A stretch of 64,000 bases of DNA from contig NC_057719.1 in the NCBI RefSeq assembly GCF_004010195.1, positions 47,231,227-47,295,226 on the forward strand, written 5' to 3'. A model generated the notes under the pieces. It was not told the DNA's origin and did not search any database. It saw only the letters and a list, made by a program, of their open reading frames with translations. The position numbers and the translations under genes were made by a program. Source of the stretch: Chiloscyllium plagiosum. Lineage: Eukaryota. Within the stretch, counting starts at the first letter, position 1; every line of letters starts with the position of its first letter. Below are positions 1-64,000 of this stretch, piece after piece.

Positions 1-1996
1 TCAGAAATTGGAGACCAATCTCACTGTTGAATGCGGGTTACAAAATTCTGTCAAAGGTAATCGCCAACCGGGTCAGGTCTGCTCTGGGGTTTGTGATTCA
101 CCCTGACCAAACCTGTGCTGTGCCAGACAGGAAGATTGCTGAGCGACTCGCGCTCCTCAGGGATACGATCGCCTACGTGCAGGACAGAGGGTTGGGCACC
201 TGCCTGATCAGCTTGGACCAGGAGAAAGCTTTTGACAGGATATCACACAGATATATGAGGGATGTTCTCTCCAAAATGGGCTTTGGGGAGGGAATCTCCA
301 ATTGGATCAGACTGCTCTACACCAACATTGTCAGTGCAGTCTCAATCAATGGGTGGGAATCAGATAGCTTCCCAGTCAATCTGGAGTTGGTCATGGCTGC
401 CCTCTCTCTCCTGCCTTGTTTGTGTGCTGCATAGAGGCATTTGCCGAGTCCATCAGGAAGGATGCGAGCCTGAGAGGGGTGACTATTCCTGGCAGCAGGG
501 GTCTGCAGGTTAAGGCCTCCCTGTACATGGATGATGTTGCCCCGTTTCTGCTCGGATCCGCTGTCCGTGCACAGACTGATGTGCGTATGTGACCAGTTCG
601 AACGGGTCTCGGGGGCCAAAGTAAACCGAGGCAAGAGCGAGGCCATGCTTTTCGGGAACTGGGCCAACCAATCCTCGATCCCCTTCACTGTCAGGACTGA
701 CCACCTGCTGGGTATTTGGTTCGGGGGGGCTGGGGCGTGCGCCAAGTCTTGGGAGGAGCGTATCAGCAAAGTGAGGCAGAAACTGGGCAGATGGAAACTA
801 CGGTCACTCTCCATCGCGGGAAAAAACCTGGTCATCAGGTGTGAGACACTGTCATTGCTATTATACGTGGCACAGGTCTGGCCTATTNNNNNNNNNNNNN
901 NNNNNNNNNNNNNNNNNNNNNNNNNNNNNNNNNNNNNNNNNNNNNNNNNNNNNNNNNNNNNNNNNNNNNNNNNNNNNNNNNNNNNNNNNNNNNNNNNNNN
1001 NNNNNNNNNNNNNNNNNNNNNNNNNNNNNNNNNNNNNNNNNNNNNNNNNNNNNNNNNNNNNNNNNNNNNNNNNNNNNNNNNNNNNNNNNNNNNNNNNNNN
1101 NNNNNNNNNNNNNNNNNNNNNNNNNNNNNNNNNNNNNNNNNNNNNNNNNNNNNNNNNNNNNNNNNNNNNNNNNNNNNNNNNNNNNNNNNNNNNNNNNNNN
1201 NNNNNNNNNNNNNNNNNNNNNNNNNNNNNNNNNNNNNNNNNNNNNNNNNNNNNNNNNNNNNNNNNNNNNNNNNNNNNNNNNNNNNNNNNNNNNNNNNNNN
1301 NNNNNNNNNNNNNNNNNNNNNNNNNNNNNNNNNNNNNNNNNNNNNNNNNNNNNNNNNNNNNNNNNNNNNNNNNNNNNNNNNNNNNNNNNNNGCGGCTGCG
1401 GGGGGGACGAGACTGTCACACACCTCCTTCTGGAATGTACCTACGCAGAAGAAGTCTGGAGAGGAATGCAGTGGTGTTTGTCGAGGATCGTCCCGAGCAG
1501 CGCCGTGACGCGGGACTCCATGCTCTACGGTCTGTTCCCCGGGACGCACACCGAGACGAACATCAACTGTGCTTGGAGGATCATCAACTCGGTGAAGGAC
1601 GCAAACTGGGCAGTCTGAAACCTGTTGATCTTGCAGCTGAAGGACTGAGTGTTGAACCCGGCTGAGTGTTGCAGACATGGAGTATTCCAAGGTCCAGGAC
1701 TACGTGTTGAGGAACGCGCTGAAGCTTGGGGCAGCTGCCGCCAAGGCGCGGTGGGGAAAGACCACCGTGTAACATCTGCCTGCCTAAGAAGAACAGGGGG
1801 CCCACGCAGTCATTTGGCCTCTGCTGACGCCTCAGCTAAATATATGGACATATGATGGATAAATGTACAGACCTGTGTATAAAAATGATAAATTCTGATC
1901 TCTGTATGTAAATGTTTACATATGTATGGCATGACCAACTGTACAGACCATCAAATTATTTTATGAATAAAGTATATTTTTGAAATTAAAAAAAAA
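1..1996 (+). mobile_element. Tx1/L1-clade non-LTR retrotransposon, 3' part of ORF2 (RT plus C-terminal zinc knuckle), frameshifted and interrupted by an N-gap
   Basis: Translations YKILSKVIANR, IHPDQTCAVPDRKI, SLDQEKAFDRISH, LYMDD and CGGDETVTHLLLEC. AATAAA near 1966 and an A-tail ending at about 1996. Confidence 0.9.
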
Positions 1997-3282
1997 TCAG
2001 TGTGGCATTAAATCCAACTCAGCTCACATCATTCAGCTCCTTCTTAGTTTTGGGTCTTTCCAAGCATACATATGGATAAGATACTCATAATTATATTTTC
2101 CCTTTGACAGGCCATCTCCTGATCTATCATCTTAAAGTGTTATCTCCTGTCAACGGTACGGAATGTTCTGTACGTACCATATGTGACAATGTTCTGTTTG
2201 TAAATCGGCTGTGAAGGTTTATACAGTCAATACTCTAAGTATCCAGTATGTTGGCTCTATGGGTGACTCATCTCCAAAACTGCTTAATTCAAATTAGTGA
2301 ATAATTCAACTCTTTAAAGTGTAGGAGAACAACTTTGAATTATCATAAGTTTGGAACTGAGCATACCGACAAGTCAACAAATGAAGAGCAGGCACCAATA
2401 AACTAATAAATTCATGGCGCACTGGATAAATTACGAAGGTTACAAGAAATGAATAAATCAATGTAAATAAGCAGGTGCAACAGAATTAATGCCCTTTCTA
2501 GCTGTCATTACTGTTGCTTCATGACCCCAGACCCAATAATTGACTTTCATTAGGAGTTTACTTTCCAAAGCAATTTAACCTCAAACATTAAAAGTACTTG
2601 AGTAGAAATGTCAATTTTGATATTACTACGGGCTGAATTTTCCACTCTCTTGTGCAACATGGTGAGAAAGCTGGGAAAATACAGTGAAAATTTTAAAAAT
2701 TCTGAATCTTGACATTGAGAAAAATAGTTCCCTCTTCTAGCCCTGAAGACAGCCCTTGGCTGTTGACATAATTTATGAAGGGAAGAGCAGAAGGCTGTAT
2801 TAGAGAAGTCACTGAGCATTGGCAGACTGGGCACAATGAATCACCTTTGAGAAAACACAGCCTAAAAATATGAACACGCAGCTCTCTGCTTTTAACACTG
2901 GGACTTCATACAAGTTCTTACATCATTAGGTACCATTATTTGCTTCCTTTTGAAATTCCTGCTAGTCATTGTTATTGGGGGTAGAAATGAAAGATGAGAA
3001 TTGAGGTCAGGTGCTTCTGGCATTGAGGCAACAAGATTTGGGTTCACCTATCACAATCTAATCGATATGCTGTCTTCTTGTTAGGCAGTCCCTCGAGATC
3101 AACAATGACTTCCCTCCACTCCAGTTTAGTGGGTCCTGAGATGCTAAGTCCAATACACCATCTGCAAATTCTGTCAGATATGCAGTGGATGGTGTTTGAA
3201 GACATGGGAAGATGAGATGTTGGAGATTTGAGTGTTCTCCAATAACTTGAGATGATAAGTGGTACGTGAGCACATTTAAATA

Positions 3283-3496
3283 CAGGTGGTCTCCTACAGC
3301 ATGTGTTTCTACAACACGAATTGGCTATAACATGATTGCCAAATTTAGACCGAAATTTATAGAACATTAACTTTCCTTACCTGTATTGGCTATAACACTA
3401 TTCTGGCCCCATTAGTTTAAATGGAACTGGTATCGCATGATTTTCTTACAAAGCGAGGTCGCACGGGAATCAAACTATGGCATTATAAGATACCTG
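3283..3496. mobile_element. Tigger/pogo-like MITE
   Basis: Termini CAGGT...ACCTG, each flanked by TA; internal repeats of (at)tggctataac. Confidence 0.65.
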
Positions 3497-4041
3497 TATT
3501 ACTATCTGTACTATACAAGCAAGGAAATCAAAGGTTGAGTGGAAAAGATAGGCTGAGCCTCAAATTAATATTTGGCTTTGTTACTTAAGTTCCAAAATCT
3601 CTTACCACTAGATGGTGCAGAGGCACAAGGATGTATGTACCAGCATGTATGTAACACAAGTAGCCAAATCAAATCAATTTCTTCATCAGGGAAAACAAAG
3701 AGCTCAGATTGGGTCGGGTGGCTAGCTTCAACCTAAAATCAAAGAGCCAGAAATTCAATGACCTGAGGCAAAGGCTTTGACAGTGGGCTGAGATTCATAG
3801 ATACCCAGTTTATCAAGTGAAATGCGAAAAGTTAGGAAATCGGGGGTGGAAAGATGTCCAGTGTTTAAGGGAAGGAAGCAAACTTTTGTGCAAATCTGAG
3901 CAACTTGTGTTACAATGGGTCCAGCAACATAATGCTGGTAACATACATCCTTGATTCGGAGATGCCGGTGTTGGACTGGGGTGTACAAAGTTAAAAATCA
4001 CACAACACCAGGTTATAGTCCAACAGGTTTAATTGGAAGCA

Positions 4042-4076
4042 CACTAGCTTTCGGAGCGACGCTCCTTCATCAGGTG
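4042..4076 (-). ncRNA. Minimal hammerhead ribozyme motif (inverted copy)
   Basis: Reverse complement reads CAC-CTGATGA-A-GGAGC(GTC)GCTCC-GAAA-GC-TA-GTG. Confidence 0.75.
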
Positions 4077-4299
4077 ATTGTGGAGGGCTCGATCGTAACA
4101 CAGAATTTATAGCAAAAATTTACAGTGTGATGTAACTAATAGTTCAGTGATAGTACAGGGAAAGAAGTGAAACTATTCTAAGTGTATTCTATCAGATGAA
4201 AGGCTTAACAGACAATCAATTTTTCAATGTATAATTTCAGTTACATCACACTGCAAATTTTTGCTATAAATTCTGTGTTACGATCGAGCCCTCCACAAT

Positions 4300-4334
4300 C
4301 ACCTGATGAAGGAGCGTCGCTCCGAAAGCTAGTG
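4300..4334 (+). ncRNA. Minimal type I hammerhead ribozyme motif
   Basis: CAC-CTGATGA-A-GGAGC(GTC)GCTCC-GAAA-GC-TA-GTG: intact core, 5-bp stem II, palindromic AGCT helix III, CAC/GTG stem I. Confidence 0.75.
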
Positions 4335-6969
4335 TGCTTCCAATTAAACCTGTTGGACTATAACCTGGTGTTGTGTGATTTTTAACAACATACATCCTTG
4401 TGCATCTGCACCATCTAGTGGCAAGAGATTTTGGAACTACAGTAACAAAGCCAAATACAAGGGTGGACATTTGAATTCTAAAATGGTAGTACATTTGTTT
4501 GGAGTTACCCAATTGTAAATATTAACATGAAAGACCAGCAAAGTGTGACAATAAGAAAGCAGATTGCTGAAGGGGAAATGTGCTGTAAAATATACCAAAA
4601 GCAAGAAATACAAAAGTAGATTTTAATTATGAACTTTGGGTGGAAAATTAGTGTTAGGTATGTGATGTAGGAATGACAGGCAGTCAATGGCTACGACTAA
4701 TTTCCATTTGGTGGTGTAAATAAACATCTACATTTGCTTGGTCTTCAACTGAAGCAGAAAGTTGGACATTTGGTGGAAGGGTTGGTATTTAGACATAATT
4801 CAGTCACCATTTTGAGGCCACCTTGTTGTCCTTGTTTTATTTGCCCAAACTACTATCCATATTTAAAATGGAAGCTGCCCATGTTAATTTGTCACAATAT
4901 TCTACACAGGGGAAAGGTTATGTTATTGAGGAAAGCCATTCATTTTTACGAAGAAATTTGAATGCCTGGTTATTGACTGGGATTTATGCTTCTGAACTAA
5001 AACTTCTGTGGTAGAATTAAATAAAGCAAGTTCAGCTTACAGATGAACCACAATGCATAGACATTTGAGGCTACCCATTCTGGTAGGACAAACAAAATAG
5101 AGAGTGTTTCTTAAATGGTGAGAGGCTGAAGGAACTTGATGCATTTGTTTTTGAGTCTCTGAAAGTTGACATGCAGCTATAACAAGCAATTAAAAAGGTA
5201 AATGATTTTTGAGCTAGATGGTCTGGCTGCAGAAGCAGAGATCTTTTACTGTGCTTCTATAGAGCCCTGGAGAGACCACACCTGAAGTATTGTGCACAGT
5301 TTAGATTTCCTTCCCTGTGGAAAGATGTACTTGTCATACAGAAAGTACAACAAAGGTTCACAAAATTAATTTCTGACCCTGTGCAGAAAGGTTGGTGGTC
5401 TCTGTCTTTATTCTGAGGAGTTTAAAAGATTGAGAGGTGATTCTTGCAGGGCAGAGCAACAAGACTGTTTCCCCTGAATTAGGGAACACAGTTCAAAATA
5501 AAGAACAAGCCATTTAGGGTTGAGATGAGGAAACATTTCTTTGGTCAGAGGGGTTGTCTGTTTGGAATAATCTGTATCAGGGGCTGTGTAGTCTTTGTCT
5601 ATCTGTCTGTCTGTCTCTCTCTGTACTGTCACCTGCTCCTTAATGTCCTTTACAGGTTCCTTATATCTCAATCAGATTTTAAAATGCACATCCTGGCTTA
5701 CAAATTTCTTTACCTTACACCTGTAACTCTGCAAAATAGCTCACACACTCCTTAATTAGGATTTTCTCTCCATTTCATTAATGGCAGACTTTTTGAACAT
5801 CAATTCCTGCACTCACTTTTATCGAGTCATTTCTTTTGTCAAGTTCAAAAACTTTCTTAAAAATTAATTATTTGGTCACTCTCCATAAACCTCATGCTTG
5901 GAGCTTGTTCCAATCATTTATAAAATATCTGGCTTTTCCCTTTCAAAGTTGCTATAGAAACCCAAGTTGTCTTCGTTGTTCATTCTTGACTAACAGATGC
6001 CTCTTACACTTTGTATACATCACTCATCTGTTTATGGAGAAAACAGAAACTGCTGGAAAAGCTCAGGAGGTCTGTCAGCGTCTGTGCAGAGTAATCAGTT
6101 AACTTTTGGTTTCAGTGACCCTTGAAGCCCCAACCTTTGACACAAATACAGTAGCCCCACCCATGACGTGAGAACAGTTGCTCCCAACTGATTCCAGGAT
6201 CCAGTTATTGGGCCCTGATGTATCTCCTTGTCCCAAGCATTGATCAGGAGTGGCTAGGAATGTGGTATTCAAAACACAAAACAGCCCTGCAGAGCAGTTC
6301 AAAGGGCTGAATCACCTACTTCTATTTCTAATTTGTACGTCTAAGTGCTTGTAATTACAACAAAAGGAACTTCCTTTTCAAGTAAATATCCAATTACCTT
6401 TGAAATGTACAATTAAAGGTGCTTCCATCACTCTTTCAGAAAATCAATTTGCGATTATAACCCACATGGAAAACAGAAACTGCAGCCTAAGAGGCTATTC
6501 AGTGCTTCACCATCCATCCTGCTGGTTCTCCAAATGGAATACGGGGTCCTCCCTATGTCCTTGTTATAAACCTGACCAGATCCTTTTAAAATAATATTCA
6601 TCTCCATAGCACATTACTCATCCTCCACTCTACGATTCACATTTATTTGCATGTGATTAGAAATCGCTCTCGCCCTTTAACAGGCTTTGCTTGTAAATGT
6701 TTCATTAACCATATGGCTGTTTTCCTTTTGATGGAAAAAAATTAATAATGAAATCTTTAAACAATGGTGTCTTGTCATTGTATATTAGAAAAAAAATTTA
6801 AACACAGCTACGGGTCATTCGAGCAAAACGTAAGTATTACTGTAAGCCCTCTTGGGTGCAGTGAGGGGGAAAAATAAAAACAACAAACATTTCTCTCCCT
6901 CTATTTCTCACACACTGAGCATTGGAGAACGAGCCAGCCTCCAGCTTCCTGCTTCCTGACTCGTGTCTA

Positions 6970-7100
6970 GGAACTGTCCAATCACAACAGAGAAGTCGCC
7001 AAAGGCCAGCCAATCAGAAGCTGTGCATCCAGTCTCCGCCCAGAATGTGGGGAATTGGCCAATCAAAGCTGGCCGTGGGAATACAGGTTTTTTTTAAAAA
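6970..7100 (+). promoter_or_regulatory. Putative CDKN3 cell-cycle promoter (NF-Y CCAAT boxes, GC box, CHR-like element)
   Basis: CCAAT at 6978 and 7010 (32 bp apart), palindromic ATTGGCCAAT at 7054-7063, CCGCCC at 7036-7041, TTTAAA at 7093-7098, followed by a strong splice donor. Confidence 0.65.
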
Positions 7101-7132
7101 AAGAACCGACTGTAAACGTATTTGTGAAAGGG
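7100..7132 (+). other. CDKN3: Probable non-coding exon 1 of CDKN3 (5' boundary unknown)
   Basis: Donor GG|GTAAGT with GT at 7133-7134, directly downstream of the CCAAT cluster; no ATG in this stretch. Confidence 0.55.
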
Positions 7133-7139
7133 GTAAGTG

Positions 7140-7800
7140 AGAGACTTAGACAACTATATAGAGAGATATATATACATAGAAAAAGGTAGATACGTACTTA
7201 GATGCAGAGAGAGGAATGACAGATACAGTGTGAGAGAGATAGATACACACAGGAATAAGAGAGAGATTGAAAGTGAGGGGAAAACGAAATACAAAGAGAG
7301 AGAGAGATACAAATCGAGTGAGAGATAGGGCAGATAGATTCAGGAGTCCCAGAGAGATACATAGACAGAAATAACAGTGGTAGGGAGAGAGAGAGAGGCA
7401 TAGAGAGAGAGTGGTACGGGAATACATCGACAGATACACGTTTTGAGTCGGAGTTATAGAGAGAGCAGCTAGATATAGAAGTTACAGGGCTGGAGTTAGA
7501 GATACAGAGACAGGACAGAAATAGGATAGAAATTTGACACGGGGCATAGCAGAAGGGCTTATACAGTAAAGAAGTTAGAGAGAAGAGTAAGAAGTTATAT
7601 AACAAGAGATGGAGCATCAGGAAAACTCAGCAGAGATGTAGAAATGCACTATAGAAGATACTGCGAGATACAGCAGTAAGAGTACACTGGAAGACAACTG
7701 GAGGTAGAGCAAAGAGATTTCAGGAGACAGTCTGCAAGAGGTAGTGATAGGAATAAGGAGACAATATATTAAGAAATAAAAGAGTGGGACAAGGCAAACT
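7140..7800 (+). repeat. GA-rich low-complexity tract
   Basis: Degenerate (GA)n/(GATA)n; a similar tract lies at 8940-9388. Confidence 0.8.
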
Positions 7801-7861
7801 GGCAAGGCATGGTGAACCTGGTGAGTGCGGGTCAAATGTGCTGGGATTGTGTTATATTGGA

Positions 7862-8010
7862 TTTCACTGGATGGTGTGACATGGGGGTATGAGGTTTCAC
7901 TGGATGGTGTGACATGGGGGTATGAGGTTTCACTGGATGGTGTGACATGGAATGAAGTTTCACTGGATGGTTTGACACGGGGGTATGAGGTTTCACTGGA
8001 TGGTGTGACA
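7862..8010 (+). repeat. 33-bp minisatellite running into an assembly gap
   Basis: Unit TTTCACTGGATGGTGTGACATGGGGGTATGAGG, about 4.5 visible copies, one shortened to 30 bp. Confidence 0.95.
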
Positions 8011-9388
8011 NNNNNNNNNNNNNNNNNNNNNNNNNNNNNNNNNNNNNNNNNNNNNNNNNNNNNNNNNNNNNNNNNNNNNNNNNNNNNNNNNNNNNNNNNN
8101 NNNNNNNNNNNNNNNNNNNNNNNNNNNNNNNNNNNNNNNNNNNNNNNNNNNNNNNNNNNNNNNNNNNNNNNNNNNNNNNNNNNNNNNNNNNNNNNNNNNN
8201 NNNNNNNNNNNNNNNNNNNNNNNNNNNNNNNNNNNNNNNNNNNNNNNNNNNNNNNNNNNNNNNNNNNNNNNNNNNNNNNNNNNNNNNNNNNNNNNNNNNN
8301 NNNNNNNNNNNNNNNNNNNNNNNNNNNNNNNNNNNNNNNNNNNNNNNNNNNNNNNNNNNNNNNNNNNNNNNNNNNNNNNNNNNNNNNNNNNNNNNNNNNN
8401 NNNNNNNNNNNNNNNNNNNNNNNNNNNNNNNNNNNNNNNNNNNNNNNNNNNNNNNNNNNNNNNNNNNNNNNNNNNNNNNNNNNNNNNNNNNNNNNNNNNN
8501 NNNNNNNNNNNNNNNNNNNNNNNNNNNNNNNNNNNNNNNNNNNNNNNNNNNNNNNNNNNNNNNNNNNNNNNNNNNNNNNNNNNNNNNNNNNNNNNNNNNN
8601 NNNNNNNNNNNNNNNNNNNNNNNNNNNNNNNNNNNNNNNNNNNNNNNNNNNNNNNNNNNNNNNNNNNNNNNNNNNNNNNNNNNNNNNNNNNNNNNNNNNN
8701 NNNNNNNNNNNNNNNNNNNNNNNNNNNNNNNNNNNNNNNNNNNNNNNNNNNNNNNNNNNNNNNNNNNNNNNNNNNNNNNNNNNNNNNNNNNNNNNNNNNN
8801 NNNNNNNNNNNNNNNNNNNNNNNNNNNNNNNNNNNNNNNNNNNNNNNNNNNNNNNNNNNNNNNNNNNNNNNNNNNNNNNNNNNNNNNNCACAGCAACGAG
8901 CACCCGAGCTACAAATCTTCGCACAAACTTTGAGTGGGTGAGGGAAAGAGAGAAGGAGGGACAGAGACAGTGAAAGACTGAGTTTTCTGTGTCAGAGTGA
9001 GTGTGACAGAGAGACAGAGAGTGAGAGAGGACCTGTGACAGAAAGAAAGTGAGACAGTCAGAGAAAGAGAGGGAGGGAGCAATGCAAGAGAGAGGGGGAG
9101 AGAGAAAGAGCAAGTGGGTTGGGAATGAGAGGAGAACTGTGAGAGGGAGTGGGGGACATTGAGAGATAGAGACAAAAGTGGACAGTGAGTGAGAGAGAGA
9201 GAGGACAGATAGACAGAGATTCAGTGAGGGGAATGGAGAGCGAGAGACAGAGAGAGAGAAGGGAATAGAGACTGCGAGAGTGAGAGTTTGCAGTTTCAGA
9301 GAGACATAGTGACGGGGAGGTCTGTGACAGAAAGAGAGAGAGATAATGACAGGAAAACAGAGAGAGATGGATAGTGACAGAGATAGTG

Positions 9389-10192
9389 AATCGGATTCCT
9401 GTGAGTGTGGCCTTGATGATCCGGTGTGTGTTCTCTATTTCTGTGTTTTTAATGATTACAAAGGTGTCATCAACGTATCTGACCCAGAGTTTGGGTTGAA
9501 TTTGCAGTAAGACTGTTTGTTCTAACCTTTGCATTACCATTTCTGCTTGGAGTCCAGAGATGGGTGAGCCCACCGTTGATTTGTTCATATATTTGAATGT
9601 GAAGTGTGTTGTGAGGCACAGGTCCAATAGTTTGAGTATGCCATCTTTGTTGATAGGTTCCCCGTCTTGTTGTCTGTTCTGTATGTCCAGCAGGTTGGCT
9701 ATTGTTTCTCTGGCTAGGGTTTTGTCGATAGAGGTGAACAGTGCCTTACATTGAATGAGACCATGGTTTCTTCCTTGTCTATGTGTGTATTTCTGATGAT
9801 GTCCAAGAATTCCTGTGTTGACTATATAGAACAAGGATCCGCTGATCAGGTGTTTCAGTTTCTGCTGTAGTTCTTTAGCCAGTTTGTGTGATGGTGTCCC
9901 TGGTAGTGATACTATTGGTGTCCCTGGTAGTGATTCAATCAATAAGCACATCGACCTGGACCCAATATATCAACCACTGCAGCGGACAGCTGGAACTGAC
10001 AACCGGAAGTGGCAGAGACAAACCACTATAAATGACGGAGGAAACATCACAGAAGCGCTTCACAGGAGGCTCCCAAGCACTGAGGATGTCACCTAGACAG
10101 GGGACGAAACGTCTGCAACACAAATTCCCAGCTTGGCGAACAGAACCACAACAACGAGCACCCGAGCTACAAATCTTCTCACAAACTTTGAA
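9389..10192. mobile_element. Penelope-like element: inverted RT fragment (- strand, 9389-9905) joined to a + strand 3' end/pseudo-LTR (9930-10192)
   Basis: Minus strand gives ALFTSID, LLDLCLTTHFTF, GSPISG, WVRYVDDTFVII. Plus strand gives DSINKHIDLDPIYQPL. The terminal sequence recurs at 8890-8932. Confidence 0.85.
10077..10116 (+). ncRNA. Minimal hammerhead ribozyme motif in PLE pseudo-LTR
   Basis: GCA-CTGAGGA-T-GTCACCT(AGAC)AGGGGAC-GAAA-CG-TC-TGC: intact core, ACGT palindrome, GUC cleavage triplet. Confidence 0.8.
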
Positions 10193-10445
10193 TGTTTCTC
10201 TAGATTGGTAGTTATGTGGCTCTCCACACAGTATCCAGAGAGAATAGGGATTTTTTTTGCCTGCTTATTCAGAGACAGGGTAAAATCTATAGTTCCCTCA
10301 AATAACTGTATAGAGTCCGGTGTCCCATTACCAAGTCACCCTTTATTTACTAGTGCACGGTATAGTGACTATGACCAGCCAGCTCAGAGTCAGTCCTCAA
10401 CTGAGGAGATTGTAATCTCCTGGTCATATTGGAGAGTGAAGGCTT

Positions 10446-11547
10446 GGACTCAATGTATAATGATCTGGGCAATGGGGGAAAAAATACATCCAATGCCACC
10501 CTCACCCTGATGGCCACCTTTGTGTGTGGCTGCATCAAGATGTGCATGGATCCCCGGTACGCAAGCACCAAGTGTCACTACCTACTGAGGTTCTACCTAT
10601 CCCCGGTGTTACGAAGGTTGGGCCTGGCCTCGCTGCCGCGGAACGTTCCGAGTAGTTGGACCGCTCCGTATCACCTGTCCTTCGTGGAGAAGTTTATGAA
10701 GAAAAACACCTTTGACCACAAGTCCATTAGGAAGTGGTCAGCACGTAGTGTCCTTGAGACCCTTCGGGAAAAGGAGAGAGCGGATCCTATCGAGCGGTTC
10801 CCTGAGCAGACTGTCAAAGCCATTTGGCAGAATGCCTCATCGCCAGAACTTTCCAACAAGCACCAAGACATGGCTTAGCTGGTTGTGAGAAGGGCTCGGC
10901 CTGTGAGATCCTTTATGCACGCCCAGACTCTCAGCCGCACCGCACGCTGCCCTCGAAGCGGCTGCGGGGGGGACGAGACTGTCACACACCTCCTTCTGGA
11001 ATATGCCTATGCAGAGGAAGTCTGGAGAGGAATGCAGTGGTGTTTGTCGAGGTTCGTCCCGAGCAGCACCGTGACGCAGGACTCCATGCCCTACGGCCTG
11101 TTCCCTGGGACGCACACCGAGACGAACATCAACTGTGCCTGGAGGATCATCAACTCGGTGAAGGACGCTCTCTGGGCGGTCCGAAAACTGTTGATCTTCC
11201 AGCTGAAGGAGTTGACCCCGACTGAGTGTTGCAGACTGGCACATTCCAAGGTCCAGGACTACGTGTTGAGGGACGCGTTGAAGCTTGGGGCAGCTGCCGC
11301 CAAGGCGCGGTGAGGAAAGTCAACCGTGTAACATCTGCCTGCTTAAGAACAGGGGGCCCGCGCAGTCATATGGGCTCCACTGAAGCCTCAGCAGAAGAGC
11401 TGGATAGTAAATGTACAGACTTATATATCTGAAAAATAAATTTTGGTGTCTGTATGTAAAGCAATGTAATGTGTGCACAAGAATGGCATGACCAATTGTA
11501 AAGAGATCCAAATAATTTTATGACTAAAGTATATTTTTGAAATAAAA
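10446..11547 (+). mobile_element. 5'-truncated Tx1/L1-clade copy inserted in the Gypsy LTR
   Basis: Same ORF2 C-terminus as 1392-1770 (CPRSGCGGDETVTHLLLE). 8-bp TSD GAAGGCTT at 10438-10445 and 11548-11555. Confidence 0.85.
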
Positions 11548-13035
11548 GAAGGCTTTCCTGATTGGCCCAGGAAACCCAATCAAGAACCTCATAGTTAACG
11601 TAGTTCCATCCCACACCCACACTCCACCCCACCCTCGGGGGATGTAGGCCTGGTCTGCTGCTTGTAGCTTCTCTTGTGATACTTTTGTACTGGGACTGGT
11701 TTCTCCAACTCTGACTCAGACATTGGCGATGTGAACTGGCCTATGGCTCGTGCCTTGCATCCGGAACGTCTTGGAAGAGTCTCCTCTTCTTCTGGCACTA
11801 ATGTTTCGGATGCTGAGGTTTCCTCAACACTAGGTGGAGAGGGAGCACCTGCGGTTTCTGCCAGGCCTTCTGGCTGTTCTGTGGGACCAGACATGTTTTG
11901 CTCCTGCCTCATTTGTGTGGTAACAGCTTTCAGATGATCCACATGTTTGTTTATGACTGTATCACTGACCTGAGCTTTGTAAGTCATGGGACCTGACCTC
12001 ACATCAACCTCACTTCGTACCCATACAGGGTCATTTCCATGGTTTTGGCACCAAATGTCATCCCCTGAATTAAATTGTCTGTCTCACTTCAAGGAGGCAT
12101 GTGGCCAGCAATGGTGTTCCTGCTGCTCTTTCACCCTTCTCCCCCTCTGCTCAACACACCCCCACCCCCCCCCAACAGTCTGGGAATATCAGGTTTAACC
12201 TGGTGTGGAGTCTTCCACCCATCACCAACACTGCTGGAGCCATGTAGTTGCATGTGGGGTGGACCTAGAGTTGAACAGGAACAGTTTGGTTTCAATTGAC
12301 ATTGTAGGCTGTTTCTTTAAGCCTGCCTTTGGCATTTGGATCACTTTTTCCGCTAGACCATTAGACGATAGAGGATATTGAGCTGTCCTAATGCTCTGAA
12401 TACCATTAGACTTTAGGAAATATTGGAATTTTCTGCTGGTAATTGACGTCCCATTGTCCATGACCAATACTTCTGGGAGTTTGTGTATTGCAAATGATGC
12501 TCATAACTTCTCATTCAGGGCTAACCCAAATCACAAACCATGTTGTGCTAACCTCGTTTAAAAATCCCAATATGGATTCCCCCAAGTTCTCTAACACCCA
12601 AATAAAATTGATAGTCTTTCAGGAATAGAGAAGGTTTAGGATCGTAATATACCTCAACCAACTTTGTCAACTATTGGAAAGTTTTCTGTCCAGTGCCTTT
12701 GGGAAAGTTAACCCCTTTATAACCAAGAATGCTCTGGGTCCACATGCAGTCAGAAGGATTACTCGTTGCTTTTCGTCTGCCCCAATGTCATTTGCCCAGA
12801 AAAATCAAATGAGTCAAGCTTCTCAAATAAAGACACGATGCCAAAAATGCTTACTCCATCTCCAAGATGAAAGTTGCAAGCAAATGTTCTTCAGGCATGT
12901 CCCGTTTTCTCCCATTGCCTCTGAAAAAAGCTGCATAGGTGCCAGATCCCATTTATGCTCTAGTGCACAGCACACTGGCTTTGATAGCCAGCTTGGAGTC
13001 AGTCCTCAACTGAGGAGATTGTAATCCCTGGTCAT

Positions 13036-13136
13036 TTTTTTTTCCTCTTTTACTACGTCAGGTTCGAGCACCGCCGTTTTAAGGCGTCGGATGGCGGTGG
13101 CCACGTACTGAACATCTACCGCTGCCCTGCCTGCTA
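13036..13136 (-). mobile_element. 101-bp retroposed GC-rich fragment with A-tail, source unidentified
   Basis: 16-bp TSD TGTAATCCCTGGTCAT at 13020-13035 and 13137-13152; T-run at the left end. Confidence 0.75.
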
Positions 13137-14830
13137 TGTAATCCCTGGTCATATTGGTCAGCCAGGCCTTTCATGATTGGCCCAGGTTAACAACCCCAAT
13201 CAAGAACTTCATAGTTAATGAGGTCCACCTGGTTCCAATCATACACTTCCACGTTGCCTTCCTACCAACAGAACATGGAAGTCTCCAGTACACTAAATGC
13301 TGGTGAACTTTCTTGAGATTGAAGCAGATATGAAGTTGCCAAGAAAGAAGTAGTACAAGATGAAGACTTGGGACAGGACATTTTTAGCACATATTGTGTA
13401 AATTTGAGAAGTTTTATTTTAGATTTCATGTGCCAGTTCTATACACTTAAGTGAGGGAAATAAAGTCTGGCAGAAGCAATTTTGAAAAAGTCGATTGATA
13501 ATTTGATTTGTCTGTTTTGCCATTGATTGTTTATATAAGCATGATTTGATTGGTTGTGTTTGTATTGGTTACTACTTTAGGTAGTTTATAATCCCCTGTA
13601 TAGAGTCAAGTTAATCAGCATGACTAACACTATATTTGAGTTAACAGCATGCGTGACAGACTCTATATGCCTCTCATGCCTGTGCTCACAGACTTGCATT
13701 GGTTTCCAGTCAAGCAATGTCTTAGCCTTAAAATACTCATCTTGCTTTCAAATTGCTCCACTATGTAGTCTCTCTCTGACCTGGTAATCTGTTCTAGTCC
13801 CCCAACCCATGAGATAATCTGTAGTCATCAAATTCTGGTCTCTTGAACCTCCCTGAATTTAATCACTCAACCATTGTAGTCATTCCTTCAGTGACAAGGC
13901 TATAAGCTTCTTATAATCCCTTCCCTACAGATGCTCCTTTAAAATTTGACTCGTTGATCAGATTTTGGTAATCTACTCTAAGATTACCTTTGGCTATGTC
14001 AAATCTAGCATTTTAAGTGCCCCTTGGACATTTTATTTAGGTACTATATAACTACAAGTGGTTGTAAAGTATGGAGGCCAATTTTCTGCACTACAGATGC
14101 AAAGTAAAACTATTATAACTAACGATAATTGGAATACCCATTTTGACTGTGGCACAGATGCACAATGTGCTATCTTGTCACTCCAGAGAAATATTCAGAT
14201 TATATTTGTAATAATTGAGAGAATCAAAACATCTGCCTGTAAGTACACATGCTGATAAATTTACAATGCGTGTCAGATTACTTACTTGCATAACAAAATG
14301 TGTATTTGACAAAACTTGCGTTTATTTAGTGCCTGAATGCAATGTCCAACAGATAAATTTTAAGGAACATCTGTAGGGAAGGGATTCCAGAGCTTAAGGT
14401 TTTCGCAGTTGAAGGAGTGAGTCCAATGGTTGAGTGATTAAACTTGGGGATGTTCAAGAGGCCAGAATCTGATGACCATAGATCACTTCCAGCTTTGTGG
14501 TACAGTCACTAAAATGTTGGCGTATCAGATTCAACAAGATTGCATTAAAGCTTAATTTGCAGCATGGCCTCCTTGTCTAAAAGTATAAATAAATACATAC
14601 ACACAGTATCAAATTGTTTTGATACAATATCCAGCATTTCAAGCAGTTCTATTTATAATGTGTAGGAGTTCCTGTTCTAATCGAGATAATATGCTGTCTG
14701 GTTAGTGAGCATGAATTAGAAACATTACCATATTCTAGATGATTTGTTTTCTTTATTAAGTTTAACCTCATGAATTTGCACTGCAGTTGACTCGAGAAAG
14801 TCATTTAAAAATGTTCTTTAGACAGGCACA

Positions 14831-14904
14831 ATGAGAACAAGTGAATTTGACTCTTCAGACGAGGACTCCGAAGAACAGAACCAATTGCCATTGCAAGTAG
14901 CCTG
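14831..14904 (+). CDS. CDKN3: CDKN3 (KAP, CDK-associated dual-specificity phosphatase) first coding exon
   Basis: MRTSEFDSSDEDSEEQNQLPLQVA(W); acceptor AG at 14820-14821, donor GTAAGT at 14905. Confidence 0.95.
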
Positions 14905-15099
14905 GTAAGTATCTGCACCAAATTCATTGCTACCACTTTGCCAATATGTTTGTTCTCTGTACACACATTAATGCATGGCACCACTCACCTCAGTCAGATG
15001 GAATGTTACTGAGATTAAGAATTACATTGCAATTTTCTTCATTGTGGGACTATATAATTGCTGTACTATCATAATTCTTGAATATCGCTGAGATGAATG

Positions 15100-16320
15100 A
15101 CATGTTGCTGAAGCTCCATCCCAGACTCAAATTCACATTTGAGATGGAGCAACTCACTGTCTTCCCTCGATGGACTAGCTGAGAAATACATTAATGGATT
15201 CTTCACTGTTGACTTCTACAAGCCTGCCTTCATCAATCAGTTTACACATTGAGATTCATGTAGCTCCACATGCTATAAGATTGGCCTTAACTGAAATCTC
15301 GTAAATAGTGCACTCGCCATTTGCTAACCTTGCACAGTTAACACAGAATTAGATTGCATCAGAGTTTTCCTGCAGGACAATGATGGTCTTGATCAGGTCA
15401 TTAGTCTGTGTCTATTGTGCAAACACACAAGCTAGCCAAAGACTGACCTGAAAAATGTCTTTAAAAAATTGGCTGATTGAATCAAACAGTCCAATCATTC
15501 AGTTGTCACAATACATTGAGTACAGTTTATATTCTATCAGTCTGTGCCTGCAAACCCTAAACAAAAACATCTGCTATTAAATTTGAGGCAGGCAGTGTCT
15601 GCTGACACTAGAACTACAGGACACTTGTATGCTCACACACTCGGAAACTTACATGTTCATGGTTCCATTGTTGCATCGGGTGTGACATAGAAATGGAAAT
15701 TAGCGGGGCTGTGAATGGGGGAGAGAATGGACAAGGCTGGGGCTGGGAACAAGAGGGATTTCTCTCACCCTCCAACCCAATATCACACTCTTTCCACAAC
15801 CTCCACCTATCTCAGCCAATCATCTGGTCCTTCACAAACCCCTCCTCGTTCAGTGATGCATGTTTGCAGGCAATAGTGTGTATTCTCTGCAGTGTTAGCA
15901 AACACAGCTTAAATTAGATTCCATGATTGGGCAGCACTCGTTGAATAATCCTGTGTGCAAATAGCTACAGTGATCATCAATTTAAGATAATTGGTCCATT
16001 ATCTTAATAATGCGGCTCATTTAGATTTGCTAGAAGCTACATAGACACAGGGATAGGGGCCTGTTCTCAGCAAATAAAATGGTGTATGTTCGGACCTTAT
16101 GATTTTAAAAAGTTACCTTGGGGCTTGGGAAACCTATTATTCCCCATTGCTTTCTCAATGACAATGTCTTGGCCAATTGGAGTTAATTTTTAAACAATCA
16201 GCACCATTTTATCCTATACATTTAATTGTTGTGATCATTTGAAATTTTGTATTTTTGTATTTGTCCTGATAAGTGAAAGATGAAAAACTTCAGGAACCTG
16301 TCTCTTTTCTCATCAATATT
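15100..16320 (+). mobile_element. Old degenerate Penelope-like element fragment
   Basis: Decayed RT-thumb-like sequence (ctcaaattcacatttgagatggag...tataagattggcc) and a decayed hammerhead-like cctgataagtgaaagatgaaaaacttc near 16265. Confidence 0.5.
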
Positions 16321-17387
16321 TAAACTCTGTACTTTTTGTAACATTCTCAATGTCTATTGAGTTTTTAAAAGTAACAAATTCACATTCCAAGAAATCAATA
16401 TGTTTTCCAAGAAAGTTTTCATCAATGTCCCTTTTTCACAGTTTCACTTGACTTGCTTAACTCTCACCACTATTTAAGTATGCTTACAGCTTAGAAATGT
16501 TCTTTTTATTGTACTTCAGACTCAGTAAATGTTGAAGACACAATGATAGATGAACCATGCATTAATAACTTGTCGAGGGTTCAACTAGAGTTTCTAATCC
16601 CATTTTGGTATTCTACAAACATACAAGTTAGGAGCAGGAGTAGCTTTCTCAGTCCTTTCACTCTGCTCCACTGATCTGATTACTCCACAATCCTGCCTAC
16701 CCCTGATAACCTCTCATGTCATTGTTTATTGAGAATCTTCTTGATACTTTTGCCTCATAAATATTCAGAGACTCTTCTTCCACCACATTTTGATGAGGAG
16801 AGTTCCAATATTCTCTGAGAACAAAAATCTTTGTCTCTGTCATTAATTGGCAACTCTCTATTTTCACACTGTGACTTCCAATTACAGATACTCTCTCAAG
16901 AGAGTCTGAGGATGAGACCAGACTTGGATCAATATCAGGTATCCTTGCAGTGCATTATAGACAGAGTGGCACACAATCTTAACATGCCATATGGAACAGG
17001 GAATGTGATGATCTCTCAGAAGTTGGGAGTATGGCAGCAGTCATCTGAGGAGGAAAATGAGGACACTAAGTGGCTAGGAAATCATCTTCTGCATGATAAG
17101 AGAGCTGTAGTGTCACACAAAACAATCCAGGAAGGACTTCACTGACATTCAATTCCAACTGATGTGAGCTGGGTATGGGGATCACCCACTGACTGTAAAT
17201 TTGTTGCTGTTTGAAAGGCAAATGATCATTGTCAGTTTCTTCAAAGCAAATGCAAGTTTTCTTTCTGTTTTTTTAATGCTAGTGAATAAAAGTGAAAGGT
17301 TTCAACCATTTGGATGCTTTCCAACATGTGTTTGTTTAATGTGGAATTGTGAAGGTATTGGGCTACATTGAGGTTTAGGGACAGAGT

Positions 17388-18515
17388 TGAGTTATAGACT
17401 CATACAGCACAGGAACAGACCCTTCAGCCCAACTCGTCCATGTTGACCAGGTTTCCTAAACCGAACCAGTCCCATTTGACTGCATTTATCGCTCTAAACC
17501 TTTCCTACCCATGTACCTGTCCAAATGTATTTTAAATATAAATATACTCCTCTTACACTTCCTCTGGCAGCTCATTCTATATACGTACCACCCTCTATGT
17601 GGAAAACATTGCCCCTCCACGACCCTTTTTAAATCTTTCCCTCTTCAGGGCCTTACCATTAGCTGTGTAAGTCCTGCCTGGTTCGTGTTACCAAAATGCA
17701 ACATCTCGCATTTATGTAAATTAAACTCCATCTGCCATTCCTTGGTCCATTGGCCCACTTGATCAAAATCCAATTGAAATCTTAAATAACCTTTTTCACA
17801 GTTCACTATACCATCCACAAACCTACATGCCTCCTATATGCAGATTGTTTATAACAATGGTGAACAACAGTGGATCCTTGTGGCTTACCACTGGTCACAG
17901 GTCTCCAGACTGAATAATGACCCTCTGTCTACTACTGTCAAGCCAATATTGTATTCAGTTGGCTAGCTTTCCCTGGATCTCATGTGATCTAACCTTACAA
18001 ACCAGTCTACCATGCAGAACCTTGTCAAAGGCCTTGCTAAAGTCCACATAGAACCTTTTACCACTCTGCTTTCATCTATCATCTTAGCCACCTCTTGAAA
18101 AAGCTCAATCAAGTTTGTGAGACACTATTTCCCATGAACAAAGCCATGCTGACTATCCCTAATCAGTCTTTGCCTTTCCAAATACAGATTCCTGATGAAG
18201 GGCTCCTGCCCGAAACGTCGATTTTCCTGCTCCTTGGATGCTGCTTGACTTGCTGTGCTTTTCCAGCACCACTCTAATCTTGACTCTGATCTCCAGCATC
18301 TGCAGTCCTCACTTTCGCCTTTCCAAATACATGTCGATCCTGTCTCTCAGAATCCCCTCAAACCCCCCACCTTAACCACCATTGACATTAGGCTCACTAG
18401 TAAGTATTTCCCTGGCTTTCCTTGCAACCTATTTTAAATAATAGCACAACATTAGCCACCCTCCAGTGTTCTGGCACCTCACCCATAGCTATAGATGATA
18501 CAACTATTTCTGCGA
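17388..18515 (-). mobile_element. CR1 (HER1-like) LINE fragment, internally deleted
   Basis: Same 3' UTR and RT segments as the copies at 19077-20203 and 62245-63302. Confidence 0.8.
18187..18316 (+). mobile_element. 130-bp PLE-derived SINE-like insertion starting with a hammerhead core (18190-18221)
   Basis: TC-CTGATGA-A-GGGC(TCCT)GCCC-GAAA-CG-TC-GA. 15-bp TSD GCCTTTCCAAATACA at 18172-18186 and 18317-18331. Confidence 0.8.
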
Positions 18516-19076
18516 GGAGACAAGGTTCGACGATGGAATGATACTAAGGACAGGTAATTTGTGCACCTTGATTCTTAAATCGCAATACAATTATAAATTG
18601 TGCCCTTGTATTTGCAGTGAAGCATCAGCTGTGTCACTTATGTGCCCTGAAGTATTTCTTTTTGACTTGCCTCCCACAACGTATATAGTGAAGGGAAACT
18701 CCTAGTTGACAGCACTTGAAATCCCAGGAGATTGAGGGAGTGGCGAGAGGGAAAATAGGACAAGTGGGGTGCCATAGAAACATGGTGCAAAGATAATGAA
18801 GTGGGTTTTGGAGAAAAGATTTGAGAAATCTTGCTAGAGCTCCACAGAAAGATACCCTGGACACAACTCACCAAGATTGACACTTGTCTGATTTCTGCTA
18901 AACGTTCACCCCAAAGCCTGTAAAAAGTTTTAGCTAAACTCGTATGTCCTGACAGAGCCGTATATCTGATAAAGCAGTTTCATAATGGATAGACAGTCAA
19001 TGTTGCTGACAGAGGTGAGTACACTGACCGCCGTGTTCATCAGCAAAATCTTTGCTACCAGGCTTTCAGGAGCATT

Positions 19077-20203
19077 TAGAGAGTCATTGAAATGTACAGC
19101 ACGGAAACAGACTCTTCAGTCCAACTCGTCCATACCCACCTAGTATCCTAACCTAATCTAGTCTCATTTGCAAGCACTTGTCCCATAGCCCTCTAAACGC
19201 TTCCTATTCATAAACTCATCCAGATGCCTTTTAAATGCTATAATTGTACCAGTCCCCACCACTTCCTCTGGCAGCCGATTCCATGCACCACCCTCTATGT
19301 GAAAAAGTTGTCCTTTAGGTCTCTCTAATGCACTTTTCCACTCCACCCTAAAACTCTGCCCTCTAGTTCTGGACTCCCTGACCCCAGGGGAAAGACTTTG
19401 TCTATTTATCCTATCCATGTCCCTCATAATTTTATAAACCTCTATAAGGTCACCCCTCAGCCTCCGACGCTCCAGGGAAAACAGGCCCAGCCTATTCAGC
19501 CTCTCCCTATAGCTCAAATCCTCACCCTAACAACATCCTTGTAGATCTTTTTTGAACCCTTACAAATATCACAAGATCCTTCCGATAGGAAGAAGACCAG
19601 AATTGCACCCAATATTCCAACAGTGGCCTAACCAATGTCCTGTACAGCCGCAACGTGACCTTCCAACTCCTGTACTCAATACTCTGACCAATGAAGGAAA
19701 ACATACTAAACGCTTTCTTCACTATCTTATCTACCTATCTACTTTCAAGGAGCTATGAACCTTCTTTGCTGTCCACTACAACCTCCACTTTGGTGTCATT
19801 TGCCAACTTACTAGCTATACCTCCTATGTTCATATCCAAATCATTTATATAAAAGTTGAAAAGCAGTGGACCCAGCACCGATCCTTGTGGCACTCCACTA
19901 GTCACAGGCCTCCAGCCTGAAAAGAAACCCTCCACCACCACCCTCTGTCTTCTACCTTCGAGCCAGTTCTGTATCCAAATGGCTAGTTTTTGCTGTATTC
20001 CATGAGATCTAACCTTGCTAACCAGTCTACCATGGGAAACCTTGTCAAATGCTTTACTAAAGTCCATGCAGATCACATCTATCACTCTGCCCTCATCAAT
20101 CCTCTTTGTTACTTCTTCAAAAAACTCAATCAAGTTCATGAGACATTATTTCCCACGCACAAAGCCATGTTGACTATCAATAATTAGTTCCTGCCTTTCC
20201 AAA
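19077..20203 (-). mobile_element. CR1 (HER1-like) LINE 3' portion
   Basis: [53 protein letters not shown]. Confidence 0.92.
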
Positions 20204-23200
20204 ATATGTGTTTTTGGAATATGCATCCAATTCAAATCAGATGGCCATCTCTTCAATCTGAAACAGTTGAAATCCTCAGCGTAAGATATAGAAGATGATA
20301 GAACAGGAATTTCTGTTGGTAATGACTCTGAGCTAATTTCACACTGTGAGCATGGGTTTTTGAAGAGTCATGGACTTCAAAGTACTGACAGCTATGGGTT
20401 AACCATCACTTTAAAGAAAACAGCTACATTCCTTCAACTAGCACCAAACTCTGACTCTACACCACTTACTATTAACAATCAATGGCACATCCTGAATACA
20501 ATAAACCACCCATCTCAGAAGCATAATCATTAGAAATGTCTGCATTGATAACTAAGTGACAAATAGAATTATCAGTGCAAGCTCAGCATTTGCCTATTTT
20601 TGGAACTGTGGAGGAAACCGGATATCAAACTTACAATAAAACATGCTGTTTTCAAAGCAATGATATTACCATCTATCCTTTATGTTGACGAGGCATGGAC
20701 TACTTACTCTTGATGTATTAAGCAGTTGGACAGGTTCTGTACAAAGTAACTTTTAGAACTTCATGAATCTGGAATGTGAGGACAAAGTTCACAACAGTGA
20801 GGCACTTAAACAGCAGCAATGCCTGGAATTGAAACATTTTACACTTGAGCCCAGCACAGATGGAATGAATGTGGAGTATATCTGACTGACAATGAGCTCC
20901 CTAAGGCAGTTGTGTATTCACAAATTGGAGAATAGGCTGAGGCTACTCCTTGAAGGTGAACTTCAGAAAGTGTGGCCTATCCATCATGAATTGGGAAAGA
21001 GAAGCTCAATAAAGAACTAATTGGGGAGTTATCTTAATTCATGGTATTGTTTCCAACAAATAGCAAACAGTAGAATAGTTGAAGATAAATATCAAGCTAG
21101 AAAGATTGGGTAGTCCCAAGAAAATCAGACAATGTATCTTTGCCCACACTATGAAAAGCTGGGCAGCTCTGCAATCCACAATTTCCATGCAGAAAACAGC
21201 CATCTTCAATAAGAAAGGAAAACCAATGACACCACACTGCCCATCACTGAGGATTGGCTTACCTGTGGATCATCCTCCTTTTGTTAGTTGTTCAATTATG
21301 TACCACTGTTCATGACTGGATGCTGAGCTTAAATCTGATCTGTTGATTTGTGGGATTGCTTGGATCTACCACATGCTCTATGTGTTGTATGTCATAAATG
21401 TAGCCTTGTGTTGCAATATAACAAGTTTGGCATTTCATTTTTAGGAATGCATATCGCTGCTAATGGCTTACTCACTTGCACTTGTTGAACCCCTGGCTTG
21501 ATAATTGTGAGAACAAAAGAAATAGGAGCAGGAGTAACCACTTAAACCTACCCTGCCATTCTATAAAATCTTGGCTGATCTGCCCCAGGCCTAAACACCT
21601 CTTCTGTTCAGCTCATCATAGCCTTCAACTCCTTTATATCTACCTCCTCTTTAAATACTTTCAGTGATGTAGCCTCCACAACTCTGAGGCAGAAAATCGC
21701 AGAGATTCATTACCCTCTGGGAGAAGAAATTTCATCTCATCTATTTTAAACAATTATTTCCTAGCTCTGTAACTGTGTCCCCTAGTTCAAGAATCCTGCA
21801 CAGGTAGAAATATCTTCTCAACCTTTACCATGTCAAGCCCCCTCCGAATCTTGTATGTTTCAATAAGTTTGTTCTAAATTCTAATGAATTAAGGCCTAAT
21901 CTTCATAAGTTTATACATTCATAATATATAGGAACAGAATTGGGCCATTCGGTCCATCGAGTCCGCTCTGCCATTCGATTATGGCTGATATCTCACTCAC
22001 CCTCATTTTCCTACCTTCTCCCCATAACCCTTCAACCCATTACCAATTAAAAATCTGTCTAACTCCTCCTTAAATTTATTTACTGTGCCAGCATCCACAC
22101 GTTTTGGGGTAGTGAATTCTGTTTTAAGTTTGCTAGCCGTTATCCTAAAATTATGACCTCTCATCCTAGAATGCCCCACAAAAGGAATCATTCCAGACAG
22201 TATAGGCCTAAACTGTTGAATCTCTTTTCATATGACAAACCCCTCATCTCTGGGGTAATCTGTTTAGCTGTTTTTGATAAGTCAACCTCTTCATCCCCAG
22301 GAATCAACATAGTTAATGCCCTTTTTGAACTGTCTTCAATGCTATTACATTGTTTGAATAAAGTGAGGGATTTGCCAGACCATGAAATTACAGATTGTGG
22401 CTCAATATAGCTATGCTGCTGCTGGTATCCCAGACTTGATGATTTGTCCTTTCTACCTTCAATGTTTCTTGCAATTTCTGTTTAATGTGGAAGAGTGATT
22501 CATCGGCTGAGGGAGACCGGCAGGTTGCATGTAGCAGGTTTCCTTACCTGTATTTGAAAAGGTTCCAGAGCTCCTGAATGTATACCATGGTGCCTCCTCT
22601 GGCAATGGCAGAGTCTGAGACAGTGAGTGTATTGTGTGATTCGGTGAGTTGGACTATGTCAAGTTGTTACTTGAGTTGTCTGTTGAAGATGGCTCTCCAG
22701 AGCTTTGTCACACGATCCTGGATGTTAAAAAGATGGACTTTGCAGTGGAAGGATGTGTCAGTGACATTTCTGGGGCCTAGTTCAAAGCCCAATGGACCAC
22801 CTGTTTTATTCCTTTTTGACTTTTCTATTGTAGTTGAGTACAAATAAATTATTTCGGGGGCATTTACTGGTCAACCACATTGCTGTTGATCCAGCTGGAT
22901 GGGCAAGGCTGGCAGATTTCCTTCCCTAAAAACATTGATGAACCAGATGAGCTTTTATAACAGTTGTACAATCTATTAGTTTCATGATCACCCTTACCGA
23001 CAGTGGTTTTTAATTTCAGGTGATAGGATTTGAACTTGTGTCTCTAGAACATTAGTCTGCTGCCCTGGATTGCCAACTCAGTAATAGTACCACAATAACA
23101 CTATCCCCTAGAAGAAATTAGAGGTCAAGGAAAACTGATAGGGTTGAGTTACCAGAAAATAAAAGGAAGGAGCAGAATGGGTGAGTGTTATATTCTCCCA

Positions 23201-25087
23201 AGGAAACTTCATAGCAGAACAATCTTAAAGGATTTGTATTTTAATGCATAAGGTAGACGAACTAATGGCACATTTTGAGGTCACAAGGACTTTAAATTAG
23301 TTAAAAGAGTGGGAGGTCCCAGAAGAAGTTACTTAAGTTTCCTGAACAACTAGAAGGTATGGAAATGGTCAGGAGTCTAACTTCAGGCATAGCAGATAAA
23401 GGGCAACTATGAGAACGAGGGGCAGTCAGCGCAGATCTGAGGGTGTTGTACTTCAATGTGCACAGTATATGAAATAAGGTAAATGAGTTTTTAGCATAGA
23501 TTGAAATTTATAGGTAGGATGTTTTGGGTAGACAGAGACATGAGTGCAAGAGGATCCGAGCTGGAACCTAAACATCCAAGGATATACATCCTCTCAGAAG
23601 GACATGCAGATGGCGGAGGGGGTGGGGTTGCCTTGTTAGTAAGAAATGAACTTAAATCAATAGTGAGAAGCGATAAAAGTCATAAGATGTCAAATCTGTG
23701 TGGGTAGAGTTGAGGAACCACAAAGGAACAACTACCCTGATGGGAGTTGTGTACAGCAGTAGTCAGGATATGAGGCAGAAACTAAATTAGGCACATGGTA
23801 CTGGCATGCATAGAGAATTGGCTGAATAGTAGAAGGCAGAGAGTAGGGTGAAGGAGTCTTCCTCAGGATTGCAGTGGGTGACTAGCAGAATTCAAGTCTA
23901 CTAGTGTTGGGACCACAACTATTCTCATTATACATTAACAATCTAGATGAAGAAGTTGAGGGCATTGTTGCTATGTTTGCAATGACACATAGATATGATT
24001 GAATGACAGAGCAGATTTAATGAGCTGAATGAACCAATTCTGCCCTGATAACTTATGGTTATAAGGAGCACAGGAACTCTCAAGATACAGTATTATGCTT
24101 AAATGCATTCATATGATTGTGACTAGTGTCTTGATTGACCTTTTGCTCCTGAAGCTATTAACGTAAAATCAATTTACTTCTCTATCAACATTTTTAATTA
24201 ATTTGAGGTGTCAGATTTTGGGTTTCATTCTGCATTTTCAACCATGATCAAAAAGAAATTTGGACATAATTAATGTTGAATAGTTGTTTTTATGTTAAGT
24301 TCACAAAAAAATGAAGACCTGGTTGATAAGCACAAACTGGAGATCCTGGGACATAGAAAATATCATTTCGTTAACAAACTCACCCAAGCCATAATGAACA
24401 GCCATTGATACTGCTACACTTAATCTGGGACAGGACGTGGATTCAAATCTTATTTCAAATACTTGCAGTGGGCATTGAGATAGGATTGGGGAGAACGGAA
24501 GTCCCATACAGGATCAGGTAGTCTGGCCAGGTCTCCACAGCTGCAGGGCTGTAACCTGTTCAACTGACAACTTCACTATCCAATCCCTGGAGAAGGAACA
24601 AAGTCAGAAGATGAACCACAAAGAGTAGCTGTGGAGTTGGGGAACAAAAGAGGAAAATATAAATACAGAGCTGTTTGCACAAAAAAGTCATTCAGGAAGC
24701 AAGTTTCCTTCAAGAATAAAACCCACCGATATTTCAGTAGTATTTTTGTTTTATCAAAATGTTAATCAGTTCACCTTCTCAGAAAATGAGAGAAATATAT
24801 GTAGAGGGTGAGTGAGGACAACTATGTTCAGTTTGTATAATAGAATAGTAATGGTCATCAGATGATGTTATTTTATGTGTGATGCAGCAAGAGTAGTAAT
24901 CCATTTTGGATATTCAGAATCTTTTCCCAGTTTCCTTTATTGAAGTATATGCAGGGTAGCCAAAGGACAGAGCAACATCTCTCCTCTGACTGCCAGAACA
25001 ATGATTACAGTATATTTTATAGGTGAATGTTCACATTATCCATCAATTAGAGTTCAGATTACATCCAGATTAGTATCGTATGATTGA

Positions 25088-25241
25088 ACTTAAAAATGTG
25101 TTGCTGGAAAAGCGCAGCAGGTCAGGCAGCATCAAAGGAACAGGAGAATCTCCTTTGATGCTGCCTGACCTGCTGCACTTTTCCAGCAACACATTTTGAA
25201 GCTCTGATCTCCAGCATCTGCAGTCCTCACTTTCTCCTATG
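25088..25241. mobile_element. Fold-back PLE-derived element lacking the hammerhead at its apex
   Basis: Inverted arms aaaatgtgttgctggaaaagcgcagcaggtcaggcagcatcaaagga; 10-bp TSD GTATGATTGA at 25078-25087 and 25242-25251. Confidence 0.8.
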
Positions 25242-25656
25242 GTATGATTGATACAATATCCTTTTTTGGGTCACAATCCATCTCCTCCACACTCTTGGTT
25301 CGTCCACTCCCTTCATGTCCAAAAGTGTTCATGCTAGACTAAGCTTTTTGATTATAGTCCACTACTCTCAGGCATGTTTATGTGTTATCTTAACCTGCTC
25401 ATATATTTGGATAATGGGTAAGAAGAGGCCCACATACGGAAAATCACTGGCAATACTAACTCAAGGTTAGTGTCGGAGACCAGTCCGAAATTCATAGGCC
25501 TAAGTGATGGCCTTTGTAGGTTTTATTTGTAGCAGTGATCCATTGTCTTTTTCTGATTGTTAAAATATATGCTTATTATTGCAAGTGTCTGTTGCATTTG
25601 GCCACATTAAATTGCTAAAATATATAGATAGAAATACTTTGCTATGTATTTAATAG

Positions 25657-25712
25657 GTTGGCTTTATCAGTGGTGAACTGCCACCAGTTCCTTGGAATCT
25701 GTGCACTGCCAG
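25657..25712 (+). CDS. CDKN3: CDKN3 coding exon 2 (56 nt)
   Basis: (W)LALSVVNCHQFLGICALP(G); AG/GT boundaries, phase consistent. Confidence 0.95.
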
Positions 25713-25796
25713 GTAAGCCATTTGATTTGATTTGATTTGATTTCTTATTATCACATGTCACGAGATACATTTAAAAGTATTGTTTTGCGTGCTATC

Positions 25797-26104
25797 CATG
25801 GGGTGGGGGTGTCCAGAACTTTAGGGCATAGGTTTAGGGTGAGGGGGGAATGATTTAAAAGGACCAAAGGGGCAATGTTTCATGCAGAGGGTGGTACGTG
25901 TATGGAATGAGCTGCCAGAGGAAGTGGTAGAGGCTGGTACAATTACAATGTTTAAAAGGCATCTGGATGGGTATATGTATAGGAAGGTTTTAGAGGGATA
26001 TTGGTTAAGTGCTGGCAAATGGGACTAGATTAATTTAGGATATCTGGTTGGCATGGACAAGTTGGACCGAAGGGTATGTTTCCGTGCTGTACATCTCTAT
26101 GACT
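25797..26104 (+). mobile_element. CR1 LINE 3' end
   Basis: Matches the 3' ends of the other CR1 copies (...gtgctgtacatctctatgact). Confidence 0.85.
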
Positions 26105-26269
26105 AAATCGTACCTTACATAAGTACATCAGAATGCAGAATGCTGTGTTACAGCCATAGAGAAGGTGCAGAGAAAGATCAACTCTAATATATGAGAGGTC
26201 TGTTCACAAGTTTGATAACAATGCAGAAGAAACTGTTGGTTCGTGGTTTCAAACTTTTGTATCTTCTGC

Positions 26270-27431
26270 TATAGGGTTCTGGTTTGCGATCAGTAATTTG
26301 CTGATTTTTAGGTGGTGTGAATTATCCCCAGATCCCTGATTCTAACTCTGGACTTATTTAGGAATGTGAAGTGAAAAAGATAGTCGGCAGGTATTTCAGG
26401 GCAAAAGAATCTCTGTGCTTATAACATACAAAAGTATAATAAAAGAAATAAAAGCAAATGTAATAAACAGTGATATTAACGCTTGCAATTATACAGAGGG
26501 CAGTAATTAAACACATTATTAACATTAAACAAAGTTTAAACACTATTAGAAGCTAAACACAGTTTTAATCATAGATGCTTTAATCAGACTTCCTATCCTT
26601 GGGGTTCCCTGCACCGTCACCACCCACCTTCCTCTCCCTGCTAGCTAGGATGGAAACTTTGGGGTCTCAGGAGTTTCAGCTCACCATTGACAAAACACAG
26701 TTTCAAACTGCGCCCAGTTGCTGAGGTTCTTGCCGTTGGTTCTCTTGGCTTGGAACAGGCTGTGTTCAGAAGTTTTGTTTGAATAGCACTTGGTTAGCAT
26801 TCCCCTACTCAGGTGTCCTTTGTTGCGATGATGCTCTTAGAAGCTGAATCAGAAAGACAAACTATGTTGGGTCTCTATGGTTCTTGGTCCCAAGGCTGCT
26901 TGTTGGGACTGGAAGCCTGCGGGGAGGCTGTTTCTGCAGAAGCTTTTTGATGGAAAGGCTCTTCCTCTCCATTGAGATCAGGGCTGGCAGTTATACAGCC
27001 TGTGTGCCCCGTATTTCTCTCAAATCTGTGTTGTCCATTTGTGTCTGGTGTTCCCTTTGAGGTCAAATAGTTTCTTGTAAATGGAAAGAGCACATGTAAA
27101 GAGTATATGTAAAGGGATTCTGATTGAAGTTGAATGCCCGATATCTCGGTGAATGAATATTGATTGAAGTTGAATGTTGGGTTCCAAAATGTTAGCATGA
27201 GGTATAACATTAGTTTCAGTCTAGTGTGTTGGGTCTGGTTAATTGTTCTCTTGGAGAGGAGGTGTACATTGTATTTCCAGGTTGAACAATAGTCCCAGAC
27301 TGAAATCATTCTTGCTCTGTGTGTGTTTGTTGCAGCCTATGGTCAGGCCTTTGTCCAGCACTTTAGACAATAGGAAAATCCAAGGTCTTGTCCAGTATTT
27401 TAGATGATGGCGATTTTTCCTCAGTTCTACA
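26270..27431. mobile_element. Probable solo LTR (~1.16 kb) nested in the Rex1 element
   Basis: TATAG...CTACA termini (decayed TG...CA); 4-bp TSD CTGC at 26266-26269 and 27432-27435; interrupts LINE sequence. Confidence 0.6.
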
Positions 27432-28679
27432 CTGCCCTGTCAAAGAGCGTGGAATAGAGTAGAAACGGGTTGAGAGGGTTCTTTGATTATGTTGGCTACT
27501 TTCCTGATGAAGTAGATCGAGTCAATGCAAGGAAGGCTGGTTTTCATGATGGACTGGGCTGTATTCACAACTCTCTGTAATTTCCTGCAGTCTTGGACAC
27601 AGCAGTTGCCATTCCAAACTGTGATGTCTGGATATGATTCTTTCTGTGGTCCATCTATAAAAGTTGGTGAGAGTCCATGGGGACATGCCAAATTTCACTA
27701 GTCTTCTGTATGCTTTCTTAACTGTTGCATCGACACAGGTGGACCAGGAAAGACTGTTGGTGATATTTACTCCTAGGAACTTGAAGGTTTCGACCACCTC
27801 CACCTCAGTAGTATTGATAGAGATAGGGAAGGGTCCTGCACTCCACTTCCTGAAATCAATGACCAGTTCTTTCATTTCACTGACATTGAAGAAGACTGTT
27901 ATCTTTATACCATGCCACTAAGCTCTATCTCTTTCCTGTACTTTGTCATGTCATTGTTTGACATCCAACCCACTGCAGTAGTATCATCAGCAAACTTGTC
28001 ATCAGCCACACAGTTGTGAGTGTATAATGAGTGTACTGAGGAGCTGAGTATGCAGCCTCGTGGGGCACAGTGTTAAGGATTATTATGGAGGAAGTGTTGT
28101 TGCCTGTCCTTACTGATTGCAGTCTATGGGTCAAGAAGTCAAGGATCCAGTTGCAGAGAGGGGAGCAGAGTCTTAGGTCTCAAAGTTTGGACAGGAGTTT
28201 GGTTGGAATTATGGTGTTGAAGACGGAGCTAAAGTTAATACATAGGAGTCTGATGTAGGTGCCCTTGTTATCCAGATGTACAAGGGATAAGAGTAGGTTC
28301 AGGGAGATGGATCTATTGCGACTGTAGCCGAAGTGAAATGTACCAAGGCAATCTGGGACACTGGAATTGATGTGAATCATTACTAACCTCATAAAGAACT
28401 TCATAATAATGGATGTCAGAGCCACTGGATGGTAGTCATGAAGGCACATTGCCTGATTTTGCTTTTACACTGGGATGATAGTGGTCTTCTTGAAGCAGGT
28501 GGGAATCTCATGTCAGAGTAGGGAGAGGTTAAAGATGTCTACAAATACTCCCACCAGCTAGACCACACAGGATCTGAGTGCAAGGCCAGGGAATGGAAAT
28601 TTAACCCCAAACTTTAACAAGTTTACAATCACGTTTTTTAATTCTGATTTGCAATGAAATATTCAAAATCTCTGGAATT

Positions 28680-29511
28680 TGTCATCTACATGGGAGAAGT
28701 ATTTAAGGGGAGCTCCTTTCCTACCAAGTTGATTTTTAAACACCTTGATCAACAATGCTTATGAAGTGGGACATGGCACAGGGCAGGGTGACATAAGGCA
28801 CATGGATACACAAGATGGCCATTGAGCCATCAGTTGGCCACTTGACACATAAGATGGCTGCCAGACCACAATATGGAAAGAGACAGCAGAGCAAATGCAG
28901 ACACTGCCTGGGGCCACTAGAATGCCAGCACAATGCACTCACAATCTAGTTGATTAGTTTAAGGTGGGTGGGGGAGACAATACACGAGTAGCGTGCACTG
29001 CCCACCGAAGTGTCTGGGTCTAGCCAACACCTTTGATAGAAATGCTAACAGTCTGATACGGACTCACTACAGAGTGATAATAGCCAGGGATGCAGTAATC
29101 GTCCTTCTTAGGAAGAGCAATTAGCGCCTATTATTACAGCAACGGGCTTCCACGCAGACATTGAAACTAACAATGTCTGTGCTGAAACTAACAACAACCA
29201 CGCTGAAATTAACAAGGCTGTGCTGGAACAGACAATGACTGTATCAAATCTATCAACGATTCTGCAATGATTACCATAAAGAAACCATGTTGCAAAGACA
29301 ATAATCTCATCATTGACCTATTGTATCACAAGATGTATGTAAAAGTATCTTGACATGTGCTCCAGGTCGAGAGAAGAATGGCAGCTGACCACTGTGCTGT
29401 TGGTATCTTTCTTTCCCCAGAGCTCCGGTATTTCCTTGTACAATAAACCGAGACTGGTGATTTTCCCCATAACCGTTATAATCAGGTTTCATTAGTAAGA
29501 AATAATGGACA
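28680..29511 (+). mobile_element. Possible solo LTR-like element
   Basis: TGTC...GACA ends, ~21-bp internal tandem repeats at 29163-29245, AATAAA near 29442. No TSD seen; boundaries uncertain. Confidence 0.35.
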
Positions 29512-31253
29512 GTCAGATGGTATTTGTTAGCATCTCATATCTGGCCGTGTGTTAACTAAAAATCCATTGTCTTCTTCTGTGGAAGGAAAGACAGTGAGAA
29601 ATACTGTGCTACAGAAATGTAGTGGCTTTAATTTGCCTTAATAGTCAATGGCAATTTAGAAAGTGAGGCTGCAACATCCTGTAAAATAGGCAAATTTTAA
29701 ATGAAGTAACTCCATAAGCTAGTCTGAGTTTTAAATTGAATTCACAGATAGGATTTCTTATGCCAAACTCTCTGAATCTTACCAACAATCTCGGCATTGT
29801 CAATTTGCTGCAAATTCTGCTGGTTTTCTAATTAGAATAAGCCACAACAAGCAGCAGTGGATAATCAGTTGGCACCAACCGAAGCTGAAAAGACAGCACA
29901 GCAATTAGAATCTTTAAATAATTGAAAGTGTCAGTCTTTTCTCAGAGGTAACATCTTATTCTGAGTCGGAAGGTTTGGTTTCAAACACCACTCCAGAAAC
30001 CTAAAGAACATAATCTAGATTGAGTCAGAGGTATGGCGGTTCAATTGAAGCATTAAACCAAGGCTGCAAATGCCCCCTCATTTGGGTAGAAGAGAATCAA
30101 TGGTGGTATTCACAGTTCTCATTATCCTAGCCAATATATTTAACCTTCAACCAACATTAGAAAAACAAGCTAACTCACTGGATCTTCATTTCTGCAACTA
30201 TGTTTTTTTATTTTGCTAATTTCCATTGACTGGTCAGTGTCCTAAAATTGTGAACAACATTACGTAAATATGTTATTTATTTCTAAAGTTTAAACTGAAG
30301 TTACAGATGATATAATATCATGCTTTTTATTAAAAACTTAAGGTCTTCCTGGAGCCTATGGCAGAAGGATTAAGCAAACCCACCGCAATAAAGAGGAAAC
30401 ACACCCTTATCTTCTTTGCATTTTGAAGCTAATGAATTCATCCCAGGTGTTAATGTTTCCATTAAAGACCACAGCCCTTTACAAAGGAATTGAACTTTCA
30501 GTTAATAGCTGAACGGATTACAGGACAAGATTAGCCATTTTACTGTAGCAAACAAATGAAAAACACTATTGATTCAACACTTTTTTATAGGCATTATATT
30601 TAAAGTTATAGAACTGAACTCCTTTCACAAACAACCAAAAAAAACCTATCTGGCAGATGTTAGATTGTCCTTTAAACAAAAATTCAAGGATCCTCGAAAC
30701 ACTCCGAAATGTTTCCATGCTTCCAAGGGTTTAATTCCAATGTTTTCCTTTCCCAAATGGAAACTTTTAACTGCAGAATCAACATTTACTGTGGGTGTTC
30801 CTAGAAACTTCTCTCTCTAGCTAAATCTAAGCAAATTTTTCAGAGTCCTTTGAACTTCTCCAGGTCTTCATCTTTGCAGTCTGAGAATAAGTTTAAACCT
30901 CTCTGTCTCTTTCCACATACACAAGTTCAAATCCAACCTCAGTAGCTAATGCAATTTAAATTCAATGAATAAAATCTGTTTAATTTCAGTGACAGTCATC
31001 ACAAAATGATCAGTTATTGTTAAAAACTCATCTGTTTCACTAATTCCTTTAAGGAAGGAAATCTGCCATCTTTACCTGGTCTAATTGACATGTGACTTCA
31101 GATTCATAGCAATGATTTGTCAGGCAGTTCTTTTATCTAAATTGAATTAACTTGAAAACTGGCCTAAATACCAGGAAACAATCAATTAGTGTCGTAATTC
31201 CCTTCTAACTGATAAGGCTAACAGTGAAGTAGCCTACAAGTTCCAACAAAGTA

Positions 31254-31735
31254 CAGTGGTGACCCCGGAATCCGAACGCCCTATTGTTCGAACAAATCGG
31301 AATCCGAACAATTATTTCGAGAATATTTTGCCCTAAAATCCGAACAAATTTTCAGAATCCGAACACCATGTACCATTCAGGTGGCACATTGTTTGTTCAG
31401 TTCATCCCCGGAAGTAGTCGTGTATCCATCACTAGTTTACCTCGTGATTTGTGCTGGTTTTTTTAATTATCACCCTTGTGCATTCACCATTGCACCCAAG
31501 AAGAGCAGTGAAGCAAATAAGTGCATTCACCATTAGCACTCCTCACTAAGGTAAAGGAAGTTATTTTCATGTTAGTACATTTATTTCTTGCTTTTATTAA
31601 AAGTGTCTTGAAAATGTTTTTTTTTGGGTCCAGAAACAGATTAATTCACTTTCCATTATTTCTTATCAGGAAAATAGTTTCACAATCCAAACAGCCTCCT
31701 GGAACGAACTAAATTCGGATTCCGAGGCACCACTG
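31254..31735. mobile_element. Tigger/pogo-like MITE
   Basis: TIRs CAGTGGTGACCCCGGAATCCGAA / TTCGGATTCCGAGGCACCACTG, TA TSDs, subterminal AATCCGAAC repeats. Confidence 0.85.
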
Positions 31736-32298
31736 TATTTAATTTAACGATATAAGTAATTTCCTCTTTAATTTTGTTTTGCACCAATTAAGGGTAGATT
31801 GCCCATGTGACCTTTTTAGCGGCTGGAGATTATGGACTTCCCTCTTGTCACTTTTTGCCCATCACATATGGGCATTATTCTACAGATTCCATATAACCTC
31901 AATTCTACAGTTTTCACCACTGATACGTATCATGCATGTGGTATATTATCTGAGAGTAGTAGCATAGATGGACAACTAGTACACACTTATGGAACTGTTT
32001 ACAATAAAAACAAATTGTTCAACAGGATTCAGAAACAGTTTTTCATATAACAAATAAACACAGACACAAACTCTGGGGACTGTTACTACTTATGGAAAAA
32101 TTGAATCTCCCCCCTTCCCAGGAAAAATTTAGACAGTAAGAAAGATGATAGGAGGTAAGTGTTACAATAACTCTTTCTCTTATCTCCCCCCAACCCCATC
32201 ATCTTTACTTTCATACAAGAGGAACATTCACTCCTGATAAGCAGCAATTATGCTTCATTCTAGATTCAGGAGACCAGGGCTTGGCCAACCTTGGCAAC

Positions 32299-32487
32299 CT
32301 AATGCTGTTGTAAACTAATGTTTGATGGAGGAGAATAATTCCTATTTGATTTTTCTTTTTTTTCAGCCAACAATGGGAGCTGAAATAAGCTTGCTTTTGT
32401 GGGGAATAGCAAATCAAGCGTGCGACTGTTGCATACATCAACACAGTAGTTATACAAGACTGTTGCCTTCTTTTACTGATTGAACTC
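32299..32487 (+). repeat. 189-bp direct repeat, copy 1
   Basis: Identical by eye to 33264-33452. Confidence 0.95.
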
Positions 32488-33037
32488 GCTAGGAGAACAA
32501 GAACAGAAGCCATGGAGTGGACAAAAGAGGCCACAATTTTTTTTAAGAAGTGTTACCCTTGTGGACTAAACCTCCAGGATTCACAAGGAATCCTTCAGTC
32601 TCCCTGGCCCCAGTTTTGCTTCACTTTCTCAACCCAGGCATTGAGTTCCAAAGTCCAGTCCATGTAACCCAAGCATTTAATAGGAATATTAATTGCAATG
32701 GTCAAGAAAATAATGCAGTTACAACAATGCAGCATGCAATAGAAGAGGCAACATGCAGGTTGCACCAGTTGTTGGGATAATTGTTGCAGTTGAATTAGGT
32801 TTTATTGGAAATATATACTACAAAATAATAAATGGGATCATTAGTAACCAAATAAGAGTGTTGCAACAATCACTTGTCTTGATGTCAGCCCTTAACTAAT
32901 TTCATGGCTTTTTTGTCAAACTTGCCTTTAGGAAAATAATGATATACCGGTATTAGAATGTCCTATGTTATAATATTGCTTCCATTTTAATAAATCTGGA
33001 TTCACAAAAATTATTAAATACTACTTTATTTAAACAG

Positions 33038-33082
33038 GTTGTAAATTTAAAGATGTAAGAAGAAACCTTCAGAAAGATTTAG
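33038..33082 (+). CDS. CDKN3: CDKN3 coding exon 3 (45 nt)
   Basis: (G)CKFKDVRRNLQKDL(E); CAG/GTAATT boundaries. Confidence 0.95.
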
Positions 33083-33263
33083 GTAATTCATATTTATATA
33101 TGTATATCGTGTTTCTGGTCTTGGGTTCAAGGAAGGTATCCATTTTTTGATAACACTTTGATCTTAACTTTTTTGCATTTGAAGCTGTACTTCACTATTT
33201 CATTTATACTTTATTTGGGGCTTCTTTCTACCCTGTTGCAGGAGATTTGCTTGCAGACTTCTT

Positions 33264-33452
33264 CTAATGCTGTTGTAAACTAATGTTTGATGGAGGAGAA
33301 TAATTCCTATTTGATTTTTCTTTTTTTTCAGCCAACAATGGGAGCTGAAATAAGCTTGCTTTTGTGGGGAATAGCAAATCAAGCGTGCGACTGTTGCATA
33401 CATCAACACAGTAGTTATACAAGACTGTTGCCTTCTTTTACTGATTGAACTC
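33264..33452 (+). repeat. 189-bp direct repeat, copy 2
   Basis: Identical by eye to 32299-32487. Confidence 0.95.
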
Positions 33453-33580
33453 AATTTAGATAAGCCAGTAGCTCCTGTGATCTGCATTGTCAATTCTGTA
33501 GTTGGGATTACATGTTATAAACTGTATGTCTTATATGGAATTAATCAGTCATCGTCTCCATATTCTTCATTTATTCACAG

Positions 33581-33803
33581 AAGAGCTCAAGAGTCACAAC
33601 ATACAGGATGTATTTGTGCTCTGTACCAAAGGAGAGATGGTGAAATACAGGGTTCCAGGCTTGTTGGAATCATACGAGCAACAGGGATTCAAAGTGTATC
33701 ATTATCCTTTCCCTGATGGTAGTGTTCCAGATATTGCTAACTGTTGGAAAATTCTGGAAGAGTTGAGAATCTGCTTGGAAAACGCAAAAAGAATTCTTAT
33801 CCA
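33581..33803 (+). CDS. CDKN3: CDKN3 coding exon 4 (223 nt)
   Basis: (E)ELKSHNIQDVFVLCTKGEMVKYRVPGLL...YPFPDGSVPDIANCW...KRILI; CAG/GTAAGT boundaries. Confidence 0.97.
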
Positions 33804-34646
33804 GTAAGTGCATTGCAACTGTTAATTGTGAACTTGTAAAAAATGTAATCTTTTATGGTAAATCATTTGCAAATGCAAGTAACTATGTCTCAGTTATGAT
33901 CAAGTATAGAAATTGTTTAAGACAGATTAGTTGTAACATGGTGAGACTGACTTCCACATTGCATAAGTGCTAACATCACCAAAGTCCAAATTCGGTGGAT
34001 TAGCTATGCTAAATTGCCCAGAATGTCCTGGAATGGGCATAATGGGCCGAATGGTCTGCTTCCATACCGTAGGGATTCTGAGTTTCCCATGTCAGACTAT
34101 CCTGAATATTCTGGGGAGCTACTGCATTATTGGTGCCTCTGAATGGGAGCTTGGAACCAACAAACTGCTGCAAGATTTGAAAGACAGTATCAGTTTTGTC
34201 AGTGTTTTTGATTGAAGAAGCAGTTACACATGGTCTGCTACAAACATTTTCTCTGGAGGGCAAGTGTTTCCAGTCAAAAAAAAAGGCAAGATGGGCTGTC
34301 CGAGCAGATAACCCTTAAAATGTAATTTTATTCCAGATTCTAAGCAAACGAATCTGAAATGCAAACAAGTCCTTTTACAAAGCCACTTTTGACTCAATTC
34401 CTGCCACAGAGTTGACATCTAGTCTTCAAGGGTGCCTCATTAAATGGGACATTGAATATTCATTTATTATAATTAGTGAGTGTGTTCAATTGAGGGATGT
34501 CTCCATGTTCTAGATGGTTGATTAATCCTGGCAAACTGATTAGCATGTTATATACACATAAAAATAGTGGATAATATTGATGCAAAATGTCTTTTAAATC
34601 AGAATCCCAAACATTTTCTTGAAACACACTCTAATTATCTTTGCAG

Positions 34647-34678
34647 ATGTTACGGAGGTCTTGGACGTTCATGTCTAA
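34647..34678 (+). CDS. CDKN3: CDKN3 coding exon 5 (32 nt, catalytic CX5R loop)
   Basis: (Q)CYGGLGRSCL(I); TTGCAG/GTAAGT boundaries. Confidence 0.97.
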
Positions 34679-34835
34679 GTAAGTGCAAAATTTAATATCC
34701 TATTCTTTCACTTCTTTGTAAACTTTCCCTTTTCTACCAAAGAAAAATTGAAGAGTGCTTCCTTAACTCTCAAGTGTCAAGTAATCAGGTTAATAAAACA
34801 ATTTGAAAGCATTTCCTTCTTACATTGTCTCCTAG

Positions 34836-34939
34836 TTGCAGCATGTCTTCTACTTCAGTTGTCTGATACTATGTTACCAGAAGAAGCAATTGGCCACCTT
34901 CGTGAACTGAGAGGAGCTGCAGCAATACAAACAGTGAAG
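34836..34939 (+). CDS. CDKN3: CDKN3 coding exon 6 (104 nt)
   Basis: (I)AACLLLQLSDTMLPEEAIGHLRELRGAAAIQTVK; TAG/GTATAA boundaries. Confidence 0.95.
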
Positions 34940-34969
34940 GTATAAATGAATTCCGTCTCAAATCCTTAG

Positions 34970-36640
34970 ACCACAAGAAATAGGAAAAGGAGTAGGCTGC
35001 CCAGTCTGTCAGGTCAGCTCTGTCTTTGATTAGGATGATGGTTGATCTGACAATTCTTGATCCTCCTACTGATCAAGGATTGATATCCCAGCCTTTAGGA
35101 CTCTGCCCCCTCAGCTATCTCAACCACAAGGACTCTACCCCCTCAGCTCTCTCAATCCTCTGAAAGAAATTCCTCATCTCAGTCTTAAACTAGTTCCCCT
35201 TTATGTGCCTCTGGTCCTTGACACTCCCATAAGGGGAAACATCCTCTCAGCATTTACCCTGTCAAACCTCTTAAGGATTTTATATTTCAATTAGATCACC
35301 TCTCATTCTTCCAAACTAGTCCCAAGAGTCCCAACTCATTTAGTCTTTTGCTCTGAAGACAATTCCTGCATGCCAAGGATCATGTGGTGAACCTTCTCTG
35401 AACTGCCTTCAATGAAATGACAACTGCAAATATGGCTCCACTATGTTCACATCCTTCCTTCAAGTCATTAATAGCTTTTGTAATTAGTTGCATTCCCAGC
35501 ATTGATCTTTTTAGAATCTCGCTGTTCTGGGTCGCCAATCTGGAAGCAAACCCCTTATCCCGACTTGCTGTTTCTTGCCCTTGAGCCAATTCTCTCTCGC
35601 TGCCAAATGTACTACCTCAAAAACTGTCGACTTAATCATTTTAGTACCTTGTCAAATGCCTTCTGGAAGTCCAAACACAACATAACTACTGGTTCCCCTC
35701 GATTCACTCTGGTTGAGATATCCTCAAAAAACCCTAATAATCAGTGAGACATTATGTCCCTTTTGTGAAACTATGCTGACTCTGCTTGAATAGGTGGATT
35801 TTCCAAATGAGCTACTTCTTGCTTAATAATTGATGCCAATAGTTTTCCAACAATAGATGTTAGGATAATCAGCATATAATTACCTGCTTTTTGTCTCCCT
35901 TCCTGTTTGAATAGGTGTGTCACATTAGCAGTTTTCCAATCCTTTGGTACTTCTCCACAATTCAACTATTTTTGGAAAATTACAACCAATACATCCTGTA
36001 GCTATTTCAGTAGCTGCCTCTTTTAGGTCTTCTGGCCCTGATGGTTTATATCCTATCTGCCTTTTGCCCCATTAGTTTATTTACTGCTACTTCTTTAGTG
36101 ATATTTAATTCCTCCCCTATTTTCTTTCATATTAATGGGAAGCTTGTTGTGTATTCCACTGTAAAATGATGCAAAATATGTTTAACTCCTCTGCCATGTC
36201 CTTTGTTTCCCCAGATTCATTTTCTAAGGGGCCTATGTTCACTTTGACTTCTCTTCCTTTTTACGTATTTAAAGGTCTTATTGTCAGCTTAAAGGTCTTA
36301 TTTCATGCCAGTGTGCCATTATGTTTATTTTCTGCCTTTATTATCTTTCAGTCCTCCTTTGAGAGATTCTGAATTTATCCTATCTTCAGGGCTATCAATA
36401 ACTTTGGCCACATTCAACTTAATTCTCACCTTCCTTGGTTAGCCATATCTCACTCTGAGGCTTTTCCTCCTTTTTGGATGTATTTTTGCTGAGTGTCATG
36501 AATTACCTCAAGTGTCTACCACTGTTTGCTTACTGTTATTCCTGTTAATCTGTCCAGTGCACTTTAGCTAACTCTATTCTTGTGTCATTGTAATTCCTTT
36601 TAACTTAAAGTTATTTCGTAACTGGGTTTCTCACACTCAA
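34970..36640 (-). mobile_element. Older degenerate CR1-like LINE
   Basis: GEVPKDWKTANVTHLFKQEGRQKAGNY...LTSIVGKLL. Confidence 0.75.
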
Positions 36641-36644
36641 ACGG

Positions 36645-37483
36645 TGGGAAGGTCCTAGGGAGTGTTGCTGAACAAAGAGACCTTGGAGTACAGGTTCATA
36701 GCTCCTTGAAAGTGGAGTCGCAGGTAGATAGGATAGTGAAGAAGGTATTTGGTATGCTTTCTTTTATCGGTCAGAGTATGGAGTACAGGAGTTGGGACAT
36801 CATGTTGCAGCTATACAGGACATTGGTTAGGCCACTGTTGGAATATTGCGTGCAATTCTGGTCTCCTTCCTATCGGAAAGATGTTGTCAGAGCTGAGGGG
36901 TAACCTTATAGGGGTTTACAAAATTATGAGGGGCATGGATAGGATAAATAGACAAAGTCTTTTCCCTGGGATGAGAGTTGGGGCGGCACGGTGGCTCAGT
37001 GGTTAGCACTGCTGCTTCACAGCACTAGGGGCCCAGGTTCGATTCCAGCCTTGGACAACTGTCTGTGTGGAGTTTGCACATTCTCCCTGTGTCTGCGTGG
37101 GTTTCCTCTGGGTACTCCGGTTTCCTCCCACAATCCAAAGATACTAAGTAGCCCATAGGTTAAGTGCGTTAGTCAGAGGGAAATGGGTCTTGGTGGGTTA
37201 CTCTTCGGAGGGTCGGTGTGGACCTGTTGGGCGGAAGGGCCTGTTTCTACACTGTAGGGAATCTAATCTAATCTAAATAGAGGGCATAGGTTTAGGGTGA
37301 GAGGGGAAAGACATAAAAGAGGCTGGTACAATTGCAACCTTTAAAAGGCATTTGGATGGGTATATGAATAGGAAGGGTTTGGAGGGATGTAGGCCGGGTG
37401 CTGGTAGGTGGGACTAGATTGGGTTGGGATATCTGGTTAGACCGAAGGGTCTGTTTCCATGCTGTACATCTCTATGACTCTAT
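36645..37483 (+). mobile_element. CR1 LINE 3' fragment interrupted by an HE1 SINE
   Basis: LYRTLVRPLLEYCVQFWSP; tail ctctatgactctatga. Confidence 0.85.
36980..37276 (+). mobile_element. HE1-like tRNA-derived SINE
   Basis: Box A TGGCTCAGTGG, box B GGTTCGATTCC, V-SINE-like core, CR1-like 3' end and (AATCT)n tail. Confidence 0.88.
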
Positions 37484-37859
37484 GATCTTTTAATCAGAGA
37501 TGGTTAATTAAATACATCTCATTACGATTACCAGATCCAAGATAGGCTGCTCCCTGGTTGGCTCCATGACATATTGCTCTGGGAAACTATCCTTACGGTG
37601 CACTGAATTTGTCGTCATAGCTACCCTTTTCAGTTTGATTAACCCAATCAACATGAAGAATAACATCACTCCTAACTATTGCTATATTCATCTTACATGT
37701 TCCTATTATTTAGCGTTTATAGTCTTTCCCACAGTGTTGGGGGGGGGGGGGGGGGGGGGGGGAGAATATCTGTGATCAAATAACGGATGTACTCAGCAAA
37801 TAAAATGGAATATTAATAATTAAAATGCATTTTAACTATTATGCTGTTTTGTTTGACAG

Positions 37860-37949
37860 CAATACAACTATTTGCATGACTTTCGGGATAACATGGCAAC
37901 ATACCTGGCAACAAAAGACGATGTTGCAGCCCGATCAGTGTCAAGATAG
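37860..37949 (+). CDS. CDKN3: CDKN3 last coding exon
   Basis: QYNYLHDFRDNMATYLATKDDVAARSVSR*; joined CDS is 624 nt (207 aa plus stop). Confidence 0.96.
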   Translation, partial: QYNYLHDFRDNMATYLATKDDVAARSVSR

Positions 37950-40021
37950 AAAAAAGAAAGCAAACCTTTCAGGCTGTACATTGTATATAAATTTTACAAT
38001 TATCTGACCTAGACAGAAGAATTCTGACTAAAAACCATTAAGTTGTAATGCTCAGTCTTTCTTCCACAGCTATGCCATGCTGGCTGCGTAATTCCAGCAT
38101 TTTCCAATTTATTTCAAATTTGCTAGCTGCATTTTCCATTTGTCTTACATCATATCAAACCTGTTTGGGGCTTTTATTTACTGGTTACAGTTTTATATCG
38201 AAATACTAAATTGTATGGCATTTTTCAGAAAGTACATGGATATATAGTTACCATTTTAATATACGATGTGAAGTAACTGATTTTCACAGCTGGATCACAA
38301 ACAGGACAGAAATAACTACACCATGTGTTTTAAGGAACAGTTAATCAAAAAATTATGTTGAGAGCAAACAATTGTCTACATAGATAATATGTGTAACTCA
38401 GGTTAAACTTAGCCTGAGATAACGATAAATGTCACAACTCAGTATTCAAACTGAACAGTGGAAAAAATGCCATGTTATTTGTGTTGGTACTTTTCTACAT
38501 ATGAAAGATGCATGTGAGTGAATCCAAAGATATTATACAAATGTACTTCAGATTTTTTTTGGTGGTCACTTTAGGTCACTAAACTGCTGAAAAATAGTCA
38601 CGCATTCAGCATACAAAAGGTTTCTCCAGAAGTGTTTGAGTTTGAATTGCATGTCATTCCATATATAAAGAAACAATACATTATATTGTCGTATAACAAA
38701 CTATGCCCATTTACTCAACACTGATCGCTTCATAACTTTCCTATAAGGCTCGTAGTGAGAAAGCAAAAGCAAACTCAACATAAAATACAATTAACTCGTC
38801 AATTCTCAATGTATGAATAGGCTCAATGTAAAAGTAAAAATGCATTAATATTAAACTCTATCCTTATAAAAGTACTATAGCATACAGGAATGGGTTGGTA
38901 AAGTCTTTAATCAGTTTTTTCATTTACAATTGTACCTTTGCAATAAAATGTTATGTGTCCATTCTTAAAAAGCATCAGCCTCAATTTGCTAACAGGAATA
39001 TTTGTAATGTAGTTTTAAACACAACTCAAGAGGTTCCATATTACTATTTCATTACTGACGTTTCCCATGGTTCACCTAAACATTAAATGTTGCATTTTTC
39101 AGCACACATTTTTAACATTTGTTCATTTATTTCCTAGCTTTTTATTTGTAGGATTTTGTGCAGAAAAGTAAACATAGCTGATAAACACTACATCTAGTGA
39201 TGAGTGCACCAACTAACAAAAGCTATTATGAAAAATGAGTTTTTTATTTGAACCTCAATCATAATTAGAACAACTGCTACACTAAGGCTCAAAATAACCA
39301 AATACGTTATGTAGTGAGTACATAAAAACTACATAAATATGTCAGTCAAATCAACATTGAGTACTTTGGCACCATTACTAGAGCTAAAACATTTTTAAAT
39401 AAATGTTATTTTGCATGGGAAAGGGACCCATTTGTGTAAAAAGAACTTTAATCTGTGTACTCTGTAAAGACTGACTATCATAGGTTATTTCCATAATTTT
39501 TCTGTGCGTTAAACTTAAATTCTGTTTTGCACAATCCAAAAGAAACAATAAAATGTTCATTTTACTAAAAATGTAAATAATATCCATTGAGTTTTAGGGA
39601 TTCAAACTATATCCAGATTTCTCTGGTCTTTTATTTTTAACTGGACACAAGATATTTGAGCCAAGTTACATAATTGTTTACATAATATACCTGTAAATAG
39701 CAAATAGGAGTGTGATTCAATGTTACATTTTAAAACATAATCTGAGATTAGTGATTTCATACATAAAGTACAAACTTAATTCTTGAGTTTTGGATCAAGG
39801 CAAACTGCAGAAATAATTTTTTCTACAGGCAGAAAACTAAAAAACCCTGGGGGCAAAATGTCCATGAAACATAGGGAAAAACATTTAATCTATATACATA
39901 CAAAGCCATTCATATTTGGTGAACTACATGTTGTGTTGATGGGCCCCAAGTTCTTGAAAAACCATTATCCTTCTGTTTCTTGCAGGGAGTAAACAATTTC
40001 ACTGGATCTCACAAATGTTAT

Positions 40022-40049
40022 TTAAGAACTCACCAACACATAGATCATT
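40022..40049 (-). CDS. CNIH1: CNIH1 (cornichon homolog 1) exon 5
   Basis: (G)MIYVLVSS*; acceptor TTTTGCAG; joined CDS is 435 nt (144 aa plus stop). Confidence 0.95.
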
Positions 40050-40799
40050 CTGCAAAACAAAATTGTGAAAACACCTAATATAGTAAACTTGTCAACATTA
40101 AATAAGATCACAGAATTGACTTCAAAGTAACCAAATCAACTGCTGTAGTCAGATTTAACACACACTGATCTCTGGACTCCAGTATGAATGGTATCCCTCC
40201 TATTGTCTTCAAACTGTCCTTTCAATCATGCATTCCATGCCCATCCTTCCTACCTCTTGAATATTTGCTGCTACACATTAAGGGACGCCTCTAATCCTTC
40301 ACCTAAAGGGTTATGACCCTTACTCTGTTTGAAGTTATAAATAAGAACACCAGGATGAGGAGCAGGTCATTCAACCATTTCAGTGTGCTTTGTCATTCAC
40401 AGGTGCATCTATAACTTTTGAATCCTGGTAGGGGAATGGGTCTGGGTGGGTTGCTCTTCAGAGGGTTGGTGTGTACTTGTTGGGCCGACGGACCTGTTTC
40501 CACACTGTAAGTAATCTAATCTTTTGCTTCAGAAATGTGTTTCAGAAATTCTCTTCCTCCATATGTACTTGAAGAAGCTCAATCTCGGTTTTATTATTTC
40601 TTGCTATCTTGTGCTCATTTTCCAACTTAATTCTCCTCTTCCATTTTCTTAATCAACCTCTTCTGGTTTCTAAAATGTCCCCAAACTTCTGTTTCACCTA
40701 ATCTTTGCAGTAAACATTTTACTTCCATTTGATTTTATTCTTCAAGTACTTAGTTAGCCACAGAATGTGCATACTTCTCATAGATTATTTCTTAATAAC

Positions 40800-41365
40800 A
40801 CATGACATTTGTACAAGACATTGGTTTGGCCACATTTAGAATACTGTGTACAGTTCTGATCGCCACATTACCAAGAGGATGTGGACGCCTTAGAGAGGGT
40901 GCAGAGAAGGTTTACGAGGATGTTGCCTGGTATGAAGAGAGATTGAGTAGGTTAGGTTTATTTTCACTAGAAAAAAGAAGATTGAGGGGGGAAACTTGAT
41001 TGAGGTTTACAAAATCATGAAGGGTATAGACAAGGTGGATAGCGACAAGCTTTTTCCCAGGGTGAAGGATCCAATAACGAGAGATCATGCTTTCAAGGTG
41101 AAAGGTGGAAAGTTTAAGAGGGATACACGCAGCAAGTACTTCACACAGAGGGTAGTGGGCGTTTGGAACACGTTGCCAGCAGAGATGGTAGAGCCAGTCA
41201 CAGTAGAGTCATTTAAGATGCGTTTGGACAGATGCATATGTAGGTGGGGAGCAGAGGGATACAAATGCGTAGGAATTGACCTACTGATTTAGACAGTACA
41301 TTTGGATCGGCTCAGGTTTGGAGGGCCGAAGAGCCTGTTCCTGGGCGTAAATTTTCTTTGTTCGT
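40800..41365 (+). mobile_element. CR1-like LINE 3' fragment (different subfamily)
   Basis: RLGLFSLEKRRLRG, IEVYKIMKGIDKVD...YFTQRVVGVWNTLP. Confidence 0.85.
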
Positions 41366-42177
41366 TATATCTGCATTAGATAGGCACAAGAAAGCACAAG
41401 ACACAAAATCTACTATACACGCACTGTGGCAGCATACACATCATCTACAGCAACTCATCAAGGTTACTTCAATAGGACAGCATTCCCCTGTGATGTCTAC
41501 TGCCAGAAACGAGCACAATGTTGGATAAACATCAACACCTTCAAGTCATACATGACCCTGACATGGACATATATCGTCATTATTTTAGCACTGCTGGGTC
41601 AGTATTCTACATGTCACCACATCCCAAGAGATTAAAAAGAGTCTCTTCTGTCACCTATTGACTCTTCTGTACTGGATAGAAGATTATTTTCACTTTATGT
41701 TCCCAACCTCCTCCTCTTCAATACAAACATTTTTATCTTTATTTTGTCAATACTACTTACCCCTAAACCTTCTCACCTAGTTCACTCTTAATTCCTAGCT
41801 TGCTTCCTATATCCTTTTAGTCTCCTCTGCAGATTCACCCTTAAGACTGAATAACCATATATATAGTCTCCCACTGCTGTTCATTTCCTAAGGTTTTCAA
41901 ATGAAGCAACTCCTCTGCTTTCTCTTCCTCCTTCCACAGACATATTGCAATTATTGCTTATTTTATCCTATCATCTACAGCCTTCAACATGCAGTGTCAG
42001 TTTTATTTTTTAATCCAATTTTCTTAATTGAAAAAATATCCCACTCTGAAAACATGAAACCCAACACCTTAAGTTTTATACTTCAAAAAGGTCATTCTAA
42101 AAACTTAATGGCAGATAAATCTCAGTGGTAAAGCTGAGAAAATATTTCTAAAACAATTAATTTCTATACCAACTTAC

Positions 42178-42321
42178 CCATATAGATAGTAAAAAAAAGA
42201 CAACAGGTAAAATGCTAGTTTGCACCACCCTTCCTTCTGACAATATGCTAGTATATCTGCATTCATAATAGTAGTAGGGTCGTAGAGACCTGGAACGCTC
42301 ATTATAGGTCTAGTCATGTAC
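42178..42321 (-). CDS. CNIH1: CNIH1 exon 4 (144 nt)
   Basis: (R)[47 protein letters not shown](G). Confidence 0.97.
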
Positions 42322-42979
42322 CTGCAAATAAATGAAACGTGGAAAAGAGTCAATTTCTGTTATCAAATATAGTGATCAACAAATAAGCAAGCCAAAAATG
42401 GAGTACAGACTGTTTCCAGATCATTCATATAATACTTGATACCAAATAAGGCAGACCCATAAAATTAGCTTGATGGACAATGTATCAAATTCAGGTCATG
42501 TCATTGCACAAATTAATTTAATGGTTTATAGTACCTTGATTGAAAATCTAAATAAAATTAGAAAAATGTTTTGGATATAATTTGGTTTTGGTAATGCAAA
42601 ATGGTACAAAGCTACAGTGCTGCAAAGACAATATTAGAATTCTCTACTTTTTTGAACTTAATCAAATAATAGTATCCATTTATAGACAATGTCTCAGATC
42701 GCACATTTCTAAGGAACAGTTGATCCCAAAAATAATACAGTAAGTTATTATTTAAGGGAAGAAAAGATAGTATCCCATTGAAAGAAAAAGTATATAATTC
42801 TGCAAAAATCAAGTCAGAGGTTGGATAGAATTTTAAAAAAAGCTAAGGCAGAGAGAGACATAAATTTAAAAACAGACAGTAAGAGTTTCTACAGGTACTT
42901 AAAAAGTGGAAGAAAATGAGATGATATTGAAAGTATTATCAGAACTAAAAGCTGCTGGACCTGGTCTGCAACATTGTCC

Positions 42980-43810
42980 TTTAGGACCTGAATAGATCAA
43001 CTGGTGTTGCTGGCAAGCCACTCTTGTATTGGAGATTAAAATCCCCCACCCAAAATACATTTTGCACCCTCAGTGCTTCCTCCAAGTGTTGATCAACGTA
43101 GAGGAGTGCTGATTCAAGGGAGGATGGATACATGGTAAACAGTTGGAGATTTCTTTGTCCATGTTTAACCTGAAAACATGAGACTTCACAAGGTCCAGAG
43201 TTAATGTTGATGACTCCCAAGGCGATTCCCTCCCGATTACATACCACTGTGCCACCACCTCTGCTGGGTCTGTCCTGCTGGTGGGACAGGACGTATCCAG
43301 GGACGATGATGGTGTCTGAGACAGAGCCATATTCAAAGAATGATACCTTATAGACAATGTCACGCTGCTACTTGACTAGTTTGTGAGACAGCACTCCTAG
43401 TTTTGGCTCAAGCCACCAGGTGTTAGTGAAGAGGACTCAGCAGGGTCAACAGGGTTGTTTTTGCTGCAGTCATTTCCAGTGTCTAAGCTGACGTTCGGTA
43501 GTCTGTCCAGTGTCATTTCTTAGTTGACACTTCATAGTGATTAATACAACTGAGTGACATGCTAGGCTATTTCAGAGGACAGTTAAGAGTCAACCACATG
43601 TAGGCCAGACCAGGTGAGGATGGCAGATTTCCTTCCCTGAAGGGCATTTGAGAGCCAACAATCATAATTAATTTCATGGTCATCAAATGATTGTTAATTC
43701 CAGACTTATTTCAAAAATTGAAGTCAAATTCACTTCCATGCAGGATTCAAATCCTGGTCACCAGAATATTAGTATCTGAATTAATAGTTTCACAATAATA
43801 CCACTAGGCC
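42980..43810 (-). mobile_element. Decayed CR1/L2-clade LINE fragment (APE endonuclease region)
   Basis: ...YVDQHLEEALRVQNVFWVGDFN motif. Confidence 0.6.
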
Positions 43811-44197
43811 TTGGCCAGAGTTAGGTCCTTACAAATATTTTTTGCAAACAAAAAGCAACATACAGGTTGAAATACTGTAACCTGTGTGCAGTATCATATT
43901 CCTAGCTAATACAACTTGTAAAATAAATCACTAAATCTAAAATAAAATATATACAGTTTGGCACTTCAGGACTTCGGAGCAGAAAACTTCAAATCATTAA
44001 ATTGAAATGGTGTACATAAATTAATTAATAAAAAAGCATTTAAAATTTATTTCATTTTAAAGAAATACAATATATAAGCGCTGTGAATACAGTAGGTGAG
44101 CTGCTCGAGGTAGTTGGGGAGGCTGGTCAATTACAACATTTCAAGGGCTACCTTTTATTCTTTCATTCAGTTTTAAAGAGCCGTTTTTACTTCTCGA

Positions 44198-44492
44198 TAG
44201 ATTAGATTCCCTACAGTGTGGAAACAGGCCCTTCAGCCCAACAAGTCCACACCGACCCTCTGAAGAGTAACCCACCTGCCTCTGACTAATGTACCTAACA
44301 CTACGGACAATTTAGCATGGCCAATTCACCTGACCTGCACATCTTTGGATTGTGGGAGAAAACCAGAGCATCCAGAGGAAACCCACGCAGACACAGGGAG
44401 AATGTGTGAACTCCACACAGACAGTCACCCAAGGCTGGAATCGAACCTGGGACCTTGGTACTGTGAGGCAGCAGTGCTAACCACTGAGCCAC
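44198..44492 (-). mobile_element. HE1-like SINE inserted in a CR1 3' end (CR1 about 44095-44640)
   Basis: Reverse complement has TGGCTCAGTGG and GGTTCGATTCC boxes. Confidence 0.88.
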
Positions 44493-44712
44493 ATTTGGAT
44501 GGTTATATGATTAGGAAGGGTTTAGAGGGATATGGGCCAAATGCTGGCAAATGGGACTAGGTTAGTTTAGGATATCTGGTCGGCATGGAGGAGTTGAACT
44601 GAAGTGTCTGCTTCCGTGCTGTACATCTCTATGACTCTATATGAAAAGTACACAGGTAAAGTTTTAGTTCAACACACACCATCTAGTGGCAGACATTGTT
44701 GATGCAGGCAGA

Positions 44713-44792
44713 CTTAAAAATCACACAGCACCAGGTTATAATCCAACAGGTTTAACTGGAAGCACTGCTCCGAAGTACACAACCAGCTGATA
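44713..44792. mobile_element. Truncated copy of the 3954-4386 PLE family
   Basis: ttaaaaatcacacagcaccaggttataatccaacagg; 11-bp TSD ATGCAGGCAGA at 44702-44712 and 44793-44803. Confidence 0.75.
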
Positions 44793-45174
44793 ATGCAGGC
44801 AGAATTACATATACTTGTATTGCAAAACTTCTACCTCGAGGACTTTAGTGCAAGCCCAGATGGGTAACCAGGACAGAAACAGACAGCACAGACTTTACAG
44901 ACGAGGACAGAGATCTGGTGGTGGTTTAGCTGGATAAAGAGGGACTGAGGGCAGGGACAAGAGGATGAGACAAGGCCAGGGGAAATAAATATGGTTGCAG
45001 AAGCATTGGGAAAGGGTCTTAAAAGCAGACAATCTATAGAATAGATAGGTTAGCAAACAATATTAAATAGAAACTCTCAATGTAAATCAAATATATTGTC
45101 ATTTTTTAAATAAGCAAAGTTAAAGCGAAACATTAACTGAAAGAACTTTAGATGAAGAAAATGATTTCTCTAAT

Positions 45175-46410
45175 TAAAGAAAGGAAGGAGACAGAAAACA
45201 GGAATTTACAGGCCACATTTGTCAGATTGATTCCAATGTTTTCTTTAAAGGAGGTTATGGTAAGGCACTTGGAAGATCTCAATGTAAATCAGGCAGAGTA
45301 AACAATTTTATGAAAGAGAAGTCATGTTTGACTTAGTTAATTGAGGTAAAAACAATGACTGCAGATGCTGGAAACCAGATTCTGGATTAGTGGTGCTGGA
45401 AGAGCACAGCAGTTCAGGCAGCATCCAAGGAGCTTCGAAATCGACGTTTCGGGCAAAAGGCCTTCTTCAGGAATAATGGAGTTAATTAATTAATTAATTA
45501 GTTAATGGAGTTCTTTGAGGAAGTAACAGTGGAGACAAATGTCAATCTAAGAATATGTACACTTAGATTTCCAGAAGGCATTTGATAAGGTGACACAAAG
45601 GTTACTACACCAAATCATAGCTCATGGTGTTGGGAATAACATTAGTACAGACAGAGGATTGGTCACTAAGGAAACAGTAGGTATAAAAGGGTCACTTCCA
45701 AGTTGGCCAGATATGACTTGGAAAGCTGGGGCTTCACTTTTTATCATTTCTGTCAATGACTTGGATAAAGGGACAATGGATGGTTTCTAAATTTGTTGAT
45801 GACATTAAGAAGGTAGAAAAGTGAACTGTGAAGAGATCTTAAGTAGTCTGCAAAACGATCGTTAAACGTATGGGTATACAATAGAGTATGAACATGTCAG
45901 AAAATATTAACTATTTCAAATTGGCAGGAAGAACAGTAAAGCAACATATTGTTTAAATGGAGAGAAACTGTAGAGCTTTGAGGTCAAGGGAAATCTGGAT
46001 GCCCTAGTATATGAGTCACAAACGGTTGGTGTGCAGGTACAGCAAATGATTTGAAAGGTAACCAGTGTTATCATTTATTAAATGGAGAATAGAATACGAA
46101 ATGAGGGATGTTTTGCATGCGAGGCCTTATCTGGATTACAGTGCACAATTTTTGGCCTTCTGATTTTTAAAAAAATGACATACATTAGAAGTCACTCAGA
46201 AAAGGTTCACTCAACTGATGCTTGAAATGGGGCATTATCAGGAAAGGCTAGTCAGACTGGACATGTATCTCTGGAGCTTACAAGAAGGAGAGCTGATCTT
46301 ACTGAAAAATACAAGATCTGAGAGGACTTCACAATATAGTTGCTAAAATGATATTGCCTTTATAGGAGAGACTAGAACCAGGAATACAGTTTAGAATTAA
46401 GAGGTAGAGA
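45175..46410 (+). mobile_element. Old degenerate CR1-like LINE
   Basis: ttagatttccagaaggcatttgataaggtg translates to LDFQKAFDKV; many stops. Confidence 0.7.
45343..45475 (-). mobile_element. PLE-derived SINE-like element with hammerhead core (45441-45472)
   Basis: Reverse complement TC-CTGAAGA-A-GGCC(TTTT)GCCC-GAAA-CG-TC-GA; one stem II mismatch. Confidence 0.75.
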
Positions 46411-46419
46411 AAAGTGAGA

Positions 46420-47169
46420 TGTTAAAGGGTTAATTTGTTTATTGACATGTAAGAAATTGGATGTCCCGGGGAGTGTGTGTTTTTCAGTCTTGCAGGCAGG
46501 AGGTGACAATCTAATCATACTCTGTTAATGCTGTAGTTTAAGGAGTACCCTAACCGCATGCTGTTTCTGGAAATACCCTAATCACTTTACATTGTTTTTA
46601 GGTGGCATGTGACTATGGGGGAATGGCAGTGGGTTGTGCAAAACTCTGTATAAAGAGAGGACGGGGAGGAAACCTTGTCCAGGGAGCCTCGCTTGACACG
46701 CTCCGCAAGCATCTTGAAGAGTGTTAAGTGATCCTCCAAAGCTTGCTGAAATAAATCGTGGCAGTTCACAGAAGTTGGCGTATTACAGTTGTAGGAAATG
46801 TGTTGCTGGAAAAGCGCAGCAGGTCAGGCAGCATCCAGGGAACAGGAGAATCGACGTTTTGGGCATAAGCCCTTCTTCAGGAATGAGGAAGGTTTGTCCA
46901 GCAGGCTAAGATAACCTTTGTGGTTGGAGGGTTCCTAGCCGGAAGATGGGGCGTTCTTCCTCCAACCGTCGTTTTGTTGTGGTCTGACGATGGAGGAGTC
47001 CAAAGACCTGCATATCCTTGGTGGAGTGGGAGGGGGAATTGAAATGTCGAGCTACAGGGTGGTTGGGTTGGTTGGTCCGGGTGTCCCAGAGGTGTTCTCT
47101 GAAATGCTCCGCAAGTAGCGTATTACAGTTGTATCAAGCATGTAAGAATCTCAAGAAGGGAACCTAACA
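46420..47169 (+). mobile_element. Probable solo LTR interrupted by a PLE
   Basis: TGTTA...TAACA ends, TATAAA near 46649, AATAAA near 46750; interrupts CR1. No clear TSD. Confidence 0.5.
46794..47117 (-). mobile_element. 5'-truncated Penelope-like element with GIY-YIG C-terminal remnant and mutated hammerhead
   Basis: Minus-strand translation LAEHFREHLWDTRTNQPNHPVARHFNSPSHSTKDMQVFGL...RLEEERPIFRLGTLQP; 16-bp TSD GCGTATTACAGTTGTA at 46778-46793 and 47118-47133. Confidence 0.85.
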
Positions 47170-49992
47170 TTAGGATAACTTTTTTTCTCTCAGGAGGGTC
47201 ATGAGTCTTTGAAACAAGCAAAGTAATCAGTATCCAAGAGAAAAATACAGTTAACGTTTCTGGTCTTATCAACATACATTGCACCCTACATCTTTCCTCT
47301 ACAGTGGTAGGCAAGATAATATCAACATAATGCAGAAATCAAAATAAAAAAATTAAAACTACATATTTCAAATTCACTATATCAATTTTAAAGTACTGAA
47401 CTCTGACTCTGTTATTTGCATTGTTCAATTCCAATTACTCAATTCCAAAATCTTTAGCAAAAACTCAACATTAACAAAAGCAATAGTACACCACAGCATT
47501 AAGTGAATCTTGCACTGGAAACAGTCACCCAACTAAGACTAAATACTTAAAATGTAGGAATTAACAAATATCCTGGAGTTTGCTTAATTCTCTGAAGGAT
47601 CATGAACATTTATTTGGATAATTTCCCATGGGAAATTAAATAGTTGCGATAGGTTTCATTTTAAAGTTTCAGAAGATTTATAGAAGTGTCAGCATTGTTG
47701 AGCAAACTGGCCTATTCTCTTCAATGCTCAAAATTCAGAAATCCAAAGACATTGCAGCAAGACAGTGCATCAACCATTTTAGGTATTCCATCAAACCATT
47801 AGAATTAACAAAGTTCACGAGGTGTACACTATCCTCCCTACAATCTAAATAGTTATGAATCCATGGCTGTGAAAATGTTTCTGCATATGACATATATGTT
47901 TCACACATCATGTATGTAACTACAGAACAACTTGATTGTTTATGGATTATTCAGTATACTGAAGTGTGTCCTGAAGGAGCTATTTTTTCAGGAGCAACAA
48001 GGTTTGGGTAATAAATGCTGGCTGAGCCAGTGACACGCACACCGCATGAATGAACAAAAAAAAAAGGACATCCAAATACTGGGATATACAATCTATATAT
48101 TGGCATTGTACCAGCACTGAAGTGTATCCATGAGGCAGCTCAATTCTGTGGCAGGCCGAGCGCTTTTTTTGACTGATGTCAGTACCCACTTAGTGGGAAA
48201 TACCACTCAAGTAATCACTGCATAGTGGAAACAGCAACCTGAAACAACTTCTTAACCCTGTTCAAATGTTTGAGATACTTTCCCAGAATAATAAGAGGTA
48301 GATTGGGATTTCTCAGGTCCAAAAGTGGAAGGTTTTGCCATCTTTGCCCCATCTTGCTGCATTTTATTTTTGTAACATAAGCAAATGGCTAGGGCCCCTG
48401 TTTACAAGATTGCTGATAAGATAAATCTTGTAGCATGCTGTGCTAATATGAATCCGAACATACAAAGATAGTCAAAATCCCATTGGCAGACTTCTCAATT
48501 AACAGAGAAGTGAGCATAATAAACTGCTTCAACTCAGAAGTGAATTTAGGCATGAGTGGTCAGCATTATGGTATGTAAGGAAATCCTTAGCCAGATTCAA
48601 AGATCATGTACCAATCATCTTTTGTATTAGAAATTAGAGAGATTTAGGTTATTAGGGCTCATTCCATCATAAAAATAGATTTTTTTGTAGAAACAAGGCC
48701 AACTGGGAAATCCACTGATGAGTTCTTCACTACTGTCAGCCAGAAGCCTACCTTCACAATATATACACATCTGTATAGATTTATATAGTGCTTCACACTA
48801 AGATTGGTCTTATCAGAAATCTTGGAGCCATTTGATCACCTTGATAAAGAGTCACATCAGTCTTTACAGCCACCTACAAACTTGCTCTTAAGAGTGGAAG
48901 AGAATGATCCTCGTCTATGAGGGACTGCCAATGACCATAGAGCATATCAAAGCTATTTCATAGGTGACACTGATCAGATGACTGTCACATTTCACACAAA
49001 TGGGCTGAAGAATACTACTTTTGAACCTGAAAAGTCTACTTTGCATTACCTTGAAACATAAAACATCCCAAGGAATTTGACCAACAGGTTAATCAATCTG
49101 CCTGACACCAAACAAGTGGCATTTTCCACTAACAACGTTCTGCTTACCATATGTTTAAGCAAGAGTGTCTGAATTTCATTGCTGGTACAATGTTATGTAT
49201 ATGGGTCCCCTTTTCCAACAATTTTCTAATCAAATCAATAAGCATGTTCATTTATTTATATGAGTCACAGGACAGAATATATTCATCTATCCCACACTAA
49301 CAAAAAAAGTGTAACAAAACAAGTGATTCTGAGATTTGGCATGTGTTGCCCAATAATCCCAAGAGCACTACTCACTGTACTAAGCACCAATTTAGGATCA
49401 CAGAGTCATACAATGGGATGGGGCCCTTTGATCCACCAAGACACAAGACTACCCTAATTCTACACTCGGCCCATTTTCCAGCACCTAGCCCATAGCTTTT
49501 TATGTTATATTTCAAGTCCTCATCCAAGTACTTTTCAAACGTTTCCTACCTCAACTGCCCTCCCAGGCAGTGCATTCCAGTTTCCTACCACCCTCTGGGC
49601 GAATACAATTTTTCTTAAATCCCGTCTAAACCTCTTTCATCCTAAAATTATGCCTCCTTGTTAATGACCCTTCAACTAAAGGGAATTTAGGATAGTCTGT
49701 CAAATATGCACCATACTTGATTTACACTTGCTAGAACTGCCACATGCTAATACGCAGGGAGACATTCTCCAAATAAAACAAATACGCTCAAGCCTTGCAC
49801 CTTTGTAGAATTGCCTCTAAGCTTGGGAAGTCTATAGTTCCCCACTGTTTTTTTTCCCCAAGACATCTCTTCTCTTACAATATAAATTAGAGGGTATTTG
49901 AAATTTAGTATTCTTGGATTTCTCCTGATGAATTCAAGGCAAAACATTTCAGCAACATCACTCTCTTCTCAGCAAAATGTATATTCTGTATT

Positions 49993-50207
49993 GCTGAAAA
50001 TGTGTTGCTGGAACAGCGCAGCAGGTCAGGCAGCATCCAGGGAACAGGAGAATCGATGTTTCGGGCATAATCCCTTCTTGCTGAAGAAGGGCTTATGCCC
50101 GAAATGTCGATTCTCCTGTTCCCTGGATGCTGCCTGACCTGCTGCGCTTTTCCAGCAACACATTTTCAGCTCTGATCTCCAGCATCTGCAGGCCTCACTT
50201 TCTCCTC
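49993..50207. mobile_element. Fold-back PLE-derived element with hammerhead core at the hairpin apex (50081-50110, +)
   Basis: 87-bp inverted arms 49993-50079 and 50084-50170; CTGAAGA-A-GGGC(TTAT)GCCC-GAAA-TG-TC; 14-bp TSD GTATATTCTGTATT. Confidence 0.85.
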
Positions 50208-50413
50208 GTATATTCTGTATTACAAAGTGAATGTGCTTATAGATAAGAGAGATTGTGTGCCAGACTTCAGGTAAAGGCATGCAGTACTGAAAGGAAAATA
50301 CAACAAATAAGCTACAGGAACAGTGTTGCTCATTTAACATAATTTCAATTATCTTTTCGATAGGAAATGCTTAAAATACCTTCAGTAGAAAACTGCAGAC
50401 ATCAGTTACTTAC

Positions 50414-50526
50414 CTCCAGATATGGTAGCCCAGCAAAGGCATATTGACACCCAATGTAAGCCACTCTGTCGCACATAGGAACATGACACAGAAGAAGGCA
50501 TGGATGAGATACTCAGGAAGTACCAG
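50414..50526 (-). CDS. CNIH1: CNIH1 exon 3 (113 nt)
   Basis: [37 protein letters not shown](R). Confidence 0.97.
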
Positions 50527-52854
50527 CTGGAAAAAAAACTTAAAGTCAGCATGTTTTATTATATTTGCTTTTGCACCAAAGCAAAAAAACACCCCTTGGA
50601 TTTTTAAAAATTATTAGAACTCCTCTAGGACAAATCAGTTATTAAAGCAATAGATATTTAGTAAGCAGTCCTCAGGAATTCCACATATGTGGGCCATGTA
50701 ATGATGCCCCGTAAACTATCATTGTTTTACATCTGGAGACTCGACCTCAAATCCAGCCTATGCAATGGACTGAATTTTTCCGCATCTAAAGGTTCCAAGT
50801 AAATATTTGAATAATCTCAATTTTCTAATTTTCTCAATCAAGTTTCTAATGAATGAAAGTCCATAAAACTAAGCATAATCCAGCACCAATCGTCACCAAA
50901 GTAATAGTCTCAAAACCACAAGAATTGAAAGAACTTTACACTGCCTTTATTTCATGCCACATTTTTCATGCAAAATGTGTCATTCCCCAGCATTGCTTAC
51001 AATACGGGAAAATAAATTGGTTCACATCTGATAAAGACAAAAACAAACTTCAAGGAATCTTAGGGGTAATGAACAAATCCATCTTTCGAATAAACATTTA
51101 CATATCCTGTCCAAGCTGCACGTTTATTGACAGGGATGCATTCAGAACAATGGGTGCAACACATGATGCAGAACTATTTCAAAAAAACAATCCCATACAA
51201 ATTCCATAGATATTACAAAGCATGAACAGGAATACCAGTTTGGAAAAAAGCAAGGTATGCAGCAGCCACGTGACATGCAAGTTTAAGAAATTAGAAATTA
51301 TGATGTTATTTTCTAAAATAGTTAAAATATATGTAGACTTTAATACTGCAATCATTTAAAGTCCTTTAATCCCTACAGCACTGTTTCATCCAGGCACAAT
51401 CATGATCCCATTTCAAATTTGACAAAAGGAAAAACCTGTGTCAAGAGCTGATGGGCCTAAAATCATGTCAATCTTCAAACTTCGAAGATTGAGTTGGCAG
51501 GACTTGTAGCTCAGGAACAAAAAGGCTACATGCTTCAATTTTCTTTAAAGTAAAAAATTGAAAGCAACACTTTAAGAATACAGGACAGAGGGGAGAAAGC
51601 AAGAGAAGTGAAACATTTAGAATATTTTTTAAACGTAGAACACATTCTTCTCATTCAAATACGTCAAGGAGAATTTTATGCTTACATGAAGGATATCAAT
51701 TCCAGCAAGTGGAATATTTTTGTTATGTTGTGCTCTAATTTCAATATCAAACATTCCAAAGTCTGATACTACTAATCAGCTGGAGAGCAAAGCTTCCTTC
51801 AATCTGTTTTATCCTCTATCCCCACTATACCTGTTTTAATCATTCCATTTTTCAGTCACCTTTAGAGTACCCACGTGGGGTGTGTTTACCAACTTGAGAA
51901 TGATTTTTGCTCTGGGACTTTAAAGGATATAGTAAACCAGTTGAGTTTTACAACTGCGGTCACCATTAAGCTTTTATTGCATTGAAATTTCATAATCTGT
52001 CATGGTGGGATTCAAGTCCATATCATCAGAAGTTTAACTTTGGGTTCTACTAATCCATAGACAGCCCCAAGGCAGCCTTAATATAGAGCCTTAGCATAAA
52101 AGTACATATCATATTCCAAGTTATTGCCATGCACCAATAATCACACAGAAGTCTTTGATTTTCATGGTATTCTGATCGTAAGCCAACATCAGTTAAACTT
52201 TTCAGAATGAAATGGTTACTTCCAAACAATCCTTTTCTTTAAAAATATGGCTTGAGAAAGAGCATAGCAGCATGGAATTTTGGTTACCTGTCTTAATAGA
52301 CAGCTTTACACCAGAAAAATGGAAATTGGCAGTTAGTACAGGTTCTACCAAATTAGAAGCTATCTTTTATTCATTCACAGGATGATCACTTCCTGAGCCA
52401 TCATTTACTTCCTTAGCTGACCCTGAGATGGTACTGGTGAACTGCCTTCTTGAAACGTTAAAGTCCATTTGTGTAGGTATACCACAATGGCATCAGGGTG
52501 GAAATTCCAGAATTTGACCCAGCAACACTGAAGAAACAAAGGTATGTCTAAATCTGGACAATGAGTGGCTTGAAGGAGTACTTGCAGTAGAATTCAATGA
52601 TTGACACTGTTGGGATATATTTCAGGTGGTTTAGTTTCATATATGTCAAGTTTCTTCCTATATATTCTTGGGGGATGTTGGATATTGTAGCAAGTAACAT
52701 TTTACGCCACATAAATGCTAGACAATGACCATCTCCAATAAGAGACAACCTCATTATTGCCCATTGACATTCAATGGTGTTACCATCACTGAATCCCCCA
52801 TTAACAACATCCTGGGGGGTTTCCATTGATCAAAAATTCAACTGGACTCACTAT

Positions 52855-53440
52855 GTAGAGTCATACAGCACAAAAACAGGGTCTTCAGCCCAACTCGTCC
52901 AAGCCAACCAGGTATCCCAAACTGAACTAGTCACATTTGCCTGCATTTAGCCCATATCTCTCTAAACGTTTCCAATCCATGTACATGTCTAAGTGTCTTT
53001 TAAATGTTGTAATTGTACCCACCTGTACCATTTTCTCTGGCACTCTATATATCTCTCTCACACACACACAAACCTCTTGTGTGAACGGTCCCTCTTCAAT
53101 TTTGCCCCTCTCACCTCAACTTACGCTCTCTAGTTTTGGATTCCTCTACCCTGGGGAAAAGCCTTTAGCTATTTATCTTACCTATGCCCATGATTTTACA
53201 AAATTTGTATAAGGTCACCCCTCAGCCTCCTAAATTTCAGGGATAAAAAGTCTGAGCCAATCCAGCATCTCCTTATAACTCAAACCCTCCAATCTTGGTA
53301 GCATTCTTCTAGATCTTTTTTGCATCCACTTCAGTTTAATAACATCCTTCCAATAACTAGGCAACCATAACTGTATGCAGTACTCCAAATACTGCCTCAC
53401 CAATATCTTGTACAGCCATAACATGACATCCTAACTCACC
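52855..53440 (-). mobile_element. CR1 LINE 3' fragment
   Basis: LYKILVRQYLEYCIQLWLP... Confidence 0.8.
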
Positions 53441-53442
53441 AT

Positions 53443-53790
53443 GGGGTGGCACGGTGGCTCAGTGGTTAGCACTGCTGCCTCACAGCATCAGGGACCCGGG
53501 TTCAATTCCCACCTCAGGCGACTGTCTGTGTGGAGTTTGCACATTCTCTCCGTGTCTGCGTGGGTTTCCTCCAGGTGCTCCAGTTTCCTCCCACAATGCA
53601 AAGATGTGCACGTTAGGTGAATTGGCCATGCTAAATTACCCATAGTGTTCTGGGATGTGTAGGTTAGGTGTATTAGTCAGAAGTAAATGTAGACTAATGG
53701 GGAATGGGTTTGGGTGGGATACCCTTCAGAGGTTAGTGTGGACTTGTTGGGCCGTAGGGTCTGTTTCCACACTGTAGGGATTCTATTCTA
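53443..53790 (+). mobile_element. HE1-like SINE
   Basis: GGGGTGGCACGGTGGCTCAGTGG, GGTTCAATTCC, (ATTCT)n tail. Confidence 0.88.
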
Positions 53791-54268
53791 TAAATACAGT
53801 GGCTGCAAGAGTAGATTTGAGGCTAAAAATACTGCGGTGAGTAACTTACTTCCTGAATCCCAAAGGTCTGTCCACCATTTACAAGGCACAAGTCAGGAGT
53901 ATAATGAAATACTCCCCACTTGCCTAGGTGGGTGCAGCTCCAACAACATTCAAGAAGCTTGACAACATCCATGACAAAACAGCCACTCCCTCCACCACAG
54001 ACACACAGTAGCAACGGTATGTACTATCAAGGTGCACTGCAGAAATCATAAAACATCCTTAGACAGCAGGTCAAAACACAGTACTTCCCTCACTTAAGGG
54101 CACTGTGGGTCTACCTGCAGCACATTGACTGCAGTGGTTCAAGAAGGCAGATCACCATCATCTTCTCAAGGGCAACTAGGAACAGACAATAAATGCTGTC
54201 AAGCCAGCAATGCCCACGAGTGAATGAAGAACTTTGACAAGGTGATATTTGCTACTCCTCCATATTAT

Positions 54269-54589
54269 TTAGATTTAGATTACTTACAGTGTGAAAACAG
54301 GCCCTTCGGCCAAACAAGTCCACACCGACCCGCCGAAGTGCAACCCACCGAGACCCATTCCCCTACATTTACCCCTTCACCTAACACTATGGGCAATTTA
54401 GCATGGGCAATTCACCTAACCTGCACATTTTTTGGACTGTGGGAGGAAACCAGAGCACCCAGAGGAAACCCACGCAGACACGGGGAGAATGTGCAAACTC
54501 CACACAGTCAGTCGTCTGAGGTGGGAATTGAACCCGAGTCTCTGGCGCTGTGAGGCAGCAGTGCTAACCACTGTGCCACCGTGCCACCC
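54269..54589 (-). mobile_element. HE1-like SINE
   Basis: Reverse complement has box A/B and the same core. Confidence 0.88.
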
Positions 54590-54722
54590 ACACAAATGAC
54601 TTTGTTACATAGTGTGAGACAAGATTCATCAACAGTCTAGAACAACAGATAGAGACTGCAATTTCTCCTCCACAAAGGGCAGACTGAATTTTAAAACTTC
54701 TAATCTGGGAAGATTCCTGGTT

Positions 54723-55607
54723 GTGGATGTCGGTTTGCTCACTGAGCTAGAAGGTTAATTTTCAGAGGTTTCATCACCATACTAGGTAACATCATCAGTG
54801 AGCCTCCAGTGAAGCACTGGTGTTAGTGACCCGCTTTCTATGTGTGTGTTTAGATTTCCTTGAGTTGGTGGGTACCCAATGAACGTGGTTTGGTGATTTC
54901 TCAGCAACAAACCTAAAGCAGACAAAACACGTCCAGAAACTCTAGCCACTCTCCCCCTACATCAAAGACATGTCTGAAATGTCTGCCAGACTACTCAGAT
55001 CTCTTGGCACCATGGTAGCCCACAAACCCACCAACACACTAAAACAACAGCTAATGAACTTGAAAGATCCCATACAGACAACAAGCAAAACTAATGTCAT
55101 CTACAAAATAGCTTGCAAGAACAGTAACAAACACTACATTGGACAAACAGGCAGAAATCTAGCCACCAGGATACATGAACATCAACTAGTCACAAAAAGA
55201 CCCATATTCTCACTAGTATCCTTACATACAGATGAAGAGGGACACCACTTCAACTGGGACAACACGTTCATCCTGGGATTTGCCAAACCGATTCACGTAC
55301 GAGAATTCCGAAAAGCATGGCATTCCAACTGGATTTCAATCAATAAACACACCGACTTGGACCCCAATTACCGCCCTCCAAACAAAAGAACAGGAAATGC
55401 CATCACCATAGGACATGACATCACCAACCCAAGGAAACCTAAACACAAATCGAAAGCAGGTCACTAACACCAGTGCTTCACCGGAGGCTCACTGATGATG
55501 TTACCTCGTATGGTAACGAAATCTCTGAAAAACGAACATTTCAGCTCAGTGAGCAAACTTACATCCAGAACCTCAACCTGAGCTAGAAATCTTCTCAAAA
55601 CTAGCTA
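54723..55607 (+). mobile_element. Penelope-like element: GIY-YIG endonuclease remnant (54970-55467) between inverted pseudo-LTRs, each with a decayed hammerhead
   Basis: NVIYKIACKNSNKHYIGQTGRNLATRIHEH; hammerheads at 55489-55528 (+) and 54762-54801 (-); 10-bp TSD ATTCCTGGTT. Confidence 0.9.
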
Positions 55608-55699
55608 ATTCCTGGTTATTTTCTGGCAGTGACTCAAATTTATTGAATTCAATTTCATAACTAGCTACAACAAGGTTTGTTTGCTACTCCTGCAATATA

Positions 55700-58293
55700 C
55701 TACCAGACCAGGAAAAATAGGAGAGGCAAGAGAGGAAGCACAGTGGTGTTTCTGGTTAAGGAAAACACTATTCCTGTAATTAGAGAGGATATTTCTGAGG
55801 GATCATCCAGTGAAACTATATGGGCATAAATCAGAAATAAGAAAGGGATGATCACCTTATGGGATTGAGTGTCAAGGAAAATTGAGGAGCAAATATGTGG
55901 AGCGATCTCAGATACATGAAAGAATAATGGAGTTGTAATAGTAGGGGACTTTAAATTTTCAAACATCAACTGGGACTGCCATAGTGTTAAAAGCATTTGT
56001 TAAATGTGTTCAAAAATATGTTCTTTGCCATGATGTAACTGCACTTACCAGAAAAGGAGCAAAACTTAATCTTCTCTTCAGCAATAAGGCAGTGCAAGTG
56101 ACTGTAGTGTTAGTAGGGGATCACTTTGGGTCTCGTGATCACAATTCTATTAGTTTTAAAATAGCTATGGAAAAGGATGAGCATAAAAGTTAAATTTCTT
56201 AATTGGAGTAAAGCAAATTTAATTAGCCAAGAACTTTTACAAGTTGATTGGAATAGACTGTTCACAGGTAAAGAGACAAGTGGAAAGTGGGAGGCTTTCA
56301 AAAGTTTGATAATGAGAGCTCAGAGGCATTACATTGATGTTAATGAAGGGTAAGGCTGATAAGAGTAGGGAACAATGGATCAATAAAGATATTGAGGTTC
56401 TAGTCAATAAAAAAAGAATCATACATTAGGTAAAGAAAATGGGGATAAAATGAATTTCTCTTTAAGAGTATAAACAGTGTGAAGAATTCTAAAGAGGGAA
56501 ATCAGGAGAACAAAGAAGGGATATGAGATAGCCTTGGCAGATAAGATTAAGGGTAATCAAAAAAGATTCTACAAGTACTTTAAAAGCAAAAGAGCAACAA
56601 GACAGAGAATAGGGCCCCTTAAAGATCAATGAAGTTATTTATGTGCTGAACGTCAGGAGATAGGAGCGATACAAAATGAATATTGCGGGTCAGCTTTTAC
56701 TGTGGAGAAAGAAATGGAGAAGTTGGGGAAATAAATATTGATGCTTTGAAAACAGTTCACATTATAGAAGAGGAAATGCTGGAGGTCTTAAAAAGCATAA
56801 AGGTTAATAGGTTTCCAGTACCCATACAGGTGTATCCCAGACCTGTGGGGAGTTAGGGAAGAAATTGAGTGGGCCATTGCAGAAATATTTGTGTCAACTA
56901 CAAGCACAGGTGAAGTGTCAGAGGACTGGAGGGTAGTTAATGTTGTACTTTTATTTAAGTAAGGCTGTAAGGAGAAACCTAGGAACTATAGATCTGAGAG
57001 CCTGACATTGGTGGTGAGTAGGTTGTCGGAGGGGATTCTGAAACATAGGATTTACATACATTTGAACAGGCAAGGGCTGATTAGGGGTAGTCAACATCAT
57101 TTTGTCTGAGGGAAACCTTATCTCACAAATTTGATTGAATTTTTTGAGGAGGTAACCGAAAGATTGATGAGGGCAGAGCAGTAGACATCGTTTATATGGA
57201 CTTTAGTAAAGCCTATGACAACGTTCCACATGGTAGACTAATGAGTAAAGTTAGATGACATATGATTCAGGGTGTGCTTGTCAATTCGATACAAACTGGT
57301 TTGACAGTAGGAGACAGGAGTGATGGTGAAGGCTTGTTTTCAAACTGAAGTCTGTGACCAGCGGTGTTCCACCAGTACTGGGTCAACCTTTGTTTGTCAT
57401 TTATATAAATTATTATTTGGATGAGAAAATAGGAAGCACGGTTAGTAATTTTGCAGGTGGTATAGTGAACAGTGAAGAGGATTACCTAAGATTACAAAGA
57501 GATCTTGATTAATTAGGTCAATGGGCTGCAGAGTGGCAAATGTTAGGTATTGCATTTTGGTAAAACAAAGAAGGACTGGACTTACATTATTAATGGTAGA
57601 GCCCTGGGTAGTGTTGTAGAACAGAGATTGATGGGGTCATGTACATAATTCTTTGAAATTTGTGTCACAGGTAGATAAGGTCGTTAAGAAGGCATTAAGC
57701 ACACATGCCTTCATTGCTCAGACCTTTGAGTACAGGAGTCGGGACATCATGTTGAGGTTGTACAAAATGTTAGTGAGGCCTCATCTGAAGTACTGTGTGC
57801 AGTCACCCTACTATAGGAAGGATATTATTAAATTGGAGAGGGTTCAGAAAAGATTTGCCAGGATGTTGCAGGGACGGAGGGCTTGATTTATAAAAATAGG
57901 CCGGGACTGCAGCGTAGGATGTTATGGGGTGACCGTAGAGAGGTTTATAAAGTCATGAGGAGCATAGATAAGGTGAATACCAAGGGTTTTGTCCCCTAGG
58001 ATGGGGGTGTTCAAAATAGGGGGACACATTTTTAAGGTGACAGGACAAAATTTTAAAAAATACTTGAGGAGCTACTTTTTATTTTAAACACAGTAGTTTG
58101 TGTGTGGAATGAACTGCCAGAGGAAATTATCAGTGCAGGTATACCTAAAATATTTAAAAGACATTTAAATAAGTATATGAATTGGAAAGGTTTGGAGAGA
58201 TAGGGGCCAAACGGAGGCAAGTGGGAATATTTTAGTTTGGGAACGTGGTCAGTGTGGACTACTTGCACCAGTCTGTCTCCATACTGTATGACT
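55700..58293 (+). mobile_element. Long decayed CR1 LINE (endonuclease through RT to 3' UTR)
   Basis: VIVGDFKFSNINW, YMDFSKAYDNVPHGRL, LYKMLVRPHLKYCVQ; many frameshifts. Confidence 0.88.
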
Positions 58294-60543
58294 CGTTCAG
58301 AACATGAGGAAAAAGAACAGAAAAATAAGCCAACAGAACTAGGGATGAAGGACAATGGCAGGGAATATGTGTAGAGCATAAAAATCAGCACAAAACCATT
58401 TGGGCTCCAATAGCCGGCTTCTGTGCTCAAATCTCTCTGCAATATAATTCAATGAAATACAAAATTCCAAACCCATATCAAATAACTGTCTCCCTACATA
58501 AAAAGCAGAAAGATGCAAGTAGTGGTTCAGTAGATAAATGCAAGACAACATCCAGCAGAGCAGTAAGCTCTTTCCAGATCAATCCCAGGACAACTGTTTC
58601 TATTTCTTAGTCATGGTGAAAGAAAGAAACAGCAAATTTGAATGGATAACAATAAATGAACTGTTTCAGAGGAGGTACGGAATAAATTACTCAAATGGTG
58701 AAACAATGGCTAAGTCACTTTCTTTGGGAAAAAAAAACAAGTTAACAACTAGAATCCTGACAATGTATTTACACTATACGTTTTTTGCCAAGGTAACAGA
58801 AACTGAAGATTTAATTCATTTTTAAGACAAGGATATCACTGGCAAGGACGGATTTTTTAAAAAGTCTCACTAGTTCCCCAAGGTACCAACTTGACACAAC
58901 TCACTGGATTGTTTAGGCAATTCATGGCATAAGTAAAAGGCAAACATGTTGATGAGACTGGAATCACATACTGACCAGCCAGAGTCAAAGCAACAAACCA
59001 GATGGAGTGGAAGGAGGGAGAAAGGAGGGGTAACAGGAGGAAAATCTCCTACCACAAAGCATTCAGTCCTCATGGTCCTAAGTTATCTTCCAGCAGTAGC
59101 TATGGCCTTCACTATGGACTACCAAATGCGAGAGATGGCCTCTGATTGGTCAGAGTGGGACCTCTGCCCAAGTAGCCCACTATCGTGTGAAATGCCTGAT
59201 TGGAAAAAGGCATTCCAAGCTTCCTGTGAAGAGACTGTTCACAGGAAATCGCTTCCTCAATTGAATGAGACGCCAGGCACAAATTGAAAATTCTGAGTTT
59301 TAAAACAATCATAAAACTTGCAGATTTTAAATTTTAAAGATTGTACAAGAATAATATTCTAGAGTTGCGCAAGATATTGCATACAGAAGGTTCATGTGGA
59401 AATTCAAACTAAACAGGTCAAGAGGACACTGACTCAGCATGTATAAAGCAAACATAGGTCATGCAACAGATGGAATTAAACTCCAGATAGAGGCAGGGAG
59501 GCAAACACTCAGGATTCTTTGAAGAAACAACTGCAGATCACAGTTATGAGCAGAAAAGGAGAACTTGACATGTTTTTATGGCTGGATGAATGAATATTGC
59601 CAAACTGACCCTTATTCTACAATTCTATTGACTTGTGAATAGTGTTTCAGCCAATAAACTACAAATTAAAAGGTTGCCATTTTGCTAGCATATATGATTA
59701 GAATTGACCATATGACTGTTCAATAATTAACTAATATATATTCTCAATGTATCTTTTTATTCATTGAAAGATTGCCAACCAAAATCTCAATATTGAGATA
59801 AATACTGATCACCAACAATAAACGTTCCACTTTATGCACAAGAACGTGCTTATATGCTTGATGATGCCAGGTGGGTCATTTACAATAGTCTTTCAGTTAA
59901 GCAACTTAAGCAACTGAAGTTGAGATTCTTTAACCATTCCAAAGGATTTATTACATTGTTAAAAATTACAACAGTTGAGCTTGTAAAAGTTTAACACACA
60001 CTGCATGCTTCAATTTCAAGATGATTTCTGATTCCAAATCCTAAATTATTTGATGATACAATCAGCCCTGACAGTGTGGTTTACAAATTAAAATGTAATT
60101 GTAACACCCCAAAACTATGGGTTTTCTTTCCAATGCAGTACTAAGCCAATTTCTTTGAAAATGTGAACAGGTTTTCATTTTACCCCATATATTGTCAATT
60201 ATGATCTGAAAGACATTCACATATGACCTCCAGGAAAAAGGTATTAAAACAAAAGGCATTTTAACTAGAAGTTAGTACGAACCTTTAATGCCAATTTGAC
60301 TCTTTTAATCTTTTTGACCTTTACAACTGTCTTTGTGCCGAAAAAATGACAAAAGCAGATTGAAAGAATGTTAGTATGACAGCTGACAAGATCATTGCAG
60401 ATTAATAACAGTCAGAATACAAAGCAGAGCAAGCGTGAATCAATAGACTCAAATAAAAAGTCCTCTAAGTAGAAAAAACTGGAAGTCTAGATATAAAGCA
60501 AAATACTTAGCCATAAATATTTAAAATAATCTCATTCACTTAC

Positions 60544-60612
60544 AGGATTGAGTGTATTACATTGGTCTATAGGATTCTTGTAGTCAGTCTTCAGTTCATC
60601 AAATGCTATAAT
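60544..60612 (-). CDS. CNIH1: CNIH1 exon 2 (69 nt)
   Basis: IIAFDELKTDYKNPIDQCNTLNP; TTTCAG/GTAAGT boundaries. Confidence 0.97.
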
Positions 60613-61214
60613 CTGAAAAACAGTACATCGCATAAGGGCGCAATTTAATTGTGGATTTCTTCATTTGCAATTGCACAAACTGTTTGACCTAGATTATTCA
60701 TCAAACTAAAAAATATATATCCAATGTAATCTTTATTATATTCCACTCTTTCTACTAAGGATTTTAAATGCGAAATGAAAAATACATTGCATGCATCAAA
60801 AAGTTGTAATAACCACCCTTACACTTGGCAAAATTTGAGTATGCGGTACGGAATTAATCAGTATGTTGACAACAATTGAATAGTCTGGCAACAATCAACC
60901 CAATTCTCTGAATGTATTCAAAGAGAGCAAGAGCATTAGAAATGATTATTGTTTTCAATAAGACGACCGGATTGAGAAGATATTTCAGAGGCTTCGTGAG
61001 AAAGAGAGAAATGGGCTCCTTGTACGGAAGGACCGCCCGGACACCCTCCCTCAGTGCCGGCCTCGGGCCTGATAACTAGGGCCAACCGGCAAATCTACCG
61101 CCATCAGCTTCTCCCCTCCCCCTCCGAGTCAGCAGAAATCGCCTGAGCAAAAGTCTGGACGCTCTTTTAAAACTCGAAACAGATATAAAATCGTATATCA
61201 TTTTCGTAACTCAC

Positions 61215-61295
61215 ATGCCAAATGGCGAAAAATATGAGTGCGGCGGTGAGAAGCAGCGCCAACATGTAACAAAAGGCCGCGAAAGTAAACGCCAT
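61215..61295 (-). CDS. CNIH1: CNIH1 exon 1 coding part
   Basis: [27 protein letters not shown]; Kozak context AAGATGG; donor GTGAGT. Confidence 0.98.
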
Positions 61296-61375
61296 CTTGG
61301 GTCCGTCCAGGCAAGCACCCGGCGCGATAACGTCAGCACGTCAAGGCCAGGCCCCACCTCACGTCATCCACACGA
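61296..61375 (-). promoter_or_regulatory. CpG-rich CNIH1 5' UTR/core promoter with three TGACGT (CRE/UPRE-like) sites
   Basis: ACGTCA at 61330, 61338 and 61361; YY1-like AAGATGGCG spans the ATG; CpG-rich patch about 60960-61375. Confidence 0.65.
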
Positions 61376-61377
61376 TT

Positions 61378-61900
61378 AATATTGATGAGGAGGTGCTGGT
61401 GTTGGACTGGGGTGTACAAAGTCAAAAATCACACAACACCAGGTGACAGCTGAAAATGTGTTGCTGGAAAAGCGCAGCAGGTCAGGCAGCATCCAAGGAG
61501 CATTCTCCTGTTCCTTGGATGCTGCCTGACCTGCTGCGCTGTTCCAGCAACACATTTTCACCCCTGTGTTCTCTGTCTATGCCATGATGTTTAGATTGAT
61601 TCTAATCTAAAAAGTGAGATAACAGAGTTTTACATTAATTCATGCAGTTTTTGAGCTCAGAGGTCTTGTGTGTCCGTGTGTATGTGTGTATAGGAGTGCC
61701 TTTGTGTGTGTGAGAGTGTGTGTGTGTGTGTAGGAGTATCTGTGTGTGTGTGTATAGTGCAATGGTGGTCACCTGTAATGTGACATGAACCCAAGGTCCC
61801 AATATTGATGAGGAGGTGCTGGTGTTGGACTGGGGTGGACAAAGTGAAAAATCACACAACATCAGGTTATAGTCCAACAGATTTATTTGCAAGTGCTAGA
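61378..61900. mobile_element. Cluster of PLE-derived fragments directly upstream of CNIH1
   Basis: Direct repeats at ~61378-61445 and ~61801-61900 of the 3954 family; fold-back element at 61448-61560; (TG)n tract at 61670-61755. Confidence 0.75.
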
Positions 61901-62124
61901 TTAACATTGACCTGGACCCAGGGATATCTTCCCTGCTCTGTTTTATGATAATCCTGTGGGATATGTTGACTCAGATGCTAATATTGACTGGCCTCAGGGG
62001 TATCACCCCTGCTGTTCTTAACATTGACCTGGACTCAGGGGTATCTTCCCTGCTCTGCTTTATGATAATCCTGTGGACCACGTTGACTGAGATATTAATA
62101 TTGACCTGACCCTAAGGATTTCAT

Positions 62125-62215
62125 ATCCTGATGAAGAGTTTATGCTTGGAACGTTGACTCTCCTGTTGCTCGGATGCTGCCTGACCGGCTATGCTTTTCC
62201 AGCACCACAAACTTC
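62125..62215 (+). mobile_element. PLE-derived short element with degenerate hammerhead
   Basis: cctgatgaagagtttatgcttggaacgttgac followed by the same body as 18187-18316. Confidence 0.65.
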
Positions 62216-62244
62216 GACCCTAGGATATCACCACTGCTCTGCTT

Positions 62245-63302
62245 TAGAGTCATAGAGATGTACAACACGGAAACAGACCCTTCGATCCAACTCGTCCATG
62301 CCAACAGATATCCCAATCTAATCCCATCTGCCAGCATCCACCCCATATTCCTCCAAACCCTTCCTATTCATATAGCCATCCAGATGCCTTTTAAACGTTG
62401 CAATTGTATTAGCCTCCATGGCTTCTTCTGGTAGCTCATTCCATACAAGTACCACCCTCTGCATGAAGAAGTTTGTATCTTTCCCATCTCACCCTAAACC
62501 TAGGCCCTCTAGTTATGGACTCCCCACCCCAGGGAACAGACTTTGTCTGTTTATCCTATCCATGTCCCTCAAATTTATAAACCTCTATAAGGTCATCCCT
62601 CAGCCTCCGACGCTCCAGGGAAAACAGCCCCAGCCTATTCAACATCTCCGTACAGCTCAAATCCTCCAATCCTAGCAACATCCTTGTAAATCCTTTCTGA
62701 ACCCTTTCAAGTTTCATAACATCTTTCCAATTGGAAGGAGACCAGATTTGCACACAATATTCCAAAAATGGCCTAACCAATGTCCTGAAGACAGCCGCAG
62801 CATGACCTTCCAATGCCTGTACTCAATACTCTGACCAATAAAGGAAAGCATACCAAATGCCTTCTTCACTATTCTATCTAACTGCGACTCTACATTCAAG
62901 GAGCTATGAACCTGCACTCCAAGGTCCCTTTGTTCAGCAAGACTCCCTTGAACCTTGCCATTAAGTCCCTAAGATTTGTTTTCCCAAAATGCAGCGCCTC
63001 GCATTTATCTAAATTAAGCTCCAACTGCCACATCTCAGCCCATTGACGCATCTGATCAAGATCCCACTGTAATCTGCGGTAACCTTCTTCGCTGTCCACT
63101 ACACCTCCAATTTTGGTATCATCTGCAAATTTACTAACTATAGCTCTTATGCTCACATCCAAATCATTTATATAAATGACAAAAAGTAGAGGACCCAGCA
63201 CTGATCTTTGTGGCACTCCACTAGTCACAGGTCTCCAATCTGAAAAACAACCTTCCACCATCACCCTCTGTCTTCTACCTTTGAGCTAGTTCTGTATCCA
63301 AT
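62245..63302 (-). mobile_element. CR1 (HER1-like) LINE 3' portion
   Basis: [22 protein letters not shown]...SKFADDTKIGG. Confidence 0.92.
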
Positions 63303-64000
63303 GTTTAGGTCTCCCTTTATTCCATGAGCAATGGTTAGATTTTGTCTTGTTGGAAATGGTCATTACCTGGCATTTGTGTTGCATAAATATCACTTGCCCT
63401 TTTTCAGCCCAAGCAGATCTTGTTGCATTCAGTATCTGAGAAATTGCTAATGGTATTGAACATTGTGCAGTCATCAGTGAATGTCCTGATTTCTGATCTT
63501 ATGATGGAGGGAATGTCATTTATCAAGCAGCTGAAGATGATGGGACCAAGGACACAACCCTTGAGAAATGCCTGTGGAGATATCCTGGAGCTAATATGAC
63601 TGATCTTCAACTGCCACAACAATCTTCCTATGTTTCAGATATGATTCCAACCAGTGGAGAGTTTTCTTCCTGATTCCCATTGTCTCCAATTTTGCTAAAG
63701 TTTCTTGATGTCACACTCAGTCAAATGTGATCTTGTTATCAAGGACAATCACACATACTTTACACCGGAATTCAGCTCCTGTGGTCACTGGAAACAACTC
63801 CCCTGAACTTCTTTGAAATAATCCTTTAGGATATTTTGCTTCCACCTAGGTGGCAGAAGCGGCCTCAGAAATTCCCTGAAATATGGTACACTTTGCTGGC
63901 AGTATAACTAACATTTTCTGCCTGATTCTGCTTTCTTCAGTTTCTCATACATGTACTGCAATGTCCCCATATCTGCTTCCAGATTTCCTAAGTGTGTTCT

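Follow-up and report, generated by a model that had tools for sequence, protein, structure and literature searches.

The pseudo-LTRs (pLTRs) of metazoan Penelope-like elements (PLEs) carry minimal hammerhead ribozymes, as described in the consulted sections of Cervera and De la Pena 2014 (PMC4209133), and the cleavage of these minimal ribozymes as dimers is credited to Lunse et al. (via the part consulted of PMC6765202). Insertions of EN+ PLEs are characterized by 5' truncation, an inverted copy, a tail of 30-40 bp, and a TSD (Arkhipova 2013, PMC3846280; Craig 2021, PMC8557442), and the Neptune clade has a CX2-5CxxC linker before the GIY-YIG domain (Craig 2021, PMC8557442). For the anole Poseidon element PAc, the consulted sections report that priming is internal, takes place at two neighbouring sites and on both strands, uses uncleaved RNA, and requires RNA reaching ~55 nt beyond the priming site (Frangieh 2024, PMC11167929). 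Non-autonomous relatives include Chlamys PLEs such as MRC1 (Craig 2021, PMC8557442) and the non-LTR retrozymes, whose consulted descriptions present tandem arrays with at least two hammerheads (bioRxiv 10.64898/2026.07.22.740005; PMC7229834).

The window, that is, the whole stretch of 64,000 nucleotides from Chiloscyllium plagiosum that was analysed (contig NC_057719.1, positions 47,231,227 to 47,295,226), was scanned with the core pattern CTGANGA-N-stemII-GAAA, and all positions quoted for cores are those of C3. The matches lie at 4303(+), 4073(-), 10080(+), 18192(+), 50081(+), 55492(+), 54798(-), and 45470(-); the last has only two stem II pairs, while the other seven have at least three, against 0.78 expected from 40 Markov controls (maximum 2). 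If a core must also show a palindromic helix III, the UH, and a stem I to count as fully intact, four of the seven cores qualify (4303, 4073, 10080, and 18192) and none was found in 60 controls; helix III is broken at 50081, 55492, and 54798. The intact window copies have an unpaired base at 9.1, a palindromic helix III, and a short stem I, which corresponds to the minimal type I hammerhead. An Rfam search returned no hammerhead at E<=5, and the catalytic dimer fold was not the one predicted in minimum-energy dimer folds of five window copies. The hammerhead motifs are genuine.

An earlier sequence-only reading of this DNA had listed the same motifs, its minus-strand numbers marking their other end. 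From that list, the seven cores with at least three stem II pairs stand, 45470(-) has two, and a supposed decayed copy at ~16265 has to be dropped, being without stem II and without a match to any family reference. Two further decayed copies that it proposed are real members of family B, one given as ~46850(-) and found at 46880(-) with GAAA changed to AAAA, and the other at ~62128(+). It had also recognized about four families whose stems II differ yet still pair, and sequence comparison does reveal compensatory stems II across four families; its palindromic helix III for the best copies holds for the four intact ones. As in the set of Cervera and De la Pena, in the sections consulted, the core is of type I with an unpaired base between 9 and 10.1, G10.1-C11.1, a palindromic 15.2-16.2, and a short stem I, there are many families per genome, and most cases are single motifs on truncated PLEs, with some pairs on opposite strands. 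The PLE origin and the minimal hammerheads were already known (Cervera 2014; Craig 2021), and the ribozyme class and the locus itself are ordinary. The ribozyme does not differ from those of Cervera 2014; the start points of short copies were not mapped in the parts of that work consulted.

The ribozyme repeats are the termini of four PLE families (A to D) with RT/GIY-YIG parents. Copying by PLE machinery, which the earlier reading had proposed, is supported. Each family has 10^3-10^5 exact matches in the genome. Ten upstream frames were searched, with RVT_1 found in three and GIY-YIG in one; by family, Pfam gave RVT_1 at A, C, and D loci and GIY-YIG for B (slightly below the cut-off) and D, and no match for the RT of family B. 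The short copies (minis) of families A and B have the sequence of the 5' leader of the autonomous ORF; in family A, the leader continues into the ATG and ORF at four loci (L362, L381, L382, and L383), and such continuation is also seen at family B loci. Partial tandems, in which the pLTR overlaps the ORF copy at its 5' end, were found at L362, L381, and L383 for family A and at L401, L404, and L427 for family B. Inverted junctions occur in 37/65 copies of A, 99/184 of B, and 11/37 of C. The linker before GIY-YIG reads CHGRRCKTC (C-x4-CxxC) in family A and CKTC in the one copy of family B that was read, in which a frame break obscures the first C; no CxxC linker was found in the stretch read of family D. 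Judging from these motifs, A and B appear Neptune-like, and C and D Poseidon-like.

The family A insertion at the start of the window is flanked by a TSD of 14 bp (3940..3953 and 4387-4400). Its inverted arm, with the long "tail" end, lies at 3954..4137(-) and contains the intact hammerhead of C3 4073; its direct arm, with the short end, lies at 4160..4386(+) and is not a mini, because it extends ~143 nt upstream of C3. The direct arm contains, on the plus strand, a TATAAA box (4265..4270) 30 nt upstream of A(-8) at 4295, which is the genome-wide 5'-end pile-up base of family A and the predicted transcription start (Inr TCCACA). The minimal type I hammerhead follows at 4300..4334 (stem I CAC/GUG, stem II GGAGC/GCUCC, helix III AGCU; cleavage predicted between 4331 and 4332), and then, at 4343..4363, ATTAAA (4343-4348) and the position corresponding to the poly(A) sites of the RNA data (~4360-4363), with a GU-rich stretch behind them. 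Near 10 kb, a family C ORF fragment (9384..9919, minus strand) is inverted relative to a long-end family C terminus (9932..10192, plus strand; C3 10080, intact), for which no TSD was found. The family B solo mini of 129 bp at 18188..18316(+) starts at A(-4), has an intact hammerhead (C3 18192) and a TSD of 15 bp (18172-18186, 18317-18331), and is separated from the left TSD by a single G (18187).

Family B also includes a solo mini with the long end at 45343..45479(-) (C3 45470, stem II mismatch, TSD ~9-13 bp), an internally deleted copy with an endonuclease C-terminal fragment and a broken core at 46794..47115(-) (TSD 16-18 bp), a head-to-head palindrome of a short and a long arm at 49993..50207 (both hammerheads damaged, TSD 14 bp), and a decayed mini at 62123..62215(+) (C3 62128, TSD 7-9 bp). 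A decayed short family A copy is found at 44712..44792(-) (TSD ~11 bp), and a family A composite with a core-less family B palindrome (~61447-61560) at 61382..61893(-). The family D insertion at 54723..55607 measures 885 bp (TSD 10-12 bp) and has helix III mutated in both arms, the inverted one at 54723-54870 (C3 54798) and the direct one at 54871-55607 (C3 55492), within which lies a GIY-YIG fragment (54946-55464). A further family B head-to-head palindrome, without a hammerhead core (25088..25237, arms starting at ~+28 and ~+34, TSD ~10-14 bp), was absent from the earlier list. TSDs of ~9-18 bp flank nine insertions (the shortest being 7-9 bp), with none seen for the copy at 10 kb; the size of 130-430 bp given for the units in the earlier reading is too narrow, since the copies at 10 and 55 kb bear ORF fragments and the latter reaches 885 bp.

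The host genes are represented by an exon with a CDKN3 match at 33574..33801(+) (PF05706, E 3.5e-28) and by a cornichon gene spanning 42180..60648(-) (PF03311; exons near 60541-60648, 50413-50529, and 42180-42332). The copies had been described as lying mostly in introns of two genes, and those at 44.7-55.6 kb do lie between cornichon exons; placement within the CDKN3 and cornichon genes bears no signal. The density of termini in the window (17 in 62.6 kb, or one per 3.7 kb) is ordinary, because 77 were counted in 388 kb taken at fixed arbitrary positions, or one per 5 kb of random DNA of this genome.

In canonical EN+ PLEs the truncation is described as variable, whereas in families A and B one end dominates, is fixed, and sits on a core-promoter signature; all the other structural traits are common to both. 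Among copies chosen independently of the core, mostly from the start of contig C1, the 5' end falls 1-12 nt upstream of the core in 19/65 of A, 77/184 of B, and 1/37 of C; among the copies that reach the core, the proportions ending at -12..-1 are 19/40, 77/110, and 1/35. The next 18 nt upstream hold the ends of 2/21 copies in A and 2/33 in B (Fisher p 0.004 for A, 2e-11 for B, and 1e-5 for A versus C). The 5' ends are not random in A and B and are variable in C. Seven unbiased copies of family D were available, too few for this test. Random 5' truncation, steeply biased towards short products and without any special end, would fit family C, whose ends spread from -2 to beyond -250 as in ordinary variable truncation, the copies whose ends lie within the core region (52 in B, 19 in A), and the high 5' truncation known for PLEs (Craig 2021). 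The pile-up is also weak for A in purely random stretches (2/17 copies; 15/36 for B). Against this, termination per nt at -12..-1 exceeds that in the next 18 nt upstream ~7-fold in A and ~17-fold in B; random truncation is already disfavoured for family B and is, overall, very unlikely.

The pile-up base is -8 in family A and -4 in family B, and in both it coincides with an Inr that has TATAAA (A) or a conserved TTATCT (B) 30 nt upstream. Among long copies of family A, TATAA occurs 28-32 nt upstream in 56/62, at a spacing of exactly 30 in 45/62, and TTATCT occurs 30-32 nt upstream in 26/29 long copies of family B, across divergent subfamilies. Family C has TATA- and Inr-like motifs, yet no cliff. 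Measured from C3, family A presents TATAAA at -38, the pile-up at -8, the hammerhead from 0 to +28, ATTAAA at +40, poly(A) at +57/+60, insertion ends at ~+84 or ~+120, and the ATG at +121; family B presents TTATCT at ~-35, the pile-up at -4, ends at ~+88 or ~+125, and the ATG at ~+163. From these elements, the pile-up base is likely the transcription start of the element.

The same end could be set by protein or RNA structure, if GIY-YIG cut the intermediate near stem I or the RT stalled at a protein-bound hammerhead. The cliff does coincide with the 5' edge of stem I in both A and B, the B peak begins with ATT, the most frequent cut motif of the anole endonuclease, and resolution of an intermediate by the endonuclease has been put forward to explain the tail (Craig 2021). 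However, the A peak base lacks ATT, family C shares the fold but shows no cliff, and a structural end leaves the TATA/TTATCT at -30, the Inr, and the junction G described below unexplained; moreover, the sharp upstream and trailing downstream edge of the cliff in A and B is that expected of a template end. We consider a structure-set end unlikely.

An extra G marks capped 5' ends in full-length L1 insertions, according to the consulted part of PMC11702581. In family A, a G stands at the junction of 17/19 copies ending at -8, a set in which one end is misassigned and two entries are the arms of a single palindrome, against 39/141 elsewhere (p 3e-7); in unbiased copies of family B, it is found in 11/19 at -4 against 34/106 (p 0.04). 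By hand count, the first 100 genome matches for family A gave G 78, A 11, and T 11, and the family B genome list (G 65, A 35) did not differ from its local control (p 0.11). Many junction Gs are common to the TSD or the inverted arm, and solo A copies have G in 1/3. RNA run X19, a single run whose organism may not be that of the genome and whose reads may stem from few host transcripts, has loose poly(A) ends of family A at +57 (358 reads) and +60 (446 reads), whereas its sister run X20 gave 0 reads. Back-joints exactly on -8 were seen in 4 reads of X19 and in one contig joint of X4; no site where many molecules begin was listed among the RNA reads. ATTAAA or AATAAA is present in 55/63 copies of family A, in which a poly(A) site inside the terminus, at the R/U5 border according to that one run, is a difference from canonical EN+ PLEs. 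The terminus reads like U3-R-U5 because the pile-up lies on the Inr/TATA, the junction has an excess of G, and poly(A) follows ~57 nt downstream in A; since the hexamer is absent in 173/184 copies of B, R is defined for family A only.

Cleavage by the hammerhead itself, with cDNA stopping at the cut site, would predict ends at that site. In family B, seven ends lie within 1 nt of it against 3.35 expected (p 0.054), and in family A there is one against 1.38. The main peak lies 32-37 nt upstream of the cut and retains the whole ribozyme, and uncleaved RNA was the main substrate in the consulted sections of Frangieh 2024 (PMC11167929), which makes this origin extremely improbable.

Minis could instead be true non-autonomous families, SINE-like or retrozyme monomers, with mini masters amplified by PLE proteins. 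Such PLEs and PLE-derived retrozymes are described in the literature, and the minis resemble the consulted accounts of retrozymes and MRC1 in being non-coding, hammerhead-bearing, and PLE-derived. The 39 solo B minis have uniform lengths (83-104 or 123-139 bp), with TSDs in 13; nearest neighbours in B share their label at 0.72 versus 0.65 by chance (p 0.02); and 22/30 B loci that hold the ORF start are internally gutted. Nevertheless, every marker word (7 for A, 9 for B) is shared between minis and long copies, the nearest-neighbour test gives p=0.20 in A, neither the promoter region upstream nor the downstream sequence required by the anole protein is present in minis, and the ribozyme is intact in only 15/38 A and 39/103 B copies. 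Flanks are unique among solo minis (shared in 0/21 A and 6/64 B), and, unlike the retrozymes as described in the sections consulted, the copies are dispersed, single or head-to-head, without head-to-tail tandem arrays having two hammerheads per unit. Minis form no separate lineage in A and show a modest subfamily skew in B, and we regard non-autonomous families as quite unlikely. The earlier choice between separate non-autonomous families and extreme truncations therefore suits neither A nor B, given the shared markers and the sharp 5'-end cliff. Many A and B minis are likely aborted first copying steps and not independent mini-elements, because their 5' ends pile up at the likely transcription start.

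With moderate confidence, we propose that many minis of A and B are run-off cDNAs, made when the RT primes on the element's capped mRNA, inside the 5' leader, and leaves the template at the predicted TSS. U3 would drive transcription from the pile-up base, giving an mRNA of the form cap-R-U5-ORF-U3-R-poly(A), in which both copies of R would contain a complete hammerhead. The RT-endonuclease would nick the target and prime at one of two internal U5 sites, as the anole element does in vitro, and priming on both target strands would yield head-to-head pairs with one long and one short arm; such pairs make up 44/45 in A, 47/52 in B, and 8/10 in C. On uncut linear mRNA, synthesis would reach the cap after 90-135 nt and end there, in many cases with an additional G copied from the cap, and the mini would be this run-off product, a promoterless dead end. 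For longer copies and the pLTR, the RT would have to pass from R to U3. It could do so through an LTR-like transfer to the 3' R, or on a circular template closed by ligation once both hammerheads of a transcript had cleaved as a dimer. Among long copies, the marker tables revealed no clear crossover position that would indicate strand transfer through R.

In LTR retroelements, minus-strand strong-stop DNA is a short R-U5 product primed just inside the 5' end, and R lies between the TSS and the poly(A) site. A short R-U5 first product and a terminal redundancy R are likewise proposed here, with the differences that the primer would be nicked target DNA and not a tRNA, that the short product itself is integrated, that R holds a ribozyme, and that there is no integrase. 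The copies fall into two 3'-end classes, ~85 and ~120 nt from C3, which resemble the two internal RT start sites defining the tail of PAc; in the consulted sections on that element, one site (ORF +111-118, the ORF starting at stem II) lies ~120 nt from C3, in agreement with the long ends of the present copies. The PAc paper assumes a multi-copy tandem transcript, and cap run-off and short genomic products are absent from its main text. Literature searches found no fixed 5'-end pile-up of such PLE minis in Neptune-like families. More tentatively, it is possible that pLTRs are working LTR analogues, with a terminally redundant mRNA, a hammerhead per R, and a strong-stop product of target-primed RT beginning in U5; the pLTR and partial tandem would then be rebuilt as the RT passes from R to U3, by strand transfer or through a circle closed by both hammerheads of a transcript, and hundreds of thousands of minis would be integrated failures that record the TSS.

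If the cliff does mark the TSS, the most frequent insertions would preserve the initial step of PLE replication as genomic fossils, uncleaved capped mRNA would be a main template in vivo, and two hammerheads would lie on one transcript, which fits the dimer requirement. The coordinates given are exact enough for tests in the existing in vitro PLE system, and they come from a vertebrate genome in which a terminus of this kind occurs every ~5 kb, in some cases with a poly(A) signal that could be used.

A scan of the window for CTGANGA and GAAA on either side of stem II, with one unpaired base allowed after CTGANGA, returned eight hammerhead motifs, with C3 at 4303 (+), 4073 (-), 10080 (+), 18192 (+), 45470 (-), 50081 (+), 54798 (-) and 55492 (+). 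At least three stem II pairs are present in seven of the eight, against 0.78 in 40 Markov controls, so the cores recognized in the sequence-only reading are real; when a palindromic helix III, UH and stem I were also required, four fully intact hammerheads remained, against none in 60 controls. Minimum-energy dimers predicted for five window copies did not adopt the catalytic dimer fold, a result of little weight. The proposed division into four families also holds, as stem I, stem II and helix III differ between families with their pairing kept. These Penelope-like element (PLE) families are referred to here as A and B (Neptune-like) and C and D, which we take from their motifs to be Poseidon-like. 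Two of the three copies described as decayed, at 46880 (-) and 62128 (+), are decayed family members, but the third, at 16265, matched no family and was discarded. Target-site duplications of about 9-18 bp flank nine window insertions; none was found for the copy at 10 kb. An Rfam scan of the window matched no hammerhead family, and its miRNA matches are spurious, with palindromic family B copies behind them. The window also has a decayed copy, at about 6030-6110 (-), of a fifth and older terminus family of hammerhead type, whose stem II is of the GGGTCAC...GACC type; this family was also seen in genomic loci L040, L171, L183 and L247.

Abundance in the genome was measured as exact pattern matches, for which reversed controls gave zero. 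Family A has 5,931 matches to its core and 27,264 to its 3' part, family B 15,943 and 132,608, respectively, family C 8,273 and 13,756, and family D 1,462. In 40 stretches of 10 kb, taken at fixed arbitrary positions, termini numbered 77 over 388 kb, or one per 5.0 kb, and 62.6 kb of the window contained 17; the window is typical, since its terminus density resembles that of the arbitrary stretches. In a scan of 318 window frames, which may have missed exons, the host exons found were one of CDKN3 and three of cornichon. The placement within host genes is therefore borne out for the copies at 44.7-55.6 kb, which lie between cornichon exons, but nothing links the elements to cornichon or CDKN3. 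An identical 189-bp direct repeat (32299-32487 and 33264-33452), possibly an assembly duplication, adjoins the CDKN3 exon. The segments 3-1699 and 10405-11319, which are 93% alike over 253 bp, are presumably two related L1/Tx1-like retrotransposon fragments, judging from translated motifs, and 11598-12500 (-) holds an integrase-like frame that we assume to be an LTR retrotransposon remnant.

Upstream of the hammerhead motifs lie RT and GIY-YIG frames, and families A and B possess the cysteine linker of Neptune-type elements as defined by Craig 2021 (PMC8557442). In near-full-length A copies the terminus runs into an ATG at +121 (positions counted from C3 of the core), followed by a long ORF; family B has its ATG at about +163. 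Because the terminus runs on into an ATG and ORF, the short copies that start just upstream of the core (minis) consist of the autonomous element's own 5' leader.

The 5' ends of copies were mapped from an anchor 3' of the cleavage site, extending upstream against natural long copies; 28/240 A, 41/287 B and 5/79 C termini were dropped because of an assembly gap, a locus edge or an internal indel. The count was restricted to copies retrieved without selection on the core, a junction, RT or a pair (65 A, 184 B and 37 C), and family D, with seven such copies, was left out. Among those reaching the core, the 5' end falls at -12 to -1 in 19/40 A, 77/110 B and 1/35 C copies, and in the next 18 nt upstream in 2/21 A and 2/33 B copies. 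The commonest end is -8 for family A and -3/-4 for family B, and the insertion flanks are unique. In the random stretches alone, minis account for 15 of 36 B copies and 2 of 17 A copies, the latter figure counting against the pile-up. A non-random 5' end of the short copies in A and B is well supported, and the 5' truncation envisaged in the sequence-only reading fits family C, in its ordinary variable form, but not A and B. The alternative envisaged there, that minis form separate non-autonomous families, is unlikely, given that every subfamily marker word occurs in both minis and long copies. Nearest-neighbour sorting of the two labels, in a sample that includes selected copies, was absent in A (p 0.20); B, in which a single subfamily gives more minis, showed slight sorting (p 0.02).

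A splice acceptor was weighed as the source of the clustered ends in B; the nearest AG is at -21, with no accumulation of ends there. A peak of ends at the hammerhead cut site is not supported in A (+29) and is borderline in B (+28), where ends number 7 against 3.35 expected (p 0.054).

The base at which ends accumulate is the A of TCCACA in family A and of TTATTC or TCATTC in family B, all of which we take to be Inr-type words. TATAA precedes this base by 28-32 nt in 56/62 long A copies; in family B, 26/29 long copies have TTATCT 30-32 nt before it, in different surrounding sequence. TTATCT (reverse GATA-like, about -35) is kept across divergent B subfamilies, and several long B copies end at -32 to -40. 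Immediately 5' of the junction, 17/19 A copies starting at -8 have a G, versus 39/141 elsewhere, as do 11/19 unbiased B copies starting at -4, versus 34/106 elsewhere. The first 100 genome hits gave G 78, A 11 and T 11 for A, counted by hand, but G 65 and A 35 for B, with no difference from the local control in B. In L1, an additional G is the mark of capped ends (PMC11702581). Many of the junction Gs overlap the target duplication or the inverted arm, an overlap compatible with joining through a cap-templated C and no proof of it.

The family A terminus reads as U3 (with the TATA), R (-8 to about +58, containing the whole hammerhead), U5 (to +84 or +120) and ATG. The mature mRNA would carry U5 at its 5' end only, so that synthesis primed in U5 would reach the cap after 90-135 nt; linked to the target or a second arm, this cap-ended product would be a mini. 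We consider it reasonably probable that minis are such run-off products, ending at the predicted TSS. Copies containing U3 would call for read-through RNA, for strand transfer through R or for a circle from two hammerheads of one transcript, as in the circles proposed by Cervera and De la Pena (PMC4209133); the marker tables of long copies, which gave no clear crossover point, did not tell these three routes apart.

Reads of RNA run X19 placed on a full-length A 5' end carry non-templated poly(A) at +57 (358 reads) and +60 (446 reads), about 12-15 nt past ATTAAA and ahead of a GU-rich stretch. Back-joints fall exactly on -8 in X19 and in a second public run, X4, and X19 depth is in the hundreds over the terminus but about 1-10 over the ORF start. 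The reads on the A 5' end showed no listed pile-up of start sites, and the sister run X20 had no reads there; none of the runs listed as containing the stretch is recorded as RNA, which counts neither way; in family B, the poly(A) hexamer is absent from 173 of 184 copies. The main rival to run-off at the cap, a barrier set by a protein or by structure that would itself fix the 5' end, appears unlikely to us.

The 3' ends form two classes, at about +84/+120 in A, +88/+125 in B and +73/+112 in C; head-to-head pairs combine one long and one short arm in 44/45 A, 47/52 B and 8/10 C cases. Both features fit the internal priming reported by Frangieh 2024 (PMC11167929), in which RT uses uncleaved RNA and begins at either of two neighbouring internal sites, on both strands of the target. 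Core-less family B palindromes occur at 25088-25237 and about 61447-61560; in each, one arm begins at the predicted cleavage site (+28 or +29). Family B palindromes also sit inside family A termini, at L382:3180-3390, with a target duplication, and at 61382-61893 of the window, a segment that includes the core-less one at about 61447-61560. Family C inversions in L088, L089 and L105 are centred on the palindrome GAAGCGCTTC at about -28. Among 30 B loci with an ORF start (L398-L427), 22 contain a hammerhead match on the same strand no more than 1.5 kb past the ATG, 21 of these at most 611 nt past it and mostly with different breakpoints. These gutted copies, products of template jumps or deletion, join the first 34-611 nt of the ORF (1366 in one) straight to the 3' terminus; three with different breakpoints have one length, and two of these three adjoin assembly gaps.

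Most copies are decaying, with an intact ribozyme kept in 15/38 A, 39/103 B and 19/34 C copies. Among unbiased copies, the core diverges less than other columns in B (0.019 versus 0.064, p 0.001), but not significantly so in A and C; the low value in B is best explained by divergence among subfamilies in the columns outside the core, rather than by selection on single copies.

Minimal hammerheads in PLE termini, mostly of truncated copies (Cervera and De la Pena, PMC4209133), and inverted copies with tails (Craig 2021, PMC8557442; Arkhipova 2013, PMC3846280) have been described, and PLE-derived retrozymes are tandem arrays (Li 2026, bioRxiv 10.64898/2026.07.22.740005). For Drosophila Penelope, Schostak 2008 places the TSS inside the pLTR and leaves pLTR regeneration unexplained. 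In this literature and further comparison papers (PMC5680766, PMC6765202, PMC11371274), supplements, subscription papers and repeat databases aside, we found no prior strong-stop, TSS-bounded pile-up, poly(A) or R-U5 account. The elements and the ribozyme are known; what would be new is the well-supported non-random end, together with a mechanism that is testable and in part inferred. The poly(A) signal of A termini at L383:3375-3395 (window 4343-4363) was used in the RNA run, and the tens of thousands of family A copies of this signal could terminate host transcripts.

What the first reader, a model, noticed from the sequence alone, without database searches (positions are those of the whole stretch)
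3954..4386. Young fold-back element with mirror-image hammerheads on both strands
The 148-bp arms differ at only one position, there is a perfect 14-bp TSD, and each arm has an intact hammerhead core. A transcript from either strand would contain one ribozyme plus its antisense, so a long dsRNA hairpin would compete with ribozyme folding. That could act as a self-silencing switch or as a source of endo-siRNA or ADAR substrate (inference). Inverted pseudo-LTRs are a known PLE insertion geometry; here no coding sequence remains.
Basis: partly seen in the sequence, partly recalled or inferred. Interest (0 to 1): 0.7.

Follow-up and report, generated by a model that had tools for sequence, protein, structure and literature searches.

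The report
Fold-back stub of Penelope retroelement
This is a real, fairly recent insertion of two head-to-head end pieces of a Penelope-like jumping gene, each carrying that gene's usual small hammerhead ribozyme motif; it is an ordinary, already described kind of insertion leftover and not a new switch.

Summary
Observation confirmed: 148-nt arms (1 mismatch), 101-nt spacer, 14-bp direct repeats, and a hammerhead core on each strand. A related organism holds the empty site (447 bp shorter), so the insertion and its TSD are real and most likely younger than the split.

It is a 5'-truncated Penelope-like element (PLE) insertion of the textbook form: direct pLTR piece, adjacent inverted piece, and a 36-nt 'tail' on one arm. 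Three more such insertions, from two other families, lie in the same window. The family laid tens of thousands of contigs. Earlier notes of this scan report the pattern on other pieces of this genome.

The 'switch' idea is not supported. The ribozyme is the minimal type, reported inactive as a monomer in another PLE. Each transcript holds only one sense copy, and its antisense arm is made first; forcing the ribozyme fold costs 68 kcal/mol. siRNA from Penelope inverted repeats is already published; transcription here was not testable.

One extra: another sample of the same species carries a 636-bp deletion with 5-bp microhomology that spans the whole site. It argues against function and may reflect hairpin instability.

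The parts
3940..3953 (.). Target-site duplication, left copy (14 bp; last 2 nt also match the family end, so 12-14 bp)
   Evidence: D4; empty site in organism B; loose ends at 3952
3954..3989 (-). 36-nt PLE 'tail', present on the left (inverted) copy only
   Evidence: also on family fragments at 61382-61444 and 61805-61893; loose-end piles at 3952/3958 versus 3985-3989 and 4386-4387; 30-40 bp tail in PMC8557442
3990..4137 (-). Left arm: inverted, 5'-truncated pLTR copy, 3' end pointing outward
4042..4076 (-). Minimal type I hammerhead motif, mirror copy (predicted cleavage after the base at 4045)
   Evidence: core at -4073; limits by symmetry with the + copy annotated
4138..4238 (+). Spacer: mostly or wholly the upstream continuation of the right-hand copy (family sequence shown from about 4175-4184 on; 4138-4174 not resolved)
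   Evidence: family contigs run across 4238/4239 back to 4184-4202, and multi-contig depth at 4175-4182 (tables 3, 4, 8)
4239..4386 (+). Right arm: direct pLTR copy ending at the tail-less terminus
4300..4334 (+). Minimal type I hammerhead motif: 3-bp stem I, CUGAUGA, extra A, 5-bp stem II, GAAA, palindromic AGCU, predicted cleavage after 4331
   Evidence: features as in PMC4209133; 34 of 36 nt identical to the motif in L001 and L002
4387..4400 (.). Target-site duplication, right copy
3912..4547 (.). Stretch missing in a second allele (run X7, same organism label): 636-bp deletion with 5-bp microhomology, spanning the whole insertion site
   Evidence: table 8 record 16 (3395-3911 joined to 4548-4716, 0 other letters)
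3569..4457 (.). Older host inverted repeat (70-nt arms 3569-3638 / 4388-4457, 94%) into whose right arm the PLE inserted; context, not part of the element
   Evidence: (I2)

Best explanation
A dead-on-arrival, 5'-truncated insertion of an endonuclease-bearing Penelope-like retrotransposon, made in one event in the lineage of organism A. SHOWN: one event added 447 bp; it consists of two pieces of one high-copy family joined head to head with 3' ends outward; one piece ends at the tail end and the other at the tail-less end; both ends are family-wide termini; no ORF remains. FROM LITERATURE: a PLE protein nicks and extends both target strands and starts reverse transcription at two internal sites that delimit the tail (PMC11167929). 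INFERRED (about 60% within this explanation): nicks 12-14 nt apart left 3' overhangs; the top strand primed a 184-nt cDNA from the tail start and the bottom strand a 249-nt cDNA from the tail-less start; both stopped early and were joined. The hammerheads are passengers of the pLTR. In any read-through RNA they are locked in a 148-bp duplex and have no sense partner in cis, so they are most likely silent.
For: Empty site in organism B. Arms, tail and TSD. Family laid 66,106, 43,922 and 94,847 contigs in X5, X7, X11; loose ends with mixed AT-rich flanks (agreement 0.34-0.43) pile at both termini, e.g. 418, 287 and 719 at 3952. 4 of 7 inverted pairs examined in the window are TSD-bounded (10-14 bp) fold-backs with a 36-40 nt tail on one arm, from three families; one (54723-55607) has cores on both strands and retains a GIY-YIG domain (PF01541, E 5.2e-06). 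The same hammerhead (34/36 nt) lies downstream of a GIY-YIG-like ORF in L002 and beside an RT fragment in L001. Architecture described in PMC8557442 and PMC3846280; dual hammerheads 100-700 bp apart on opposite strands described in PMC4209133. A deletion allele lacks the site in X7.
Against: No genome was held, so uniqueness of the inner junction was not counted and this family's own ORF was not seen. The link to a coding PLE rests on the 36-nt ribozyme and the architecture. Pfam did not hit the L002 ORF; its GIY-YIG likeness rests on a pairwise hit (E 4e-07). The two-primer step is inferred; PMC3846280 argues for self-priming instead. Stem I (3 bp) and stem II (5 bp) are shorter than the S. 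mansoni consensus in PMC4209133.
Confidence: 0.9

Rival explanations
1. The whole 433-bp fold-back is itself a mobile non-autonomous unit that is copied as a hairpin.
For: Perfect TSD around the unit; both ends are PLE priming ends. pLTR pairs can mobilise enclosed DNA in trans (PMC3846280, passages).
Against: No second copy of the unit in the window. The four fold-backs here differ in arm length (51-148 nt) and spacer (4-551 nt). No listed contig crosses 4137/4138, and X7 record 19 stops matching at 4137, though only a small part of the pieces was listed. From either strand the RNA would be a closed duplex.
Confidence: 0.04
2. A functional ribozyme-versus-antisense switch.
For: Both cores are intact; the hairpin does exclude the ribozyme fold.
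Against: There is no balance to switch: 68 kcal/mol penalty, antisense made first, stem II probability 0.0. Even the lone arm gives stem II about 0.05 and stem I about 0.001. Minimal hammerheads need dimers (PMC4209133). In the anole PLE, ribozyme mutants did not affect insertion in vitro (PMC11167929). Absent in organism B and deleted in X7. Intact cores are expected from youth alone.
Confidence: 0.02
3. Not exclusive of the best explanation: the insertion sits in a transcribed region and incidentally yields dsRNA for Dicer or ADAR, adding to silencing of its family.
For: 148-bp near-perfect stem. Penelope siRNAs map to inverted regions of rearranged copies in transformed D. melanogaster (PMC3681739, passages).
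Against: No evidence of transcription was obtained. No host gene was identified around the site. The same paper says those siRNAs did not silence Penelope efficiently.
Confidence: 0.15
4. Same element, different inversion mechanism: one cDNA or antisense template folded back and self-primed, rather than two primers.
For: Proposed in PMC3846280 from palindromes at inverted junctions. Here a 4-nt word at the left arm's inner end recurs inverted 3 nt further on (4134-4137 / 4141-4144).
Against: Simple fold-back copying of the tail-less cDNA cannot give a second arm that is 36 nt longer at its 3' end (inference). A 4-nt match is weak and also fits annealing of two cDNAs.
Confidence: 0.3
5. Assembly artefact.
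For: Inverted repeats of high-copy families are hard to assemble (PMC8557442). No listed piece spans the whole stretch.
Against: Exact 447-bp difference to organism B with a proper TSD. X5 record 8 runs from 3449 to 3976 without a difference, 23 letters into the element (short of the tool's 31-letter bridging rule).
Confidence: 0.02

Closest known systems
Insertion units of endonuclease-bearing Penelope-like elements: direct pLTR, adjacent inverted 5'-truncated copy, optional 30-40 bp tail, short TSD (PMC8557442; PMC3846280)
   Same: Head-to-head inverted pieces, tail on one end only (36 nt), TSD, heavy 5' truncation.
   Different: Both pieces are cut down to the pLTR region (184 and 249 nt), with no ORF. 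TSD of 12-14 bp is slightly longer than the 8-10 bp cases read for Adineta.
Minimal type I hammerheads (min-HHR) of metazoan PLEs (PMC4209133)
   Same: Core boxes, extra nucleotide between A9 and G10.1, G10.1-C11.1 pair, palindromic stem III region; dual motifs on opposite strands 100-700 bp apart were already noted there.
   Different: Stem II 5 bp and stem I 3 bp, against 7-8 and 4-5 bp in the S. mansoni consensus. Activity untested.
PAc (Poseidon of Anolis carolinensis) in vitro system (PMC11167929)
   Same: Two termini one tail apart, matching two RT start sites; both strands extended; hammerhead in the pLTR.
   Different: Different family. The ribozyme here is closest to one beside an ORF with a Cys-rich linker (Neptune-type by eye, L002). 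The paper does not reconstitute the inverted junction.
Non-LTR retrozymes (bioRxiv 10.64898/2026.07.22.740005)
   Same: Non-coding, PLE-pLTR-derived, type I hammerhead.
   Different: Retrozymes are head-to-tail tandem units with same-strand ribozymes; this is a single head-to-head pair with the ribozymes on opposite strands.
Rearranged Penelope copies with inverted repeats as siRNA source in Drosophila (PMC3681739)
   Same: Inverted PLE pieces that can give dsRNA.
   Different: No RNA evidence at this locus.

Membership tests
EN+ PLE insertion unit | Inverted 5'-truncated copy head to head with a direct copy | tested here: met
EN+ PLE insertion unit | 30-40 bp tail at one end only | tested here: met
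   36 nt; two family-wide termini
EN+ PLE insertion unit | Target-site duplication with an empty pre-insertion site | tested here: met
EN+ PLE insertion unit | Hammerhead motif in the pLTR | tested here: met
EN+ PLE insertion unit | Dispersed family with many different flanks | tested here: met
   tables 1 and 7; three more fragments in the window
EN+ PLE insertion unit | Parent family encodes RT plus C-terminal GIY-YIG | tested here: inconclusive
   No ORF in this truncated copy; link only through the shared ribozyme in L001/L002 and a parallel case in the window
Neptune clade | Zn-finger-like linker between RT and EN in the family's own ORF | tested here: inconclusive
   Cys-rich motif seen by eye in L002, which shares only 36 nt with this element
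min-HHR of metazoan PLEs | Core boxes, extra base after A9, G10.1-C11.1, palindromic stem III region | tested here: met
   against PMC4209133
min-HHR of metazoan PLEs | Self-cleavage as a dimer | not testable with these tools
   needs an assay; the cofold minimum of two copies paired the stem II strands rather than the active dimer
Non-LTR retrozyme | At least two consecutive tandem units each with a hammerhead on the same strand | tested here: not met
   one motif per strand, inverted
MITE / foldback DNA transposon | Terminal inverted repeats flush with both ends (recalled definition) | tested here: not met
   36-nt overhang on one side; family ends vary between two termini
MITE / foldback DNA transposon | Whole unit recurs with the same inner junction | tested here: inconclusive
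   not in this window; no genome held; only part of the laid pieces listed

The most novel reading that the evidence does not exclude
This site is caught in all three states of a fold-back's life: empty (organism B), filled (window, probably X5) and removed by a microhomology-flanked 636-bp deletion (X7). If the deletion arose on the filled allele, near-perfect PLE fold-backs are fragile sites that are purged together with host flank, and in a genome with very many of them this would be a major, measurable source of small deletions. The deletion removes both junctions, so it could equally be a 189-bp deletion on an empty allele.
Probability: 0.3. Interest if true: 0.4.

Novelty: new member of a known kind. 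Interest (0 to 1): 0.14.

Why it matters
As a single locus it matters little: it is one of very many PLE insertion leftovers of a described form. Its use is as a clean example. The empty site, the two termini one tail apart and the opposite orientation of the two pieces fit a model in which both nicked target strands prime reverse transcription, a step of PLE integration that is still unresolved in the papers read. The deletion allele gives a lead on whether such fold-backs are unstable. A true ribozyme/antisense switch would have been surprising, but the evidence is against it.

Tried and rejected
No whole genome is held for this window, so no genome-wide count. Rfam: 0 hits at gathering score; the 9 hits at E<=10 are miRNA, snoRNA and lncRNA models below their gathering scores, the best ones explained by the long hairpin, and were rejected. 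Look-up of earlier findings by sequence: 0 windows. Family pattern in genome contigs and viral contigs: 0 matches each; in metagenome contigs 2 matches, sharing only the ribozyme. 4 of 24 listed runs were laid; X1-X4 were left out as a possible source of the assembly. Summed contig depth was not used as a copy number. Three of seven inverted pairs tested gave no TSD of 10 bp or more (61451-61566, 13817-14483, 3569-4457). Pfam found nothing on the L002 ORF, and the two RT hits are below the curated cut-off. Paper searches listed no study devoted to PLE fold-backs in sharks; the library lacks most subscription journals, and no supplements were read (the alignments in the supplement of PMC4209133 may hold this motif).

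Full report
Observation. The arms 3990-4137 and 4239-4386 pair at 147 of 148 positions (mismatch 4122/4254), the spacer is 101 nt, and a 14-bp direct repeat flanks 3954-4386. Hammerhead cores start at +4303 and -4073. Either strand folds into one long stem (-299.7 and -296.2 kcal/mol; z -31.5 and -34.4; 0 of 100 shuffles as good). The left side carries 36 nt (3954-3989) with no partner on the right.

It is a true insertion. No genome is held, so I laid 4 of 24 listed public runs on 3300-5000. In organism B (X11) one 1,811-nt contig covers 3397-3942 and continues without extra letters at 4390-5000. The skip is 447 bp, equal to element plus one TSD copy, and the ambiguity at the joint is exactly the 14-bp repeat. 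The flanks differ at 34 of 1,157 letters (2.9%) plus indels. The arms differ at 0.68% (Poisson 95% range 0.02-3.8%), which fits an insertion after the split but does not date it closely, and inverted arms can be homogenised. In a second sample of organism A (X5) a contig runs 3449-3976 with no difference, 23 letters into the element, which is short of the tool's 31-letter bridging rule. No listed piece crosses the inner junction.

What the pieces are. The arms belong to a very abundant family: 66,106, 43,922 and 94,847 contigs were laid in X5, X7 and X11 (depth is no copy number). Loose ends with mixed AT-rich flanks pile at 3952/3958 and at 3985-3989 and 4386-4387. These are two family-wide termini one tail apart. 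Family contigs cross 4238/4239 and reach back to 4184, and multi-contig depth is present at 4175-4182, so the spacer is largely the upstream continuation of the right-hand copy; 4138-4174 is not resolved. The insertion is therefore a 249-nt direct piece ending at the tail-less terminus and a 184-nt inverted piece ending at the tail terminus. No ORF remains. The same ribozyme (34 of 36 nt) was found in 2 marine metagenome contigs: in L002 downstream of an ORF with a Cys-rich stretch and a GIY-YIG-like region (no Pfam hit; E 4e-07 to the window's own GIY-YIG fragment), and in L001 beside an oppositely oriented RT fragment (PF00078, E 1.5e-05, below cut-off). That suggests Neptune type but does not prove the clade. 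That the genome is shark-like is my recollection of these repeats and the wording of earlier notes; it was not tested.

The geometry is generic. Of 7 inverted pairs examined in the window, 4 are TSD-bounded fold-backs with 3' ends outward and a 36-40 nt tail on one arm: 3954-4386 (TSD 14, arms 147/148), 25088-25241 (10, 49/51), 49993-50207 (14, 83/87) and 54723-55607 (10, 129/145). They fall into three families by the self-comparison. The last has hammerhead cores on both strands, as here, and keeps a GIY-YIG domain (PF01541, above cut-off). PMC8557442 (passages) describes the adjacent inverted 5'-truncated copy and the 30-40 bp tail as typical. PMC3846280 (passages) shows units with inverted pLTR, tail and 8-10 bp TSD. 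PMC4209133 (parts 1-2 of 4) already reports dual minimal hammerheads 100-700 bp apart on opposite strands. Earlier notes of this scan report the same pattern on other pieces of this genome; they are unchecked AI notes and are not counted as support.

The ribozyme. On the + strand: 3-bp stem I, CUGAUGA, an extra A, 5-bp stem II closed by G10.1-C11.1, GAAA, the palindrome AGCU in place of stem III, predicted cleavage after 4331. This is the minimal type I motif of PMC4209133, with shorter stems than their S. mansoni consensus. That paper found no monomer activity and low dimer activity for the motif it tested. PMC11167929 (parts 1-2 of 4) found the anole PLE ribozyme needs the protein and is dispensable for insertion in vitro. 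Here each strand has one sense copy only, and on both strands the antisense arm comes first. On the + strand, stem II probability is 0.0 in the full RNA and in all 4 prefixes tested that contain it, and forcing the ribozyme costs 68 kcal/mol. Even the lone arm gives about 0.05 for stem II. So there is no poised switch, only a permanently masked motif. siRNAs from Penelope inverted repeats are published for Drosophila (PMC3681739, passages); whether this site is transcribed could not be tested.

How it most likely arose. PMC11167929 shows a PLE protein cutting and extending both target strands and starting at two internal sites that delimit the tail. The anatomy here fits both strands priming: top strand from the tail start, bottom strand from the tail-less start, nicks 12-14 nt apart, both cDNAs truncated and joined. 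The last 2 nt of the left target end match the family end (loose ends at 3952), which would allow short primer pairing. This step is inference. Self-priming, proposed in PMC3846280, remains open; a 4-nt inverted word at the inner junction fits either.

A second allele. In X7 (organism A, another sample) a 686-nt contig joins 3395-3911 to 4548-4716 with no other letters. This is a 636-bp deletion with 5 bp of microhomology; 360 of 60,317 equally long deletions in the window would have as much. It removes the element, 42 bp on the left and 161 bp on the right. X7 has depth 0 at 4440-4496, but also holes at 4725-4838, and contigs drop rare variants, so homozygosity is not shown. Closely spaced inverted repeats are known fragile motifs (PMC10164571 and PMC3855049, search listing and abstract start only). 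Because both junctions are gone, a 189-bp deletion on an empty allele cannot be excluded. Either way, an allele without the element exists in the species, which argues against an essential role.

Comparison. It works like, and by five of six features tested is, a truncated EN+ PLE insertion; the sixth (the parent's ORF) is inconclusive. It fails the tandem test for non-LTR retrozymes (bioRxiv 10.64898/2026.07.22.740005, part 1 of 5 and passages) and the flush-end test for MITEs. Recurrence of the whole unit was not countable.

Verdict. Real, young and ordinary: a new member of a known kind, interest 0.14. The deletion allele is the only lead worth a follow-up.

Noticed in passing
window 54713-55617: Older fold-back PLE insertion of another family: 10-bp TSD, arms 129/145, hammerhead cores on both strands, 40-nt tail, GIY-YIG fragment at 54946-55464.
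   Followed up: yes
window 25078-25251 and 49979-50221: Two small fold-back insertions of a third PLE family with 10- and 14-bp TSD and 40- and 37-nt tails.
   Followed up: yes
window 61378-61900: Two tail-bearing fragments of the same family as the finding share the same upstream letters, and a palindromic piece of the third family (61451-61560) sits between them; no TSD found.
   Followed up: partly
window 8889-10194: PLE remnant: RT fragment on the - strand (9061-9969, PF00078 below cut-off) next to a + strand pLTR with a hammerhead core at 10080; the left part runs into an N gap.
   Followed up: partly
window 3569-3638 / 4388-4457: Older 70-nt inverted repeat (94%) around about 300 bp of single-copy DNA, present in organism B too; each arm holds a motif that resembles a CTCF site (recalled, not tested).
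   Followed up: no
window 13817-13947 / 14355-14483: Another old inverted repeat (80% over 132 nt), no TSD found.
   Followed up: no
window 32299-32487 / 33264-33452: 189-bp direct repeat, 100% identical; could be a young duplication or an assembly overlap.
   Followed up: no
L002 1-109 / 983-1091: Marine metagenome contig with a PLE-like ORF, an inverted repeat (94%) and nearly the same ribozyme as the finding, while flanking sequence is unrelated: the 36-nt motif is strongly conserved between distant families.
   Followed up: partly
window 4175-4192: The spacer differs from nearly all family contigs by one substitution (4192) and 2-3 extra letters (4177-4179); useful as private markers of this copy.
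   Followed up: no
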